From IMG/VR virus record IMGVR_UViG_2923649072_000003, positions 21,280-85,279 of that record: a DNA stretch of 64,000 nt. One strand, written 5' to 3'. Below the pieces are notes generated by a model. It was not told the DNA's origin. It worked only from the letters and a program-made list of their open reading frames with translations, and ran no database searches. Source of the stretch: a virus. Taxonomy: Duplodnaviria > Caudoviricetes. Every line of letters starts with the position of its first letter. Positions within the stretch are counted from its first letter, which is position 1. Made by a program: the position numbers and the translations under genes. Positions 1 to 64,000 of the stretch are shown here, one piece after another.

Positions 1-2
1 TC

Positions 3-179
3 GCGATCTTCGCCAAGTATCAGCCGCAAGGATCGAACGTTTCCGCCGAGCACGACGAAATCTGGGCTGGCCCTGCCGAAGGGTACGGGCCCATCAGCAA
101 CGAGGACCAGGGCCGACTCCGCGAACTTGGGTGGACCCACGACGGAGACGACAGCTACGGCTGGCACCTCTACGTGTAG
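3..179 (+). CDS. Partial small phage-type hypothetical protein (5' end outside the window)
   Basis: Open frame AIFAKYQ...AEHDEIWAGP...RLRELGW...LYV* ending TAGTAA before a hairpin; not in the ORF track. Confidence 0.6.
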   Translation, partial: AIFAKYQPQGSNVSAEHDEIWAGPAEGYGPISNEDQGRLRELGWTHDGDDSYGWHLYV

Positions 180-189
180 TAAGCGCAGT

Positions 190-220
190 GACGCCCCGGC
201 AGGAGGGTTGCCGGGGCGTC
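190..220. terminator. Hairpin terminator between convergent genes
   Basis: 12-bp inverted repeat GACGCCCCGGCA/TGCCGGGGCGTC. Confidence 0.7.
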
Positions 221-233
221 CGTCTGTGTGCGT

Positions 234-512
234 TCAGGCGGTGCGCTGCAGGGGAATGTAGGCGAGCTGAGTGCCGGCCTGGGCGACGTACTCGCGGAAG
301 GTCTCGATGGGGACGACGTTGCGGCCGAGAGCGGCGACAACGACGCCCGTGTGGTGGCGGGTGATGAGCGCGTAGAGCGATCCGGCCTGGATGATGCGGT
401 GGCAGCCTGGGTCTTCTACGCCGGGCGGGACCGGGAGGGTGTGGAGCTTGGTGTCGCACCAGGGCTCGGTGTGCGTGGTCTCTCTGTCGTCGATGTCTGA
501 CGTCGCTGTCAT
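234..512 (-). CDS. Hypothetical protein
   Basis: ATG at 512 with GAGGGGG RBS; ends at the hairpin. Confidence 0.5.
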   Translation of the reverse strand: MTATSDIDDRETTHTEPWCDTKLHTLPVPPGVEDPGCHRIIQAGSLYALITRHHTGVVVAALGRNVVPIETFREYVAQAGTQLAYIPLQRTA

Positions 513-887
513 GGGTAGCAGCCCCCTCGTCGGCCGTGGTCCCGGCCCCTTGTGTCGTCGACCCTTCTCGGTGCCCGCTGGTGCCCGCATGCCCGCCATT
601 GTCACTCGGTGAGTGAGACATCCTGACCCGATACACGAGGGGATGCACGGGTGGTTACCCCCTCATTGCGGGAACGATCCAACATTTGAACACTCGGCCT
701 ACCGGCGGGTGCCACTCGGAGGTGCTACCCATCAGTCAAATGGATGGTGAATCGGTATTCATGTGGCCGATGGGGTTATGAGCTGATCGGCCACTCAGTA
801 TGCGGATTGCGCATCAGACAGGCCCTCATGGTCCGCCAATGCGCCAGGGGGAGACGCCAGAGGAGGTCGCACTCAAAGCTCGGATGC

Positions 888-1142
888 ATGGCCGACGACC
901 TGCGCTCGGCGGTCGCCAGCGCAGTACGCGCCAGGCGAACCCTTGCCGGCCTCACGCAGGGCCAGCTCGCCGGCGCCATGGGAGTCGACCAGGCCGTCAT
1001 CTCACGTATCGAAGCCGCGGTTCGTCCGATCCCACTCGGTGACGAACTGGTCAGGCTCTGCGAGCAGCTCGGCTGCACACTTCGGCAGCTCCTGGAAGAC
1101 GCAAACCCCGAACAGCGTCGCGCGCTAGGAATCCGCGACTAA
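888..1142 (+). CDS. XRE-family HTH regulator
   Basis: RARRTLAGLTQGQLAGAMGVDQAVISRIE HTH_3 pattern. Confidence 0.85.
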   Translation: MADDLRSAVASAVRARRTLAGLTQGQLAGAMGVDQAVISRIEAAVRPIPLGDELVRLCEQLGCTLRQLLEDANPEQRRALGIRD

Positions 1143-1414
1143 AGAGACGTGTCCTCGTACGGGGGGAGGCCGACAGCCTCACGATCGTCCGGGTCCAAGA
1201 GCTGCAGTAGCTGACGCAGCGGCCGGCCGAGCGCCCTGCAGACACCCGCGGCCTCTTCGAGCCTGATCGAGGCCTCGCCCATCTCGACGCGGGACACGTG
1301 CTTCTGGTCCCAGCCCTCGACACGTTCGGCGAGTTCGGCCTGAGATAGGCCGGCCGCGACTCGCCACATCTTCACGGCACGGCGGATGGCTAGGCGCCCG
1401 CTCGTGCTCGTCAC
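1139..1414 (-). CDS. XRE-family HTH regulator
   Basis: WRVAAGLSQAELAERVEGWDQKHVSRVEMGE HTH_3 pattern. Confidence 0.85.
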   Translation of the reverse strand: MTSTSGRLAIRRAVKMWRVAAGLSQAELAERVEGWDQKHVSRVEMGEASIRLEEAAGVCRALGRPLRQLLQLLDPDDREAVGLPPYEDTSL

Positions 1415-1534
1415 GCACCGACATTCACAGCGGCCGGGACATCTTGTCCCATTCGCTGTCTGCGGTAGACGCTTATGGTCTAGCGTACGAGGCAGATCGT
1501 CACAGAGCAGTCACCGGCCGTCGGGGGAGACGCC

Positions 1535-1819
1535 ATGGCAGCAGTGATCGGGATCATCGTCGTCGCGGCAGTCGTCTGCGTGCTGACCGTCAGATACCTC
1601 TGCCGCCGCTACAGGCCCGCACTCAAAGACGGCGAGGTGGACTACCACGGGGTGGCCGTGAAGATGCAGCCCCACCCTCGCCGGCCCGACGCGCTGCATG
1701 TGTTCACCAGGACCGCCAGTGACGCGCGCCGCGTACATGCTCGGCTCACCCGGGACCCAGGCATCGCGTCCGCCCAGATCATCGGCCCGGACCAGCGCAC
1801 CATCTTCATCACCCACTAG
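1535..1819 (+). CDS. Membrane-anchored hypothetical protein
   Basis: GGGGAG RBS; N-terminal hydrophobic helix. Confidence 0.65.
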   Translation: MAAVIGIIVVAAVVCVLTVRYLCRRYRPALKDGEVDYHGVAVKMQPHPRRPDALHVFTRTASDARRVHARLTRDPGIASAQIIGPDQRTIFITH

Positions 1820-1822
1820 TCG

Positions 1823-1933
1823 ACCCCACCCCTGACGTCCCCTCGCCTGGGGTGGGGTGCCGCACCCGGTGCACTGCGGGACCGGGTGCGACGAGGGCCC
1901 CTGACCGCTGCGGCGAGACGGTCAGGGGCCCTC
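1823..1933. repeat. Three tandem perfect stem-loops
   Basis: Arms 1823-1832/1849-1858, 1861-1870/1881-1890, 1893-1907/1919-1933. Confidence 0.85.
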
Positions 1934-1953
1934 ACCCTCTTGGAGGCATCATC

Positions 1954-2181
1954 ATGGTCGAGTTGCACGGCGGTCTCGCGGACGGACTGTGCTGTGGTGG
2001 GATCCCCTGGGGATGGCCGTGCGTGTGGATCACCGTCGACCGTGGCGTGGCCCTTGCGCTGCTCGATGCGCAGCGGTGGCCCGGGATGCTCGTCACCGAC
2101 CCTGAGGTGCAGTGGACGATGTACGTGCCGCAGCGGCGGGGAGTGTGGCGGGCTCTCGGGGAGCGAAGCCCGTGGCGCTAG
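1954..2181 (+). CDS. Hypothetical protein
   Basis: GGAGG RBS before MVELHGGLADG. Confidence 0.55.
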   Translation: MVELHGGLADGLCCGGIPWGWPCVWITVDRGVALALLDAQRWPGMLVTDPEVQWTMYVPQRRGVWRALGERSPWR

Positions 2182-2267
2182 TCGGGCTGAACGCAGTAGG
2201 CCCCGCCATCGGCTCTACCCCGTGATCAGCGAGGTCGGCGAGCGAACGGCGGGGCCTGTCAGTGAGG

Positions 2268-2609
2268 CTACTCGCCGCGCTGCTCGAGCTCGGCGATGCG
2301 GCGCTTCAGCTCCGGGATCTCAGCGAGCTGCTCGGTGACCTGATCCCGCCAGGCCTGCCATCCGACAGGATCGGGCGGGATAGGGAGCGCGAAGTAGCCT
2401 GCCCCGCGACGCCTCTCAATGACGCCCTCGACGGCGAGTGCCTCCATTGCGTCCTTGATGACCTGTACGCCGACGCCCTGCTTGGCCCATTGGCTCTGGC
2501 TGGGCAGTTGCTCGCCCGGCTTGATTTCGCCTGCTGCGATGCGGCGCCTGAGGTCGTCGGCGATCTCTCTCCACTGGGCTGGCACGTGCTCATGATGCCC
2601 GACCATCAC
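2268..2609 (-). CDS. GntR-family winged-HTH regulator (KorSA/KorA-like context); start uncertain
   Basis: WREIADDLRRRIAAGEIKPGEQLPS...LAVEGVIERRRGAGYF. Confidence 0.85.
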   Translation of the reverse strand: MMVGHHEHVPAQWREIADDLRRRIAAGEIKPGEQLPSQSQWAKQGVGVQVIKDAMEALAVEGVIERRRGAGYFALPIPPDPVGWQAWRDQVTEQLAEIPELKRRIAELEQRGE

Positions 2610-2649
2610 TCGCTCGGAGCAGGCAACTGAAGTTACCTCCCCGTTCGAC

Positions 2650-2684
2650 TTGACCTAGGTCTTGCCTAGGTCTCTACTTAGGTT
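2650..2684. promoter_or_regulatory. Divergent promoter region with three TAGGT-core repeats (putative operators)
   Basis: GACCTAGGTC palindrome, GCCTAGGTC and ACTTAGGTT at 11-12 bp spacing. Confidence 0.55.
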
Positions 2685-2686
2685 CC

Positions 2687-2887
2687 ATGAAGGAACGGAG
2701 CAATGGGAGCAGGTTCCTGACGACAGGTCAGGTCGCCGACCTCCTGGGGCTCTCCCGCTGGACCATCCGCCGCAAGTGCGAGGCAGGCGACTACAAGGGC
2801 GCCGACCGTCCCGCCGGACCCACCGGCCAATGGCGCATTCCCGCCGCGGCGATCCAGCACGACGACCCACGGAAGGAACCGTCATGA
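2687..2887 (+). CDS. Excisionase-like HTH_17 DNA-binding protein
   Basis: FLTTGQVADLLGLSRWTIRRKC...GQWRIP. Confidence 0.8.
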   Translation: MKERSNGSRFLTTGQVADLLGLSRWTIRRKCEAGDYKGADRPAGPTGQWRIPAAAIQHDDPRKEPS

Positions 2888-3042
2888 CCGCCACCGCCAC
2901 CCGCCGGAAGCCCCGCGTCGCAGGCCATCCCAAGTGCCCGATCGGATGCCCCGACTGTCACCTCCCCATCAAGGGAAAGACCCGACGGGAACGGGACTTC
3001 TTCATTGGCGTCCATCGGGGCATGCACCACGGCGTTCGCTAA
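2884..3042 (+). CDS. Small Cys/His-rich protein
   Basis: ATGA overlap; CPDC...HRGMHH. Confidence 0.5.
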   Translation: MTATATRRKPRVAGHPKCPIGCPDCHLPIKGKTRRERDFFIGVHRGMHHGVR

Positions 3043-3071
3043 CCGAAACCACAGCATCCACGGGGGAAACG

Positions 3072-3236
3072 ATGATGCTCGCCGTACGAGAGACCTACAC
3101 CGGAGTCGCCCGCGAATGGCGGATCCTGCGCTCCGGCAATGAAGTCCGCACCGAACACATGACCCGCGAACAGGTCAACGACCTCCTGCGGGACCTCAAC
3201 CAGATCGACGACTGTTACTCGGCGGAGGCGGCCTGA
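3072..3236 (+). CDS. Hypothetical protein
   Basis: GGGGGA RBS; coupled to the next gene. Confidence 0.5.
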   Translation: MMLAVRETYTGVAREWRILRSGNEVRTEHMTREQVNDLLRDLNQIDDCYSAEAA

Positions 3237-3517
3237 TGGCGAATCTCAGCGAACACGTCACCGCGATGACGGGCGACAACGACATCCCCAGCATCCGTGA
3301 ACGGCGCCAGTTCCCGTGGCGCCGGGCCGTCCACTGGCTCGGGTGGGGGATCTTCCTTCCCGGCATGTGGTTCGTGATGACCGGATTCCTCGATGTCCTC
3401 TCAAGTGGAGCGGGTCTTCCCGTCTCTGCTCCTGACCCGACGACCTTCGCGGTGCGCCAGATCGCGGGAATTGCTGCAGTGGGCCTTGGCTCGCTGATGT
3501 GGGAGAAGCGGCCGTGA
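3236..3517 (+). CDS. Two-TM membrane protein
   Basis: Two hydrophobic segments; translational coupling. Confidence 0.6.
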   Translation: MANLSEHVTAMTGDNDIPSIRERRQFPWRRAVHWLGWGIFLPGMWFVMTGFLDVLSSGAGLPVSAPDPTTFAVRQIAGIAAVGLGSLMWEKRP

Positions 3518-3657
3518 GTGACGACCGATGCTGTCAGGCCTGCGGACATCGCAAGTCCGACGTGCAGCCCAGGAACGTGCCTGCCAAGGGTGGGTGGCCG
3601 GCCGTGCGAGATGCGCTGCTGTGCGGTGGGTGCGCGAAGGATCTGGGGGCGTCGTGA
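3514..3657 (+). CDS. Small zinc-finger protein (not in the ORF track)
   Basis: MSDDRCCQACGH...LLCGGCAKDLGAS; GTGA overlaps at both ends. Confidence 0.6.
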   Translation: MSDDRCCQACGHRKSDVQPRNVPAKGGWPAVRDALLCGGCAKDLGAS

Positions 3658-3797
3658 ACGTCCTGATCTACGTGCTTGCCGCAGTCGGGGTGCTGACTCT
3701 GTCGGCCATCGTCACCGGTGATCCGCTGTGGATCCCGTCCCACGTCGGGGTGGTCGTGGCGCACCTGGCGGACGCGATCGAAAGTCTCTTCAAGTAG
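3654..3797 (+). CDS. Small membrane protein
   Basis: GTG start overlapping the previous stop; hydrophobic N-terminus. Confidence 0.5.
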   Translation: MNVLIYVLAAVGVLTLSAIVTGDPLWIPSHVGVVVAHLADAIESLFK

Positions 3798-3832
3798 TCC
3801 TCCGGCAAGAAGGAGGCGTTCAGTGTCATCCG

Positions 3833-3861
3833 AGTTGCCAGACCGCTGGCAATTAGCAGAG
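3833..3861. promoter_or_regulatory. Putative operator upstream of the MPF operon
   Basis: CCGCTGGCAATTAGCAGAG matches the reverse complement of 11368-11386 at 18/19. Confidence 0.6.
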
Positions 3862-3870
3862 GAGTCCGTA

Positions 3871-4146
3871 ATGCACGCAGTTCACCAGGGCGCAGTCTGG
3901 CTCGCCAGCGAGACCGACGGTCCGTCCTTCAACTCGAACGGCCTCGTCGAGTGGGGCGTCCAGAACATCATCCCTCTGGTTCTGCTTGTCATCGGTATCG
4001 GCATCATTGCCAGCGCCCGCAAGGGGGCGATGAAGGACAACGCGAACACGGTGACGAACGTGATCATTGGGCTCTGTGTCATCGCCGGAGCAGCCGTGCT
4101 CTACGGGTTCGCTGGCCAGCTTACTGACCTGATGTTCTCCGCCTGA
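3871..4146 (+). CDS. VirB2/TcpD-like small two-TM conjugation protein
   Basis: GAGGAG RBS; two TM helices with basic linker ARKG; first gene of the MPF operon. Confidence 0.6.
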   Translation: MHAVHQGAVWLASETDGPSFNSNGLVEWGVQNIIPLVLLVIGIGIIASARKGAMKDNANTVTNVIIGLCVIAGAAVLYGFAGQLTDLMFSA

Positions 4147-4502
4147 TGAGGTCCCGCCCCGATGACCTGATTTACCAGGCGGACACGGTCTGGCTCGGGC
4201 CCCAAGGCATGACGTGGCCCTGGGTGGCTCGCTACAAGGCGTACGGCGTCTGGCTCCTGACCTTCCTCGGGATCCTCCTCGTCGAGGCCATCACCCCCTT
4301 GAAGGTCGGTATCCCTCCCGTCTGGGAGCTGTGCATCTCGATCCTCGCCACGTACGCCGTGATGAGCCTCGTCACCCACGAACGCCCCCTGTCGAGCCTG
4401 TGGCGCGTCCTGCTCGCGGAGGTGAAAACCCCTCGAGCGCAGCGTGTACGCCGGTCCCGCCCCGTGGACCGCTCCCTGAAAATCGTCCGGAAGGCACCCT
4501 GA
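4146..4502 (+). CDS. VirB3/TcpE-like membrane protein
   Basis: Two TM helices; directly upstream of the VirB4-like ATPase. Confidence 0.6.
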   Translation: MRSRPDDLIYQADTVWLGPQGMTWPWVARYKAYGVWLLTFLGILLVEAITPLKVGIPPVWELCISILATYAVMSLVTHERPLSSLWRVLLAEVKTPRAQRVRRSRPVDRSLKIVRKAP

Positions 4503-7162
4503 TGTTCCGCAAGAACAAACCCGCAGGCGAGGTGATGCCCAAGTCGCCGCTCGCCGCTTCCATGATCGACGGTCACATCGTCTACACCGGATCCGACGTG
4601 TGGGCGTGGCACGAGATCCCCACCCAGCGGTGGGCGTTCCGTGCCGACGGTGAGCGCCTGAACCTGATCCTCGACATCGCCTCCCGGACCGCCGCATTGC
4701 AGGGACGGCAGATCCGCATGCGGGTCACAGCTCAGCCCCTCGACGCCGCACGGTGGGCCGACACTCTCGGCGGGGAACTGACACCGGCCCCGCTGCCTGG
4801 GTACGGCGAGCATCTCGCCACGGTCCGCGACCACCTCTCCGAGGGGGTCGGTGCGCTCAAGCGCGCCTACATCGGCGTTCGGCTCACGGCCCGCCAGGGC
4901 GGCGGGCCGGTGAACGCGGCGTTCGACAAGGTGATGGGCCGGGCATCGCAGGGCCTCGAGAAGAAGGTCCGCGACGACGCGGCCATCGTCGCGGAAACCC
5001 TGGCCGGGGTGGGTATCGAGGCTGAGCCGGCGAGCGCGGCTTCGATGGAGTGGCTGATGCGTCGCTCTATCGAGCTGGGTATGCCCGCCCCGCAGGAACT
5101 CTCTCCGAGCGAGGCCGAGGGGCGCTGGGACTCCGGGGACCTGCACGAGCTGACCGAGAACGTCTCCCACGAGGCGGGCATGCTGTCCGACGAGGTGAAG
5201 GTGATCGGGCGTGGCCGGCTCGCCGGTCTCGAGCGGTGGGTGTCCGTGCTGACGGTGGGGCGGGTCGATCAGATCGAGATCCCGGACCCGGCGCACGTGC
5301 CGTGGCTCGCCGAGACCGACCGGCTCCCCTTCCCCGTCGAGTGGTCGATGAACCTGACCGTCCTGGACGGCGATCAGGCGAAGAAGGCCGTGCAGCGCAA
5401 GCTCCTCGTCATCCGGGACATGCAGAAGCACTACGCGGAGCACGGCCTGGACGAGCCGCTCGCCCTTGAGCGGCAGGTCGAGCAGGCCCGGCAGGTCGAG
5501 GACGAGATGACGACGGGCCGCGACGTTCAGGCGACCCGCGTGCACGGCTGGTACCGGGTGGCCGTGTGGGGTGAGACCCGAGAGGAGTGCCGTGAGCGCG
5601 CCCGGATCCTGATCGACCGGTACCGCAAGCGTCAGGTCACGATCGCGCGGCCGAAGGGCCAGTGGGGGCTGCTGCGTGAGTTCATCCCGGGTGAGCCGCT
5701 GTCGGACGCCGCGTACCAGCGGCGGCTCCCGGCCCTGTACTTCGCCGCCGGGGTCCCGCAGACCGCGTCGGCTCTCGGTGACGGCCGCGGCCCGTACATC
5801 GGTCACACGACGGGCGCCGGCCACCAGGCCGTCAACTTCGACACGCACTTCTCCACGGAGGTCCGGGAGACCTCAGGTCTCGTACCGATCGTCGGTGGCC
5901 TCGGGGCCGGCAAGTCGGTCCTCGCGGGGCTCATCACCTATGAGGCCGTGCGTCGCGGTGTTACGTCCGTGATGCTCGACCCGTCCGGGCCTCTCGCGGC
6001 ACTGACGAAGCTCCCCGAGCTGCAGGAACACTCGCGGCACATCGACCTGATGGCCGCCCCGGCGGGCACACTGAACCCGTACGCGGTCGTCGCGCAGCCG
6101 CGGTCGGTCGACTACTTCGGCCGGCCCGACGAGCTGGAGGAGGCCCGGACGCTCGCGGCGCAGGACCGCAAGCTCCTCGCGATCGACGTGGCGACCATGC
6201 TGCTGCCCGCCGACCTGGCGACACAGGGCCGCGCCCGGCTCCTGATCACCGAGGCGGTGCGCTCGACTCGGGGCCTGCCGACGGCGTCGCTGTGGCAGGT
6301 CGTGAAGTACCTCGAGCAGGAGAGCGACGGCAAGGACATTGCCGCGTACATGCGGGACATGGCCGAGATGCCGATGGCCCGCCTGTTCTTCCCCAATGAG
6401 GGAGACGGCCAGGCGCAGAACGACGACTCGGACGAGGCGAAGCTGACGGTCCTCACGATGGCGGGTCTGGTTCTCCCGCCGAGCTCGGTCCCGCGCGAGC
6501 ACTGGTCGACGACCGAGCAGCTCGCGGTGCCGCTGCTGCACCTCGCGTCCTGGTACGCGACTCGCACGATCTACGGCCGGCCCCGGGACGAACGCAAGCT
6601 CGTGGCCCTCGACGAGACCCACTTCCTCGGCGAATGGGGTGCGGGCCGGGCGCTGTTCAACCGACTCGGCCGTGACTCCCGGAAGTGGAACACGTGCGTT
6701 CTGGCCGCGTCGCAGAACCCGGCGGACGTGCTGGGCATGGAGGTGTCGAACTTCGTGTCGGCAGCGTTCGTGGGTCGGATCCAGGACGAGAAGGTCGCGG
6801 AGGATGCTCTGCGGCTGCTGAACGTCCCGGTCGGTGACGGGTACGAGGGTGCGCTTGCTCGGTTGTCGCCCCGGTCGATGTCGGGTCAGCGGTCGGGTGT
6901 GCGCGAGTTCGTGATGCGTGACGTCGATGGGCGCGTGGACAAGATGCGCGTCGACCTGGATCACCTGCCGAGTCTGCTGGCTGCGCTCGACACAACTGCG
7001 GCGCCAAGTTTGCCGCGACCGGAGCCGGCAGCCGACCACCATGCGGCCACGATCGAAAGCTTTGAGGAGCGGACCATTCGGCTGCCACAGCCGGCGCGGA
7101 CGCGCCGGGCGATGCCAGCCGCAGTGGATAACGTCACCGCCGGGCTGGGCGGTGGCCAGTGA
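4502..7162 (+). CDS. VirB4/TcpF/ConE-like conjugation ATPase
   Basis: Walker A GGLGAGKS, LDPSG, Walker B LVALDETH, RDSRKWN, ASQNP; real start MFRKNK at 4502. Confidence 0.9.
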   Translation: MFRKNKPAGEVMPKSPLAASMIDGHIVYTGSDVWAWHEIPTQRWAFRADGERLNLILDIASRTAALQGRQIRMRVTAQPLDAARWADTLGGELTPAPLPGYGEHLATVRDHLSEGVGALKRAYIGVRLTARQGGGPVNAAFDKVMGRASQGLEKKVRDDAAIVAETLAGVGIEAEPASAASMEWLMRRSIELGMPAPQELSPSEAEGRWDSGDLHELTENVSHEAGMLSDEVKVIGRGRLAGLERWVSVLTVGRVDQIEIPDPAHVPWLAETDRLPFPVEWSMNLTVLDGDQAKKAVQRKLLVIRDMQKHYAEHGLDEPLALERQVEQARQVEDEMTTGRDVQATRVHGWYRVAVWGETREECRERARILIDRYRKRQVTIARPKGQWGLLREFIPGEPLSDAAYQRRLPALYFAAGVPQTASALGDGRGPYIGHTTGAGHQAVNFDTHFSTEVRETSGLVPIVGGLGAGKSVLAGLITYEAVRRGVTSVMLDPSGPLAALTKLPELQEHSRHIDLMAAPAGTLNPYAVVAQPRSVDYFGRPDELEEARTLAAQDRKLLAIDVATMLLPADLATQGRARLLITEAVRSTRGLPTASLWQVVKYLEQESDGKDIAAYMRDMAEMPMARLFFPNEGDGQAQNDDSDEAKLTVLTMAGLVLPPSSVPREHWSTTEQLAVPLLHLASWYATRTIYGRPRDERKLVALDETHFLGEWGAGRALFNRLGRDSRKWNTCVLAASQNPADVLGMEVSNFVSAAFVGRIQDEKVAEDALRLLNVPVGDGYEGALARLSPRSMSGQRSGVREFVMRDVDGRVDKMRVDLDHLPSLLAALDTTAAPSLPRPEPAADHHAATIESFEERTIRLPQPARTRRAMPAAVDNVTAGLGGGQ

Positions 7163-9078
7163 TGCGGCGGGTACTGGCGGCCCTTCTGCTGGCGGTCGTT
7201 GCGCTGGTCGGTCTTGCTGGCTCGGCGGCGGCGAAAGATGGCCCAGACGTCCCGGACCCGACGAACCCGAACTGCTGGCTGTCTCCCAAGCCCGACTGCT
7301 CCGGCACGACCGACAACCTGGTCTCGGACGTCGCGGACTGCAAGGACGCCCCGGACCCCGAGGTGCCCGGCCGAGGCATCACGGGCTTCTTCACCCACAA
7401 GCCCGACAAGCTCCCAGCGGACGAAGACCCGTTCGCTGATGGTGCCCGCGTGTCGATCTACCAGGTGTACGGGTACGCAGGCCTGCGGTTCAACACGTAC
7501 GACCTGGGCTGCGGTGGCGACATCGTTCGTAACCCCGACGCCGTGGTTGGTAACGCCATAGCGAACTGGATTTTCCAGGTTCCTAAGTCGGTGATCTCGG
7601 CGACCGCGGCGCTGGCCGGCGCCGCGTTGCAGCCGGAGTTCCTGACCGCGTTCAACCCGCTCGTTCAGAATGTCGTGGACGCGCTGCACGCGGCACTGTT
7701 CTTGAAGTGGGGGTGGATCGCGGTCGCTCTCACCGGCGGCATGCTGATCTACAACTCGCGGAAGCAGGCACTCTCGTCGTCGGCAGGCATGGTCGGCTGG
7801 GTGCTCCTGGTCATGATCGTGGTGTCCGCCGTGCTCCGCTGGCCGCTCGCGGCGGGTGAAGCTGCGGACAAGACGTCGGCTGCGGTGCTCACGTCCGTGT
7901 CGTCCGGGATCACGGGCACCGACCCTGCGATGGCGTCGAGCCCGGGTGAGTCTGGCGCTTCGCTGATGCACGAGTCGGTGCTGTATGACTCTTGGCTGTC
8001 TGGCACTTTCGGCAGCAGCGACTCGAAGACCGCTAGGGAGTATGGGCCGAAGATCTTCGCGGCGACTGCGCTGACGTGGCGTGAGGCTGCGGTTCTCGAG
8101 CAGGACCCTGATGAGGGCAAGAAGATCATCGAGGAGAAGAAGGAAGCCTTCAAGGAGCTCGCCGACCGGCTGAAGGAAGAAGACCCCGACGCGTACGCGA
8201 ACCTCTCCGGGAAGCGATCCGACACCCGGGTCGGGTTCACATTTCTCGCGCTGGCCGCCGCGTTCTGCCTTGTCCCGTTCCTCTTCATGGCCGCGCTCCT
8301 CGTCATCGGGGCGCTGATCATCATCCGCGTCGGCGTCATGGTCACACCCGGCCTCGCGACCCTCGCCCTCTTCCACCAGGCCCGGGGAATCCTCATCGGG
8401 ATCGGCAGCACCATGGCCGCCGCGATGGTCAACAGCCTCGTCTTCGGGTCCATGTCGAGCGTCTTCATCCTCGCAATGGGACAGCTCATGGTCTCCGATG
8501 GCATCCCCGGCTGGCTGCGGATCATCCTCATGCTCTTGCTGACCGTGGTGTTCTGGGTGGCTCTGCGGCCTTTCCGGAAGTTGACGCGAATGGTGTCGGC
8601 ATCCAGCCTGCAGAGCACGTTCCGGGACGCCGCAGGCTCACCTCTGGCCGAGGCGAAGAAGGGCGCGAAGACCGTCGGGAAGATCGCGACCACAGCTGCC
8701 GGGGTGTTCGCCGGGGCTCGGCTCGACGCTGCCGTCGGTGACCTGAAGTCGGAGCCGAAGAAGCGCGCAGAGGCCGACCCCGACGTCACCGTTGAGGTCC
8801 GGGACCTGCCGGCATCCCCGCCACCGCCCCGCCGCCGGGCGATCGAGGCGCCGCCGAAGCCGCAGCTGCCCGGTCCGCCGAGCGGGAATCCGTCGCCCAT
8901 GGGGCCCGGGCCGACCCCGCCCGCACTCCCTCCGGCCGCGGCGCCCGAGCCGCCGGACTCTCCCGCCCCGGTCAGGAAGATCGTGACCCGCCCCGGCGAC
9001 GACGGACAGCCCCTGGAAGGCGTCGTCATCCCGCCGTCGTGGATGCCGCCGGTCCGCTACGAGATGGAGGACGCGTGA
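7159..9078 (+). CDS. VirB6/TcpH-like polytopic membrane protein with Pro-rich tail
   Basis: Signal-like N-terminus, many TM helices, follows VirB4. Confidence 0.75.
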   Translation: MMRRVLAALLLAVVALVGLAGSAAAKDGPDVPDPTNPNCWLSPKPDCSGTTDNLVSDVADCKDAPDPEVPGRGITGFFTHKPDKLPADEDPFADGARVSIYQVYGYAGLRFNTYDLGCGGDIVRNPDAVVGNAIANWIFQVPKSVISATAALAGAALQPEFLTAFNPLVQNVVDALHAALFLKWGWIAVALTGGMLIYNSRKQALSSSAGMVGWVLLVMIVVSAVLRWPLAAGEAADKTSAAVLTSVSSGITGTDPAMASSPGESGASLMHESVLYDSWLSGTFGSSDSKTAREYGPKIFAATALTWREAAVLEQDPDEGKKIIEEKKEAFKELADRLKEEDPDAYANLSGKRSDTRVGFTFLALAAAFCLVPFLFMAALLVIGALIIIRVGVMVTPGLATLALFHQARGILIGIGSTMAAAMVNSLVFGSMSSVFILAMGQLMVSDGIPGWLRIILMLLLTVVFWVALRPFRKLTRMVSASSLQSTFRDAAGSPLAEAKKGAKTVGKIATTAAGVFAGARLDAAVGDLKSEPKKRAEADPDVTVEVRDLPASPPPPRRRAIEAPPKPQLPGPPSGNPSPMGPGPTPPALPPAAAPEPPDSPAPVRKIVTRPGDDGQPLEGVVIPPSWMPPVRYEMEDA

Positions 9079-9557
9079 TGAAGCTCCTGTTGCAGCACAA
9101 GTGGGCCGTGACCGTGGCGGTCATCGCAGCGATCGCGATCGTAGTGTCCGGTCGTTTCGGCGGGCGCGACCTGGCGCCGCCCGCCCCGACGTCTACGGCG
9201 CCGGCCGGTGCGTATACGGTCGACAGTCTCCTGTCGGTCAGCCGGGCCGCCGAAGCCGCGCAGAATTTCGTGCGCCTGTGGGCATTGCCCCTGCCTGGCG
9301 ACACGACCGAAACGTGGGAGGAGCGGCTCGATGGGCTCGTCACCCACGACCTCGGGCGCGGGCTGCAGGTCACCGACCTTGGCAACCTGCCGCGTCTCGG
9401 CCTGTCGAAGGCGACGCCGCCGGACGTGCGAGCGGTGTCGACGCGATCGGCGACGGTCGTCGTGACCCTGGAGGACGGCTCGGAGATTGCGTGCGAGGTC
9501 GTCATTTACGGGCCTGGATATGCGGTCGGCAGCTTCGCCGGGATCGACGGCGACTGA
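9075..9557 (+). CDS. VirB8/TcpC-like bitopic protein
   Basis: N-terminal TM, AAQNFVRLW...WEERL, beta-rich C-terminus consistent with an NTF2-like fold. Confidence 0.55.
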   Translation: MMKLLLQHKWAVTVAVIAAIAIVVSGRFGGRDLAPPAPTSTAPAGAYTVDSLLSVSRAAEAAQNFVRLWALPLPGDTTETWEERLDGLVTHDLGRGLQVTDLGNLPRLGLSKATPPDVRAVSTRSATVVVTLEDGSEIACEVVIYGPGYAVGSFAGIDGD

Positions 9558-10591
9558 TGCGCAAGGGATGGGTTATCGCAGGCCTCTTGGCTCTCGCCGC
9601 GCCGCTGTCGCTGATCGTGCCGGTCGTCGGGATGGTCATGGTCACCGGCATCTCGACCGACGGGGAGGTGCCGCCCAGCGGCACGCAGCCTGTGTCGTGT
9701 GGGCAGCCCGCCGGTGAGGCGATCAGCCTCACGTCGGCGGAGCAGCGGGCGAACGCGAAGACGATCATCTCGGTCGGTGTCGAGCTGGGCGTGCCAACCA
9801 AGGGCCTGATCATCGCAATCGCCGTGGCCCGGCAGGAAAGTCGGATCGAGAACCTGCCGTACGGCGACCGTGACTCGGTCGGCCTGTTCCAGCAGCGGGC
9901 CGGCTGGGGCACTCTCGCTGAGCGCATGGATCCGCCGACCTCGGCCCGGAAGTTCTTCACCGGCGGAACCGAGGCCGGGACCACCGGGCTCCTCGACACG
10001 CCCGGCTGGGAGGGCATGTCGGTCGCCCGGGCGGCGCAGGCAGTCCAGCGCTCTGCTTACCCGGCGGCGTACGCACAGTGGGAGGGGATGGCGACCACCG
10101 TCGTGCAGCAGGTCCTCGGGTCCGGGCCGGCTCAGGAGTGCACGCCCGAGCAGACGCCGGGCGCATGTCCCGCCTCGACGGACCTGTCCGGCTACCCGAA
10201 CGGCGAGATCCCGTCATCCGCACTGTGCAAGATCGCGTTCGCACCTGAGCATCGACTGCGGTCTGACGCCGCACTGGGGCTCGAGCGCCTCAATGTCGCC
10301 TATCGCGAGCACTTCCGCCGGGACATCTGCATCACCGACTCTTACCGTGACCTAGCTACCCAAGTTCGCCTGAAGCGGGAAAAGGGGGCCCTTGCGGCGA
10401 CCCCGGGGACAAGTAACCACGGGTGGGGCCAGGCGCTCGACCTCTGCGACGGGATCAACACGGGGCCCTCCGCGGAGACATACCGGTGGATGAAGACGAA
10501 CGCCCCGACGTACGGCTGGGTACATCCCGCCTGGGCTGAACCCGGCGGCTCAGGGCCCCTCGAGTTTTGGCACTGGGAGTTCGACACATGA
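9557..10591 (+). CDS. Conjugative peptidoglycan hydrolase (lytic-transglycosylase-like plus M15/VanY peptidase)
   Basis: AVARQES...DSVGLFQQR; SYR...PGTSNHGWGQALD...EFWHWEF. Confidence 0.85.
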   Translation: MRKGWVIAGLLALAAPLSLIVPVVGMVMVTGISTDGEVPPSGTQPVSCGQPAGEAISLTSAEQRANAKTIISVGVELGVPTKGLIIAIAVARQESRIENLPYGDRDSVGLFQQRAGWGTLAERMDPPTSARKFFTGGTEAGTTGLLDTPGWEGMSVARAAQAVQRSAYPAAYAQWEGMATTVVQQVLGSGPAQECTPEQTPGACPASTDLSGYPNGEIPSSALCKIAFAPEHRLRSDAALGLERLNVAYREHFRRDICITDSYRDLATQVRLKREKGALAATPGTSNHGWGQALDLCDGINTGPSAETYRWMKTNAPTYGWVHPAWAEPGGSGPLEFWHWEFDT

Positions 10592-10689
10592 CGATCAACC
10601 CCGCCTGGACCCGGGCGCCTACTAATTACCAACTCGCTGGCAGCCAGCCGCTTGTTACCAGCCGATCAGCAAGTCGCTACCCTGCCCCC

Positions 10690-10992
10690 ATGGAGAAGCT
10701 GCCCGCCTCGTTCACTGAGCTGCTCAGCGTGATGATCCAGTACGTCGAGCTCAGGGACCGACTTCGGGACGTCCGCGAGACCGCGGCCGGCGACCTCCAC
10801 GAGCTCGGATGGCCAGCCCAGCGAATCTCGGACGAGCTGAAGGCGCAGCTCGAGGCGCTGAACTTGTCCGACTCCCAGCTTCGTTCGCTCGGCGTGTCCA
10901 GGGCGACGATCGATGCGGACATCCGGTCCTGGCGCCGGGAGCAGGAGAAGGCCGTGACGTCCGGTCGGCGGAAGCGAGTGTCCGGCGACTGA
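10690..10992 (+). CDS. Putative HTH-like regulator (probably leaderless)
   Basis: GWPAQRISDEL...LGVSRATIDADIR; TACCCT -10 six nt before ATG. Confidence 0.5.
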   Translation: MEKLPASFTELLSVMIQYVELRDRLRDVRETAAGDLHELGWPAQRISDELKAQLEALNLSDSQLRSLGVSRATIDADIRSWRREQEKAVTSGRRKRVSGD

Positions 10993-11045
10993 CCGGGTGA
11001 TTGTCCGGCCTTCCGATGTCCGGCCGCCGGGGTTGAGGTTGTCCG
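10979..11045 (-). repeat. Four CCGGACA copies on the minus strand
   Basis: TGTCCGG at 10979, 11002, 11017 and 11040. Confidence 0.65.
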
Positions 11046-11194
11046 GTCTGGTGGTGCGCGGTTCCGGCCGGCCGCTGAGCCGCCCACTTCACCTCTCGGG
11101 ACTTCCCGGATTGATCGCGCTGAGCTTGCTCTCTCTTCGGTGAGGAAGCTTGCCCCGCAAGCTGATCCACCATTTCCCAGCTCTGGGTGCACTG

Positions 11195-11386
11195 CAGCTT
11201 GAGACCTCCTCGGTAAACCTCGTCGGCCTCAAGCTGAGCTTACCCATGCTGTCAACTAGTTGCTAGCTGGCTGGCAACTAGCAACCTGCGAGGAAGCATC
11301 CTCGCTGACTCATCCTGCTGTCACTTGCGATTCGCGGGCCCGCCGCTGAGCCTGGTCGCTCGTGTCGCTCTGCTAATTGCTAGCGG
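11195..11386. promoter_or_regulatory. Intergenic control or transfer-origin candidate with inverted repeats
   Basis: CAGCTTGAG/CTCAAGCTG (11195/11228), CTAGTTGC/GCAACTAG (11256/11274), operator copy at 11368-11386. Confidence 0.5.
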
Positions 11387-11403
11387 ATTGGTAATGTGAA
11401 GTC

Positions 11404-13752
11404 ATGTCCGAGCATCACCGCAGGCTGGGCGTCGATTACGCCCGGGATCACGACCGCCGCATGTCGGAGATCTATCCCGACGGCGACGAGCCGTGCCACT
11501 ACCTCGCACGCCTGGACCTCGGGCACTGCGAAGGGAAGGTGAAGAACGAGGAGCACGGTCAGATCGCGAACGAACGGCACCACGTCAAGGAGCTCGCCGA
11601 CAACCGGGGCAAAGACAACGCGAAGGTCACGGTCCCCGCATGCAGGAGGCATCACCAGATCATGACCAACGCGAACAAGGCCGCCCGGGCAGGCAAGCCC
11701 GTCGGCGGACAGACCCCGACGAGTCGAGGCGGACAACGACGCCCATCGAAGGGCGGACAACCGGGCGGACAGAACCCGGACAACGGAGCGGACAGCCAGC
11801 CCGCCTGGGTGCGCCGTCACCTACTCGCCGCTGGCGCCGTCCTCATGATCGGTGCCGTCCTGTGGATGGCGGACATGTCCGGGGAGGCCATCCTCCTCGG
11901 CTCGTGCACCGCGGTCTACGGGGCGGCGCTGGCCTACTACTTGAACGTCCGCTGGACCCGCGCCCGGGACCTTGCCGAAGTCCACTCGCTCGCTGTCCGG
12001 TCGATCAAGGCCGACCCGCGGATGGTGCGTGTCGACCGGCCCCGGTGGCGGTGGCAGGCGGGCATGAAGGCGGACATCGTCCGGTGCCGGATCTTCTTCC
12101 CCGGTGTCGAGTACATGACCGACCCCGGCACGCGGGCCCGAGTCGAGAAAGACTTCTGGGTCGCGCTCCATGCCCGCATCGATTGGCCGGCTCATGCGCT
12201 CCACCCGCACTTCGATGTCCGAGTCGTGCCCGTGGATGCCGGGCCGGGTCGCGGACCGGTGGCCGTCGAGGCCGAGCCGCAGGAGGAGACCCGCGAGAAG
12301 ATCCGCACCACGATCGAGGAGGACCTTCACAAGACGATGAAGTTGAAGGAGAAGCAGAAGCTGACCTTCACGATCGTCGAGCGTGACGCCGAGGGCCCGC
12401 TCGTGTGCACGCTGGACTACCCGGCCGGATTCCAGGACGGGTCCGAGGAGGCGTGCTACCTGGTCCAGGAGCGGATCAGTGCCCAGCTCGACGGGATCCG
12501 GTTCGTCGCTCAGTGGGATCGCCGGGCCGAGAAGAAGCGGCTGACCCTGACTCGTCGGCCCGAGCTGCCAGCCGAGGTGCCGTTCCGGTTCCCGGCCCCG
12601 GGGGAGCGGCTGGACCCGATGGTCATTCCGCTGGGGATCGATGAGACGCAGCGCGAGCGGGCCTGGAACCTTCGCGTTCACCCGCACATGATCTTCGCCG
12701 GGGCGACCGGGGCCGGGAAGTCATACACGCTCGCCGAGCTGATCTACCAGCTCCTCATCCGCGGGTGGCAGCTCATCCTGATCGACGGCAAGGGGACCAC
12801 CTTCGCGCCGTTCCGGCGGTGGCCCGGCGTTGTGGGCTACGGCCTCGCGAACGCGCCTGAGTCAATGGCGCACTGGATGGAGCAGGGCAAGTACATCACC
12901 GAGGAGCGGTATGACCAGGCCATCGATCACGACGTCGACCCGGCGAGTTTCCCCCGCCTGATGGTCCTGATCGATGAGCTGACCGAGGCTAACGAGAACG
13001 TCGCGGAGTGGTGGAAGGAGCTGCGTTCGAAGGAGAAGGAGCTGCCTCGGGAGTGCCCGGCGATCGGGGCGTGGGCTTCGGTGGCCCGGAAGGGTCGCGA
13101 GGGTGGAGTGCACCTGCTGGTGGCTACACAGCAACCCAACGCCTCTGACAACACGTTCGGGTCGACGGAGACGAAGGCCAACCTTGCAGGGCGGTTCTTC
13201 CTTGGCCCGACCGAACAGCAGTCAGCGCTCATGATGTTCGGGCGCTCGACCCTGGGCCGAGACATCCCCGAGGACACGAAGGGCCGCGGGACGCTGAAGG
13301 TGTCACCCCAGGAGCCCGGGGTCGAGGTACAGACGTACTTCACGCCGCGCCCCAAGCCTTCCGGCGCGATCGCCCCTGAGCATGAGACGTTCTTCGCGAA
13401 GCTCATGCCGCTCGTGGAGGCGGCGCAGGCGAAGGTGAAGCGGGTCGCCCCGGCTGGCGGGTCCATCGACATGCGCCCGGATCCTCGGTTCCGTGAGATC
13501 GAGCCGACGAAGCCGGCTCGGCAGCGAACCCTTCCACTCGAGCAGACCCCGACCATCGACGTGTGGGACCTGGCGGCCCGGCTGAAGGACGAGGACGTCG
13601 TGGAGTGCTGGCTGGACGGCGAGCGCCTAAAGGTCGTCGAGGTCATCGGTGAGGACGAAGTGGAGATCACCCACGTCGACGCGGAGGGCAAGCAGCAGAC
13701 ACTCATCGTGGACGACTCGGCCCGGTTCGAGCTGCGAGGTGAATCGTCGTGA
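11404..13752 (+). CDS. FtsK/SpoIIIE-family coupling ATPase (TcpA/TraB-like) with N-terminal HNH-like domain and two TMs
   Basis: Walker A AGATGAGKS, Walker B VLIDE, RKGREGGVHLLVATQ, KGRG; N-terminal ERHHVKELAD...ACRRHH. Confidence 0.88.
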   Translation: MSEHHRRLGVDYARDHDRRMSEIYPDGDEPCHYLARLDLGHCEGKVKNEEHGQIANERHHVKELADNRGKDNAKVTVPACRRHHQIMTNANKAARAGKPVGGQTPTSRGGQRRPSKGGQPGGQNPDNGADSQPAWVRRHLLAAGAVLMIGAVLWMADMSGEAILLGSCTAVYGAALAYYLNVRWTRARDLAEVHSLAVRSIKADPRMVRVDRPRWRWQAGMKADIVRCRIFFPGVEYMTDPGTRARVEKDFWVALHARIDWPAHALHPHFDVRVVPVDAGPGRGPVAVEAEPQEETREKIRTTIEEDLHKTMKLKEKQKLTFTIVERDAEGPLVCTLDYPAGFQDGSEEACYLVQERISAQLDGIRFVAQWDRRAEKKRLTLTRRPELPAEVPFRFPAPGERLDPMVIPLGIDETQRERAWNLRVHPHMIFAGATGAGKSYTLAELIYQLLIRGWQLILIDGKGTTFAPFRRWPGVVGYGLANAPESMAHWMEQGKYITEERYDQAIDHDVDPASFPRLMVLIDELTEANENVAEWWKELRSKEKELPRECPAIGAWASVARKGREGGVHLLVATQQPNASDNTFGSTETKANLAGRFFLGPTEQQSALMMFGRSTLGRDIPEDTKGRGTLKVSPQEPGVEVQTYFTPRPKPSGAIAPEHETFFAKLMPLVEAAQAKVKRVAPAGGSIDMRPDPRFREIEPTKPARQRTLPLEQTPTIDVWDLAARLKDEDVVECWLDGERLKVVEVIGEDEVEITHVDAEGKQQTLIVDDSARFELRGESS
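11704..11794 (+). repeat. Six (GG)CGGACA direct repeats inside the FtsK-like gene
   Basis: Copies at 11704, 11728, 11752, 11764, 11775 and 11787; further copies at 11868 and 12069. Confidence 0.75.
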
Positions 13753-14753
13753 CCAAGGAGCGTTTCGACTGGGGCCGGCTGGTCATCGCCGTCGCCCTCA
13801 TTGCGATCTTCACCGCGAGTATTCACGCGGAGATCGAGGCCGGTAAGTTCGTCGGGCTGGGCGACTTCGCGTACGCGCTGCCTTTCGCGATCGACTCGTA
13901 TGTGATCGCCTCCGTGATGACTCGCCTCGACGTGGGCCAGGCATTCGCCGTCATGGGCGTCAGTGTTGGCGGCGGGCACTTCTTGATCGGCATGAAGAAG
14001 GGCGTTGAGTACGGCGCTGCGGCGGCAGCGATCGGGATCCTGCTGACCGTGGTTTTGTGGCGGGTCCACACGCTGATGGAAAAGCGGAAGGAGCGACGGG
14101 AAACCGCCGCTGCGGCCGTTGCTGCCGAGGAGCAGAAGGCCCGTGGCGCGGAGATTGCCGAGCGTGCGCGTCTGGCCCAGATTGCCCGCGATGACGCTGA
14201 GCACGCTGCCCGGCTCGAGGCTGAGCGCATCGAGCGTGAGGAGGCTGCCCGTCGTGCCCGCGTGCAGGCAGAGCTGGACCGCAAGGAGGCCGACGCCCGG
14301 ATCGCCCGCGAGACCCGTGAGCACACGGCGCGTCTCGCCGCGGAGCAGGAGGAGCGCCGGCTGAAGTCGCAACGGGAGCGCGAGCAGGCCGAGGCCGCCC
14401 GGGTTGAGCGTGAGCGCCTGGCTGCGGAGGCTCGAGCTCGTGAGGCTGAGGCGAAGGCTGCGGCCGAGCGGGAGGCGGCGGAGCGGGCGAAGGCCGAGGC
14501 GTCGGCAGCTCGAGCAGCGAAGCCGAAGACCGCGACGGAGCGAGTTGAGCAGTCTGCTGGCCTTCGGGCAGTGCCGGCGCCGAAGGGCAAGCCGAAGTCG
14601 GCGTCAGAGCAGGCTCGCGGGCTGGCTCCTGAAGTCGTCGCCGGGCGAATCTCGCCGCGCGAAGCCGCGGAGCGAATTGGTTGCGACCCGAGCATCATCC
14701 GGCGCGCCGTCCGGGAGCTGAAGAGCGATCAGCCAGAGGCGGTGAACGCATAG
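13749..14753 (+). CDS. SpdB2/DUF2637-like spread protein (4 TM, coiled coil, C-terminal HTH)
   Basis: YALPFAIDSYVIA motif, long E/R/A coiled coil, SPREAAERIGCDPSIIRR. Confidence 0.65.
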   Translation: MTKERFDWGRLVIAVALIAIFTASIHAEIEAGKFVGLGDFAYALPFAIDSYVIASVMTRLDVGQAFAVMGVSVGGGHFLIGMKKGVEYGAAAAAIGILLTVVLWRVHTLMEKRKERRETAAAAVAAEEQKARGAEIAERARLAQIARDDAEHAARLEAERIEREEAARRARVQAELDRKEADARIARETREHTARLAAEQEERRLKSQREREQAEAARVERERLAAEARAREAEAKAAAEREAAERAKAEASAARAAKPKTATERVEQSAGLRAVPAPKGKPKSASEQARGLAPEVVAGRISPREAAERIGCDPSIIRRAVRELKSDQPEAVNA

Positions 14754-15602
14754 TGCTCAATTCGACACACGGACCTACAGGCTCGCTGGCCGGAATCCTC
14801 GCCATGCGGGCCGGGATCGCTTTCGGTGCGGCGCCTGCCGACCCCGCCCTCGCCATCTGGCACGTCGCCGGCGCGACGGCGGGCGGCATGCTCCCCGACG
14901 CCGACCATCACGCGTCCTCGACGGCGAAGGTGTGGGGTCCGCTCACGTCGATTCCGGCGCGCTGGTTCGGGCGGATGGTTGGCGGGGCACCGGGCCGGCA
15001 GTCATGACCTGAGTAAGGGTGCGCCGGTCCTGTTCGCCGCGGTGTTCGCGGTCGGCCTGCTGGCGCCTCGGCTGGTCGAGTTCGCTGTGTCGCCTGAGCC
15101 TTCACCGGTGGGGGACTGGGCTCGGCTGGTCGCCAGGCTGACGGGGATGGGTGTCGTCGCGTTGATCGCGGGCCTGTGTTTCGTTGCTCTTGCCGCTCTG
15201 ATCCCGGGGCGCTGGGAGGGTTCGGGTGCCGGCAATCTGGTCGCGTCGTGGATTACGGCGCTGTGGGTGACGCACTGGTACCCGGCGGGTCTTCCGTGGC
15301 AGGTTGTCGCGATGGCCGCCGGGGGCATGGCGCTGGGTGCGACGACGGCGATCCTGCAGGACGCGTGCACGATCTCGGGTGTCCCGTTCGGGGTGGAGGA
15401 GGTCGAGCGGGAGGTGCGGGGTGTGACGCTAGTGAAGACTCGCGAGCGGCGCCTGCACCTGCTGCCGAGGGACTTCCGGATCCGCACTGCGTCTGCGTTC
15501 GAGCGGCACTTCATCCGGTTCCCCGTGCTGTGCCTGGTCGTGTGGCAGTCGTTCGAGCTGGCTGCTGATTGTGGCCTGTTCGGGAGCCCGTTCGCGTTGT
15601 AA
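14753..15602 (+). pseudogene. YdjM-like membrane metal-dependent hydrolase, frameshifted
   Basis: STH, LPDADH, HRAGSH and DACTISGVP motifs split across two frames by an extra G in GGGG at 14984-14987. Confidence 0.7.
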
Positions 15603-15656
15603 ACCCGCAAGCAGAGGCGGGTTTCACTCAAGACTGGCCATCGACGGTCGATGGTC

Positions 15657-15727
15657 GTGTAAGGGCTCGCCCCGGCTCCACTCGCACGGTTGCACCCGCG
15701 TGAGCTTCGACGCCAAGGGCGAGCTGT
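15657..15727 (+). ncRNA. Candidate structured cis-regulatory leader, copy 1
   Basis: GCTCGCCC/GGGCGAGC outer stem; shares sequence blocks with 24525-24597. Confidence 0.45.
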
Positions 15728-15755
15728 CCACCCGATCCCAAGGAGATCGAGCGAC

Positions 15756-17183
15756 ATGTCCTACCTTTCCATGCCCGGGTTCGTGCGTCGTGGAGGCGTG
15801 CGTCGGGTGTTCGCCGGAGCTTCACTCGGTTGTCTGGCGGTGGCTGGGGCGATCCTGGTCCCCGGTCCGGCGCAGGCTGCTGAGGCTCCGATCCAGGCGG
15901 CTGCGTGCCGGGAGCTCGGCTATCAGCTCGACGCCGGCCCCAAGCTGAAGGCCGCGGCAGGGTTCCGGACCGAGTGGATCGGCAACCTGTGCGTCGACGG
16001 ACGCGCGGGGATCTGCGACGACTACGGCCTGTCCGCACCGGACGGCCAGTGGATCGACAAGCCTGCGAAGCGCCGGCCCGGGAGCGATCGGGCGACGCAG
16101 GTCGAGCAGTACATCGCCAACGCGCACCCGACCGCGATGACCGACTCGAAGACGACGTCCGCGGCGTACAAGTCGGCGATCAACCGGGCCGTCAGCAAAG
16201 GCTTCCGCTCGGACTGGGAGTCCACGTACAAGCCCAAGTTCCGCAGCCTCGACCCGCAGGTCATCAAGCTCGCCGACGCGTGGCTCGCCGACGCCGAGAG
16301 GAACGCTGGCCCCGTGAAGGTGACGGGAGGGCTCACGTCCAAGCCGCTGCCGGGCGGGAAGGGCCGGATCAGCATCACGGCAACGGGCAACGGGAAGGCG
16401 CTGACGGGTGCCCAGGTTTCATGGAAGGTGTCCGGTGGCAAGGTCCTCACGTTCTCTAAGACCACCACGGCGAAGGGGCAGGCCGTACTCGACTTCACGC
16501 GCGGGTCGGGCCCGGTGAGTTTCGCGGCGGTGGTGACGTCTCCGGAGTGGCGCACGTCGATGTGGTCGCGGCCGACGTCGGGGAAGAAGCAGCACCTGAT
16601 TCGCGGTGGGGTCACGGTGAAGACGACGATCACCGGGAGGTTCGACTCGTTCCCCGGGATCACGGCGTCGACGAAGTGTGTCCCGGACTGCAAGGGCCGC
16701 CCGCCAGTGACGCTCGCCGCGAAGTCGTCGGGGTCGCCGATGCGCTGGCAGGCTCTCGTCGGGGGCAAGGTCGTGAAGACGCTCGAGGTCAGTGCCGGGA
16801 AGACGGCGGCCGGCACGTTCACGGGTGTCGACGGCCAGCGGGTGGCCTTCCGCTACCAGGTGCAGGTCGGCGGGAAGTGGTCCGGGTGGCGCACGGTCAG
16901 CAGGACGTTCGACGTCGTGTGCCCGGCCGTGCCGCTGTTCAGCATCACGGGCACGTGTGACTGTGGGGGGCACGGCATGGTCGCCCTCCACATCCAGGCG
17001 CCCGGTGGACCCCGCACCTACGACGTGACCTACGGCGGCGAGACGAAGCGGATTAGTGGCAGCGCGGCGGTCGACTTCCAGGTGCCGATGGCTCAGCTCG
17101 CCGGCGCGCGGGTCACGTACGACGCGCTTGACTCGGCGGGGAAGCGGCTCGGCGGGGGAGTGCTGACGCCGTGGACGCGGTGA
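15756..17183 (+). CDS. Secreted adhesin-like protein (possible Cys-Gln thioester domain plus Ig-like beta domains)
   Basis: AGGAG RBS; signal peptide ending AQA; GICDDYG, AAYKSAI, GKKQHLI; beta-rich C-terminus. Confidence 0.6.
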   Translation: MSYLSMPGFVRRGGVRRVFAGASLGCLAVAGAILVPGPAQAAEAPIQAAACRELGYQLDAGPKLKAAAGFRTEWIGNLCVDGRAGICDDYGLSAPDGQWIDKPAKRRPGSDRATQVEQYIANAHPTAMTDSKTTSAAYKSAINRAVSKGFRSDWESTYKPKFRSLDPQVIKLADAWLADAERNAGPVKVTGGLTSKPLPGGKGRISITATGNGKALTGAQVSWKVSGGKVLTFSKTTTAKGQAVLDFTRGSGPVSFAAVVTSPEWRTSMWSRPTSGKKQHLIRGGVTVKTTITGRFDSFPGITASTKCVPDCKGRPPVTLAAKSSGSPMRWQALVGGKVVKTLEVSAGKTAAGTFTGVDGQRVAFRYQVQVGGKWSGWRTVSRTFDVVCPAVPLFSITGTCDCGGHGMVALHIQAPGGPRTYDVTYGGETKRISGSAAVDFQVPMAQLAGARVTYDALDSAGKRLGGGVLTPWTR

Positions 17184-17195
17184 CCTGAGCATGCG

Positions 17196-17235
17196 AGCGG
17201 CCCCCGACCGGATTGGTTGGGGGCCGCTTTGTTTT
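17196..17235 (+). terminator. Intrinsic terminator
   Basis: AGCGGCCCCC/GGGGGCCGCT followed by TTGTTTT. Confidence 0.8.
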
Positions 17236-17237
17236 GG

Positions 17238-17492
17238 CTAGTCGCGCTTGAGTCGTTCGGCATGGTCTTTGTAGCGACCAGTTGCTTCGATCCCTGATTC
17301 CCGGGCGACGCGTCGGACGTATGCGGGTGACCAGCCGGAGAGGTGGACGAGCTCCGTGGGGCCGATGCCTGCTTTGAGTCCTGCGGCGACGAGTTCGCGC
17401 ATGGCTTCGCCGTCCTTGGCGCTGGCTTGGTCGTGTCGCGCCTTCGACTTCGCCCTGGCGGCGAGGTCTCGGCGGATGTCGTCCGGGTTCAT
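17238..17492 (-). CDS. Small HTH repressor-like protein (leaderless)
   Basis: GIGPTELVHLSGWSPAYVRRVAR; TACACT -10 six nt before ATG. Confidence 0.7.
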   Translation of the reverse strand: MNPDDIRRDLAARAKSKARHDQASAKDGEAMRELVAAGLKAGIGPTELVHLSGWSPAYVRRVARESGIEATGRYKDHAERLKRD

Positions 17493-17501
17493 GCGTTCAG
17501 T

Positions 17502-17574
17502 GTAGCGCTACCGGGTTGCGCAACGCCAAGGGGTCGGTCTACTCTGGACGCAGAGCGCAACCGAGGGGCGCTAC
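17502..17574. promoter_or_regulatory. Divergent promoter with four GCGC(T/A)AC operator-like sites
   Basis: GTAGCGCTAC, GTTGCGCAAC, GAGCGCAAC and GGGGCGCTAC arranged as two pairs. Confidence 0.6.
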
Positions 17575-17594
17575 TTAGTAGCCAGGGAGCCGAC

Positions 17595-17720
17595 ATGAGC
17601 GAGACCACCTACCGAGTCCGTCTCCACATCGAGGGCGACGACTTCCCGCCGCAGACCATGACCGCCGCCGAGATCGACGAGCTTGAGCCCGGCAGCTACG
17701 AGATCGTCGGGACGAATTGA
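17595..17720 (+). CDS. Hypothetical protein
   Basis: AGGGAG RBS; MSETTYRVRLHIEG. Confidence 0.55.
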   Translation: MSETTYRVRLHIEGDDFPPQTMTAAEIDELEPGSYEIVGTN

Positions 17721-17755
17721 CCACCGTAAGCCGCTAGGGGAGAGCGAGACTCGCA

Positions 17756-17974
17756 ATGACCAACCTGAACGAGACGCAGCGGGCCGCGATCCTCTCGGCG
17801 GCCGAAGAGCTCGAAGGTATTGATGAATCGGTCCGACGAGGCCAGCGCGCGCACTGGGGAACGTACGGCGAAAGCCGCAGGGACTTGGATTCAGTGGACT
17901 CGGACCTGCTCGACCTTGCCGAGCGCGTGTCGGCTCTCGCGACCGCCATCGCCGATGCGTTCCGTAAACGCTGA
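17756..17974 (+). CDS. Hypothetical protein
   Basis: RBS; operon context. Confidence 0.55.
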   Translation: MTNLNETQRAAILSAAEELEGIDESVRRGQRAHWGTYGESRRDLDSVDSDLLDLAERVSALATAIADAFRKR

Positions 17975-18005
17975 CCGCCAGAAGCCAAGCATCCGAGGGG
18001 AAGTC

Positions 18006-18296
18006 ATGAGCATCGAGATTCCGGACCAGGCCGTTAAGGCCGCCGACCTGTGGGGCGGGCAGATCCCGTCGAGCAACCTGGAAGAGGCGTTGTACGAGGC
18101 GCTGCCTTTCATCGCGGGGGCGATCTACGCCGACCTGCGAGCCAGACTGGGCGAGCTGGCTTCCGGCATGCACGTCGCCGGGAAGGACCACTCGACGGGC
18201 GACGAGCGTAAGCGCTACTACGCCAAGGCCGAGGGCATGCGGATGGCGATCTCGGCGATCGACAACGCCGCCGCCGAACTTTCCACCGAAGACTGA
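18006..18296 (+). CDS. Phage-type hypothetical protein (paralogue of 20058-20330)
   Basis: GAGGGG RBS; EIPDQAVKAA...ALYEALP. Confidence 0.6.
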   Translation: MSIEIPDQAVKAADLWGGQIPSSNLEEALYEALPFIAGAIYADLRARLGELASGMHVAGKDHSTGDERKRYYAKAEGMRMAISAIDNAAAELSTED

Positions 18297-18317
18297 CCAG
18301 CGCACCGAGGGGGAGTC

Positions 18318-18746
18318 ATGAGCGAGACCAGCACCCAGCCGACCGTCACGCCCGCAGCCCGCATGCTGCTCGACCGTTCACGCGGAAGCCTCACACAGGC
18401 CTGCAGTTCACGAGTCACGGCCGAGCGGTACGTCCAGGCCCACCTCGCGGCACTGCGTGCCGGGGTCGCGGTTCTCGCAGGGGTGAGCAATCCCGGCCAG
18501 CGGGGAGTCAGCGTCTGGGAGAGCTTGTCCAGCTACGTTCCCAGTCTGGCCAAATGGGCGGCCTACTTCGCGTCCACGGGGCAACGCCGCGCCGCTGTCG
18601 AAGCTGGCCGCACCGACACCGTGTCCGCCCGCGAGGCCCACGACCTGCTCCGTGACGCCGAAGCGTTCTACCACCTGGTCGAGTCCATGCTCGGTCTGCC
18701 CTACCAGCAGGTGCTTCCGGCGACACTGCCGGCCATCGAAGACTGA
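18318..18746 (+). CDS. SAV_6107-like HEPN-domain protein
   Basis: RYVQAHLAALRA...SVW...WAAYFA...RAAVEAG...REAHDLLRDAEAF. Confidence 0.8.
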   Translation: MSETSTQPTVTPAARMLLDRSRGSLTQACSSRVTAERYVQAHLAALRAGVAVLAGVSNPGQRGVSVWESLSSYVPSLAKWAAYFASTGQRRAAVEAGRTDTVSAREAHDLLRDAEAFYHLVESMLGLPYQQVLPATLPAIED

Positions 18747-18761
18747 TCCTGAGGGGGAGAC

Positions 18762-18956
18762 ATGGCGCAGATGATCGTGAAGGCCGAGCTGTCGCGAGTG
18801 GACGAGAACGGCGTCCCGCACTACGCGGTCTTCATGTGGCAGAAGTCCGACGGAACGAACGTCGGCTGGTGCTCGAATCAGGCCGGTGACGCGCTGAAAG
18901 GCATGTGCCCGGCCGGAGGTGGCTGGCACATCACGAGCTACTACAACAACTACTGA
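18762..18956 (+). CDS. Hypothetical protein
   Basis: GAGGGGGAG RBS. Confidence 0.55.
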   Translation: MAQMIVKAELSRVDENGVPHYAVFMWQKSDGTNVGWCSNQAGDALKGMCPAGGGWHITSYYNNY

Positions 18957-18990
18957 CCACCCCGGAACGCCGACCGCACAGGAGAAACCG

Positions 18991-19233
18991 ATGAGCAGCA
19001 TCCCGCAGTACGCGTTCTGTGAGTCCGTGTACGCCGGACCGCAAGCCGTCGAGCACATCCGCGTCGTGGGCCCGGAGGGACTCAAGATCGGGGGTGGCGT
19101 GAAGGGCCCGACTCTCTGTGGGCGCACCTGGCCGAACGGCTGGGATGTTGCCGGAGAAGTAAACGCCGAGAACGTGTTCAACGACCACACGTGCCGCAAG
19201 TGCGCCGAGCAGTCCATGTACAACCAGGCTTAG
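18991..19233 (+). CDS. Small zinc-binding phage protein
   Basis: AGGAG RBS; H...TLCG...TCRKC. Confidence 0.6.
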   Translation: MSSIPQYAFCESVYAGPQAVEHIRVVGPEGLKIGGGVKGPTLCGRTWPNGWDVAGEVNAENVFNDHTCRKCAEQSMYNQA

Positions 19234-19242
19234 GAGAAACCG

Positions 19243-19512
19243 ATGAGCACGAAGACCCGCCCGTGGGAGCAGATCGACGTCCGGACGATGGGCGAGGCCG
19301 CGAAGACCGAAGCGCCGGAACCGTTCGCGTTCCTCTGGCGCGGCCGGCTCTACATCGTCCGGGAAGTCATTGGCACCTGGACCGAACCGCACATGGACGG
19401 CGCCACGGTCTACAGAGTCACCGCTTCCACTGGACGCGGATACGGCGATGCCGTCTACGACATCCGTCTGCACGCCGGGCTGTGGGCCATCCAGCAGGTA
19501 CGCGACTACTGA
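19243..19512 (+). CDS. DUF6504-like protein
   Basis: PFAFLWRGRLYIVREVIGTW...YRVTA...VYDI...W. Confidence 0.75.
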   Translation: MSTKTRPWEQIDVRTMGEAAKTEAPEPFAFLWRGRLYIVREVIGTWTEPHMDGATVYRVTASTGRGYGDAVYDIRLHAGLWAIQQVRDY

Positions 19513-19540
19513 CTGCACGAGAAGCCAGCAGGAGGAAGAC

Positions 19541-19753
19541 ATGTCTCGGTGGAACGACACTCGCATTGACGACCTCAAGACCGACAGCACACTCGTCAGA
19601 GCCACAGGCAACGGCCGGATTGAGTTTCGCCTGTACGACCCGAACGGCTTTGGCGCCTATGCCCCTGCCTCCTTCTCCAAGGAGGAGGCCGAAGAGCTCC
19701 GCGACAACCTGGACAAGGCGCTGGCCCTCGACGTGAAGCAGGAGCAGAAGTGA
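19541..19753 (+). CDS. Hypothetical protein
   Basis: AGGAGG RBS. Confidence 0.55.
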   Translation: MSRWNDTRIDDLKTDSTLVRATGNGRIEFRLYDPNGFGAYAPASFSKEEAEELRDNLDKALALDVKQEQK

Positions 19754-20061
19754 CGGTCGAGATTCTCGGCATCCATTGCCCCGATTGTGGAACGCGTGAC
19801 CCGCTGAACTGGTCCTGCTCGCCAGGCATCCCGGACTACTGCCTCGGGTGCGACGATCGGGGACCCGAACTGGTGGATGGCTGCGAGGCGATGTGCACAC
19901 ACGGGACGGTCGACGACCGCCCGCGCTACATATACGAAGCCGATGAGTTCCGTGCGCTAACGGTCGGCATGAGCGTTCCCGCCCCGGAATCCATGTGGGC
20001 ACACCCGGACATGAAAGAGCTGGCCGTTCTGGCTGCCAACTACTACGAGGAGCAGTCGTGA
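19750..20061 (+). CDS. Cys-rich hypothetical protein
   Basis: CPDC and CLGC; coupled by overlap. Confidence 0.55.
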   Translation: MTVEILGIHCPDCGTRDPLNWSCSPGIPDYCLGCDDRGPELVDGCEAMCTHGTVDDRPRYIYEADEFRALTVGMSVPAPESMWAHPDMKELAVLAANYYEEQS

Positions 20062-20330
20062 CCGAGATCCCGGACGCCGCAGTCGAAGCGGCCTTCCCAC
20101 ACATCAAGGGCTTGGCCGGAACTAGGGAGCGCGAGAACGCCCGTGCAAGCCTTGAGGCCGCCTACCCGCACCTGGTGGCCGCCGCCAAGCGTGAGGTGCT
20201 GGCCGAGCTGCGGGAGCGACTGGAGACGGAGCTGTGTGATTACGTCGAGAACACGCGGCTGAACCGTGTGACCAAAGGGATCGAAATTGCGCTCTCGTTC
20301 ATCGGGGACGCGGAGAGGGAGCTGGCATGA
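20058..20330 (+). CDS. Phage-type hypothetical protein
   Basis: GTGA overlap; EIPDAAVEAA...SLEAAYP. Confidence 0.6.
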   Translation: MTEIPDAAVEAAFPHIKGLAGTRERENARASLEAAYPHLVAAAKREVLAELRERLETELCDYVENTRLNRVTKGIEIALSFIGDAERELA

Positions 20331-20593
20331 AGGCGCTAATCCTGGTCGCCCAGGTGGTAGACGACACCGGCAACGAGTGGACCGAGGCGCTGGCAATCGC
20401 CGACGAGGGGAAGCAACGACGTATCCCCGGCCATCTTCGGACGATGCTGGACTTCGCCCGCGACGACTACGAGCAGGTCCACTACGGCTACATCGACATC
20501 GAGATCCCCGACGAAGTGATTGCTTCCGTCCTACGGCAGTACGCGGACGCCGGAATGGTGGACGCGCGGCCGGCAGTCGAGGAGGCGCGGTGA
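20327..20593 (+). CDS. Hypothetical protein
   Basis: ATGA overlap; RBS. Confidence 0.55.
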   Translation: MKALILVAQVVDDTGNEWTEALAIADEGKQRRIPGHLRTMLDFARDDYEQVHYGYIDIEIPDEVIASVLRQYADAGMVDARPAVEEAR

Positions 20594-20733
20594 AGGACAC
20601 GACACCGGAAGTCATCTGGACCGAAGAGCAGGAACTCTCCGGTGATGGCACGGCCGCCGAGGCCCTCAAGATGCTCGCTGTCGGCGTCCGCACTGAATGG
20701 ATCGAGGGCGTCACCCCGACGGGCGTCTGGTGA
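20590..20733 (+). CDS. Hypothetical protein
   Basis: GGAGG RBS; GTGA overlap. Confidence 0.45.
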   Translation: MKDTTPEVIWTEEQELSGDGTAAEALKMLAVGVRTEWIEGVTPTGVW

Positions 20734-20823
20734 GGGCGTGAACGCCGCCGAGCACAAGGCAAAGGGGTACACGTGGTGCCCGTCGTGCGGCGAGCTGGTG
20801 CCGGATCATCACCGGTGCAGCTC

Positions 20824-21135
20824 GTGAAGGTCTACACCCCCGCCGACCCTGCACCCGCCGTCGCTGCGGGCGCTCTCGCTGTCGTGCACTGGGGCGACTA
20901 CCGCCGCCAGGAAGTATGGGTGGCCAGCGGCGCGAACGTGGGAAACTGGTACCCGCTCGGGAACGAGTTCCACCGCACCCCTGCCAAGAACCATCCCGTC
21001 TGGGATGACGTCGTCGCCCGCGGCCCAGTGGTTCTCGTTGCGCCAGGGGATAATGCGGGTTACCAGCAGGGCTGGGTCGACGGGCGCCGCCGATTGGCCG
21101 CTCAAGTCGAAGAACTGGCGGAGGAGGAAAGCTGA
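20824..21135 (+). CDS. Hypothetical protein
   Basis: VKVYTPADP...; follows a tiny CPSC-containing ORF at 20738-20827. Confidence 0.55.
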   Translation: MKVYTPADPAPAVAAGALAVVHWGDYRRQEVWVASGANVGNWYPLGNEFHRTPAKNHPVWDDVVARGPVVLVAPGDNAGYQQGWVDGRRRLAAQVEELAEEES

Positions 21136-21317
21136 TGGACTATGCCGACATCAGTCTGAGCTATTTCGAGGTCGACTGCGACGGGAGTGCCTGTGGTTCA
21201 GGGAATGTGGGGGAGCACCTGCATCCGGCCCAGTTCGGCGCCCCACCGATCGCTCGCGTGATCTTCCGGAAGGGTGAGCGCGTCCGATACGAGGGGGCCC
21301 GATGGTCCGCGGCGTGA
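21135..21317 (+). CDS. Hypothetical protein
   Basis: GGAGGA RBS; last gene before the terminator. Confidence 0.5.
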   Translation: MDYADISLSYFEVDCDGSACGSGNVGEHLHPAQFGAPPIARVIFRKGERVRYEGARWSAA

Positions 21318-21328
21318 CCGCAACACAG

Positions 21329-21365
21329 TGAAGCCCCCACCTCGACCCGCGAGGTGGGGGCTTCA
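21329..21365. terminator. Hairpin terminator between convergent genes
   Basis: 16-bp perfect inverted repeat TGAAGCCCCCACCTCG. Confidence 0.8.
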
Positions 21366-21377
21366 GTACGTTCTGGG

Positions 21378-22079
21378 CTAGCGGACGGCGAGCGTTCCCT
21401 GCTGTTCGCGCATGAGTCGCTTGTGGAGCTCCGCCAGTCCCTTCCCGGTGACACGGGCCGTGGTCGACAGCTCAGGCTCGCCGGTCTTCGGGTGGTCGAA
21501 CACGCCGACCTTCGCCGCGAGCCGACCATTTTCGATCTCCCGCTGGTACGGGTGGCCGGTCCGGTCGACCCACTTGATCTGCCGCAGGTACGCCATCAAC
21601 CGGTTCCGGCCGGTGATGACACCGCCACGGTTCAGAGCCTTCGCTGCGTCGCCTAGAGCCAGGTCGGAGCCGGCTGCGATCATCCGCTGAGCGATCACCG
21701 CGAGGGGCTCGAGCGCCGCGACTTTCGCGGTGGCCTCGATCGCCTTCGTCTCGGCGACATCGGCTCGGAGCTCAGCGGCCTCCCGGGCTTCTGCTTCGGC
21801 GATCACCATGAGGGCGAGGGCCTTGCGGTCGACCTGCGTCACGTCGACCTCGGCCGGCTGGCGTTGGGTCGGGATCTGGCCGCGACGGAGGCTGGGAAGG
21901 ACCTCGCCAAAGACCCACTTCTGAAAGCCCTCGACGGTGGCGCGAGTGTTTAGATCCTTCACTCGGTTGCTCTGCCTCTGACCAAGTACCCGATAGAAGC
22001 CGGGTTCGGTGATGTACCAAACACGCTGGTCGCCACCGGGGGTGGGAGCTGTCTCCCATCCCTTGTCCTCGTCGGGGAA
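21378..22079 (-). pseudogene. 5'-truncated phage antirepressor (partial BRO-N plus ANT/KilAC)
   Basis: Frame is open to 22079: TPGGDQRVWYITEPGFY...FQKWVFGEVLPSLRR, GRNRL, PYQR, TTARVTGKG; in-frame stop at 22080-22082 and no start for the BRO N-terminus. Confidence 0.75.
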
Positions 22080-22254
22080 CTACAACTCCGAAGACCTCGA
22101 CGAGATCTACGCCCACTGGCGCAACCGCTTCGACTGGCCAGGCAAGTTCGCCCAGAGCCTCGGCATCAGCATCAGCGGCTTCCTCGGCTCCAACGGCCTC
22201 GACCTCGGCCTGTACACCGAGGATGAGGATCCAGACTTCGACATGTACGCCTAG
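22075..22254 (+). pseudogene. C-terminal remnant of an unknown gene
   Basis: Typical codon usage (GNYNSEDLDEIYAHW...) begins abruptly at the antirepressor junction. Confidence 0.45.
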
Positions 22255-22266
22255 GAGGACCGCAGG

Positions 22267-22689
22267 ATGACCGAAGATCGACACCTACCCTCCGCGCCCA
22301 CACTGCGGCTCGCGGAAGCTCTGCCCTCGCCCCTTGCCGAAGACGCACCGAACCCCATGCCAACGGCGACCCGCGCGGTCCCGGCACAAAGGGGCAAGCG
22401 GCGGGATAATCCCGTGCGCATCATCAAGGTGCCACCGGGCCTTACATGCTTCCGCTGCGACGAGCCGGCCGAGTTCCGCATTCTCGTCGACGGCGAGCCC
22501 AGGGCCTCGGTTTGTCAGCACCACAAGACGAACGAGTATTTCCGGATGCGCCGTGCGTTGGGGTTCACGGTCTCGAAGCCTGGAACCAGGCAACGTCGAC
22601 CGCGCCCTACCTCTACCGACTCCCGGGGAGGTTCGGAGCGGTTGGGCGCTCTCTCGCTCGCTCCGCCGACCTTGAAAGCCGACGGCTAG
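22267..22689 (+). CDS. Hypothetical protein with zinc-finger motif
   Basis: AGGAGG RBS; CFRC...CQHH. Confidence 0.55.
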   Translation: MTEDRHLPSAPTLRLAEALPSPLAEDAPNPMPTATRAVPAQRGKRRDNPVRIIKVPPGLTCFRCDEPAEFRILVDGEPRASVCQHHKTNEYFRMRRALGFTVSKPGTRQRRPRPTSTDSRGGSERLGALSLAPPTLKADG

Positions 22690-22712
22690 GCAGGGTGCGA
22701 CCCGTCGTGGAG

Positions 22713-23030
22713 CTAACTGTCGACCGACGGCGCGAACATATCCGGCGGCCACACGTCCACGACGATGTCGATGAGCTGCACCTCGCCGTGCTCCTCGGAC
22801 CACTGGCCGACAACGGACCACGCGCCGAGTGAGCCGGCGCCGGGGAGGAAACGGTACTCGGGGAGCTCCGAGTACAGGTTCGCCATGTGCCCCCAGGCGA
22901 GCGCGACGGCCTTGAGGATGTCGCCGAGCTCGTACGCCGCGAACTGGTGCCAGTTCGGTTCCTGCGTGGCGGGGAGGGCGCGTTCGAGGGCTTCCCAGAA
23001 GGCGGGGGTGGTGACGACCCGGGACTTCAC
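22713..23030 (-). CDS. Possible RelE/ParE-fold toxin
   Basis: 105 aa; RVVTTPAF...YRFL...WSVVG...EVQLIDI layout; GTG overlaps the upstream stop. Confidence 0.4.
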   Translation of the reverse strand: MKSRVVTTPAFWEALERALPATQEPNWHQFAAYELGDILKAVALAWGHMANLYSELPEYRFLPGAGSLGAWSVVGQWSEEHGEVQLIDIVVDVWPPDMFAPSVDS

Positions 23031-23239
23031 GACGCGGCGCGGTCCTGACGGCGGTTGCGGAGGGCCTGGGCCTGGTGCTGGAAGATCGACCGGTGGGGTT
23101 CGGGCATGCGGTCGATCTCTTCGACGGACCGCACGGCAGAGTCGGCGAAGTAGGCGGCGCGCTCGTCGGCGGTGAGCTGGTCGAGCTGAGCCGGCGTCAG
23201 GAACCGTCCGGTCTGCTGCCACGTCTGGATCTGGTCCAT
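23027..23239 (-). CDS. Small protein, possible antitoxin
   Basis: GGAGG RBS; 70 aa; coupled to the downstream gene. Confidence 0.45.
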   Translation of the reverse strand: MDQIQTWQQTGRFLTPAQLDQLTADERAAYFADSAVRSVEEIDRMPEPHRSIFQHQAQALRNRRQDRAAS

Positions 23240-23324
23240 GCTTCCTCCCCTGGTCACCCTGGATACGGTACCTCTGCCCGCGCGCCTAGGTCACCGAATC
23301 GGGATCGGTGGGCACACTCCGTAC

Positions 23325-23564
23325 ATGAAGTGGGGGACCGGCGGGCTCGAAGGAATCCATCGTCATGCTGCTGCGGCGGCGGAGAAGGGCAACTTCGTTC
23401 ATGTGATCAAGCTGGCGGCCAAGTTGGGCGTCGCGGATCCGGACGGCTGGGCTGACGAGATCGCCGCAGTGGAGTCGGCCGGCTGGGTGCTCACGCACTG
23501 GTCGGTGGTGTTCGAGCCGGAGTTCAATCGGTACGTGGCGTGGCCCGTGTTCCATCGCCGCTGA
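23325..23564 (+). CDS. Hypothetical protein
   Basis: Probable leaderless start; IAAVESAGWVLTHWS. Confidence 0.55.
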   Translation: MKWGTGGLEGIHRHAAAAAEKGNFVHVIKLAAKLGVADPDGWADEIAAVESAGWVLTHWSVVFEPEFNRYVAWPVFHRR

Positions 23565-23573
23565 AAGATCCCA

Positions 23574-23777
23574 CTACCCGAGCAGCAGTAGAACGACGAT
23601 CGCCACGAAGATCAGCGCCGCGATGATGTAAGGCAGGATCTGGAACACGAACTGGATGGTCGCCAGGATGTACGCCACCCTCGACCATCGGTTCGCGGAC
23701 GACGCTTGTCGGTAGGCCTCGTCAAGGTGCGCCTGGATCTCGGCCTGTGATTGCGCGTCATCGGCCGGCTGGGTCAC
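23574..23777 (-). CDS. Small membrane protein
   Basis: Long C-terminal hydrophobic segment. Confidence 0.55.
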   Translation of the reverse strand: MTQPADDAQSQAEIQAHLDEAYRQASSANRWSRVAYILATIQFVFQILPYIIAALIFVAIVVLLLLG

Positions 23778-24499
23778 ATCCGGACCTTGACCTTCACTGC
23801 CTTCGAGTAGCCGACCTTGGAGATTCCGTCACCGGGGACCCTGACGCGCATCTCGAGAGCACCCGCGTACTTCGAGTAGAACGGTTCGCGGTAGCAACCG
23901 GTGCCGTCGGTGTAGGCATACATCAGGCGCTTCCAGGGCCGACCCTTCCAGTGGTACTCGATCGCGACCTGGCGGTAGGCCTGGCGCTTGCTGTGGGCGG
24001 TGACGCATCCGCGAATGTTGGTGGTCTGGTTGGTCTTCAGCGTGGCGTCGCCGACCTTGACGGTGGCGCGGGTGGTTGCCTTGCGGATGGTGAAGGTCAG
24101 GAGGGACTCATCGGTGGTGACGTCCCCGTAGTTCTCGTCTTTGACGTCGACGATGACGGTCGCCGTGTACCGGCCGGGTAGGTCTTGCTCGCACCACTGG
24201 ATGCCCGTGGTGCCCTTCGCCGGGCCGGTGTCGTAGTCGAATCCGCCGCTGTAAAAGTCGGATTGGACGTCGATGGTCCAGTTGTAGTCGGCTGGCATCC
24301 GTGACAGGTCGTAGTGGATGGGGATGTTGATGCACGAGCTGGTCGTGATGACGACTTCGGGCATGTAGACGCGTCCGCCGTACACGTCGCCACTGTCGGC
24401 GCGCGCAGGGGTGGCGGTCAAAGCCCCTGCCGCACAGAGCGTTACGGCCAAACCTAAGCGTTGAGCCGTTCGGATGGGCGTGCGGAATCGACTCAACAT
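23774..24499 (-). CDS. Secreted beta-rich (Ig-like) protein
   Basis: Signal peptide ending ARA; beta-sandwich-like sequence. Confidence 0.65.
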   Translation of the reverse strand: MLSRFRTPIRTAQRLGLAVTLCAAGALTATPARADSGDVYGGRVYMPEVVITTSSCINIPIHYDLSRMPADYNWTIDVQSDFYSGGFDYDTGPAKGTTGIQWCEQDLPGRYTATVIVDVKDENYGDVTTDESLLTFTIRKATTRATVKVGDATLKTNQTTNIRGCVTAHSKRQAYRQVAIEYHWKGRPWKRLMYAYTDGTGCYREPFYSKYAGALEMRVRVPGDGISKVGYSKAVKVKVRM

Positions 24500-24524
24500 C
24501 TGGTCCCCCCGGCCGATGTTCATG

Positions 24525-24597
24525 GTGTCAAGGGCTCGCCCCCGACTCCCCACAAGGTGTTAGCGCACCGAGCGGATCGAGGCCAGGGACGAGCTGC
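24525..24597 (+). ncRNA. Candidate structured cis-regulatory leader, copy 2
   Basis: AAGGGCTCGCCCC...GGTGTTAGCGCACC...GGGACGAGCTG, homologous to 15657-15727. Confidence 0.45.
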
Positions 24598-24626
24598 CAA
24601 GCACCTGCCGTTAACAGGAGCTCAGC

Positions 24627-25163
24627 ATGAGTGACTTTGTCACCCCTCCCGTGACCACACCGGGAGCGACCCGCACCACGAACACCCGACCCGGCCGCGG
24701 CTACGAGGCCCAGCCGCCCATCGTCCGGACGGCCAGCCGGAAGCGCACGATCCTCGCGACCCTGGGTGCCGCTGCGGCTCTCGCTGCGGGGACCATGGTG
24801 TTCGCTGGTGTCGGGCAGGCTCAGGCCGCCGTCGACACGATGCCGACCGTGCACGCCGAGCAGGGCCCGGTGCGCACGCCGTCCGGTCGTGTCCGGTGCA
24901 CGGGGCCGGGGGAGTGGCACGCGACCGCTTTCGTCCCGACGACCCGCCGCGAGCACGGCAAGCACTGGGCGCAGGTGTCGATCCAGTACCGCCACGGCGG
25001 CCGGGCGACGATCGCCGGCACCGCGAGCCGTACGAGCCGGGTCGTGCCGGTGACGTTCTGCATCACGCCCAGCAAGGTCCAGGGCGGGCACGGTCCGATC
25101 CGGGGTATCGCCACGGATCTCGTCGACGGCCGCTCCCGGTCCTTCCCGATCAGCTTCCGTTAA
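24627..25163 (+). CDS. Secreted protein
   Basis: AGGAG RBS; signal peptide RKRTILATLG...AQA. Confidence 0.65.
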   Translation: MSDFVTPPVTTPGATRTTNTRPGRGYEAQPPIVRTASRKRTILATLGAAAALAAGTMVFAGVGQAQAAVDTMPTVHAEQGPVRTPSGRVRCTGPGEWHATAFVPTTRREHGKHWAQVSIQYRHGGRATIAGTASRTSRVVPVTFCITPSKVQGGHGPIRGIATDLVDGRSRSFPISFR

Positions 25164-25262
25164 TTCCAAGTCTCGGCGTCGGGACTTGGGATTCCAGTCT
25201 TAAATTCCAAGTCCTGCGCCGGGCTTTCCTCCCCCATCAGACTTTCCGAAAGCAGGCGCATC

Positions 25263-25535
25263 ATGTCCAGTACCACGACCATGCTCGAGCTCCCGATGGA
25301 CCACGAGCAGATCCAGGCGATGCTGTCCCTCGCGATCGGCGCGCTCGGTGAATCCCGGCTCCTGATCGACACTCTCGGCCGCACCGGATACGCCGTCGAC
25401 CCCGAAAAGCTCCACCAGGCGCAGTACGGGCTCATGCAGATCCTCAACCACGTTCCCGACGGGCATCCGGCGCCGAAGCTGTCGCAGGTGCACGCCGCGC
25501 GGGTCGAGACCGCGATGACGGGGGTGACCCAGTGA
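25263..25535 (+). CDS. Hypothetical protein
   Basis: First gene of a coupled operon. Confidence 0.55.
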   Translation: MSSTTTMLELPMDHEQIQAMLSLAIGALGESRLLIDTLGRTGYAVDPEKLHQAQYGLMQILNHVPDGHPAPKLSQVHAARVETAMTGVTQ

Positions 25536-25969
25536 GGCGGAACCGGCGGGTCATGACGATCCCGTGCACGGTGAAACTCAGGCAGGCTCCGGCGCGGCAC
25601 ATGCAGCCGGTGATGTTCTCGTTCGATGCGGCCGAGCCGTTCGTCGTCCGGCTGGAAGTCCAGACGTCAGTGGAGGGAATCTTCGCGAAGTTCAATGTGT
25701 CACGGGAACTCCTGGCCAACGGATCGGGCGTGGCCGCGGGCGACCTGAAGCACCGGGTGTACCCGGATGACGGGCAGATCGTCATCAACCTGACCGACGA
25801 GAAGGGCACCATCACGTTCCGGGCCCTGCGCATCAACATCGACGCGTTCCTCGGGCAGACGTACCAGATCCGGCCCGTGCAGGCCGACGCCCCGTCCCTC
25901 GACGTCGACCCCAGTCTCGCGGCGGCTCTCGATGCGTGGATCGAGCACAGTCTGAAGGAGGCGTCGTGA
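25532..25969 (+). CDS. SsgA-like protein (SALP)
   Basis: FSFDAAEPFVVRL...FNVSRELLANG...AGD...IDAFLGQTYQIRP...SLDVD follows the SsgA pattern. Confidence 0.75.
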   Translation: MRRNRRVMTIPCTVKLRQAPARHMQPVMFSFDAAEPFVVRLEVQTSVEGIFAKFNVSRELLANGSGVAAGDLKHRVYPDDGQIVINLTDEKGTITFRALRINIDAFLGQTYQIRPVQADAPSLDVDPSLAAALDAWIEHSLKEAS

Positions 25970-26205
25970 GCATCTCTGGCGACCGTGAGCACCGGAAGGC
26001 CCTGACCTGCCAGCGGCGCAAGCTGCGGATCGTGCAGGGGCGCCGCGACCGGTGGATGCGTGACCTGCTGCGTCTGCCGGCTCGTGGGGATCGGACGTTC
26101 GCCGAGCAGGACTTGGCCGAATGGCTTCACGGGCAGTTGATGCAGGTCGACGCGAAGGCTGACCTGCTGGCCGCGGACCTGTACTCGATCGAGGAGGCAG
26201 CATGA
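25966..26205 (+). CDS. Hypothetical protein
   Basis: GGAGG RBS; GTGA overlap. Confidence 0.55.
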   Translation: MSISGDREHRKALTCQRRKLRIVQGRRDRWMRDLLRLPARGDRTFAEQDLAEWLHGQLMQVDAKADLLAADLYSIEEAA

Positions 26206-26426
26206 CCGCGCGCACCGAACACCTGCTGGTGATCGCTCGCCAGCGGCGGGAGCAGGTCGAGGCTGAGCTGTCCGCGCTGGACGCTCAGATCGACGAGTTG
26301 CAGGGTGGTCGGCCCGGGAGTTTCGTGATCGACGTGGAGAAGGCTCCGCCCGCGATGGAGGCGCTGCTCGCGGACCCGGTGGGGTTCCACCGTCGGGCGC
26401 TGGCCGAGCAGGGGGTGGAGGTCTGA
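26202..26426 (+). CDS. Hypothetical coiled-coil protein
   Basis: ATGA overlap. Confidence 0.55.
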   Translation: MTARTEHLLVIARQRREQVEAELSALDAQIDELQGGRPGSFVIDVEKAPPAMEALLADPVGFHRRALAEQGVEV

Positions 26427-26650
26427 TGGGCGCGGGGATGCTCGCGGTTCCTCGCCAGTGTCGTCAGGTGCAGGCTCCGGCGCCGACGTCCGATCACGCC
26501 CTGCGCGAGTACCTGGCGAAGCTGAGGAGGGAACGGAACCGGCTGCTGGATCAGGCGGACACTGCCCGCGTGAAGGCGTATGCGGCCGATCTGGCGGCTC
26601 TGGCTGTGGAGCGGGAGATCGCGCACGTGACGGATGGGTGGGCGTCGTGA
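26426..26650 (+). CDS. Hypothetical protein
   Basis: TGATG coupling. Confidence 0.5.
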   Translation: MGAGMLAVPRQCRQVQAPAPTSDHALREYLAKLRRERNRLLDQADTARVKAYAADLAALAVEREIAHVTDGWAS

Positions 26651-26829
26651 GCGCGGCGGGGGTCACTGAGGCCGACGAGATCCGCTTCAGCGTCCACGCG
26701 CCCCGCTCGACGTCGGATGCTCTGCTGGCTCTCGCGTCCCGGTGGGTGCAGGTGTCGTCGGAGCAGCGGTGGTCTGGTCGTGTCGTGGTCCGGGTGGGCC
26801 GGCTGCGGGTCGGGGTGGTGGTCGAGTGA
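26647..26829 (+). CDS. Hypothetical protein
   Basis: GTGA overlaps at both ends. Confidence 0.45.
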   Translation: MSAAGVTEADEIRFSVHAPRSTSDALLALASRWVQVSSEQRWSGRVVVRVGRLRVGVVVE

Positions 26830-27326
26830 GCGCCCGGATACGTCGTGCGACGGCGGAGGATGCGTCTGCCGCGCGGGAGGTCGACACGCTGGCGTTCCCC
26901 GCGGCCGGCGTGGTCAGTCACCGGTCGGATCCGGGTGGCGTCGAGGCGTCCGTGGTGGCGGGCGAGGTGTTGGTGGCTGAGGTTGACGGGCGGGTGGTCG
27001 CGTACGCGCAGCGTGAGCCTGTCGCGGCTGGGGTCGAGCTCCTGAATGGGATGGGTGTGATCCCGGATTTTCAGGGTCGGGGGTTGGGGCGGCGCCTGCT
27101 GGGGCGCATGTGCGCGGAGGTTCGGGCGGCCGGGCTTGAGCTGGTGACGGTGACGTCGCCCCTGAATGTGGTGATGTTGTCGGTGCTGATGCGGGAGGGG
27201 TTCGTCGTGACCGCTTACCTGCCGGATTATTTCGGCCCTGGGCGTGATCGTCTGGCGCTTCAGCTGGGTACTGGCGGGGTGCTCGAGTCGCCTTACCGGT
27301 GGCCGGCGATGCAGGGACTGTCGTGA
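26826..27326 (+). CDS. GNAT-family (RimI-like) acetyltransferase
   Basis: IRRATAED, VAEVDGRVVAY, acetyl-CoA motif VIPDFQGRGLGRRLL, DYFGPG. Confidence 0.85.
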   Translation: MSARIRRATAEDASAAREVDTLAFPAAGVVSHRSDPGGVEASVVAGEVLVAEVDGRVVAYAQREPVAAGVELLNGMGVIPDFQGRGLGRRLLGRMCAEVRAAGLELVTVTSPLNVVMLSVLMREGFVVTAYLPDYFGPGRDRLALQLGTGGVLESPYRWPAMQGLS

Positions 27327-27475
27327 GCGAGCCGGAACGCGACGACGACCTTGTCTACGACTCGTGGCCGGACCTGGATCCGATCAGTTTCGTGTCCGAG
27401 CGTCGCGGCCTCGGCCTGGTGCTCGCCGCCTTGTCGGTGCTGGTCATCGTGATCGTGTGCGTGGGTGCGTTGTGA
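27323..27475 (+). CDS. Small membrane protein (not in the ORF track)
   Basis: GTGA overlaps; C-terminal TM. Confidence 0.45.
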   Translation: MSEPERDDDLVYDSWPDLDPISFVSERRGLGLVLAALSVLVIVIVCVGAL

Positions 27476-27633
27476 GCCCGGACGTGCTGCAGGAGTGGCG
27501 TCGGTACGAGCGTGCGAACGAGGCCGCCCGTGAGCGTTACGACGTGGATCGGGACTCGATCGACGCCCGGTATGACGTGGTCCGGCCGGGGAAAGAGGGC
27601 TGGTACGTGCGTGATGTGGTCAGGGTGGCGTGA
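27472..27633 (+). CDS. Hypothetical protein
   Basis: VSPDVLQEWRRYE; coupled. Confidence 0.45.
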   Translation: MSPDVLQEWRRYERANEAARERYDVDRDSIDARYDVVRPGKEGWYVRDVVRVA

Positions 27634-27854
27634 GTGGCTTCTGGACCCCGGGACCTGACGTCGAGCGGCCGAGGGTTACGGTCACGGGTGTGCAACCAGG
27701 GATGGACGATGCGACGCTCACGGAGCTGATGGGACCGAAGTGCCCCGAATGTGGCTGGCGCGGTGACCAGCATCGGGTGCCCGTGATGGACGTACCCGCG
27801 TGCTCGAGCTGGGATCCGGCGGTTCAGCCGAAGCGGGTCCGGCAAGAGGGCTGA
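27630..27854 (+). CDS. Small Cys-containing protein
   Basis: CPECG; coupled. Confidence 0.5.
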   Translation: MSGFWTPGPDVERPRVTVTGVQPGMDDATLTELMGPKCPECGWRGDQHRVPVMDVPACSSWDPAVQPKRVRQEG

Positions 27855-27867
27855 CAAAATGCGTGCA

Positions 27868-27900
27868 GGCCCCGCACTCAGGATCGAGGAGTGCGGGGCC
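27868..27900. terminator. Hairpin terminator between convergent genes
   Basis: 12-bp inverted repeat GGCCCCGCACTC. Confidence 0.75.
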
Positions 27901-27903
27901 GCT

Positions 27904-28170
27904 TTACGCGTCGGGCTCGTACCTGCTCCAACCACGGTGAACGAGCAGCACGCCTTTCCAGGGCCACTCGCCGTGATCTTCTAGCCGCCACGACTGCAGC
28001 ATCATCTGCCGGCCGATCTGGATCATCTCTGGCTGGCCGAGTGAGGCGCGGTCGCAGGTGGTGTCTTGCGCGGTGATCTGGATCTCCCAGTCGCCCTCGT
28101 CGAGCTGCCAGGCGTGCGCGAAGTGCCAGCGGGCGAGGGTCGCGAGTTCCTGCGGGGTCCAGTCGAGCAT
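27904..28170 (-). CDS. Hypothetical protein
   Basis: ORF ending at the terminator. Confidence 0.5.
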   Translation of the reverse strand: MLDWTPQELATLARWHFAHAWQLDEGDWEIQITAQDTTCDRASLGQPEMIQIGRQMMLQSWRLEDHGEWPWKGVLLVHRGWSRYEPDA

Positions 28171-28179
28171 GGGGGCAGG

Positions 28180-28749
28180 CTAGTCCTGGTCCCCGGGCTT
28201 AATGGAACCCCCGACCTTTAGGACTTGGGCGAGCCGACCTCGATGACGGACCCACTCCTTGCCTGCCGCGTCCCGGAACTCGAGGATCAGTGCGGCCGAG
28301 TAGGAGTCATTGGGTTTGACCAGGCTCATCGAGACATCGCGAATGTCGGTCGCTTGCGGCGGCAAGACCTCAAAATTTATTGGCTCGGCGTTGCCGTCGA
28401 GAGCGCGGACCCGAACCTCATAGACCGGCTGATTTGAGAGGTTGGAGATGTGCAGGCGCGCAAGTGACGGGCCGGGCTGGCCCATCTCGGCCATCGATTG
28501 CGGCGTGTAGTCGGGGTCGGGCTTCACCTCAAACCAGGCGCCGATCAGTCGAGCCTGCTCCCTAATACTTTGCATCTCATTCGCTGCGTCGCGGCCCCGC
28601 TCAACCTGCAGCAGGTTGTGGCTACTCGCCGCAGCTCGCTTCGCGTAAACCGCGGCGACACTGGCTGCGATCAGCGCCCCTGCAGTGCTGAACCCTCCGA
28701 TGATGTCCGCCCAGTCAACCCATGTCCCCAATGCGCCCATGGCGCGCAT
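28180..28749 (-). CDS. Membrane-anchored accessory (moron-like) protein
   Basis: N-terminal TM; lower GC; QARLIGAW...ISNLSNQPVY...FRDAAGKEW. Confidence 0.65.
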   Translation of the reverse strand: MRAMGALGTWVDWADIIGGFSTAGALIAASVAAVYAKRAAASSHNLLQVERGRDAANEMQSIREQARLIGAWFEVKPDPDYTPQSMAEMGQPGPSLARLHISNLSNQPVYEVRVRALDGNAEPINFEVLPPQATDIRDVSMSLVKPNDSYSAALILEFRDAAGKEWVRHRGRLAQVLKVGGSIKPGDQD

Positions 28750-28830
28750 TATGCCGGGCCTACCCCAGCTCCCGAAGCTAAAACGACCTGGCGATTCAGG
28801 TTACGAACGAGTCGTGCCGAGGTCGGCCGC

Positions 28831-29127
28831 ATGATGAGACCGATCGATTGGTGGCGCGACGAACTGCGGGAGACCGAGCGTCGGGGGATCGCTAGTGGTG
28901 GGGGCTTGGATGACGGCGAGTTTCCTGACGAGCGTTGGCCGCTTGTGGTCCAGGCTCGCAGGTGGCATCAGGCGACAGTGGAAATGCGAGTCACCGCCGT
29001 TGAGCGGTCTCGCGAGCAGCGCATTGGCCGAAGCCTGCAGAACGATCCTTCCCATGACTTCATCCGATGGGTGGACAGGGAGGCGTCCGTGGAGTTCTGG
29101 GCCTTTCCGCTCGCCGGCGACCGGTAG
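28831..29127 (+). CDS. Hypothetical protein
   Basis: MMRPIDWWRDEL; divergent from the moron-like gene. Confidence 0.4.
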   Translation: MMRPIDWWRDELRETERRGIASGGGLDDGEFPDERWPLVVQARRWHQATVEMRVTAVERSREQRIGRSLQNDPSHDFIRWVDREASVEFWAFPLAGDR

Positions 29128-29129
29128 CG

Positions 29130-29633
29130 ATGTCCTGGGAGCCAGTGATTCCTGGCGTGTTCGCTCTTGGGGGTGTGCTCTTGAGCATGACCGGAGGAGC
29201 CGTGTCTGCGACTTACAGGAACCGTCGGGCGGACCGGGCTGAGGTTAGGCGTGGTCGCGATCAGAGGCTTGTGGCCGTCTCGGTGGAGCTGTCGACGTTC
29301 GTGGCGAACATGATTCCGATCGTGTCTGACGATCGGCTCACGCTGGGTTCGCTACTGTGGAAACAAGCCCACCAAGAGCGTCAGCACCTCCTGGAGCGCA
29401 ACGTGCGGGTGTACGCGAACGTTCGGACACTTCGTTTTGAGTTGCTGAGGTTCGGCCCCGACCGGGGGGTCCCGCTTGTCGACGAGGCGCTGACCCTGAT
29501 GGAGAAATCGCAGCACGCGGTCACCCGCGACCCGATAGGTCGCGTTCCTGACAAGGCCGCGAATGCAGTGCGCGAATGGCTGGTTCGCTTAAGGGGCATC
29601 GCTGACGATCTCGCAACGCTGGCGCCAAACTAG
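29130..29633 (+). CDS. Membrane-anchored accessory protein
   Basis: N-terminal TM PGVFALGGVLL. Confidence 0.6.
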   Translation: MSWEPVIPGVFALGGVLLSMTGGAVSATYRNRRADRAEVRRGRDQRLVAVSVELSTFVANMIPIVSDDRLTLGSLLWKQAHQERQHLLERNVRVYANVRTLRFELLRFGPDRGVPLVDEALTLMEKSQHAVTRDPIGRVPDKAANAVREWLVRLRGIADDLATLAPN

Positions 29634-29637
29634 CGAA

Positions 29638-29668
29638 ACGGCCCACCCCCGGCGCGAGGGTGGGCCGT
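29638..29668. terminator. Terminator at the end of the late operon
   Basis: ACGGCCCACCC/GGGTGGGCCGT. Confidence 0.75.
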
Positions 29669-29689
29669 ATCGAGCAAGCCGGGCATGCC

Positions 29690-31300
29690 TTACGAGACCA
29701 GGCCGCGTCTCGTGAGGTTCTCCATGGTGAGCTGCGCGACAGACAGTGCCACCCCCGCGCCCGTGACCGACATTCGGAACTGCATCGTCGTCGCGCCAGC
29801 CGGCACGGTCTCCTCTGCGGTCCAGACCGACCAGGACGGCACGTCGGCTGTCAGTTGCAGGTCGGTGAGGTTGCCGGGCGTGACGCCGCCGCCGTAGAAG
29901 ACTTGCAGGCGGACGGCTCCCGAATTGATGTCCAGGCCGGACACTTTGAGCATGAACCCGACCCGGATGCGGTCTCCGGCAACGAAGTCGGTGCCGACGG
30001 CAAGGGCGGGTCCCTCGCCGATGCGGATCGCGTATGCGCCTCCCGTGATGGTGAAGATGTTCCCCGCGATCCCGGTCTCCGTGGTGATGCTGCCCGTGGA
30101 GGTCGGCTCGCCGTAGAACCCCCAACCGGTGGGCGCGGTGGCCCCATTGACGGCGGGCAGGAGCGCGCCGTTCGAGGTGCCTCCGGTCTGGTTCTGGCGG
30201 GCGCCGAGCATCGTGCCGGTGTATCTAGGGTCGATCGACATCCACCCGAGTGCGGCGCGGGGGAACATGTCTTGCAGTTTCGACCACGCATTGACGCCCA
30301 TGTCTCGCTGCGTGAGGGCGTCAGGGTGGACGCCGTCTTGCGTCATGCCCGCCTTGAAAAGCCCGGTGGCCGCGTCGGTCAGGATGAGGTACTGGTCGAC
30401 GAGGGGCAGGCCGTACTTCTGCGCGAGACCTAGCGCGACCTGACGGATCGAGCTGATCTGCGTGGCGAGAGGCACCGCGGGGGAGACGCCGGGAATGTTG
30501 CCGGGAACGTTCTCGGTCGAGTTGCCCGACCCGAGAACATCGGCGGTGGGCGGCTGCTGGGCCGTGGGGGTCAGGCCGTTGTCGACGAAGTAGGGGTACG
30601 TGTCGGCGCGTCCGTAGCCTTCCCCGATCCCGCCGATGAACCCCCACGTCGATGATCCCTGAGTCCGCCGGTAGATGTGCCAGCGTGCGACGTTCTGCCG
30701 CGGCCATTTCAGGTTCACGGTGCCGGTGGCCGAGAGAGTCACGGGCACGGTCGCGACCGGTAGCCCTTCCTGGCCGCCCGCGCCGCCGGACACCCTTCCC
30801 GTGATGGTGTATTCGTAGCTGCCGGCTGCGAGAGTGCCGGAGCTGGTGAAGGTCGTAGCGGTGATCGAAGCCGTTGACGGAGAAACAAATTTCGGCATGC
30901 CCCGGGGCGGGGGAGTCAGGAGCCCGACAGCTATGCCCTTGGCCCGGGCCTGCTGGATCATCGATTCGAGACTGGCGAGAGTCTCCGTGGTCCAGTTGAT
31001 GTCGTTCGTGCCGGTCGCGATCAGGATGATCCTCGAGTTCTCGCTCAGTACGTCGTTGGGGAATCGCGCGGCGATAGCCGTCGTGCGCTGGCCGCCGATC
31101 GCGTAGTTACGGACCAGCCGCATCCGCCCGCCGGACGCGAGAGCCATGTACGTCGCCCACGTGTCACCGTGACTGTTGTTGGTGGCCGACGAGTTTGCCT
31201 GGGTGATGCTGTCGCCCGTGACGACCGTGGAGTAGCCTGGCTGAACACTCTTCGGCACCCCGCCACTCGGCGTAATGCGGGCGGAGCTGAATGCGCTCAC
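29690..31300 (-). CDS. SGNH/GDSL esterase tail-associated protein with FN3-like insertion and CBM-like C-terminus
   Basis: GDSIT, AIGG, GTND, DGVHP. Confidence 0.85.
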   Translation of the reverse strand: MSAFSSARITPSGGVPKSVQPGYSTVVTGDSITQANSSATNNSHGDTWATYMALASGGRMRLVRNYAIGGQRTTAIAARFPNDVLSENSRIILIATGTNDINWTTETLASLESMIQQARAKGIAVGLLTPPPRGMPKFVSPSTASITATTFTSSGTLAAGSYEYTITGRVSGGAGGQEGLPVATVPVTLSATGTVNLKWPRQNVARWHIYRRTQGSSTWGFIGGIGEGYGRADTYPYFVDNGLTPTAQQPPTADVLGSGNSTENVPGNIPGVSPAVPLATQISSIRQVALGLAQKYGLPLVDQYLILTDAATGLFKAGMTQDGVHPDALTQRDMGVNAWSKLQDMFPRAALGWMSIDPRYTGTMLGARQNQTGGTSNGALLPAVNGATAPTGWGFYGEPTSTGSITTETGIAGNIFTITGGAYAIRIGEGPALAVGTDFVAGDRIRVGFMLKVSGLDINSGAVRLQVFYGGGVTPGNLTDLQLTADVPSWSVWTAEETVPAGATTMQFRMSVTGAGVALSVAQLTMENLTRRGLVS

Positions 31301-32511
31301 GGGGCGGCAGCCGCAACGAGATCCGGAAGATTACTGACGTCGAAGACGCCCACCTCACCGATCCGAGCCTGTACGTTCTGACCAGTCGGCAGGCCTACCT
31401 GCATCACGAGGTTGAGTCCCGTGACTCCGGCGGGGACGGTGTAGATGCTCTGGATGAAGTCGGGGACCCTCGGGATGAGGGCGCCGAAGTTCGCGCGGGA
31501 CACGAACGCCTGGTCGTGCAGGCGTAGAGCAACGGTCGCGGTCGGGCCGGCGCCCTGGGCGGCGTTGTAGTAGCCGCCCGCGATGTCGACGACCTGCATC
31601 CGCGCGGTGATGAGCAGCTTCTGGCCAGGCGTGACGGTGCCGACCGGGTAGACGAAGTAGCGGTTACCTCCGGAAGCTGTTGCATCAAAGGCCATCTGAG
31701 CCCATTTGCCGAACCGCAAAGTCCCAGAAGTGTCGGTCACCACGGAGTATGTCGGGGCCGTGCCGGTGCCCCCCGGCTGCTCGTACCAACCCGTCGTGTT
31801 CGTGAGGAACTGCGGGTTGGTGATCATGTTGAACGGGCCGCCGACTGAGTCGACGATGTGTGGCACGTCTGGGGTCAGCAGCTCGAGAAACGCCTTGACG
31901 AAGGCTTCAGCGATCTTCTGGTGGCCGACCGTCTCAGGGTGGATGCCGTCGGTGTCGTAGCCGCCCGCCATGCCGTAGCCGCCGCCGCTGACCAACGCGC
32001 TGTAGACGTCCGCGATCTTGATGCCCTGGGTTGGCGCCCAGATCCGCAACCATGCGTTGAACTGGGCGACCCGCAGGTGATTCGCGGCCGGGCGGGATCC
32101 GCCGAGCGGCGGCGTCGTGCCGATGATCAGCGTTATGCCGTCCTGCCTCGCCTTCGCCGCGATGCCCTTGATGGCCGCTGCGTACCTTGAGAGGTCCTGC
32201 TGCCCGGCATCGTTCGTGCCCGCCATGAGCATGACGACCTGGGCGCCGTTCGCGCGCACGTCCATGTCGTACCGGGCGAGCATCTCGTCCGACCGCTGTC
32301 CCGGGTAGCCGCGTTCGATCCAGTTCTGGCTGATCCGCCCGCCGAGCATCTTGGCGACCTGGTCCACGAATCGCTGCCCCGCGCTGGCGGTGCTGCCATG
32401 GGTGATGCTGTCGCCGAGGAAGACCAGCTTCGCGCCCGGCGGCGGAGGCTGGGTCGGCGTCCCGGGCCAGCGCGACTGCTGCGGCGCTGAGGTCACGATG
32501 CGGGCGGTCAT
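31297..32511 (-). CDS. SGNH/GDSL esterase tail-associated protein
   Basis: FLGDSIT, GYPG, AGTND, DGIHP; start MTARIV at 32511. Confidence 0.85.
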   Translation of the reverse strand: MTARIVTSAPQQSRWPGTPTQPPPPGAKLVFLGDSITHGSTASAGQRFVDQVAKMLGGRISQNWIERGYPGQRSDEMLARYDMDVRANGAQVVMLMAGTNDAGQQDLSRYAAAIKGIAAKARQDGITLIIGTTPPLGGSRPAANHLRVAQFNAWLRIWAPTQGIKIADVYSALVSGGGYGMAGGYDTDGIHPETVGHQKIAEAFVKAFLELLTPDVPHIVDSVGGPFNMITNPQFLTNTTGWYEQPGGTGTAPTYSVVTDTSGTLRFGKWAQMAFDATASGGNRYFVYPVGTVTPGQKLLITARMQVVDIAGGYYNAAQGAGPTATVALRLHDQAFVSRANFGALIPRVPDFIQSIYTVPAGVTGLNLVMQVGLPTGQNVQARIGEVGVFDVSNLPDLVAAAAP

Positions 32512-33200
32512 GCGGGCAGCTCCGCCCCGCAGAGGGTGAAGGTGCACGCCGGTGCGGTGCCCGCGCCTGCCGGGCCGCCGGAAGTAGTGGCCGTGCCCGT
32601 GTCGGTGTAGCTGAGGGTGCTCTGGCCGGTGACCGCGGCCAGCAGGCTCAGGTTGCCGCTGCTCGTGCCGCGGTACACCTTGTAGCCGGTGGCGCCGCCG
32701 ACCTTCGGCCAGGACAGAGCGACGGACGAGGTGGAGCCGGTGACCGCGACCGGGCCGATCTCGAGGCAGGCCGGCGACTCCCCCTTCGCGTTCGTGGCCG
32801 CGTACCGGTAGAAGTAGCTCCCGGCCGCCAGGGTGCCGCCGGTCGAAGACGCGACGGACGACATCTGCGGCGCCATCGGGATCGAGTCCGACTGCCCCCA
32901 CAGGGTGTCACCGGGCCGCAGAGTGGTCGGCACGTCGCTCTCGTAGGTCGAGTTCGCCGGGATGACCAGCCCACCGACGAGCGACTGACTGCCGTTGGCG
33001 GTCTGACCCTGCTTCACCTGCAGAAGCTGGACAGCCACGGAACTGTTGGTGGGGTTCGCGATACGGATGCTGGTGACCTGTGTGCGCGCACCGCCACCGG
33101 TGGCTCCGGGCGCGGTGTAGACGGTTTCGCCAGCGACCGCGGGCTGGTCGAGATAGAGCCGGTCGAGGTTGACCCCGAGGGCCGAGAGCGAGATTGGCAT
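32508..33200 (-). CDS. Minor tail protein with FN3-like domain
   Basis: TLAAGSYFY...GES...LSW...GYKVYRG...SYTDTG. Confidence 0.65.
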   Translation of the reverse strand: MPISLSALGVNLDRLYLDQPAVAGETVYTAPGATGGGARTQVTSIRIANPTNSSVAVQLLQVKQGQTANGSQSLVGGLVIPANSTYESDVPTTLRPGDTLWGQSDSIPMAPQMSSVASSTGGTLAAGSYFYRYAATNAKGESPACLEIGPVAVTGSTSSVALSWPKVGGATGYKVYRGTSSGNLSLLAAVTGQSTLSYTDTGTATTSGGPAGAGTAPACTFTLCGAELPA

Positions 33201-33210
33201 GGGGGTCTCC

Positions 33211-33519
33211 TCAGAGTCCGATCAGGGAAAAGATGAGGGCGGTACCGGCGGCGTCTGTAGCCGAGATGTTTCCGGCCGTCCCGCCGGGACCGTAGGTGCC
33301 GGGGAGTGCGCCGAAGGCCGTATTCACGTCACTGGTGTTCGCCTTGCCGGTCAGGGCGCTGGCTGCGCCGCTCGCCGTCGACTGTGCGGCACCAGCTGCT
33401 GCGAGCGCCTCGTCAGCGACCTGGGCTGCGGCAAAGATGCCGTCTTGCATGTGCTGGTCGCGGGCGGCGTTGTACGGGGTCTGCCCGTCGGTGGCGGGTG
33501 CGGGCTTCGTGTAGGTCAT
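33211..33519 (-). CDS. Minor tail or fibre-associated protein
   Basis: TPYNAARDQHMQDGI; Ala-rich. Confidence 0.55.
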   Translation of the reverse strand: MTYTKPAPATDGQTPYNAARDQHMQDGIFAAAQVADEALAAAGAAQSTASGAASALTGKANTSDVNTAFGALPGTYGPGGTAGNISATDAAGTALIFSLIGL

Positions 33520-33530
33520 GTGAGTTTCCC

Positions 33531-35060
33531 TTACAGGTCGCCGGGGTTCACGCCGAGCGCGGTCAGGTCGAGGATGTCAAGGCAGCCGAGGCGGAACTTG
33601 ACGTGCGCTCCGGTGGGTAGGCCAACCTTCCATTCGATCTTGCATGTGGTCACGCCCGTCGGGAGCCGGAACATCGTCAAGAACGGACCGGGGGTCGGGT
33701 CCCACGTGTTCGTCGCCCCGGAAATACCCGTGTATAGGACGCTTCCGTTGTCGGACAGGACACTGACGCCCCACCCGCCCGCGCCAGTCCCGAACGCTGC
33801 GACACCACCGGAGATGTCCTCAAGCTCAACCTGAGCGACCAGCGCGCACAAGCCGCCGGCGGTCAGCCCTGTCATGCCCTTGGCCAGCCCCGTGAAACCT
33901 CCTTGAGTGGCCGTGCAGTCGAGTTGCGCCCACTTCCCGGCAGCCAAAGCGGAACCAGCGGCCGGATCCACGCAGGCATAATCAGGCGTCGTCATCGTCG
34001 AGCCGAAAAGCGCCTGATAGCCAGTCGGGCCGCCGCCAGCAGTCGCCATCAGCGGGTTGCTGTTCACGCCCACACCAGCGGACGCGATCAGAGGCGCGAC
34101 GGGCGGACGGACCGCCGCGATTGCGGGCCCGATCACCTTGCCCATAGCGATGTGACCGGTGTTGACCGGGTGGATGCCGTCGCCGTTGTGGTCGCTGCGG
34201 ATCCAGCCCGTCGCAGGGTCGACCATCGCCCGGTGCGTGTCGGCGAGTGGCACGTCGTTCGCGGGCGCCCACTGCCTCAGCCAGAGGTTCTGCGCGTTGA
34301 TGAACGCCCGGCGGTCGCTTGCGTTCGCGACGGTGGACCCGACGGGCGGCACCGTTCCGATGACCATGGGGATGCCGAGAGCGCGGACCTTCGCGCGGAT
34401 CGCCTTGATGTTCGACTGCCACTGCGCCAGCGTGTTACGGCCGAAGTCATTCGTCCCGGCGAGCAGGAACACGCCGCCGGGCTTCGTCGCGATCACATCC
34501 GTGTCGAACCGGTTGAGGAGCTGCCCCGAGTCCTCCCCGGGGAAACCGCAGATGCTGGAAATACCGCCAGCGGGCGGGTTCTGGGCGCCCGGAGCGGCAG
34601 GCGACCGAAGGTTCGCGACGCGTGCCGTGCCGCCCGCCGTTGAGACCGCCACGTAAGGGAAACTCACGCCCGGGTCTGCGTTCGCGCCGTTCGTGATGCT
34701 GTCCCCGAGGAAAGTCCACGCACGCCCGGCGATCAACCGGGTCGGCGCGGCGCTGCTCGTGTACGCGAACGCCAGGGATGGGCTCGCCGCGATCTGCGGC
34801 AGCGACATCGTGGCGGCGGCACCGAGACCAAGGTTGTTACGGGCCGCCACGGCCGAGGGGAGGTCGGCAAGGTTCGACGACTTCTGCACCGACCCGGCGA
34901 TGCGGGTGTCGCCCTGGATCGCGGCGTCTACGCTTTCGCTGAGCTGTTCCTGCGAGATGACGCGGGCCAGAGCAGCTGCAATCGCGGCGTTCTGGATGAC
35001 AGAGGCGTTACCCGGGTCGAGATGGACGCCGGAGCCCACGAGGGAGCCTGGTGCGGTCAT
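33531..35060 (-). CDS. SGNH/GDSL esterase tail fibre or spike
   Basis: SNLADL...ARNNLGLG fibre motif; FLGDSIT, GFPG, AGTND, DGIHP. Confidence 0.85.
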   Translation of the reverse strand: MTAPGSLVGSGVHLDPGNASVIQNAAIAAALARVISQEQLSESVDAAIQGDTRIAGSVQKSSNLADLPSAVAARNNLGLGAAATMSLPQIAASPSLAFAYTSSAAPTRLIAGRAWTFLGDSITNGANADPGVSFPYVAVSTAGGTARVANLRSPAAPGAQNPPAGGISSICGFPGEDSGQLLNRFDTDVIATKPGGVFLLAGTNDFGRNTLAQWQSNIKAIRAKVRALGIPMVIGTVPPVGSTVANASDRRAFINAQNLWLRQWAPANDVPLADTHRAMVDPATGWIRSDHNGDGIHPVNTGHIAMGKVIGPAIAAVRPPVAPLIASAGVGVNSNPLMATAGGGPTGYQALFGSTMTTPDYACVDPAAGSALAAGKWAQLDCTATQGGFTGLAKGMTGLTAGGLCALVAQVELEDISGGVAAFGTGAGGWGVSVLSDNGSVLYTGISGATNTWDPTPGPFLTMFRLPTGVTTCKIEWKVGLPTGAHVKFRLGCLDILDLTALGVNPGDL

Positions 35061-35093
35061 GAGATCTCCTGAAGTTGAAGCGTCCGGTACATG

Positions 35094-35597
35094 TCAGGCC
35101 CCGATCACGAAGGGCACCGCGAGGTTCGGGCCGATGACCGAACCGCCTGGGTCGGGAATCGCGCTCGGTGCCGTCCACGCTGCCGTCGTCGCCGAAGTCG
35201 CCATCAGCACGTACCCGGCCTGCGGCGTGCCGGACACGGTCACACCGCGGATCCGTGCCACGGTTGGCGCCTCGGCGGTGCCGGCCAAGTCCCCGGCTGG
35301 CCGGGCGTACGTGTTGCGGAAGGCGTCCTCAGACGCGAGCTGACCGACGGAACGAGTCGCCGACGAGCCAAGCCCTAACGCCACCCGGCCCGTCTGCGCG
35401 TTCACGTTCGACAGGTCGTCCCGCGCGAGATTGCTGGTCGCGAACTCTGCGACAGCCTCCGCGACCGCCTCGGCCAGCTGTTCTTGCGTGACGACACGAG
35501 CGAGCAGATTGGCGATTGCCGCGTTCTGCACGGCCGCGAAAGTCGCGGGATCCATGTTGACCGCCGAGCCCACTCGCGAGCCAGGAATGCCACCCAT
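35094..35597 (-). CDS. Short tail-fibre-like protein (N-terminus paralogous to 33531-35060)
   Basis: PGSRVGS...QNAAIA...QEQL; DLSNV...GRVALGLG; GDLAGT...PTV. Confidence 0.65.
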   Translation of the reverse strand: MGGIPGSRVGSAVNMDPATFAAVQNAAIANLLARVVTQEQLAEAVAEAVAEFATSNLARDDLSNVNAQTGRVALGLGSSATRSVGQLASEDAFRNTYARPAGDLAGTAEAPTVARIRGVTVSGTPQAGYVLMATSATTAAWTAPSAIPDPGGSVIGPNLAVPFVIGA

Positions 35598-35605
35598 GTT
35601 GCCTC

Positions 35606-36781
35606 CTAGGCCAGTTCAAGAGAGACGTTGCCGAGGACAGGCGAGGCGAGGCCATTGCCGCCAGCCGTCGCCAGCCGCAGCCACTGATCGCCGGTCGAGG
35701 CGGCCGGCAGAGTCACCCACGCCGACGAGACGCCACCAGCTGCACCCAGGGACACTGACGGCCCGGATGCACCATCGAGAGCCACCCACACCTGCTGGTC
35801 GGTCGAACGCTGCACCAGCAGAGAGCCGACACCGGCACCAGCAATGACCGCCGTAAGTCGCGCCTTCACGTACCCGGTGAGGTCGAGGCGCGTACGGATC
35901 CGGGTGCTGCCGACCTCGAGCAGCTGGGCGCCGAGCAGGGCCAGCGTCAGGCCGCCGGTCGTCATGGTCAGTACCGCCGCACCGCGAGGACCAGCGTCCC
36001 CCTTGGCGCCAGTCCCGCCCGTGGGACCGGTGGCCCCTGCAGGTCCCGTCGCGCCTGCAGGCCCTGATGGACCTTGCGGGCCCGTGTCGCCCTTGGCGCC
36101 GGTTGGCCCTGCTGGCCCCGTGGCTCCGGTGGCGCCGGGTATTCCCTGGGAGCCCGTATCGCCCTTCGTTCCGGCGGGACCCGCTGGCCCCGGGACGCCC
36201 TGAGGGCCGGCCGAACCGGTCGCGCCTGTAGCGCCCTTGTCGCCCTGGGGGCCTGGCGGACCGACGGGACCAGCCACTCCGGCGGGACCCGCCGGGCCGG
36301 TCTCACCCTGGACGCCCTGCAGGCCGCGTTCACCTGTCGGCCCCGCGACCCCGTGTGCGCCATCCGCGCCGGGAGTTCCTGCCGGCCCGGGATCACCCTG
36401 CGGTCCGGGGATTCCGACGCCGTCTCGCCCGTCGACCCCTGGACTGCCCTGCGCACCCTGCGGGCCGACGTCACCCGCCGGCCCCTGAGGACCACGCGGG
36501 CCGGTCACGATCGTCACCGCGGACTCGTCGTCCGCGATCTCATGGCGGATCTGGATCAGCTGCGCGGCCACATCGGCAGCAAGCCGCTCAATGACCGCCT
36601 CAGTGACCTCGCCCAGCTGCTGCGCAACCTGCGCAGCCATCATCGCGGTCGCACGCTGCACATCAGCCATCGACGGCAAACGCCCAAGCTGATCAACCAG
36701 CGCCGACCGAGTCACATCCACATACAGGCCCGGATCCGTGATGCCGGTGCCGCCAACGCGAGGGCCAGGGGCGGGCGTCAC
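35606..36781 (-). CDS. Collagen-like tail fibre protein (start uncertain)
   Basis: Long Gly-X-Y run. Confidence 0.8.
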
Positions 36782-36822
36782 GCTATGCAGGCCCTGCTCT
36801 TCGTGCCGTCCATGAGCATGCC

Positions 36823-37293
36823 CTACAGGCCTTCGATCGCCGAAGTCGGCACGTAACCGACCGTGATCGAGAACCCGGTGAGAGCGGTGAGAGGTGGACA
36901 TTGGAGCCGCACCGACAGTCGGCGCCCGGCCGAAACTCGCTGAGGTATTGACAGGTTCACACCCTCACGGATGAACAGGCCCAGAAAGGACGGCGGAACC
37001 TCGGCCTTCAGCACCACAGAGGCGACAGCCGTCTCCGCGCCCGCAACGCCCACGCCGACGTCGACGAATACGTTCCGATCCCGTGCAGCGTCGCCTGCCG
37101 TGCCGTAATCGGCACACAGGGCACTGACGCTCGTCAGGAGGAGGTCTGCGCCGACCGACGGAATCAGCGCCACCCACGGCGTGAACGTGCTACCCGTCGT
37201 GCTCAGGTTCGTGGTGGCGAGCTGCTGCGACACGGTGTCGGCTCGAGCGGTCAAAGCGCCACCACCACCAGGGGGCCAAGAACCCATCATCAA
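36823..37293 (-). CDS. Minor tail protein
   Basis: Operon position; [11 protein letters not shown] beta-rich. Confidence 0.55.
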
Positions 37294-37303
37294 CCTCCGG
37301 TAA

Positions 37304-38155
37304 TCAGTGGCCTGCAGCCATGAACGTGAGCGCGGATGAGCCGGCCGCCGTCACTGACTGGCCAGAAGGCAGGCCGTACGGCAAATCCAGCGTGAGTAGT
37401 CCACCGGGCGGGATTGGAGTCGACGCCAGCACGGCGACCCCCGCGAAGGTCACCGATGCTGTTGCTGTCGCCGTCCCGGAATTCGCCACCCACAGCTGAT
37501 TCACGACCCGATCAGCGCCTGTTGCCGCGACCAGCGTCGCGCTCGACGTCACCGAAGCCAGGCCGAGGCGCGTCACAACGGCATCACTGCGGTAGCCGTA
37601 GCTGGCCAGCACCCCGACCGTTCCGCCCGAAGCGACAGCAGCCAGCGTCTCCCCGGGCGCGACCGGGATCAGCACCGGGAACTCACTGCCCCGAGCCGAT
37701 GCCGTGAACGAGAACTTCGCGACCGTCACGCCCGCCAGCGTCAACGTCAGCGACGAACCCGCTGGCCCGGACACGGTCAGGCTTTTCACGATGCGCCGCC
37801 CGGAGGTCGGCCCGGACACGAGAGTCGCCGACCCGGACGTTGACACGGGGACACCCGTCAGACCAGGCACCTCCACACCGGGGGCCGCCCAGGTCAGTAG
37901 CTCCGTGCCGCCGTGCGTGACCCACGCCGTGCCGTCATCCCAGTAGCTGACACCCTGCAGCCCGGCATCGGTCGGCTTGAAGATCCGACCAGCCGTACCC
38001 GGTGCAGGTCGAGCCGAGAGCAGGCCTTGGCCGTAAAGGACTCCCGCAGAATCGAACTTGTTGCCGATCGAGCGCTGCGACAGCCTGTACGCGGTCACAC
38101 TGTCAGTGCCGTCATTCGCGGGGATGACGATTCCGGTACGGGTCAGCGTGTCCAC
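37304..38155 (-). CDS. Tail fibre or adaptor protein
   Basis: ARPAPGTAGRIF...YWDDGTAW; two repeated beta domains. Confidence 0.6.
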   Translation of the reverse strand: MDTLTRTGIVIPANDGTDSVTAYRLSQRSIGNKFDSAGVLYGQGLLSARPAPGTAGRIFKPTDAGLQGVSYWDDGTAWVTHGGTELLTWAAPGVEVPGLTGVPVSTSGSATLVSGPTSGRRIVKSLTVSGPAGSSLTLTLAGVTVAKFSFTASARGSEFPVLIPVAPGETLAAVASGGTVGVLASYGYRSDAVVTRLGLASVTSSATLVAATGADRVVNQLWVANSGTATATASVTFAGVAVLASTPIPPGGLLTLDLPYGLPSGQSVTAAGSSALTFMAAGH

Positions 38156-38183
38156 GTGACTCCCTCGCTAGTGCCCACTGGAC

Positions 38184-38831
38184 TCACGGAAGCTGGTACT
38201 CGAAGTCGCGGACGGTAGGCCACGTCGTGTCCGCCTCGAGCCCGGCGATGGTCTGACCCGAAAGCGCGGTCTCCATCTCGTCGATCGTCCAGCCCGCCAG
38301 CACATCAACCGTCGGGATCACGCCCGCCGGGATGGCTGCCCGGATGGACCGGTTGAGCTGCGCGACGTCCGTGGCCTCAGCCTCGTAGACGCGCACGCGC
38401 ACCCGGTAGGCCGAGCCCAGGTGCCGCTCGGTGAGCTGCACCTGCCGGCCGCCCGTCAGCCACTGCTGCGCCGCCGCGACAATCGACGCCGGAGTGCCGC
38501 GCTGCCAGCCGAGCGCCGAACGGACACGCAGCCGCTGCGAGGCGTCGTCGAGGCCAGGGGCGAGCTCGACGCCGACGAGCTGCGCAAGGAAACCCAGGTA
38601 CGGCAACGGCACGGCGTCCACGTCCAGCAGCGGCGACCAGCCGTGCCTGACGATGTCGCCGGCCTCGTCGACGACATCCGCGGCGAGATCCTGCGTGGCT
38701 TGCAGGGAGAGCGTCACCGCGTGGCACAGGTGCAGCAGGATCCATCGCTGCTCGTCGCCGACAGTCTGCGCGCCCAGGGCCTCGTACAGTTCCTCGGCGA
38801 CGTCCGAGACGACCGGGCGAGGAGGCGCCAT
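38184..38831 (-). CDS. Baseplate wedge protein (P2 gpI-like)
   Basis: LDVDAVP..YLGFLAQLVGV, RGTPASI, IPAG. Confidence 0.8.
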   Translation of the reverse strand: MAPPRPVVSDVAEELYEALGAQTVGDEQRWILLHLCHAVTLSLQATQDLAADVVDEAGDIVRHGWSPLLDVDAVPLPYLGFLAQLVGVELAPGLDDASQRLRVRSALGWQRGTPASIVAAAQQWLTGGRQVQLTERHLGSAYRVRVRVYEAEATDVAQLNRSIRAAIPAGVIPTVDVLAGWTIDEMETALSGQTIAGLEADTTWPTVRDFEYQLP

Positions 38832-38832
38832 G

Positions 38833-39978
38833 TCAGGCCACCGTTCCTGTCATCGTCCCCGGCTGAGGCAGGGGAGCGATACCCGTCAACGTCAGGTCCG
38901 CCGCGGCACCATTCAAGGTCAGTGATCCGACCCAGGCGACGCCGTTCTCGGCTGCGATCACGTTCGACAGCGAGAAGTACCGGACCACCTTCGCTTCGGC
39001 GGACCAGATCGCGGGAGACAGGTCGCCGCCGCCCCAGACGCTCGGCGACAGAACGGCCGCCAGGGCGTCGTCGACGCGAGCGATGACTTCCTCCGCGACA
39101 TACCCGTTGGCGATGTGCACGCTGTACGCCACGTTCACGACGACGTACGTCGGGTCTATCGTGTGGACCTGAAAGTTCACCTCGCGCAGGCTGTCCAGGT
39201 ATTCGACGACCGCGAGGTGAGTGGCCGTCTCGACGGGCGTCCCGTCAGCAGCGACCAGCGCGACTGTCACCATCCGCTCGTGCGTGTCGGCGCCGTCCTC
39301 CGGGTCGTACCCGCTGATCCCCAGCCCTCTGTGAACCCCTGGGATCCGGGCAGCGAGAACCGCGAAGTCAGACGCCAGGATCGGTCGGGGCGCCAGCAGC
39401 TTCACCTCGGCCGACAGCCGGTCAAGGTAGGAGGCGTCAGACTCCGGGTCGATGCCACCGTCCGTTGCTGATGACACCGTCGCCGACGTCACGTAGCTCA
39501 GCGAATCGACCAGCTCCAGCGACGTACCGGGGGCAATGCCATTCGCTGCCCGGCCCACGTCGACCGCGCGGACCGCGACCCCCGAAGCGCTCGTCGAGCC
39601 GGCCGGGACATCGACCTGAGTCACCGTCTCGAGAAGGATCATCGAGTCCCCGGACGTGCGATACCCGACCAGCGTGCCCGCAGGGATCGTCCATCCCTGG
39701 TCGGATTCCACCACCCACGTCGACAGACCCGCCGCGCGCTGACCGACAGACTGGTTGATGCCGAGCATCTGCGTCCCGAAAGCGCGGAAGACCTGCGGCG
39801 GCACCTCGCGCACCGCGTAGGCCAGCTCGGAGTTCATGCGCGCCAGAGCTTCGATCAGCCACACCTCAAGGTGACCGTCCGAGGGCTCCCAGCCCGGGAT
39901 CACGGACTGCAGGTACGCGACCGCATCGTCGGCGAGCTGATCGGCGTCGGCCGTGAAATCAATGTTCACGAAGCTCAT
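38833..39978 (-). CDS. Baseplate J/gp47-like protein
   Basis: GGIDPESDASYLDR, DFAVLA..IPGV. Confidence 0.9.
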   Translation of the reverse strand: MSFVNIDFTADADQLADDAVAYLQSVIPGWEPSDGHLEVWLIEALARMNSELAYAVREVPPQVFRAFGTQMLGINQSVGQRAAGLSTWVVESDQGWTIPAGTLVGYRTSGDSMILLETVTQVDVPAGSTSASGVAVRAVDVGRAANGIAPGTSLELVDSLSYVTSATVSSATDGGIDPESDASYLDRLSAEVKLLAPRPILASDFAVLAARIPGVHRGLGISGYDPEDGADTHERMVTVALVAADGTPVETATHLAVVEYLDSLREVNFQVHTIDPTYVVVNVAYSVHIANGYVAEEVIARVDDALAAVLSPSVWGGGDLSPAIWSAEAKVVRYFSLSNVIAAENGVAWVGSLTLNGAAADLTLTGIAPLPQPGTMTGTVA

Positions 39979-40313
39979 GTCAGCCTCACGCCCGCCAGGA
40001 TCACCGCGCGGGTCTCCGCGTCGTCACGGTCACCGGCAACACCCACGACCGATTCCAGGTCGACCTCAGCGCGAGGCTCCCACTCCGCGACCGCCGTCTC
40101 GACGCCCGCCGTTTCCAGCGCACCGTCCCGGCTCATCACGAACGTCAGATCGCCGACCCCGTACTCGGGCACCTCAAGCCTCGATCCAACCGGCGTGTCC
40201 AGAAGCACGGCCACACACTGGGTCACGTCGTCGATGTCGCCGTCCTCGTTCACCGCGAACGCGCCCGCAGGAGAAAGCCGCAGCGGGATCGCCAGATGTG
40301 GGATGTCAGCCAC
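39975..40313 (-). CDS. Baseplate gp25/gpW-like protein
   Basis: LLDTPVGSRLEVPEYG...WEPRA. Confidence 0.85.
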   Translation of the reverse strand: MADIPHLAIPLRLSPAGAFAVNEDGDIDDVTQCVAVLLDTPVGSRLEVPEYGVGDLTFVMSRDGALETAGVETAVAEWEPRAEVDLESVVGVAGDRDDAETRAVILAGVRLT

Positions 40314-40316
40314 GAC

Positions 40317-40613
40317 TCACCTCCACCACGCGAGAATCCACGGCTCATGGTCCGATCCGGCGTATGCGACCAGGCAGGTGTCCCCGACGCGTGGCCCGTA
40401 GCCGTCATCGAGAGCGTCCTGCGCGGTGTCGTACCCGCCCAGGCTCCAGCGTGCCGGGCCCCACGCGTGCGCAGGCGACCCGGGCAGCACGAATGTTGCG
40501 CCCGCCGCCGTGGTCTTCTTCACGCGGCCGACCTCGACCGAATCGAAGCCGTCGCCCGTGGTCGATCCGGGAATGACGCCCGGCCCGAGAGGATCAAACC
40601 CGCCGCGCCCCAT
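40317..40613 (-). CDS. Short baseplate spike-like (OB-fold only) protein
   Basis: PRVGDTCLVAY...PWILAW; position after the hub. Confidence 0.6.
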   Translation of the reverse strand: MGRGGFDPLGPGVIPGSTTGDGFDSVEVGRVKKTTAAGATFVLPGSPAHAWGPARWSLGGYDTAQDALDDGYGPRVGDTCLVAYAGSDHEPWILAWWR

Positions 40614-42037
40614 CAGGATCCGATCGGGATGTTGCCGTCGTCGGGACGCTTCGGGTACCGGCGCGGCTCGGTCCTGGCGTTGAACATGCCCGGCAACAAG
40701 CCGCCGTTCGTGAACCGGTCACCGATGTTCCCGATCTTGCAGCCATAGGCGGACCCCATCGCTTCCATCGTCTTCCCGTTCCCCAGGCTGATCGCGATGT
40801 GATTCGTCTGCCCGACACCGACCCGGATCAGCACGGCGCCCCGGGTACGCGACGCCTCCTCGATGGAGATCAGCTGACCCCGGTCCTTGCACAGGTCGTA
40901 CATGTGCGACGTCGGCTTGCTGATCCCGCTGAAACCAGCTCGCGCGGCGCAGTACTGCACCAGGCCTGAGCAGTCGAACTTCCCAGGCCCGGACGCGCCC
41001 CAGTCGTAAGGCTTGCCGCGCTGGTCGAGGGCGGTCTGAACGAACTTCTCGACCTTCGGGTCCGCCGATTTCGTGCCCGTGGACAGGTCGGGATCGTCGG
41101 GCAGGTTGATCGAATCCCAGCCGTCTTCGCCGGCTTCACCGTCGCCGCCCCCGCCGCCGCTGGTCGCCGCCTCTTCCCGCTGCACCTCGATCGGCTCCGG
41201 AAGCGTCGGCAGCGGCAGGATCAGGTTCACGCCGACCTGCTGCGAGAAAGCACTTCGCGTGATCGACTCGACCAGCCACACGCGGTCGCCCGGGCCCATG
41301 CCCTCGAGCTGCACGGCAGTGCCCGGCACCAGGCTCCGGAAACCCGCGCGGCCGGTCAGGGAAGCAGTCGCCGTCGGCTTGCCCACGTCGTAGTCGATAT
41401 CGATGTCGTCGACGCCCTGCGAGTCCTCCGTCAGGACGTACGGACTCTGCGCCTTCAGGAACGTGTCCGGCAACAGATTCAGCGTCGACCGGTACGCCCA
41501 CACCCGCCACTGGATCTCGCCCATGATCCGCCCGGCTGCGGTCCACGTGTCCTCAGGCTCGCCCGCCTGATCGTTGCTTTTCGCCGTGCCACGGGACAGT
41601 TCGACCTTCGCGGTCGGGCCCTGCGTCGTCCTGACCTTGATCCAGGAGGCGTCCGCGCGGACGAGCGACTCGATGAACGCTGCCCTCGACATCGCTCCGG
41701 GAGCGACCTTCCTGAAACTGTCCTGCCGGCGCAGCTTCGCAACCGCGAGATCCTCGAACACGATGCTGACGGTGGAGCCGGTCTTGCGGACCGCGGCGAG
41801 CTCGAACGCGGCACGGTCGATCACCAGCGTCGATCGTTGCGTCAGCAGGCCCGACCGCAGAAGCGTCCGATCCGGATCCTCAAGAGTGAGATCGACCGTC
41901 GAAGCACCCGTGATCGTCTCGGTCATCGTCAGGGCTGTCAGTGCACCCACCAGCGATGCGTGGGTCTTCTTCGCGTCCGTCCCGTTCAGCTCAAGCCGGC
42001 CGAGGTCCAGTGCGCCCACAGGCGTCTTCTTCGCCAT
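40613..42037 (-). CDS. Baseplate hub with C-terminal NlpC/P60 peptidase
   Basis: GKPYDWGASGPGKFDCSGLV...HIAISLG. Confidence 0.85.
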   Translation of the reverse strand: MAKKTPVGALDLGRLELNGTDAKKTHASLVGALTALTMTETITGASTVDLTLEDPDRTLLRSGLLTQRSTLVIDRAAFELAAVRKTGSTVSIVFEDLAVAKLRRQDSFRKVAPGAMSRAAFIESLVRADASWIKVRTTQGPTAKVELSRGTAKSNDQAGEPEDTWTAAGRIMGEIQWRVWAYRSTLNLLPDTFLKAQSPYVLTEDSQGVDDIDIDYDVGKPTATASLTGRAGFRSLVPGTAVQLEGMGPGDRVWLVESITRSAFSQQVGVNLILPLPTLPEPIEVQREEAATSGGGGGDGEAGEDGWDSINLPDDPDLSTGTKSADPKVEKFVQTALDQRGKPYDWGASGPGKFDCSGLVQYCAARAGFSGISKPTSHMYDLCKDRGQLISIEEASRTRGAVLIRVGVGQTNHIAISLGNGKTMEAMGSAYGCKIGNIGDRFTNGGLLPGMFNARTEPRRYPKRPDDGNIPIGS

Positions 42038-42735
42038 CAGGACGCCGGAAGTTTCAGGCGCAGGCCGACCTTGAGATGCTTCGGGTCGCGGATGCTCGGG
42101 TTCAGCTTCTTGATGTCGGCCGCCCTCTTCGCGGACCCGAGCTGCTTCGCCGCGATCTTCCCCAGCGTGTCGCCCTGCTTCACGACATAGATCTTGGTCT
42201 TGCTCCCCGAACCCTGCTTCTCCTTGGACCGTTTCGCCGCCGACGTCTTGATGATCACGTCGCCCGGGACGTACTGCAGCAGACTCAGTGTCACCAGCGT
42301 CCGCAGCGGCACCCGATCCGAACGGCGCACGATCGTCATCGCCGTATCGTCATCGACCTGCAGGCCATCACATACCCAGTGCATGGCCTCATCCAACGGC
42401 CAAGCCCCCAGCACCCGGAATGCGGGAGGAACCAAAGCCCCGTTCGTCGGCGCGAAATGCCTCTCCAGGTATGCGATCGACTGGGCCTGAGACTGCCCCA
42501 GCCGGGACGCAGCGAACCCGTCGAACAGCATCTGCAGTGACGCGCGCATCGGCTGCGGGCCCTGCCACTCCGTCATCGACCTCTTACGGGGCCGGTCGAT
42601 GATCTTCCAACCGCCGTAGCCGTCCTGAACTTTCGGCAGAGACGGACCAAACCGCGCACGCATCGCGATCCGCTTGTCAGAGACACGCACGAGCGTGCAC
42701 AGCGGCGACGTCGTCTTCGGGGTAGCCAGAGGCAT
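42037..42735 (-). CDS. Tail tube initiator with LysM domain
   Basis: YVVKQGDTLGKIAAKQLG...IKKLNP...LKVGLRLKLP. Confidence 0.85.
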   Translation of the reverse strand: MPLATPKTTSPLCTLVRVSDKRIAMRARFGPSLPKVQDGYGGWKIIDRPRKRSMTEWQGPQPMRASLQMLFDGFAASRLGQSQAQSIAYLERHFAPTNGALVPPAFRVLGAWPLDEAMHWVCDGLQVDDDTAMTIVRRSDRVPLRTLVTLSLLQYVPGDVIIKTSAAKRSKEKQGSGSKTKIYVVKQGDTLGKIAAKQLGSAKRAADIKKLNPSIRDPKHLKVGLRLKLPAS

Positions 42736-42753
42736 CGCGTCACCGCCCTCTCG

Positions 42754-44997
42754 TCAACGACGGGCCGCCAGATCATCACGCCCGCGGATCGTCTGCTCAG
42801 CCAGAACTCGCCTGTCCACCACGAACTGGACCGTGATCGGCCGGTCGTCCGTCAGCCGCAAGTCGCGCTTGACGGACGGATCCAGGGGTACGACCTGAGC
42901 GCCAGTAGGCATCTGGATCAACTCGGGGCCTTCTTCGCCGATCACCGCGACACCCGGGGCGACAGCGCGCCCACCCTTGGCGAGCAGGGGGATATCGGGG
43001 ATCAGGTCAACGCTTTGCCCGGCGATGCCGTCCGGGAACCCCGGGACCTTGCCCATCCAGCCAGGGATCTTGATGGTGAGGTCGAGGCCGTTCCACAGGC
43101 CAATGACGAAGTTGATCAGATTGCGAAAGCCGGAGCCGATGGCGTCGAGGGAGGTCTGAACCAGGCCTACGGCGGCGTCGATCGGGTTGGCGAGCACATC
43201 GCCGATACGCGTCCAGGTCCGCTGAATCCAGTTCCACACGCCACGCACGGCGCCCAGCACCAGCTTGAAGGATGCCTGCACGCCAGCCCGGAACCAGCCA
43301 ACGCGGCGGTAGGCGAGCACGAAGGCGCCGATCAGCAGGATGACGCCGGTGACGATGAGGCCCACCGGATTGAGCCGCATCACAGTGTTCAGCACCCGCA
43401 TGGCTATCGCCCAGGTGCGCGTGGCGATGGCGGCAGCGCGCGTCGCGACCGTACTGGCGACAGTAGCGACCCGGTGACGCACCGAGGCAACCACGCCCGT
43501 GTTCTTCGCTGCCGTGTCAGTGGCCGTTGCGCCGGCCGAAGCCTTAAGCGCAGTCGTGTTCGCCTTGAGGCTCGTCGCGAGAGCGCGCTGAGAAGCTGCC
43601 AACCGCGAGTTGGCTATGATCTCGGCGATCTTCAGCGGCACGGCGAACACGCTCATGGCGTTACTGGCAGCCTGCGCGCCCTTGTATGCGATGAGCGCGA
43701 CGACAAGATAGGGCATCATCTTCGCCAGCAGGCCCGTGTGGTCGGCGAGCCAGCCCATAGCTACGCCGGCCACGTTGAGCGTGTCGGCGACGCCCTGGCC
43801 GGCACCCGACCCCAGTGCACCCAGCGACTCGGCGAGCTTCTCGAGTGAAGCGCCGAGGCCGGAAAAACTGGAACCCTCGCCCGCGCTGCCCATCGAAGCG
43901 TCGAAGTTGGTGAAGAACTCATCCACCTTCGGCCCGTACTTCTCGGTGAGCTGGTCCACCCAACCGAGGAAGGCCACGCCCTTGTCGCGCATGTCGCCGA
44001 GCCACGAAATGAACTTGGGCCCGTTCTTCGTCGCCGTGTCCAGGATCCAGCGAGCGAACGGTATCGCCGACCCGGTGACGAAACCCGTGATCCAGCGGGT
44101 GACCGCAGGACCATGGTCGCTCACCCAGTCGTTGAAAGAGGGCAGAAGTTCATCATTCAGCGCCCTGACGACCGCAAGAACGGCCGGCAGAAGCGCTTTG
44201 CCGAGACGCCCCTTCAAGTCCTCCCACTGGGCGGCCAGCTTGCGTTGCATGTTCGCGAGACCCTCACCGTTACGGGTGAAGTCGCCCTGCGCCTTGCCTG
44301 TCTGCTCGAGGATCAGCTTGTACGACGCCTGCGCCTTGTCGGCCGCCGAGAGCTTCTCCTTCGAGTCCGCCAGCCCGAGCGCCATCGCCTTCTGCTCGAC
44401 GGCAGCAGCCGAAATGGCGAAACCGTACCGCTGCAGCGGGTCATACTCGCCAGCCAGCGCCGACGACATCGCGTCGAGCATCTCCTGCGGCGAGGCGTTG
44501 TTGAAGCTGGCCAGGTCGGCGGCGGTGACGACGAGCTGCTTGCTCATCAGCGCGGCCTCACGTGAGGTCGCGCCCAAGTTCAGGAAGAGGTTGCCGTAGT
44601 TCGAGGCAGCGCTGAGGGCGTCGTTTTTCGACATGCCGAGACTCGCGGCGGTCGTCTTGCCCCAGTTCTTCATCGATTCCGACGTCTTGCCGAAGACCTG
44701 ATCAGTCTTCTGCAGCGTCTCCCCGAGATCCGAGGCCGCACTCACAGCCTGCGTCCCGAGGATCACCGCAGTAGCACCGGCAGCGATCGTTGTCGCCGTG
44801 GCCACGCGAGTGATGTCCGTCAGCGCTCGGCGCAGAAGACCGAAACCGCCGGCAGCCACAGAAGCGAGACGCGAGCGACGGTCGGCCTTCTCGACTTCCT
44901 CGCCGACCTCGCGGATCGCCGCCCCGGAGCGCTTCGAGTCCCGGATGAACGCCTCAACCTGCGCGAGGCGAATTTCGATTGTGACGTCGTCAGCCAC
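42754..44997 (-). CDS. Tape measure protein
   Basis: AADLASFNN, ALAGEYDPLQRYG, NPVGLIV, LAKGG...IGEEGPE. Confidence 0.9.
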   Translation of the reverse strand: MADDVTIEIRLAQVEAFIRDSKRSGAAIREVGEEVEKADRRSRLASVAAGGFGLLRRALTDITRVATATTIAAGATAVILGTQAVSAASDLGETLQKTDQVFGKTSESMKNWGKTTAASLGMSKNDALSAASNYGNLFLNLGATSREAALMSKQLVVTAADLASFNNASPQEMLDAMSSALAGEYDPLQRYGFAISAAAVEQKAMALGLADSKEKLSAADKAQASYKLILEQTGKAQGDFTRNGEGLANMQRKLAAQWEDLKGRLGKALLPAVLAVVRALNDELLPSFNDWVSDHGPAVTRWITGFVTGSAIPFARWILDTATKNGPKFISWLGDMRDKGVAFLGWVDQLTEKYGPKVDEFFTNFDASMGSAGEGSSFSGLGASLEKLAESLGALGSGAGQGVADTLNVAGVAMGWLADHTGLLAKMMPYLVVALIAYKGAQAASNAMSVFAVPLKIAEIIANSRLAASQRALATSLKANTTALKASAGATATDTAAKNTGVVASVRHRVATVASTVATRAAAIATRTWAIAMRVLNTVMRLNPVGLIVTGVILLIGAFVLAYRRVGWFRAGVQASFKLVLGAVRGVWNWIQRTWTRIGDVLANPIDAAVGLVQTSLDAIGSGFRNLINFVIGLWNGLDLTIKIPGWMGKVPGFPDGIAGQSVDLIPDIPLLAKGGRAVAPGVAVIGEEGPELIQMPTGAQVVPLDPSVKRDLRLTDDRPITVQFVVDRRVLAEQTIRGRDDLAARR

Positions 44998-45020
44998 GAA
45001 TCACCTCCGGCGCCGCAGGA

Positions 45021-45248
45021 TCAAGCGAGGATCTTCGCGAGGTTGTTCGCGACGTGCGTGCCAATGTTGTGCGCCAACACCGTCAGCTCATGATTTCGAC
45101 GCTCAGCGTCAGCCTCGACGGCCTTGGCGAGCACCGCATCAACGATGATCCGATCCACGCCATCGGCGCGGAGGTACCTCATCGGATCCCAGCCCAGCAG
45201 TAGCGCCGTCGCGGCATTCGCGACCTCGGCGGCGCCGGCTATTCCCCC
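45021..45248 (-). CDS. Frameshift extension of the tail assembly chaperone (gpGT-like)
   Basis: Slippery GGGGGAA at 45248-45242; the -1 frame GIAGAAEVANAATALLLGWDPMRYL... is open to 45021. Confidence 0.7.
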   Translation of the reverse strand, partial: GGIAGAAEVANAATALLLGWDPMRYLRADGVDRIIVDAVLAKAVEADAERRNHELTVLAHNIGTHVANNLAKILA

Positions 45249-45706
45249 GCGAAGTCCTCGTCGGCCTCGAGCTCCGCGTACCCCGAGAGCTTGTGGACCT
45301 TCCCGGCCAGCTGCAGGATGACACCGTCCTTCCCGAGGGTGAGGGCCCGCAGGATGGACAGGTTCGTCGCGTCCGGCTCCAGGTCCAGGCCGGCGAGGAA
45401 GTCAGGGTCCTTCAGGCCAATCTCCCCGGCCGGGACGCCACTGCCGTCGTCATCTTCACCGATCACCACCGCGTCGGTCGCATCGGCGATGATCGCGGCC
45501 GATGTCGCCAGCTCGACGCGCGCTTTCGCACCCTTCGTCGCGACGGAGATCTTGGTGCTCTGCTTGCGCAGGAACTCGTGCTCCAGCGGATGCATGCGCA
45601 GCGCCAACCGAGGCGAAGACCAGCCCGGGAGCAGCACATCCTCGCTCGCAGCCTCAGCGAGCAGCTGCTCACGTCGGGCCTTGAGCCCATCGAAAAGGGA
45701 AGGCAT
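45239..45706 (-). CDS. Tail assembly chaperone
   Basis: Between tube and TMP; ends FAGE* at the slippery site. Confidence 0.75.
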   Translation of the reverse strand: MPSLFDGLKARREQLLAEAASEDVLLPGWSSPRLALRMHPLEHEFLRKQSTKISVATKGAKARVELATSAAIIADATDAVVIGEDDDGSGVPAGEIGLKDPDFLAGLDLEPDATNLSILRALTLGKDGVILQLAGKVHKLSGYAELEADEDFAGE

Positions 45707-46140
45707 CAGCCCAGCACTCCGTCCGTCGAGCACACGAGCTCTAGCATGTTGATCGATGTGGACGACGAATCCGCGTCCGGGTAGTTGACCGTCATGAGGA
45801 TCCCCGAGTACACGTGCGGCTTCCCTACCGCATCACCCGAGACGCCCAGGGGCTGCTTGGTGATCGACATGCGCGCCCGCCCACACAGTGACGCGAGCTT
45901 GCGTGCATAGTCGTGGTCACGCTCGTAGTCGTAACGTCGCCCGACAGTGACATTCCCGACCGAGACAGGCCCGCCGTAAGCCCTCTCGCTGCGCATGCCG
46001 CCCTCGCGGTACTTCGTCTCAGACGCGGTCACATCGCCGCCGGAGCACTTGTCGAACGGGTCGGGGATCTTCACGAGTTTCCCCGACCCGATGGCGCTCT
46101 CGACGTACACGCTGATGAGCCACTGATCCTGCCTGCTCAT
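45706..46140 (-). CDS. Tail tube protein
   Basis: FDKCSGG...KYREGG...NVTVGR; follows the sheath. Confidence 0.8.
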   Translation of the reverse strand: MSRQDQWLISVYVESAIGSGKLVKIPDPFDKCSGGDVTASETKYREGGMRSERAYGGPVSVGNVTVGRRYDYERDHDYARKLASLCGRARMSITKQPLGVSGDAVGKPHVYSGILMTVNYPDADSSSTSINMLELVCSTDGVLG

Positions 46141-46153
46141 GGCCGCACCTTCC

Positions 46154-47629
46154 TCAGTTCACCAGGGAGTCGGTGATCGGGTACTTGACGATCTGGATCT
46201 CGACGAACTCGGCGAACGGGCTCATGCGCAAGCTCAGGGTCGCCCGGAGAACACCCGCCGCGAGCGATTCCGGAGTGTTGACACCCGGCCCGGTGTCGAC
46301 CCGGAACGCCTCCTCAGCGGTCTCACCGAACAGCTCCCCGGCACTCCAGTGCAGCTGCAGCATGGCGGCGAGCGCGGCATTGAAAGCGGCGATCGTGTGA
46401 CCGCGCCCGTCGAGCTGATCGAAAACGAACTGCTCGCCGATCGCGCCGGCCTCGTCGGTCAGCTTCAGCCGCAGGAGCTGATTACTGAGCATCCGCCAGG
46501 CCGGTGTGCCGTCGAGCGACCTGTACCCGTACAGGGAGACGTCTCCGTTCGCGGTCACGCGCCGGAAAATGTTGACGCCGGAGTCGTTGAGCAGGCCGCG
46601 CTCGATGTCGGTGAACGCCTGCTGGGCGACGTCGATGACCCAGGTCGCGACACCGTTCGCGCCGGCCGCGGGCACGTTCGCCAGGCCTGTCTTGACCTGC
46701 CGCGAGATGATGCCCGCGGCGACGCTGGACGGTGGGACCACCCGCGTCGTGCCCGTCGCGACGCCGGGGACCTTCAGCCACGGAGCGAAAGTGGCCCCGT
46801 ACTCGTCGAAAGTGGCGTTCGCGCGGTCGGTCGCCGCGAGGCCGGACAGGGTGAGCTGTGTGGCGTCCGCAGGCCCGTCGAGCAGCGCCTGACGGTTGAA
46901 AGCGGCGGCATGGTTGACGGCCTGGACGTGGGCGCCGCTGGTTGTCCGGCCAGGCATCGACACCAGTCCCGGCCCGAACGCCTGCCCGAAACGAGCCAGC
47001 GCCGCGGACCACTCGGCGTCGGTGATGCTGGCCCGGTCATCCGAGCCGCCCGACAGGGCCGTGGCGGAGGCCAGGGCAGGCAAGTTGGACGGCGCGGTCG
47101 ACGTCGAACCGGCGTCGGTGATGGTCACCCACATCGACGTGTTCTGCGACCACTCGACGGCGGCAGTGGGGGACGACAGGTCGGGGGACTGCTCGACCGG
47201 GGCGCCGTCGAGATAGATGACCAGGACGTAGGTGCCCGACACCGACCCGGCGAGGACCTGCACGGTGATGCGCGACCCGTACGACCCGGGCCCCTTCGGC
47301 TTCACGGTCAGCGTCGGCAGCGGACTGCCCGCACGGTCATTCAGGGTCAGGCTGGAGAACGTCGCCGCAGGACCGACCACGCGGGCCACGCGCAGCTGTG
47401 CGCCGCCCACCCGGAAGAACGCATCCACGGCGTCGTACAGGGTGCCGTACGGGACACGCGCACCATACTGCGCGACGAAATCGGAGAGGCTGTAGATCGG
47501 CCGTCCAGTGCTGACCGTGGTCGGCCCGAGCTCGGTGATCCCGGCGACAAACCACGTGCCGAGATCCTGCCCATCGTCTCCGATCCCGGAGATCGCGGAC
47601 GACGTGACGGATGTACCCGGTGCGGCCAT
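46154..47629 (-). CDS. Tail sheath protein
   Basis: PGSYG, LSGGSD, VVPPS, LNDSGVN, YGYRSL, FVFD, PFAEFV. Confidence 0.92.
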   Translation of the reverse strand: MAAPGTSVTSSAISGIGDDGQDLGTWFVAGITELGPTTVSTGRPIYSLSDFVAQYGARVPYGTLYDAVDAFFRVGGAQLRVARVVGPAATFSSLTLNDRAGSPLPTLTVKPKGPGSYGSRITVQVLAGSVSGTYVLVIYLDGAPVEQSPDLSSPTAAVEWSQNTSMWVTITDAGSTSTAPSNLPALASATALSGGSDDRASITDAEWSAALARFGQAFGPGLVSMPGRTTSGAHVQAVNHAAAFNRQALLDGPADATQLTLSGLAATDRANATFDEYGATFAPWLKVPGVATGTTRVVPPSSVAAGIISRQVKTGLANVPAAGANGVATWVIDVAQQAFTDIERGLLNDSGVNIFRRVTANGDVSLYGYRSLDGTPAWRMLSNQLLRLKLTDEAGAIGEQFVFDQLDGRGHTIAAFNAALAAMLQLHWSAGELFGETAEEAFRVDTGPGVNTPESLAAGVLRATLSLRMSPFAEFVEIQIVKYPITDSLVN

Positions 47630-47630
47630 G

Positions 47631-47810
47631 TCACGCCTCCTTCGCCGGGACCATCGCGAGCGCCCCGGAGTCGACAAGGGCCTGCTCGTGCTCGGTCAGG
47701 ATGATCGTTGCCTTCTCCCCGGGCGCGATCACGCGGCCCGTGGAAAGGTCCCTCGGGACCGTGCTGACGTTGATGACCTCGGTCAGGACCGGGCCTCTCG
47801 GTGATGCCAC
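47631..47810 (-). CDS. Small virion-associated protein (not in the ORF track)
   Basis: GAGGAG RBS; VINVSTVPRDLSTGRVIAPGE; fills the gap exactly. Confidence 0.6.
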   Translation of the reverse strand: MASPRGPVLTEVINVSTVPRDLSTGRVIAPGEKATIILTEHEQALVDSGALAMVPAKEA

Positions 47811-48400
47811 TAGCTCTCCTCAAAATCCCGGTTCTGCACGGTGATCTGGTAGCGCTCCACGACGGGGCTGGGGCTCGCTGTGGCGTAGCCGTCTACGGCG
47901 GCGTCGACCGCGATCACGAACTGCACGGTGGCTGCCCAGACGGAAACGCCCGGGTTCCAGTTGATCTCCTCAATGCGCTCGTCAACCCATCGAGTCGACG
48001 ACGCCAGCCCATTCAGTCCCGCGTGCTGCAAGACGCATGCGCGGACGGCCGCCGCGTAGACCTCAGCCAGGGCCTTCGCCTCGTCGGCGGAGCGAGCGGA
48101 CACAGCAACGCCGGCGGCTGCGTCCCAGGACATCTCGTAGAGGCCGTCCGAATGCTTGACCGGCTGCCCCTGGATCCCCGGGACGACCGCGACACCCAGC
48201 GGCCGATCGCCCATGTCCTCGGGGTCGACGGTCGCGCCGTACCCGAGCGGCGGGAGAACCGTCGCCGGGGCGAAACCGGATCGGACCGCGAGCACCTCGA
48301 CGACCTGCCCGAGGTGCTCGAGCAGCACGGCCTTCAGTGCGTTGCACACGATGCCCGCAGTGATGACCTGCCCGAACGGTCCCTGCTGGGGGAGTGCCAT
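47810..48400 (-). CDS. Tail terminator or completion protein
   Basis: Position before the sheath. Confidence 0.6.
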   Translation of the reverse strand: MALPQQGPFGQVITAGIVCNALKAVLLEHLGQVVEVLAVRSGFAPATVLPPLGYGATVDPEDMGDRPLGVAVVPGIQGQPVKHSDGLYEMSWDAAAGVAVSARSADEAKALAEVYAAAVRACVLQHAGLNGLASSTRWVDERIEEINWNPGVSVWAATVQFVIAVDAAVDGYATASPSPVVERYQITVQNRDFEES

Positions 48401-48401
48401 G

Positions 48402-48848
48402 TCAGCTCTTCATCCACTCATCGATCGTCTGCGCGAACTGCTTCTTCATGCGCCGCGACAGCACGATCACCGGCCGGTCACGTCGACCTTCGCCGCCCTG
48501 CTGGTAGATGGCCTGGTCGAGACTCGACCCGAAAATGACCGAGGATGAGGTTGTCCGGTAGACCGACCCGGGAGCACCGCGGCTGGTCAGCGAGCGATAC
48601 AGCGCGCCCGTGGCCCGGAGAGTGCGCGGATCCTGCCCGCGCGCGATCTTCCGCCGCGAGGTGGCTGGGAGGATCGGCCGCCAGTGACCGTAACCGCGCG
48701 TGTCGAAACGGGATCGCTCAGCCCCGAGGAACCCAGCATAGAGGCGCTCCCACAGCGGGCCAGGGTTCGCGGCCTTGTCTCCAAGGTCATCGAAGCGCGC
48801 CTCGACTCGACCGACGCCATCGACGCCCATCCGCAGCTCGAGCGTCAT
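48402..48848 (-). CDS. Neck or virion morphogenesis protein
   Basis: RFDTRG..W.P...L.ATGALYRSL...AIYQQ.G...RP. Confidence 0.7.
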   Translation of the reverse strand: MTLELRMGVDGVGRVEARFDDLGDKAANPGPLWERLYAGFLGAERSRFDTRGYGHWRPILPATSRRKIARGQDPRTLRATGALYRSLTSRGAPGSVYRTTSSSVIFGSSLDQAIYQQGGEGRRDRPVIVLSRRMKKQFAQTIDEWMKS

Positions 48849-49264
48849 ACGGGACTCCACTTGCGAGAGGCGCCGCCCGAAGCCGCGTTACGGGCCGCAG
48901 TGATCGCGTCGACACCGGACGACCCGGCGAACAGTGATTGGACCGAAAGGATGGCCTCCGTGTGATGCCATCCGCCCGAAGAGCGGGGCCACTTCTTCGC
49001 GACCCCGATGACCTCAAGGGTCATCCCGTCGTACTCGACCCGGTCAGTGGGCAGGAGGTCCAGGATGCCCCGCCGGTGCAGAACCCACTCGGCTGCTGTG
49101 GAGATGCCAGTCGCACCTTCGGTCTCGGCGGTGACGCGCGGCTGCACGTTGCACTGGCCGTAGGGAGTGCGGACGGCGTTTCCCCAGTCGCGTTGGGCTG
49201 CGGCGCTTCCGGACTCTTCGACGAGCGCGGGGGCGCGTACGACGACGATCGACTGCCGAAACAT
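48845..49264 (-). CDS. Head-closure (stopper) protein
   Basis: CNVQP...DRVEYDG..LEVIG...HHTE. Confidence 0.75.
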   Translation of the reverse strand: MFRQSIVVVRAPALVEESGSAAAQRDWGNAVRTPYGQCNVQPRVTAETEGATGISTAAEWVLHRRGILDLLPTDRVEYDGMTLEVIGVAKKWPRSSGGWHHTEAILSVQSLFAGSSGVDAITAARNAASGGASRKWSPV

Positions 49265-49902
49265 CAGCCCGGGCCTGGCACGATCGAGAAGGCACCTGAC
49301 TGCAGGAGACCGAGGTCCCTGAGTGCGGCTTTCAGCGCCGTCGTGCTTGCGGCGCCCGACCCGACGGACTCGATCGCCCACACGGACGTCATCTGCCCGA
49401 CCGTCTCCGACCGCAGCCCCTGCGGGTTGATCATGATGGACTGGACGGCATCCAGAAGGACGCCCTTCAGCCCGGCCGGCACCTCGCGATACCCGTGTGA
49501 ATAGGTGACCAACACCCGCTCACCCCAGAACGGCAGACCCGACCAGCCGGCACCCCAGGACGAGGAACCCGCCATCGACGAGCGCATCAGCACGTCACCG
49601 CGGCGGAACCAGCCGTTGTCCGGGCTCACCCCGTACGGCAGGCCGCCCCACCCGATCTCTTGCACGGTGATCGGATGATCGTCGTCCACGAAAACGGGTC
49701 CGGGCAGGCGTAACTCTCGAGATCCGCCACCACGCAGCTCGATCGTGTCGTGCTCAACGAAGTCGAGCACTCCCGGAGGCAACAGTCCGGCGATCCGGTC
49801 CGTGACCCGGTCGATAGCGGCCCGCGCCTCCGCCTCGTCCAGGCCCGGGTCCTGCAGTGCGGCACGCACGTCATCGACCGTCGCCAGGACGAGGGGAGGC
49901 AT
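49264..49902 (-). CDS. Head-to-tail adaptor
   Basis: LATVDDV...VTYSHGY.EVP...NPQGLRSETVG. Confidence 0.8.
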   Translation of the reverse strand: MPPLVLATVDDVRAALQDPGLDEAEARAAIDRVTDRIAGLLPPGVLDFVEHDTIELRGGGSRELRLPGPVFVDDDHPITVQEIGWGGLPYGVSPDNGWFRRGDVLMRSSMAGSSSWGAGWSGLPFWGERVLVTYSHGYREVPAGLKGVLLDAVQSIMINPQGLRSETVGQMTSVWAIESVGSGAASTTALKAALRDLGLLQSGAFSIVPGPG

Positions 49903-49907
49903 GGGAG

Positions 49908-50729
49908 TCAGTCCGCCAGCGCGGACAGGACCGTCGAGCGGGACTTGCCGTCACGCTCGGCCTGCAGCAGACGCTCGCGCTGCTCCGGATGGTCCTTCGC
50001 GTACTGGATCACCTGAGGGCCCGAATGCTCAGCCGGGTCGAACGCGGCCGGGGAGTCGACCTCGACACCCGCGGACTCAGCCCCGCCAGTCTGCTCGCCG
50101 TCAACGGCGGTGGCAGGCGTCGCGGCTCCCTCGATCAGCGGAGCCGACTGGGAGACCGTCGCGCCCGTGACGGGCTCGACCAGCACCGAGCTCTGCGCCT
50201 CCATCGGCACCACAACCACGCCGGCGCCGTCGGACGAGCCGTTCTCCGAGACGATGTTCGACCCGGACGGCTGACGGCCCTCGACCTGCGTGCGAGCCCG
50301 GACCGGATTCCCGGCGCCCGGGACGCCGACAGCATTCGGGTCAACCTCGACCGTCACGGGAACCGTCGTGGCCATCGCCGACCGGCCGTCCTGGGCGAGC
50401 TGCACCGGGTCCGGAGTGCCCGGCGGCAGGGACTCGTCAGGGGAGAAAGTCGCGGCGCCGGCCCGCTGCAGGGCGTTCTCGTACGACAGCGGGGACGTGT
50501 AAGCGTCCGCGGTCAGGACGGGATCGGTTCCGATCCCGGTCTGGTGGCCCGGGCCGGTCTCCCCCTCGGCCAGCGTCGGGCCGTCACCATGCGGCTCGAC
50601 GATCTCGCCGGCGTTCTGTTCGAGGTAGTTCGCGAGGTCGCCCTCAACGATCTGGCCAGCTTCGAGGTCGTGGAACGTGCAGGACGGAGAATGGTAGATG
50701 CGCGCGTCGCGCTTCACACGAACGGCCAC
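49908..50729 (-). CDS. Acidic head-associated protein
   Basis: Follows the capsid; low-complexity centre; C-terminal LQAERDGKSRSTVL. Confidence 0.6.
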   Translation of the reverse strand: MAVRVKRDARIYHSPSCTFHDLEAGQIVEGDLANYLEQNAGEIVEPHGDGPTLAEGETGPGHQTGIGTDPVLTADAYTSPLSYENALQRAGAATFSPDESLPPGTPDPVQLAQDGRSAMATTVPVTVEVDPNAVGVPGAGNPVRARTQVEGRQPSGSNIVSENGSSDGAGVVVVPMEAQSSVLVEPVTGATVSQSAPLIEGAATPATAVDGEQTGGAESAGVEVDSPAAFDPAEHSGPQVIQYAKDHPEQRERLLQAERDGKSRSTVLSALAD

Positions 50730-50767
50730 GATGGGCCTCCTTCAAGGATGCAAGACGAAAGTGCGGA

Positions 50768-50806
50768 CCCTGGCTCGCCGGACCAGGGAGAAACGGCGAG
50801 CCAGGG
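50768..50806 (-). terminator. Hairpin downstream of the major capsid gene
   Basis: 13-bp inverted repeat CCCTGGCTCGCCG. Confidence 0.65.
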
Positions 50807-50821
50807 GGCTGAGATGACGCC

Positions 50822-52192
50822 CTACGCGTGACGGATCAGGACGGCTCGCTTGTAGAGCGAGGTGTCGCCCGAGGCGTTCAGCAGGTCCGTCGGGACGCCG
50901 AAGCCACCCACAGTGGTCCACGATGTCGAGACCTGCTGCTGCAGACGGTCCTGCGGCGGGCGCACGATCAGGGCCACCTCCACGCCGGGGGACGGCTGCA
51001 CCATGCTGATGCTCGGCACGGACTCGACGCCCGTACCGCGCAGCAGCTCCGCGAGGCCCTGCAGCGGCGACCAGACCAGCGCGCCGCCACCGACCATCAG
51101 GCAGTTGTTCACGGGCAGCGTCCCGCCCGAGCCGCCCAGCGTCATCGGGGTCTCGTTGTTCACGACGAAATCGATGCCGTTGACCCGGCCGAAAGACCGC
51201 TCACGCCAGACCGGGGACTCGGCCAGGCCCTGCGTTGCCTGCTTCCAGTCCGGGTCGAGCCACAGCTCATTGATGGTGTCCTCGGTGACGAAGGCGGTGT
51301 AGCCACCGTTGATCCGGGGGACGTTCATCTTCGCGAGCCTGGTCGCAGCGGCCCGGAACAGGGTCAGGGTCGCGATGTTGTTCGCGCCCAGGTCGTAGGC
51401 GTTCGTGCCCGTGGGCTGAACGACCTGAGGGGCGTTCGCGGCGATCACGGCCTGGCCGTTCGTCACAGTCACCGACGTGCCGAGAGTCAGAGTGCCCGGT
51501 CCCGACGCGGTGGACGTGCCGGTGACGGTGTTTGCGACGCCGTTCACCGTGACGGTCAGCGGGTTGCCCGCGCTGACCGCGGTCAGCCGGCCGTTCACCG
51601 AAGTGAAGCCGAAGCCCTGGGTGTTGGCGACGGCGATGGTGGTCGACGTAGCGCCCGCCGTCACGTGAGTGCGTCCACCGGAGTACGGTGCCCACAGCGC
51701 GTTCCGGGCGGCCTGCGACATCGACTGCGCCGCGTGCACACCGAGCTGCTCGACGTCCTCGACATACTTGGAGCCCAGCGCGACCGCCGAGGCCAGCATG
51801 TTCGTGTCGATCGAGCGGCCCCACTGATCCAGGGTCGCGGTCCACTGCTCGAGGCTGTACGACGCGGCGGTGACGTCCGACCCGGGGGTGATCGGCGTCG
51901 GCGTCGGCGTCATCAGACCCTTACGGGTCCAGATCTTCTCGTCGCCGATGTTCCCGACCCACGGCTCAGTGTCCGCGATCGTCGGGAAGATCCACTCAGG
52001 GGTCAGTGCGTCACGGAAAACACGCTGCAGCAGCCCCTTCTGAACGATGCCCTGGATCGCGGCAGGCAGGGCCGACGCGATGTCGTGCGCGTTCAGGCGC
52101 ATCTGCACCTTGCCGTCGCGCGCGACATCGCGAAGCTTGATCGAACCGTGCCGCCCGGTGTGGCGGCCCGTCCGGGCGGTCATGGTGGTCAT
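50822..52192 (-). CDS. Major capsid protein
   Basis: Position after scaffold and protease; RPPQDRLQQQVSTSW near the C-terminus; GAGGAG RBS at MTTMT. Confidence 0.8.
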   Translation of the reverse strand: MTTMTARTGRHTGRHGSIKLRDVARDGKVQMRLNAHDIASALPAAIQGIVQKGLLQRVFRDALTPEWIFPTIADTEPWVGNIGDEKIWTRKGLMTPTPTPITPGSDVTAASYSLEQWTATLDQWGRSIDTNMLASAVALGSKYVEDVEQLGVHAAQSMSQAARNALWAPYSGGRTHVTAGATSTTIAVANTQGFGFTSVNGRLTAVSAGNPLTVTVNGVANTVTGTSTASGPGTLTLGTSVTVTNGQAVIAANAPQVVQPTGTNAYDLGANNIATLTLFRAAATRLAKMNVPRINGGYTAFVTEDTINELWLDPDWKQATQGLAESPVWRERSFGRVNGIDFVVNNETPMTLGGSGGTLPVNNCLMVGGGALVWSPLQGLAELLRGTGVESVPSISMVQPSPGVEVALIVRPPQDRLQQQVSTSWTTVGGFGVPTDLLNASGDTSLYKRAVLIRHA

Positions 52193-52193
52193 G

Positions 52194-52394
52194 TCACTCC
52201 TCAGTGAGGTTGATGGACACGAGGTCCGGGTACTCCTCAGCCACCGCAAGGAGACCGAGGGTTGCGGTGCGGGTGATCGCGGTGACAGCAGCGCAGACGC
52301 GCCCCTCATCACCGACCTGGCCCGGCCCGCGTTCGTGGCCGGTGACCTCGATGTGCGTAACCCCTTCGCGGAGAAGCGCATGAATCGCGATCAT
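52194..52394 (-). CDS. Minimal Prp-like (DUF464) cysteine protease
   Basis: IEVTGHE...VCAAVTA His/Cys dyad signature. Confidence 0.75.
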   Translation of the reverse strand: MIAIHALLREGVTHIEVTGHERGPGQVGDEGRVCAAVTAITRTATLGLLAVAEEYPDLVSINLTEE

Positions 52395-53158
52395 CGGCGG
52401 CGGCGGATACCCATCGAGGCAAGCTCGTCGTTCACCTCGTCGTCCGACGCCTTCATGAAGTCCTTCGGGCGCGGCCCCGGCTGATTGCCTTGACTGGGAT
52501 CCGGGGCGGGCTTCGGCGGGGCAGGCGGTGTAGCAGGCGCCGGGGCGGCCTTCTTCAGCAGCGGCTTCGCCTCGAGCAGATCGGCGACCGCCTTCTCGAT
52601 GGCGTCCGTGTCGACGCCGCCGTCCGTCAGGTACACGTCGAGGTTCCGGGACAGCAGGTCGACGACGATGCTGGGGTCCGCAGCCTCGGCCTGAATCGCA
52701 GCCGACCGCAGATCCGAAGACACTGCGCGGCGATTGGCCTTCAGCTCGCGCTCCGCCGCACGCTCTGCCGCGGCCTGAGCCTTCTCGAGCTCAGATTTCT
52801 TCGCGTCCTCGAACTCTTGAACCTTCTTCTCTGCTGCCTCGCGAGCGGCCTTGGCCTCTCGGGCCTCCCGCTCGGCGGCCTTGCGGGCCTCCCGCTCGGT
52901 GGTCAGAGCCTTCTGGCCGGCGTCCCCGAGGTTGCCGTCATCGGCAGGCTTTCGGGGCTCCGGGACCGGCTTGCTTTCCGGCTCCTTCGCGGGAGCTGGG
53001 GCCGCCAGCTTCGACCCGGCGGGATTGGGGACCGGTGTCGATTCGGGATCTCCGGTGGTCTCCGGGGCGGAGTCGGTGTCGTGTGCGGTCAGCTGCATCC
53101 GGATCGGATGCGACCTCAGCGCGCGGCTCTTGAGGTGGATCAGGGCGGTGGGGGCCAT
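52391..53158 (-). CDS. Capsid scaffolding protein
   Basis: LGDAGQKAL..EREARK...KSELEK coiled coil; DPSQG; GAGGAG RBS. Confidence 0.85.
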   Translation of the reverse strand: MAPTALIHLKSRALRSHPIRMQLTAHDTDSAPETTGDPESTPVPNPAGSKLAAPAPAKEPESKPVPEPRKPADDGNLGDAGQKALTTEREARKAAEREAREAKAAREAAEKKVQEFEDAKKSELEKAQAAAERAAERELKANRRAVSSDLRSAAIQAEAADPSIVVDLLSRNLDVYLTDGGVDTDAIEKAVADLLEAKPLLKKAAPAPATPPAPPKPAPDPSQGNQPGPRPKDFMKASDDEVNDELASMGIRRRR

Positions 53159-53255
53159 CGCGGCTCTCCTCGCATGGTGAACACCGGGCCGCATCGCGCG
53201 CACCCGGTTCGGTGAGGTGGTGCACCCGCCCGCACATCGCGTGCAGGCAGGGGAA

Positions 53256-54767
53256 TCAGGCAGCGGGCAGGATCAGCCCGGAATTGGGCGCCTCAGGGGC
53301 AGCAGGGGTTGCCGCGAGCCGGGCTCGCCGGGCATCCTCTTCGGCCTCCTGCGCGAGCTCAGCCTTCATTCGGGCCTGCTGCGCCGCCGAGTAGCCGAGG
53401 TCATCCCACGCCTGCCGCTGCGAAATCGTCCGGTCGGCGCGCTTCTTGACCACGGCGTCCGCGGCCTGAGCCACGGTCGGAGTGCCAGCGTCCCGCCACT
53501 TCGTTTCCATGGCCGACGCACCCTCAGGCAGACGCCCGTCGCGGATGAGCAGCGCGATCCTCAGCACCTGCTCGTAGGACTCACCGAACATCCGCTGCTT
53601 CCGCTCAACCCGCGTCACCAGCCGGGACTCACCGGAGCGAATCGCGTCAGCAGAGCTTGGATTGTCGGCCCGGGATCCCATGTAGTGCGCGGGCAGTCCA
53701 GCGATCGACGCCGTCAGATCCGCCAGCAGCCGGATCGTCTCGTGAAAGTTGCTGAGCTGCGCCTCGGGGAACTGGCCGAACTTCACGTCCTTGTCGCTGT
53801 TCGCCCACAGTCGGCCGATGATCCGAGACAGGGCCGATTTCTGATTGCCGGAGCGGTCAACGAAGTCAGATGCATCCACGCCCGTAGCCCAACGGCGAGG
53901 CAGAGCATGAAACTCGGCGCCCGACATCATGTCCGTGGCGATCTTGCACGCCGCATCCGACAACGGAAGGATCGGAGACAGCTCCGACATGCCCAAAGTC
54001 TTCGATGCGACCGAACCCCGCAGACTCGGTTCGCGGCGGCCAGAGCCAGTACGGGGTCGGTTGATCAGAGGAACGACGTTCACCACGCCGAGCTTGTGCT
54101 CGTCGTAGCCCGGCGAGTTGTGATCGTCGATCACCCAGCCACCCGGACGTGAGTTCGTCGCCGCGCGGTGTACGAGGTACGTCGTCGCGTTGCGCGTGTA
54201 CAGGGTCACGTGACTCTCGTCCTGGCCCTGATCCCCGACGCCCGTCCACCACTTCGCCGCCGAAGACACCCGTCGCGTACGAGGATCCAGGATGCAGTGC
54301 ATCGCCAGCGGCGACTCCACCGTGATCAGCGGAACCTCAACACCGACCCCGGACGACGGATCCAGGTCAGCCGCGGTCCGCTGCCCCACGATCATGAAGC
54401 TGCGGCGCATCACCAACGCATCAACCTGGGCCTGATGAGAGCTCAGGTCCAGGCCGTTGCCCTGCCAGATGCTCCACAGATCCTCGCTGTACGCGCCGTC
54501 GCCCAGCTGGAACCCGTCGACATTCAGGCGGTCCTCGACGCTGCTCGTCACCAGGTCCGGCCAATGCAGCACCACCTGCTGCAGACGGTCACCCAGCTCC
54601 ATGATCAGCTCGGGGGCCATGTACGACAGCGGCTGTTCGCCGTTGTAATGGTCATCCAGCAGAGCCAACTCGAGCAGCTCATCCAAGTGAGCCGCGTCGA
54701 GCTGACGCACCAGAGGCATCGCATCGTCAAGAATTCGAGACTCGACCGGGAGAGTGACCAGCGACAA
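53256..54767 (-). CDS. Portal protein (SPP1 gp6-like)
   Basis: HYNGEQ, VEDRLNVDGF, GMSEL, PRRWATG, NPSSADAI, WRDAGTPT. Confidence 0.92.
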   Translation of the reverse strand: MSLVTLPVESRILDDAMPLVRQLDAAHLDELLELALLDDHYNGEQPLSYMAPELIMELGDRLQQVVLHWPDLVTSSVEDRLNVDGFQLGDGAYSEDLWSIWQGNGLDLSSHQAQVDALVMRRSFMIVGQRTAADLDPSSGVGVEVPLITVESPLAMHCILDPRTRRVSSAAKWWTGVGDQGQDESHVTLYTRNATTYLVHRAATNSRPGGWVIDDHNSPGYDEHKLGVVNVVPLINRPRTGSGRREPSLRGSVASKTLGMSELSPILPLSDAACKIATDMMSGAEFHALPRRWATGVDASDFVDRSGNQKSALSRIIGRLWANSDKDVKFGQFPEAQLSNFHETIRLLADLTASIAGLPAHYMGSRADNPSSADAIRSGESRLVTRVERKQRMFGESYEQVLRIALLIRDGRLPEGASAMETKWRDAGTPTVAQAADAVVKKRADRTISQRQAWDDLGYSAAQQARMKAELAQEAEEDARRARLAATPAAPEAPNSGLILPAA

Positions 54768-54780
54768 CAGGCACCTCCGG

Positions 54781-56424
54781 TCACATCACGATGGTCTTCG
54801 ACTTCCGAACCAGCTGCGTCGGTTTCCAGCCGGCAGCGAGCGCATCGGCCCGGGCCTCATAAGCGAGCGCGGCACCGACCGTCGAGTCGATCTTCCGGTC
54901 CGAGTGCTCGTTCTCCTTACGGACCAGCCGCAGCTTGCCCCGCATCCGCACGTACGTGTTCCCGAAGTGCTCACTCATCAGCGAGTCACCCGAGTGCAGA
55001 ACTTCTTCCTTGACCAGATCAGTGCGCAGGCGCTCAAGCGCCGCGGCCATCTGCACATCTCGCGAGGTCGCCCAGAGAATGACCCGCTTCTCGCCGAACT
55101 CCGAGGCGATCGACTCCAAGTCGGTGCGCCATTCGTGCGGGTCTCCGTACATGCGGACGATCTCGTAGCGACCAAAGGCCGCGCGCATCGCGCCGAGCAC
55201 CTCGGACCGAGGAACCTCCCACCAGGCACCCTCAAGGCCTTCGGGCTTCTCCCAGATCCCGATCGGAAAGATGAACCCGTCCGACATGCGCGACCCGATC
55301 AGGACCGTCGAGTCGTCGTTCAGGCTGCCGTCAAACCCCACCGTGAGCGCGGTGCCCGGTTCTAGCGCCTCGAAACCAGGCTTCGGCTCTAGCAGGTCGG
55401 CCGACGGCGACACCCACAACGCGAGCGCCTGCCGCTCGATGATGTCCGTGCCCAGCCACACGTCCTTCCCCGACATTGGCCGGTTCAGGAAGTAGCGGAC
55501 TGCAGTCGCGACATCCGGGCAGATCCGCGTGTCGTGCATGTCCCGGAACTTGCGGTCCATGTCGATCCGCGACGCCGCAGCACCATAAACCTGCCGCAGC
55601 TGGGCCTTCGTGTGCTTCTCGTCCTTGAGGTCGATGCGGCCCTTCGCCTCACGGTGATTCACGAACACCGCCGGCGAGAGCGTCTTCTTCCGCCAGGCCG
55701 TCAGGGTCGCCTCGAAAACCGACTGCTCACCAGGCTTGTAAGCGGTCGACGTCTGGTGAATCCACGGGTCCGCGTCGAAGCGCTTCCCGAGGTTACGGGC
55801 GATCGTCGCGTACATCTCGCGGAGCTCAGCCGTGACGTACAGGTGCGTCTCATCGAACACCACGTGCGACTCGAGGCCGCCGTCCTTCGACGCCGCACCC
55901 GAGGTCGAGGCCCTGATCTCACCACCGTGCGGCAAGTAGATCGCCGAAGCTGACTGGTACTGCCGGGTGCCCGTCGCGCCGGCATAGATCTCGGGGAAGT
56001 TGTCCTTACCCCACTCGCCCGCGATGAAAGCGATCGTCTTGAAAGTGTTCCCGGCCTGGCCTTCTTCCGTGGCCATGCACTTGATCAGCGGCGAGACCAC
56101 GGGCCGGGCTACCGGCTGCCCCTCAGCGTTCCATCCGTCGAACCGCACCGGGAAAAACGCCTCAGCGACCGCAACCCACGCGGCGATCTCCGACTTCGCC
56201 CGACCCTTAGGCCGAGACAAGACAGCCTCGTTGAACACCCGACGCCCCGTGAACGGGTCAATCCGGTAGCACTCGACGATATGGTCAGCCATCTCGTCGT
56301 CGACCTGCGCAGGCCGGCCCTGAATATCGCCCTCGCCGTGGCACATGAACGCCTCAATGGCGTCGATGACCTCGTAACCGACCGAGCAGGCATGCCCCTC
56401 GAACTGCGGCCCAGCCCAAGGCAC
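54781..56424 (-). CDS. terL: Terminase large subunit
   Basis: RPKGRAKSE Walker A, VFDETH Walker B, GFDGS..DDST, RKID nuclease motifs. Confidence 0.95.
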   Translation of the reverse strand: MPWAGPQFEGHACSVGYEVIDAIEAFMCHGEGDIQGRPAQVDDEMADHIVECYRIDPFTGRRVFNEAVLSRPKGRAKSEIAAWVAVAEAFFPVRFDGWNAEGQPVARPVVSPLIKCMATEEGQAGNTFKTIAFIAGEWGKDNFPEIYAGATGTRQYQSASAIYLPHGGEIRASTSGAASKDGGLESHVVFDETHLYVTAELREMYATIARNLGKRFDADPWIHQTSTAYKPGEQSVFEATLTAWRKKTLSPAVFVNHREAKGRIDLKDEKHTKAQLRQVYGAAASRIDMDRKFRDMHDTRICPDVATAVRYFLNRPMSGKDVWLGTDIIERQALALWVSPSADLLEPKPGFEALEPGTALTVGFDGSLNDDSTVLIGSRMSDGFIFPIGIWEKPEGLEGAWWEVPRSEVLGAMRAAFGRYEIVRMYGDPHEWRTDLESIASEFGEKRVILWATSRDVQMAAALERLRTDLVKEEVLHSGDSLMSEHFGNTYVRMRGKLRLVRKENEHSDRKIDSTVGAALAYEARADALAAGWKPTQLVRKSKTIVM

Positions 56425-56441
56425 CCGGACCTACCCGAGAC

Positions 56442-56888
56442 TCAAGCGCCGCGAGCGCGAGCGCGATCCAGTGCAGTCACCGTCGCACGCCCAGACCCGG
56501 CACCCTTCGGCTGATGCGCGCCCCGAGGCGTACCGCGACGCTGAGGCACATTCCCAACCTCATCCGGCAGCCTCAACGCCGCCAGCAACTGCTTCAGCAA
56601 GTTCTGCTGCTGCCGCGCCTCACCCAACGCGCTCGACACCACCAACAGCAACGCGTCACCGTCATCACGCGGAAGCTCCACGCGCGCCCACGTCTCCACA
56701 TCGCCCGAAAGCAGCTCGTCGAGCTTCTCCAGGCGATCCGCGCAACGGCATGCCTCAAGCAGAATCTCAACCTCGGCCGGCTTGCCGCGCATGTCCACGC
56801 CACCCGTAACCGCCACCCACAGCGCGGCACCACGACGGCCCAGACGAGCCGGCACATCCATCAGGAAGCCAGCAGGAGCTTCAGTCAT
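56442..56888 (-). CDS. Terminase small subunit
   Basis: LGRRGAALW...LLEACRCADRLEKL...EARQQ..LKQLLAALRLPD; directly upstream of TerL. Confidence 0.8.
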   Translation of the reverse strand: MTEAPAGFLMDVPARLGRRGAALWVAVTGGVDMRGKPAEVEILLEACRCADRLEKLDELLSGDVETWARVELPRDDGDALLLVVSSALGEARQQQNLLKQLLAALRLPDEVGNVPQRRGTPRGAHQPKGAGSGRATVTALDRARARGA

Positions 56889-56949
56889 CACAACCCCCTC
56901 CGCGGCATCGCGCCACGAACGAGACCCGACAGGCATCGCGCCCACCAGG

Positions 56950-57119
56950 CAGACAGTTGAACAGGAAACATTTCAGGTGCTCTGGACCGCGAGCTACCTA
57001 GCCGACGGTGCCCCGAGGGGTGGGGGGAGTGGGGACATCCCCCCTGGGTTCCTCGGGCGCCGGTCTGCGTTGGCGACCAGGGAGCGCGGGTTCAGTCCGG
57101 CGCCCGAGGAGTCTGAGTG
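56950..57119. other. Candidate cos/packaging region
   Basis: Non-coding gap between HNH and terS with G and C runs; strand composition inverts across it. Confidence 0.45.
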
Positions 57120-57512
57120 TTATGCGGCGTTCCATCCGCCGGGTTGTGCGTGCCCGGTGTGGGATGAGTGGCATGGGTGGCAGAGCGGCCGTCCGTGTCG
57201 CGGGTCGTCGGGGTTGAGCTTGGAGTCGACGAGTTCGCGGCGGGAGAGCGGCCAGTGGTCGGCGACGGTGGCCTTTAGGGTGCAGGGTCCGACGTGCCTG
57301 TTGGTTGGTGCGGTGCAGCCTTCGCAGGCGCACATGCCGCCGTTCTTCTTCAGCACGGCGGCGCGGAAATCGTTGCGGTGTCTGCGTCCGTAGCCGCGTT
57401 GTGTGGCGTTGCCGCGGGCCATGTCTGCTGCGGCCTTGCAGTCGGGGCAGCGGCCGGATCCTTGGAAGACGTTGGGGCAGCCGGGCTTGGAGCAGACGGA
57501 CCAGCGGGCCAT
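57120..57512 (-). CDS. HNH endonuclease (terminase-associated)
   Basis: CSKPGCP, ATQRGYG, ATVADH, GRPLCHPCHSSHT. Confidence 0.88.
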   Translation of the reverse strand: MARWSVCSKPGCPNVFQGSGRCPDCKAAADMARGNATQRGYGRRHRNDFRAAVLKKNGGMCACEGCTAPTNRHVGPCTLKATVADHWPLSRRELVDSKLNPDDPRHGRPLCHPCHSSHTGHAQPGGWNAA

Positions 57513-57514
57513 GG

Positions 57515-57613
57515 TCAGACGGCTGGCTGCGAGTGCTGAAACAGCAGCAGCCCGACAGTGAGCATGGCGATCGAGAGCAGGCAACAGACGACGAATGCTT
57601 GCCCGCGTTCCAT
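57515..57613 (-). CDS. Tiny single-TM protein
   Basis: MERGQAFVVCCLLSIAMLTVGLLLF; TGATG coupling. Confidence 0.4.
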   Translation of the reverse strand: MERGQAFVVCCLLSIAMLTVGLLLFQHSQPAV

Positions 57614-57735
57614 CAGGCCTTCCACGTGTAGTACGCGCCGATGATGGCGACAGCCCAGATGGGCGCGGAGATCAGCAGTCCCAGCACGAGGCCACGGAAG
57701 AACCGCGGCTCGCGAGACCGCGGATCGGCGTCCAC
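57613..57735 (-). CDS. Tiny single-TM protein
   Basis: FFRGLVLGLLISAPIWAVAII; overlaps the holin stop. Confidence 0.5.
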   Translation of the reverse strand: MDADPRSREPRFFRGLVLGLLISAPIWAVAIIGAYYTWKA

Positions 57736-58013
57736 TAGAGGATGTGCGTACCGGCGTCGGGGTCGTCGGTGGGCTCGGCGACGGTGACTTCGGGCACGAG
57801 CGATGCAGTGCCGTTGGATGCGGCTCCGGCGGACGCGACGGACGTGAGGAGCGACAGGACGGCACCACCGAGGCCGAAGCCGAGAGCGTCGACCCAGGGC
57901 ACGGACCAGACGTCGATGGCGCCGGCTCCGAGCGCGAGGATGGTCGACTGGGCGGCGGTCTTGGCGGATCGCTCGGCGGCGTCTCGCCAGAAGGTGCGGG
58001 TGAAGGTGGCCAC
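57735..58013 (-). CDS. r1t-type holin
   Basis: FTRTFWRDAAERSAKTAAQ...VLSLLTSVAS. Confidence 0.88.
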   Translation of the reverse strand: MATFTRTFWRDAAERSAKTAAQSTILALGAGAIDVWSVPWVDALGFGLGGAVLSLLTSVASAGAASNGTASLVPEVTVAEPTDDPDAGTHIL

Positions 58014-58026
58014 GATGTTCTCCTGG

Positions 58027-58593
58027 CTAGTCGGCGGGTGGCCGCTGTCGTGGCGGCCTGCGTGCTGGCGGCTCGTGCATTTCGAGGCCCGCCTTGGCGA
58101 TGAGCGCCCATGCGGCCTGGGCCCACGTACGGAGCTCGGTGAGTTCGGAGCGGGTGTCGGCGAGCTGGTCGGTGAGTTCGGTTTCGCGTTGCTGGGATCG
58201 TTCGCGGTCTGCTTCGAGGCGGTCGATCCTGAGCGCGAGCGAGTCGATCTGCCGGCGGGCTTCTTCGAGGGAGTGGTCTTGGCGCCCGAGTTGCTGCGCC
58301 TGCCGGTCGATCTGTTGTTCTTGCCGCTCGATCTGCGCCCTGTACGGCTCGATGAGCGACAGCGCGGATCCGGTGAGCGTTGCCGCCGCGTTGGCCCAGG
58401 CGCCGTCTCCGCTGGCTTGGGAGGCGCGGGCGTCGGCGGCGGTTTTACGGCGGGAGAACCAGGCGCCGAGGATGGTGGCGAGGACGCCAGTGGCTCCGGC
58501 AGCAACGAGGAGTCGGATGATCAGGTCTGAGAGGCTGCCGGTTTCGGCGGGCGGAGCGTCTGCGGCGAGGTAGGCAAGATCCGACAGGTGCAT
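58027..58593 (-). CDS. Single-TM coiled-coil lysis-cassette protein
   Basis: TM followed by a long coiled coil. Confidence 0.7.
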   Translation of the reverse strand: MHLSDLAYLAADAPPAETGSLSDLIIRLLVAAGATGVLATILGAWFSRRKTAADARASQASGDGAWANAAATLTGSALSLIEPYRAQIERQEQQIDRQAQQLGRQDHSLEEARRQIDSLALRIDRLEADRERSQQRETELTDQLADTRSELTELRTWAQAAWALIAKAGLEMHEPPARRPPRQRPPAD

Positions 58594-59039
58594 CAGGTCC
58601 CGCTTTCGCCAGAGCCCCCAAAGTGCCGGCGTGCGGCCCTCAGCTTCCGTGTGACTTGCACGAGCCGCGTCATTGCGGCTCCTGCGATTCCCCCATGGAG
58701 GATCGCGGTGGGTACGCCGCGCCTGCCGAGTTCGAAGGCCGCGAGGGCGTAGATGGCGCCGCCGAAGAAGAGCGCGACGAGCCCGACGCGTTTGATCTCG
58801 ACGCCAGTGAACGGGTTGCGCCACATGAGCCCGGCGAATGCGACTGCACCGCCGAGCGCGTAGAGCGTCGCCCAGATGCACGCCAGAGTCGGGGATAGGC
58901 TCTGCCGGATGCTCGAGGACGATCCGAGGCCGGTGAGGATGCTGATGCCGAGCGCTGACGTGGACAGCAGGACGGTCGCCTCGAAAGCGTTGACGGGGCC
59001 TGCGGGTCGCGGCGCGAGGGTCTTCGCGAACCGTCTCAC
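58593..59039 (-). CDS. Four-TM membrane protein (holin-like)
   Basis: Four hydrophobic helices; coupled. Confidence 0.7.
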   Translation of the reverse strand: MRRFAKTLAPRPAGPVNAFEATVLLSTSALGISILTGLGSSSSIRQSLSPTLACIWATLYALGGAVAFAGLMWRNPFTGVEIKRVGLVALFFGGAIYALAAFELGRRGVPTAILHGGIAGAAMTRLVQVTRKLRAARRHFGGSGESGT

Positions 59040-59440
59040 TGGGGGAGCCTGCGCAGGCCTACCGCGAGGACGATGCAGGAGCCGGCGAGCATCCCGTACG
59101 CGAATGGTCCGGTGGCTGCGGCGGTAGGGATCTGCATAGCCGCCTGGGCCAGGGAGAGCGCGAAGAACATGAACCAGACGCCCTCCGCGAAGAGGGTCGC
59201 ACTCAGGGTCCGGTAGTGCGCCTTGCCGAATGTCGCCCACAGCACGATGAGCCCGAGGACGACGAGAGCGCCGCCCCACGTGTCCTGCTCTCCGGGCAGC
59301 GCGCGGGCTGTGTTGAAGCTAGGCCCGCCGAACCGTTCCTTGCCGCCGAGGACGAGTCCCGCCCCGAGCAGGAGGCCGCCAAGTCCGAGGACGCCGGCGA
59401 CTCCCTGCACGATCCAGCCGAGGGCGAGACGCTGGGGCAT
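59036..59440 (-). CDS. Four-TM membrane protein (holin-like)
   Basis: Four hydrophobic helices directly after the endolysin. Confidence 0.7.
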   Translation of the reverse strand: MPQRLALGWIVQGVAGVLGLGGLLLGAGLVLGGKERFGGPSFNTARALPGEQDTWGGALVVLGLIVLWATFGKAHYRTLSATLFAEGVWFMFFALSLAQAAMQIPTAAATGPFAYGMLAGSCIVLAVGLRRLPQ

Positions 59441-59442
59441 GG

Positions 59443-60213
59443 CTACTGCTTGGCGCCGGGCGGGTTACCCGTGGCCTTGGCGAGCGCGGCTTTGATGTCG
59501 TTGATGCCAGCGGTGACGAGCTTGTGCCGTGCGCCGTCGTTCTGGATCTGCTGGTCCTGGTTGAGCTCGACGTTCGACAGCGCACCGACGATGGTCATGT
59601 CGCGCGCGGGGGCGTCGTCATCGTTGACCTTCTGGTTGGGCACCATCCGGTCGGTGAGGAGCATGTCGCGGATGCCGGCCAGGACGAGCTTGGCGGACTG
59701 CTCAGCGATGGCCTTGCGGTCTTCGGGGGTCACGTCGTCCTCCTGGGTGAGTCGCCGGATCTTGTCTGCCGCCTGACGGACGGAACGCTCGCCAGCGACG
59801 ACCTCGAAGTGCATGTCGTCGACGACGGTGGAGAAGTCGCCGCCCCAGCGGATGACTCGGTCGCCTCGGTCGTCGGTGATGTCGGCGAGGATTCGGCGGA
59901 GCGCGCGGACCTGCTTGGCGGTGAAGGTGCCTCGCTTGCCTCGGACGTGCCTGAGGGCGTTGAGGTCCCAGGCGGTCGCGCTCGCATGGCAGGAGATTGA
60001 GGTGGTCGAGCCGCGGACGTTGCGGACGGCGTAGGACCAGTCGTCGAGGACGGGGCCGTGAACCTTCTCGACCTCGCGATCGAAGCGGGTGATGAGGTAT
60101 TCGCCGATGACGGCGACGTCCCGGTTGGCTGCGGCGAAGGACCCGCCGGCTGCCGTGAACCAGATGAGCTGGCCGCGGTCTCGGACGGTCCATCCGTTGT
60201 AGGACGTCGCCAT
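59443..60213 (-). CDS. Endolysin, M15-family peptidase
   Basis: SYNGW, WSYAVR, SCHASATAWDLN, RWGGDF, DDMHFE. Confidence 0.9.
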   Translation of the reverse strand: MATSYNGWTVRDRGQLIWFTAAGGSFAAANRDVAVIGEYLITRFDREVEKVHGPVLDDWSYAVRNVRGSTTSISCHASATAWDLNALRHVRGKRGTFTAKQVRALRRILADITDDRGDRVIRWGGDFSTVVDDMHFEVVAGERSVRQAADKIRRLTQEDDVTPEDRKAIAEQSAKLVLAGIRDMLLTDRMVPNQKVNDDDAPARDMTIVGALSNVELNQDQQIQNDGARHKLVTAGINDIKAALAKATGNPPGAKQ

Positions 60214-60240
60214 TTTGGCCCTCCTACGTGTTGGGCATGG

Positions 60241-60316
60241 GGGGCCGGGACAGGATTCGAACCTGCGACCTTCGGCTTATGGGGCGGACGAGCTGACCTA
60301 GCTGCTCTACCCGGAC
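60241..60316 (-). tRNA. Degenerate tRNA-Met(CAT)-like element
   Basis: GAGC/GCTC D-arm, GCAGG-TTCGAAT-CCTGT T-arm, loop CCCATAA; mismatches in acceptor and anticodon stems, C at position 33. Confidence 0.7.
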
Positions 60317-60320
60317 ATGA

Positions 60321-60359
60321 CGGAACCCCCTCGCCACGGGGGTTAACGAGGGGGTTCCG
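60321..60359 (-). terminator. Hairpin in the late-operon leader
   Basis: 13-bp inverted repeat CGGAACCCCCTCG. Confidence 0.6.
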
Positions 60360-60409
60360 AGTTTGATTGCTCGCGGGGGGTGTTCACCTACACGAGTCGC
60401 ATGTTGAAG

Positions 60410-60441
60410 GTGACAGTACACACTCCGTTGCCACCTGTCAC
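60410..60441 (-). promoter_or_regulatory. Putative late promoter
   Basis: GTGACA-17bp-TACTGT with extended TGTG; GTGACAG dyad overlaps both boxes. Confidence 0.55.
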
Positions 60442-60450
60442 GTCGTCCGG

Positions 60451-60675
60451 TCAGCTGGCGACGCGTTCGGGCTGACGTTCACTCGTCCAGCGGCCTTTGC
60501 GCTTCCCTAGGCGGCTTTCGCGTTCAGCCACGAGCAGGTGTTCCTCCTGGACGTACCGCATCCCGGTGATGGGTTCGAACGTTGCCACGAGCATCTCCTG
60601 CCGAATCCACCGCCGGATCGTCTCGGGCGTGCGATGGACCCGCTGAGCGGCCTGGTCGATCGTGTAGCAGATCAT
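60451..60675 (-). CDS. Small HTH protein (MerR/Xis-like; possible late regulator)
   Basis: YTIDQAAQRVHRTPETIRRWIR. Confidence 0.75.
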   Translation of the reverse strand: MICYTIDQAAQRVHRTPETIRRWIRQEMLVATFEPITGMRYVQEEHLLVAERESRLGKRKGRWTSERQPERVAS

Positions 60676-61490
60676 GCGGGCACCTCGTCTTCTTCGCGTT
60701 CGGCCATCTCTTCGAGGACTCTCCGCGCGTGCCAGGCGTAGAGGTCTTCGGCGATGGTTTCCTTGCATGTGCGGCACGAGATGACAGCCCGTCCCATGAA
60801 TGCCTGCGGTGCAGTGCGTACGAGCGAGAGCATGTCGCAGGCCGGGCACGGGGTCGGCAGATAGAGCGGGCGTTCCTCGTCGGGGTACCGCTTGAGTGCG
60901 GCGCGTACGACGTCGCAGAGTTCGGTGACCATCTCGCCGGACCACTCATAGATGCACGCCCGGTCGAGGTGCGTCGAGATCCTGCCGGCCATCGTCGCGG
61001 CGGAGTGGGCATGCTGGGTCGAGATGCCCTGCAGGCGTTTCCCGGCGACGTACGCGGTCGGCATGTAGGGCGACAGGTCGAGCTCGTCGGTGACGGTCTC
61101 GTGCCAGTCGGCGAGCGACGCGTACAGGCGGTCCGCGGTGTCGACTGCGTCAAGGTTGAGCGGTGCCGGAGAGTGCTTGCCCGCAGCCCGCGGCATGTCG
61201 TCTCGTCGGACTGCCCCTGGTTCGACGCATGCCCGGAGCCACTCGATCAGGTCGGGGATCTTCCCGACGGCCTCGGTGAGCCGGCCGTGGCAGTGGATGC
61301 AGAGCTGCCCGACGTGAGCGAGACGCGGCGAGCAGCCTGTGCATTCATCGTCGTGCTGGTGCTGCTCGTAGCAGCCGCCCTCAACTGAGCATGCGTACAC
61401 GCCGTCAGCGCCCTGGTGACAGTCGCACGAGCAGGTGCGCTGCAGGTGCCGGCGGGGGACGACGCAGCCGCGGATGCAGTGGAGGCTCAA
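60672..61490 (-). CDS. Zinc-ribbon actinophage protein
   Basis: LCIHC, SPAPLNLDAVD, PCPAC...CRTC. Confidence 0.7.
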   Translation of the reverse strand: MSLHCIRGCVVPRRHLQRTCSCDCHQGADGVYACSVEGGCYEQHQHDDECTGCSPRLAHVGQLCIHCHGRLTEAVGKIPDLIEWLRACVEPGAVRRDDMPRAAGKHSPAPLNLDAVDTADRLYASLADWHETVTDELDLSPYMPTAYVAGKRLQGISTQHAHSAATMAGRISTHLDRACIYEWSGEMVTELCDVVRAALKRYPDEERPLYLPTPCPACDMLSLVRTAPQAFMGRAVISCRTCKETIAEDLYAWHARRVLEEMAEREEDEVPA

Positions 61491-61756
61491 GCGAGGACCG
61501 CCGGGTGGTCAACGCGCCCGAGGAATTCGAGGCATTGGCAGGCGCCGTGTCCATCGTCTCCCCCGACGGGCGTCCAAGACGGACAGACGGACGTGACCTC
61601 GGCGTGGTGGCCGCAGGGGTCGTTCTCGAAACCCTCTTCACAACCGCAACGTTCGGGGTCGTGGAAGCCTCGTGCTCGTCGCCCGCACTGGTCGCAGGCC
61701 AGGAACGGGTCGCCGAAGACCACGGTGACGTGGGTCCGGGTGTGCGTCGCGCTCAT
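61487..61756 (-). CDS. Cys-rich hypothetical protein
   Basis: AGGAG RBS; CDQC, NDPCGH, CPSW. Confidence 0.6.
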   Translation of the reverse strand: MSATHTRTHVTVVFGDPFLACDQCGRRARGFHDPERCGCEEGFENDPCGHHAEVTSVCPSWTPVGGDDGHGACQCLEFLGRVDHPAVLA

Positions 61757-61926
61757 CGCTTCTCCTGCTCGTTCTCCTGGCCGAGTTTCCTTGTGGCCGC
61801 TTTCTCCCACGCCCGCACTGGTCCGGATCGACGATCACGGTCAGCGCAGTGACGCCGGCATCCGCATCCGGGCCAGCGTGACCGACCGATCATCCGGGCC
61901 GTGGGGCCGAGATCCTTTGTCTTCAC
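61753..61926 (-). CDS. Small hypothetical protein (not in the ORF track)
   Basis: GTGA/ATGA overlaps at both ends. Confidence 0.45.
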   Translation of the reverse strand: MKTKDLGPTARMIGRSRWPGCGCRRHCADRDRRSGPVRAWEKAATRKLGQENEQEKR

Positions 61927-62279
61927 TGGCCCTCCGGTGCAGGCAACATGGGATGACGGGCGAACGCATCGGTGAGCATCGCCTTCAGTTCCGTTTCGTG
62001 CGCCTTCTGGCGACGAGCTCCTCGCAGTTCGCGGAGTCTCTGCTCTTGGCCCTCGATGCGCCTCACCCGCTGGATCCGCTTGTAGGCCCGGGACTGTGCG
62101 CGGGTCATGGGAATGGGTGGCCGGCGACTGATGCGGACGGGTACTGGCGTGGCCCAGAGAATGCCCGGGTCGCTGCGGAAGACGTCGCCCCAGTGGATTT
62201 CGCCAGCGAGTGACTGAGGGATGACCGAGCGCAGGGGGAAGCGTTCTTGTCGGGCCAGGCGGCGCTTTAGGGTGGTCAA
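61923..62279 (-). CDS. Basic hypothetical protein
   Basis: GAGG RBS; coupled to the next gene. Confidence 0.5.
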   Translation of the reverse strand: MTTLKRRLARQERFPLRSVIPQSLAGEIHWGDVFRSDPGILWATPVPVRISRRPPIPMTRAQSRAYKRIQRVRRIEGQEQRLRELRGARRQKAHETELKAMLTDAFARHPMLPAPEGQ

Positions 62280-62420
62280 GGCGGTCAGCCGACCTCTCTA
62301 TGACTCGCCCACGCCAGCAGGTCTGACATCAGCTTCGGCGCAGCGAGGTACGGCATGCGGGCTCCCTGGGTGTGCACTGACGAGTGTCGGCAGTCTATGG
62401 CAGTCAAAAGGGCTTCTGTG

Positions 62421-62642
62421 TTAGCCCGCCTTGCGCAGGGTCTGACTGGCCTGCCTTCGCCCTAGTGCGACCTCGAAAGCGATGACCTCGTCGGGGTGCC
62501 AGTACCGGTAGCGGCCGATGAGGAATCCCGGGTGGACCTGGCCGGCGCGGATCCGGTCGCGCACGGTCTCTTCCTTCCGGACGGCATACCTCTCGCAGAG
62601 GTCGGTGATGTCCCAGAGTCCCTTGGGCTTCGGTCTGGCCAT
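62421..62642 (-). CDS. xis: Excisionase (AlpA/Xis-like HTH)
   Basis: LWDITDLCERY..RKEETVRDRIRAG...GRYRYWHPDEV; divergent from the integrase. Confidence 0.75.
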   Translation of the reverse strand: MARPKPKGLWDITDLCERYAVRKEETVRDRIRAGQVHPGFLIGRYRYWHPDEVIAFEVALGRRQASQTLRKAG

Positions 62643-62679
62643 GTCTCACACCCGTCTTTCGCTCGTTTGGGCTCCTGTC

Positions 62680-62708
62680 GGGACGGTACGGGCTACCGTT
62701 GGGACGGT
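62680..62708. promoter_or_regulatory. Repeats in the int/xis divergent promoter
   Basis: GGGACGGT at 62680 and 62701; ACGGTA/TACCGT dyad. Confidence 0.4.
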
Positions 62709-62737
62709 CAACTGCGCCGACGCGTGAGGGGTGTGTC

Positions 62738-64000
62738 ATGGGATCGGTCGAGACGCTGTACGACGGCAAGGGCAAGGTGCGCGGCTACCTGGCGCGCTGG
62801 CGTGACGAGGATGACCAGGGGAGAAAGAAGACGTTCCTGCTCAAGGACGGCCTCAGAAAGAAGGACGCCGAGAAACACGCCGAGGACGAGGAGCGCAAGA
62901 AGCGCATCCCTGAACCGCCGCCGACGCCAGAAGACCTGTGGGACAGGACGGTCACCGTCGCCGAGCTCGCGGGTGAGAGCATCACGCTGCGCGTCCCGCA
63001 GCTAGCCGAGAACACGATCTTGTGTATGCGCAGCAGGTGGCGCAATCACATCGTGCCGACACAGCTCGGACGCACGCCAGCCTTCGACGTCCAATGGACC
63101 CAGGTGCAAACCTGGGCCAACGAGATGCGTGAGGGGAACTCGAAGGGCGCCGTAGAGGCGTGCCTTGGGTTGATCCGCCGCGGTATGGAAATCGCAGTGC
63201 GGGACAAGCGGATCCCGTCATCGCCCGCAGCGCACAGGATCTATATCGCAGGCGACGAGCCTCCCGAAGATGATCAGGCAGACGCGATCGTGGTGCTGGA
63301 AGTGCCTGAGGTGGCGTGCATCCTGGCGCACCTCGAAGGCGTGATGCGGCTGATTGCCACGATCCAGGCGCACACCGGAGCGCGAGTACACGAGGTCCTA
63401 GGCCTGCTGAAGTCGGACATCGATTTGAAGCAGCGCGCGATCCGGTTCCGCAAGCAGGCGAAGAGCCGAACGCCGGGCGCCAGGGCCAAGCTCAAGACCG
63501 GGGCGTCGCGACGAGACGTCGTCATCGGCGCGGTTCTCGCCGGAGAGCTTGAGTCCTGGCTTGCTGACCATCCTGGAGACGGCTGGCTCTGCCTTCTGGA
63601 CGGCGAGGCCGTGAAGTACGACCAGTACAAGCCGGCACTGGAGAAGGCCGCCAGGGATGCCGCTCTGGAGATGGAGGCAGCCCAGCGAGAGCGGGTCGCG
63701 CGCGGGGAGGAAGACTCGGGCTGGGAGTTGTCGAGGCTCGCGCGGCTCGACGAGCTGGGCGAGATCCGGAGCCATGCTTTCCGGCACCACCATGCGTCCG
63801 TCCTGATCGGCATGAATGTGCCGCTTCTCGCGATCGCTCGGCGCCTGGGGCACTCGACGATCGGTCAGATCGAGAAGACGTACGGGCATCTGATGAAGGT
63901 CGTGGACGAAGCGGTGCGGGATGCCGTGGACGGGGCTTGGAGGGGACACGTGGCGCAGCGTGCCCTGTCCGTGCCCTCAGCGCTGCCGCAAGTGCCCTGA
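62738..64000 (+). CDS. int: Tyrosine integrase
   Basis: Arm-binding YLARWRDEDDQG; catalytic TGAR, KT, HAFRH, LGH, TYGH. Confidence 0.95.
   Translation: MGSVETLYDGKGKVRGYLARWRDEDDQGRKKTFLLKDGLRKKDAEKHAEDEERKKRIPEPPPTPEDLWDRTVTVAELAGESITLRVPQLAENTILCMRSRWRNHIVPTQLGRTPAFDVQWTQVQTWANEMREGNSKGAVEACLGLIRRGMEIAVRDKRIPSSPAAHRIYIAGDEPPEDDQADAIVVLEVPEVACILAHLEGVMRLIATIQAHTGARVHEVLGLLKSDIDLKQRAIRFRKQAKSRTPGARAKLKTGASRRDVVIGAVLAGELESWLADHPGDGWLCLLDGEAVKYDQYKPALEKAARDAALEMEAAQRERVARGEEDSGWELSRLARLDELGEIRSHAFRHHHASVLIGMNVPLLAIARRLGHSTIGQIEKTYGHLMKVVDEAVRDAVDGAWRGHVAQRALSVPSALPQVP

Follow-up and report, generated by a model that had tools for sequence, protein, structure and literature searches.

Mobile elements are sorted into phages on the one hand and conjugative elements on the other, and the hybrids described are either phage-plasmids that move only as virions or two separable elements stacked together. 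The locus considered here raises the question of whether a temperate phage can carry a mating machine of its own. The window, i.e. the whole 64,000 bp stretch analysed (1–64000), has mating-pore genes on its left and a contractile-tailed virion on its right, and the first-pass annotation had taken these for parts of one conjugative prophage. The host is a soil bacterium, and the virus resides in its chromosome.

Limits and continuity of the element

The prophage is a single unit of 86,185 bp, and the window covers its right three-quarters. A 24-bp direct repeat marks the two ends of the prophage and interrupts an MFS gene; the same gene is intact in a relative (G040), which provides the empty site. 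The attL/attR search recommended by the first-pass annotation has thus yielded a pair, and the extent it gave is corrected, as the element begins 22 kb left of the window (Table 1). The left arm, outside the window, carries a repressor/cro-like pair, RecE- and RecT-like genes, and genes for a resolvase, WhiB, a methylase, an HNH protein, a replication initiator and DnaB. One of the 10 tyrosine integrases of the genome, and neither of its two serine recombinases, lies inside the element; the claim of a single integrase stands, with no second one left of the window. Repeats with E<1e-3 are the att pair and a collagen fibre only, and no att site was found between the modules (17–29.6 kb). A tRNA as integration target is rejected because att sits in the MFS gene. 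This agrees with the annotation, although a tRNA-Met gene is present in the late region, where it is not an att site. The GC content is 66.9%, compared with 70.7% for the genome.

It is hardly credible that a phage and a conjugative element were joined by misassembly. There is one assembly, and the contig that spans 11–31 kb (X1) may be its source. However, for the part of the window compared (11–31 kb), overlapping or abutting pieces from runs X2, of the same sample, and X3, of another study, fill 30/30 bins. Their contigs show no supported alternative joint, two X2 joints having only 21 letters on one side. In addition, a prophage in another genome (G039) independently has the same order. 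The att sites, the empty site, the lone integrase, the spanning contig and G039 all speak for one continuous element. Three of four observations that the first-pass annotation had named as speaking against it came out negative: an internal att site, a second integrase and a chimeric join.

Table 1. Features of the element, with positions in the window (G039, second prophage)
Feature	Position	Strand	Remarks
attL	22,150 bases left of window (G000:C1:5849733)		
HTH_3 regulators, convergent pair	744–1142; 1139–1414	+; –	60% and 73% identical in G039
GntR-family repressor	2268–2609	–	KorSA/TraR-like position
Excisionase-like HTH_17 gene	2687–2887		divergent from GntR gene
Palindromic operator-like site TRCYAR-N4-YTRGYA	3836–3851		before virB2
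VirB2/TcpD-like small membrane protein	3871–4146	+	76% identical to host chromosomal copy
VirB3/TcpE-like small membrane protein	4146–4502	+	56% identical to host chromosomal copy
VirB4/TcpF-type ATPase	4502–7162	+	886 aa, Walker A and B motifs
VirB6/TcpH-like polytopic membrane protein	7159–9078	+	NF046089 E 1e-6, under cut-off (weak match)
VirB8-like NTF2-fold protein	9075–9557	+	N-terminal membrane helix
VirB1-like cell-wall hydrolase	9557–10591	+	lysin-like domain, VanY peptidase
Conserved 100-aa protein	10690–10992	+	operator-like copies upstream
FtsK/TraB/TcpA-type DNA motor	11404–13752	+	
Spd/DUF2637-like protein	13749–14753	+	membrane helices, coiled coil, HTH
Membrane metal-hydrolase-like accessory gene	14750–15602	+	apparently frameshifted; open in G039
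Secreted Ig-like protein, putative adhesin	15756–17183	+	52% identical in G039; Ig-like match sub-threshold
Phage small-gene region	17595–29633		many genes common to G039; includes GNAT
Antirepressor	21378–21962		in small-gene region
SsgA-like protein	25532–25969		in small-gene region
Contractile tail	29690–47810	–	fibres, esterase-domain proteins, baseplate, hub, LysM initiator, tape measure (747 aa), chaperone, tube, sheath
Neck and head	47810–57584	–	terminator, closure, adaptor, major capsid, scaffold, portal, TerL, TerS, HNH
Lysis genes and tRNA-Met	57735–60316	–	holin, membrane proteins, endolysin (59443–60213), tRNA-Met (60240–60316)
Excisionase-like HTH gene	62421–62642	–	
Single tyrosine integrase	62738–64000	+	adjoins attR
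attR	64012–64035		just right of window end

The transfer module, its control and its motor

The transfer genes occupy 3871–17183. A Gram-positive mating-pore set had been proposed, and family matches and a fold comparison bear it out: VirB4 is found with VirB6, VirB8 and wall hydrolase partners. VirB4 matches PF12846 (E 3e-29) and NF052333 (E 1.5e-38, though under that family's cut-off). The VirB8 fold best matches pIP501 TraM (Z 11.3, rmsd 2.3, 99 aligned) and also matches the pCW3 TcpC-type entry 3ub1 (Z 9.9). VirB2 and VirB3 gave no match in family searches, and these putative names come from size, hydrophobicity and gene order. The proposed Spd-like protein has an Spd/DUF2637(SpdB)-like assignment from Atlas (0.78–0.90), a lead only, and no Pfam match.

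The genes had also been called apparently intact. This holds for the core reading frames, all of which are open, but not for the accessory metal-hydrolase-like gene, a candidate YdjM; its apparent frameshift is also in X1, the possible source of the assembly, and X2 has one gap. The adhesin of the first-pass annotation is a secreted protein and a putative adhesin, its Ig-like match falling below threshold.

The frameshift, together with the GntR and excisionase-like genes that head the module as in actinomycete ICEs (AICEs), might point to a prophage into which an AICE or plasmid inserted, or with which it recombined, leaving a passenger that is now decaying. A parallel would be Tn916 inside the streptococcal phage IPP61, the only GenBank phage case inspected. 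Such an origin is improbable, as the module has no integrase or other recombinase, Rep, relaxase, flanking repeats or att repeats of its own. Its GC3 (0.87) matches that of the rest of the phage (0.84–0.86), and in two highly diverged prophages it has the same position relative to phage genes that are homologous between them. In favour of the stable fusion proposed below, dN is below dS in 7/7 transfer-gene comparisons, with dS near saturation; against it, dN/dS of FtsK is ~0.83.

The repressor belongs to the same family as KorSA, one of the GntR repressors (PMC2440964). Further copies of the operator-like site are at 10627, 11261 and 11378, with a near-copy at 10656, such that the site precedes virB2, the 100-aa gene and ftsK; G039 has syntenic copies. 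From its position, the 100-aa protein is a candidate autoregulator.

The motor has an N-terminal HNH-like domain, two membrane helices, the ATPase and a small C-terminal beta domain. Its predicted fold resembles FtsK and TcpA, and the coupling ATPase of the first-pass annotation is an FtsK-family ATPase by both family and fold. TraB carries a winged-helix C-terminal domain; the predicted model of the motor has none of this kind. Relaxase families PF08751, PF02486, PF03432 and PF13814 have no match anywhere in the host genome (G000), with positive controls matched, and no relaxase family appears among 52 + 39 element proteins. The element is therefore not a classical ICE, and its mating route would not be the relaxase/ssDNA route of ICEs. 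A relaxase of an unknown family may still be present. By analogy, a dsDNA route of the FtsK/TraB kind, as in relaxase-free actinomycete elements, fits; TraB moves double strands and needs no relaxase (PMC3548315, PMC12857230). Relaxase-less actinobacterial T4SS loci have also been ascribed to unknown relaxases (PMC3548315).

As in AICEs, an integrase, an FtsK/SpoIIIE Tra protein and a GntR repressor are present. RepSA, RepAM and Prim-pol are not among the Pfam families found in the element, and five intergenic stretches show no clt-like 8-bp repeat array (no 8-mer occurs >3 times). The replication genes are of the phage initiator and DnaB type (best 25 of 38 families), and the initiator has no match in G039.

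Virion, relatives and origin of the pore genes

The contractile-tailed virion, lysis and integration set had been read correctly, given its open frames, PHROGs matches, att pair and integrase. PHROGs match 9/10 proteins (TerL, portal, scaffold, major capsid, sheath, tube, tape measure, hub, baseplate wedge), and there are matches also for TerS, adaptor, head closure, fibres, holin and endolysin. Among cultured phages, those nearest in the major capsid protein have genomes of 58 kb (45% identity) and 46–54 kb, and therefore the virion half may not package 86 kb. The best TerL relative is of 43 kb, and phage Kromp carries a gene between portal and scaffold that is missing from this element. Perhaps the element is an ICE in the making that moves mainly by mating, too big for its head, with particles that are empty, partial or tailocin-like. 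This is quite unlikely, as the reading frames for head, tail and lysis are open, phages of 90–94 kb are among the next TerL relatives, and G039, at ~82 kb, keeps another full virion set. Capsid size can also change within a family.

G039 has a 25-bp att in lon, a different integration site; both lysogens are integrated via att sites and are not extrachromosomal phage-plasmids. Its module has the same gene order at 30–70% identity (VirB4, 35%), a divergence far beyond nucleotide-level identity, and its virion is of another, non-contractile type. An IMG/VR phage contig has a third version of the module, between early-type small genes and lysis/tail genes. In total, two complete elements and one fragment were found, and other motor relatives are in non-phage contexts. 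The same transfer genes are retained in relatives whose particles differ, and therefore these viruses may spread by mating besides bursting the cell. A search for TerL together with VirB4, suggested by the first-pass annotation, gave TerL matches in 8/29 selected genomes or records, beside VirB4 only in G000 and G039; in the G049 fragment the sequence stops short of TerL.

Scans of IMG/VR gave no match for single VirB4, for FtsK, for the adhesin pair or for FtsK subset A6, and subset A8 gave 80 generic FtsK loci, none with a VirB4 match in its flanks. The genome contig scan, with unspecific patterns, gave at least two loci, non-phage, among the matches listed; the family range is under-sampled. 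Among 50,697 GenBank phage records, VirB4 matches three, at 25%, and FtsK matches 91, in the ATPase core only.

The three phage VirB4s do not form one clade (monophyly rejected, p-AU 6e-59), and therefore pore genes were gained or replaced more than once. Those of the G000 element fall inside the clade of host-family chromosomal copies. Recent capture from the phage's own host is rejected because the host copy groups with its own genus. The closest VirB4 is P0001, on a 49.7-kb contig. FtsK-plus-pore modules are also present in non-phage elements, and the 24-kb linear Streptomyces plasmid pSSFR2 has the same module (GntR, DUF2637, FtsK-family, six pore genes) and no annotated relaxase.

The six pore genes are also a conserved host operon beside tadA-upp-plsC, in G000 and 3/3 relatives checked, with no motor nearby, and 19/20 further pore loci have no FtsK match in the stretch examined. 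Pore genes thus occur without any motor and can serve something besides self-transfer. The module might then be lysogenic-conversion cargo that serves the host, by mobilising the chromosome or other elements or by making a cell-contact junction, as the host operon may do, and the phage would spread only as virions. The phylogenetic position of the pore genes is in line with this, and TraB systems move the chromosome too (PMC12857230). The cargo reading is nevertheless unlikely: the host operon lacks the motor, Spd-like protein, GntR repressor and common operator that accompany the pore genes in the phages. Furthermore, the host already has pore genes, and therefore a second set would be of little use except to the phage.

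Proposed mode of spread and known systems

The preferred reading is that a relaxase-free dsDNA transfer module of the AICE/linear-plasmid type has probably been stably fused into a temperate actinophage family. Judging from the att sites, the single integrase would excise the 86-kb unit. In a lytic branch the circle would use phage replication, virion and lysis genes and be packaged; in a transfer branch the module, controlled by its own GntR repressor and operator, would be expressed. The secreted protein and wall hydrolase would make contact and open the wall, and VirB2/3/4/6/8 would build the mating pore. A membrane-anchored FtsK/TraB-type hexamer, assisted by the Spd-like protein, would pump the phage genome as double-stranded DNA into an adjoining cell or the adjacent hyphal compartment, where the same integrase would insert it. 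The HNH domain fused to the motor may supply a DNA end in place of a relaxase. The element may thus spread by virion and by mating, as first proposed.

More tentatively, such phages might form a class of dual-route viruses, with lysis and virions on one side and non-lytic, contact-dependent dsDNA transfer on the other. The HNH-FtsK motor would cut and pump, terminase-like, through a self-encoded pore, and pore operons would be repeatedly re-captured from host chromosomes and plasmids. If so, a phage with its own mating machine spreads without host killing or a surface receptor; adsorption resistance is bypassed, and a mycelium can be colonised compartment by compartment. The element makes testable how relaxase-less actinobacterial T4SS loci work, with the HNH-FtsK fusion as a concrete candidate substitute for a relaxase, and also the role of the motor-less six-gene pore operon conserved in host chromosomes.

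The mostly open-access literature searched has no description of phages with their own transfer module, although supplementary tables outside this search (e.g. of PMC3218068 and PMC7969092) might list such elements. AICEs (pSAM2, SLP1, pMEA300) and TraB-Spd plasmids are alike in being integrative, with a GntR repressor, FtsK-type motor, Spd-like protein (a candidate one here) and no relaxase. The consulted parts of the same accounts describe AICEs as 10–20 kb, with RepSA, RepAM or Prim-pol, no need for a T4SS and no virion (PMC2440964, PMC3218068, PMC12857230). In contrast, the G000 element has a phage initiator with DnaB, a six-gene pore, an HNH domain on the motor and a full virion, and no clt array in the intergenic stretches mentioned.

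Relaxase-free linear plasmids (Streptomyces SLP2/SAP1, enterococcal pELF) share the FtsK motor, VirB4/VirB6-like partners and, in the parts of PMC13492992 consulted, the lack of a nickase. Their substrates, and that of pSSFR2, are linear plasmids with ready-made ends, whereas here it is an integrated phage; pSSFR2 has a homologous module, but its motor has no HNH match (one case). The MPF_FA/TcpA systems of Tn916, ICEBs1 and pCW3 share the TcpF-type VirB4, TcpC-type VirB8 fold and TcpA-like motor fold. They carry MOB_T or MOB_M relaxases (PMC3548315, PMC12857230) and no virion, whereas the G000 element has no Rep_trans match and no second tyrosine recombinase.

Phi1207.3 of Streptococcus pyogenes is also a prophage, one that moves by a process fitting the operational definition of conjugation (PMC4260502). 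The consulted main text of that paper mentions no type IV secretion or relaxase and leaves the mechanism open; the G000 element, in contrast, encodes a machine dedicated to transfer. Phage-plasmids (P1, N15), Hodor megaplasmids with prophages, and Tn916 in IPP61 likewise have phage and plasmid or conjugation genes on one molecule (PMC7969092, PMC12282955, PMC12934698). However, phage-plasmids transfer as virions (PMC7969092, PMC12282955), and Hodors and IPP61, as far as described, are two separable elements, each with its own recombinase, whereas here there is one att pair, one integrase and conservation at the family level.

Ends and continuity of the element

The prophage that contains the window measures 86,185 bp, both terminal repeats included. 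Self-comparison of 100 kb yields as significant repeats only a collagen fibre and a perfect 24-bp direct pair, which has no further copies in the host genome (a single contig of 8.07 Mb, 70.7% GC). GC content is lower, ~66-67%, over the 22 kb to the left of the window and throughout the window itself. The 24-bp repeat splits an MFS transporter gene, and in a relative, the one of six other genomes of the genus where the insertion site was located, the sequences on either side meet to form an uninterrupted MFS gene of 419 aa. The attL/attR repeats that the first-pass annotation proposed should flank the element are thus present, with an intact empty site. Its count of a single integrase also holds, as the genome has 10 tyrosine and 2 serine recombinase matches and just one of these 12 lies in the element.

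That annotation also raised the question of whether transfer and virion genes were joined by an assembly error. Such a chimera is extremely improbable: one contig of sequencing run X1, possibly the source of the genome, spans 11-31 kb end to end with zero differences, and in runs X2 and X3 (X3 from a different study) every bin of this stretch is covered piecewise, and no other joint is well supported.

Coordinates of features (window positions unless a contig or locus is named)
Feature	Position	Remark
Window	G000:C1:5871883-5935882	
24-bp repeat, left copy	22,150 bases left of window	
24-bp repeat, right copy	64012-64035	
Integrase	62738-64000	only recombinase match in element
Transfer half	3871-17183	
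Genes with close host paralogues	18318-19512; L002 6563-6973	VG64-like lipoprotein (86%), SAV_6107-like HEPN gene (69%), DUF6504 gene
SsgA-like septation protein	25532-25969 (+); G039:C2 33781-34212	in both prophages
Three tail-region proteins	29690-35060 (-)	esterase/lipase-type domains, beside collagen-like fibre
tRNA-Met(CAT)	60240-60316 (-)	immediately upstream of endolysin gene
24-bp tandem-repeat array, early arm of G039 prophage	C2 1-220; end of C4	interrupts that assembly
Host six-gene operon (L024)	G000:C1:2100984-2108556	VirB2/3/4/6/8/hydrolase
Other host loci, jointly	G000:C1 about 1.075-1.12, 2.630-2.638, 4.385-4.415 and 6.36 Mb	two prophages without pore genes; small AICE-like element (integrase, Rep, Tra); sheath/LysM locus resembling a contractile injection system

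The left arm encodes a repressor/cro-like pair, exonuclease VIII, a resolvase, WhiB, a methylase, a replication initiator and DnaB, and the right part a complete-looking set of head, neck, contractile tail, fibre and lysis genes. The gene order HNH-terS-terL, an arrangement associated with cos packaging, suggests this mode for the prophage. The closest cultured capsid relative, Streptomyces phage Kromp (45% identity), has a 58-kb genome and the others 46-54 kb; the 15 TerL relatives listed have genomes of 40-94 kb. The genome sizes of the capsid relatives speak against packaging of the full 86 kb. The same disparity speaks for an ICE that has outgrown its capsid, a distinctly unlikely history in our estimate. 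The SsgA-like protein could serve in placement or remodelling of cross-walls for spread or lysis, and the close host paralogues of phage genes point to recent phage-host exchange.

The transfer genes and their motor

The transfer half begins with two small membrane genes, followed by a TcpF-type VirB4 (nearest named homologues in Kineosporiaceae and Nocardioidaceae), a VirB6-like protein, a VirB8-fold protein and a wall hydrolase. Next are a 100-aa protein, an FtsK-family motor, a Spd/DUF2637-like protein, a frameshifted membrane hydrolase-like gene and a secreted Ig-like protein. Four relaxase families have no match in the whole host genome, and a Pfam scan of the 91 element proteins finds no relaxase family. 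We favour, as reasonably probable, a mechanism in which the excised phage dsDNA would, in place of lysis, pass to a neighbouring cell by TraB/FtsK-type contact transfer through a pore that the phage itself encodes. The codon data weakly favour this reading: dN is below dS in all seven transfer-gene comparisons (dN/dS ~0.83 for ftsK), with dS near saturation. A nested element in decay is quite improbable.

The predicted motor structure (pLDDT 81) best matches FtsK and pCW3 TcpA. The N-terminus is HNH-like, in a part where the predicted model is weak. Its His and Cys-x-x-x-His pattern is kept across the family alignment, and Atlas gives HNH clusters (0.90; TM 0.53-0.59). Pfam HNH has no match on this protein itself and is present in one homologue; a self-built profile, partly circular as it derives from the same alignment, matches 44/60 top and 50/151 homologues. 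Those 50, among the 151 homologues P0121-P0271, make up a large family of HNH-membrane-FtsK fusions.

A palindrome, TRCYAR-N4-YTRGYA, built from the module's own sites, occurs six times in the host genome, and four of the copies precede virB2, the 100-aa gene and ftsK (0.07 expected in shuffles). The host chromosomal six-gene operon has none.

Recurrence in other phages

In another species of the genus (G039), lon holds the 25-bp att repeat of a ~82-kb prophage. This prophage is split between two contigs, and their join is inferred from a single tandem-repeat array present at the ends of both. The two prophages have in common, in the same order and at 33-73% identity, the repressor, RecE, HTH pair, GntR, excisionase-like gene, hydrolase, 100-aa protein, FtsK (again with an HNH-like domain), Spd, membrane hydrolase, Ig-like protein, SsgA-like gene, endolysin and integrase. 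VirB4 is 35% and TerL 29% identical. The G039 virion has a different capsid family, along with major tail proteins and a tape measure of 1493 aa, and no sheath among the matches listed (25 of 37 families). An exact palindrome precedes its 100-aa homologue and three near-copies its ftsK, with none before virB2.

On a 36.6-kb IMG/VR fragment (G049; CheckV 82%), lysis, tail and head genes adjoin an AICE-type FtsK and the set of six pore genes; integrase and TerL have no match in it. In a VirB4 tree of 24 rows, each of the three phage proteins belongs to a different supported clade and has non-phage neighbours there. Constraint to a single group, set by genomic context although an earlier tree was already known, is rejected (p-AU 6e-59).

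Pores and motors outside phages

A six-gene operon syntenic with the window's pore genes, at 76/56/68/55/40/49% identity to them, is also present in the host chromosome. It adjoins tadA-upp-plsC, without a motor, in this genome and all three relatives checked; it also lacks a relaxase, and in the host family its place next to upp-tadA is fixed. Of the other genomes, 23 of 48 in the family and 6/6 in the genus have a VirB4 match, and the window VirB4 lies inside the family's chromosomal-copy clade, outside the genus copies. Perhaps the module is cargo that serves the host, which we hold to be unlikely. No FtsK match accompanies 19 of 20 further VirB4 loci (stretches of up to 20 kb, some ended by contig ends). 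In these loci (L176-L195) the six-gene set is scattered over other Actinomycetes as an orphan cassette.

The motor family is found in 16/401 and 5/301 sampled genomes. Inspected loci have plasmid- or ICE-like surroundings, four adjoin a pore operon, and none has virion genes next to it. Three large non-phage elements (G640:C10, G298:C12, G529:C26) carry an FtsK-plus-pore module, two with Tad-pilus-like genes.

Within the literature covered, main texts of mostly open-access papers, there is no description of phages that encode both pore and motor as a family trait. IPP61, the single GenBank phage case looked at, is a nested Tn916 that brings its own integrase and excisionase. The 24-kb linear plasmid pSSFR2 has its own GntR, DUF2637, FtsK-family protein and six pore genes, with no relaxase annotated. 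On this distribution the module is a general relaxase-free transfer kit of actinomycetes; the new aspect is its stable place in phages.
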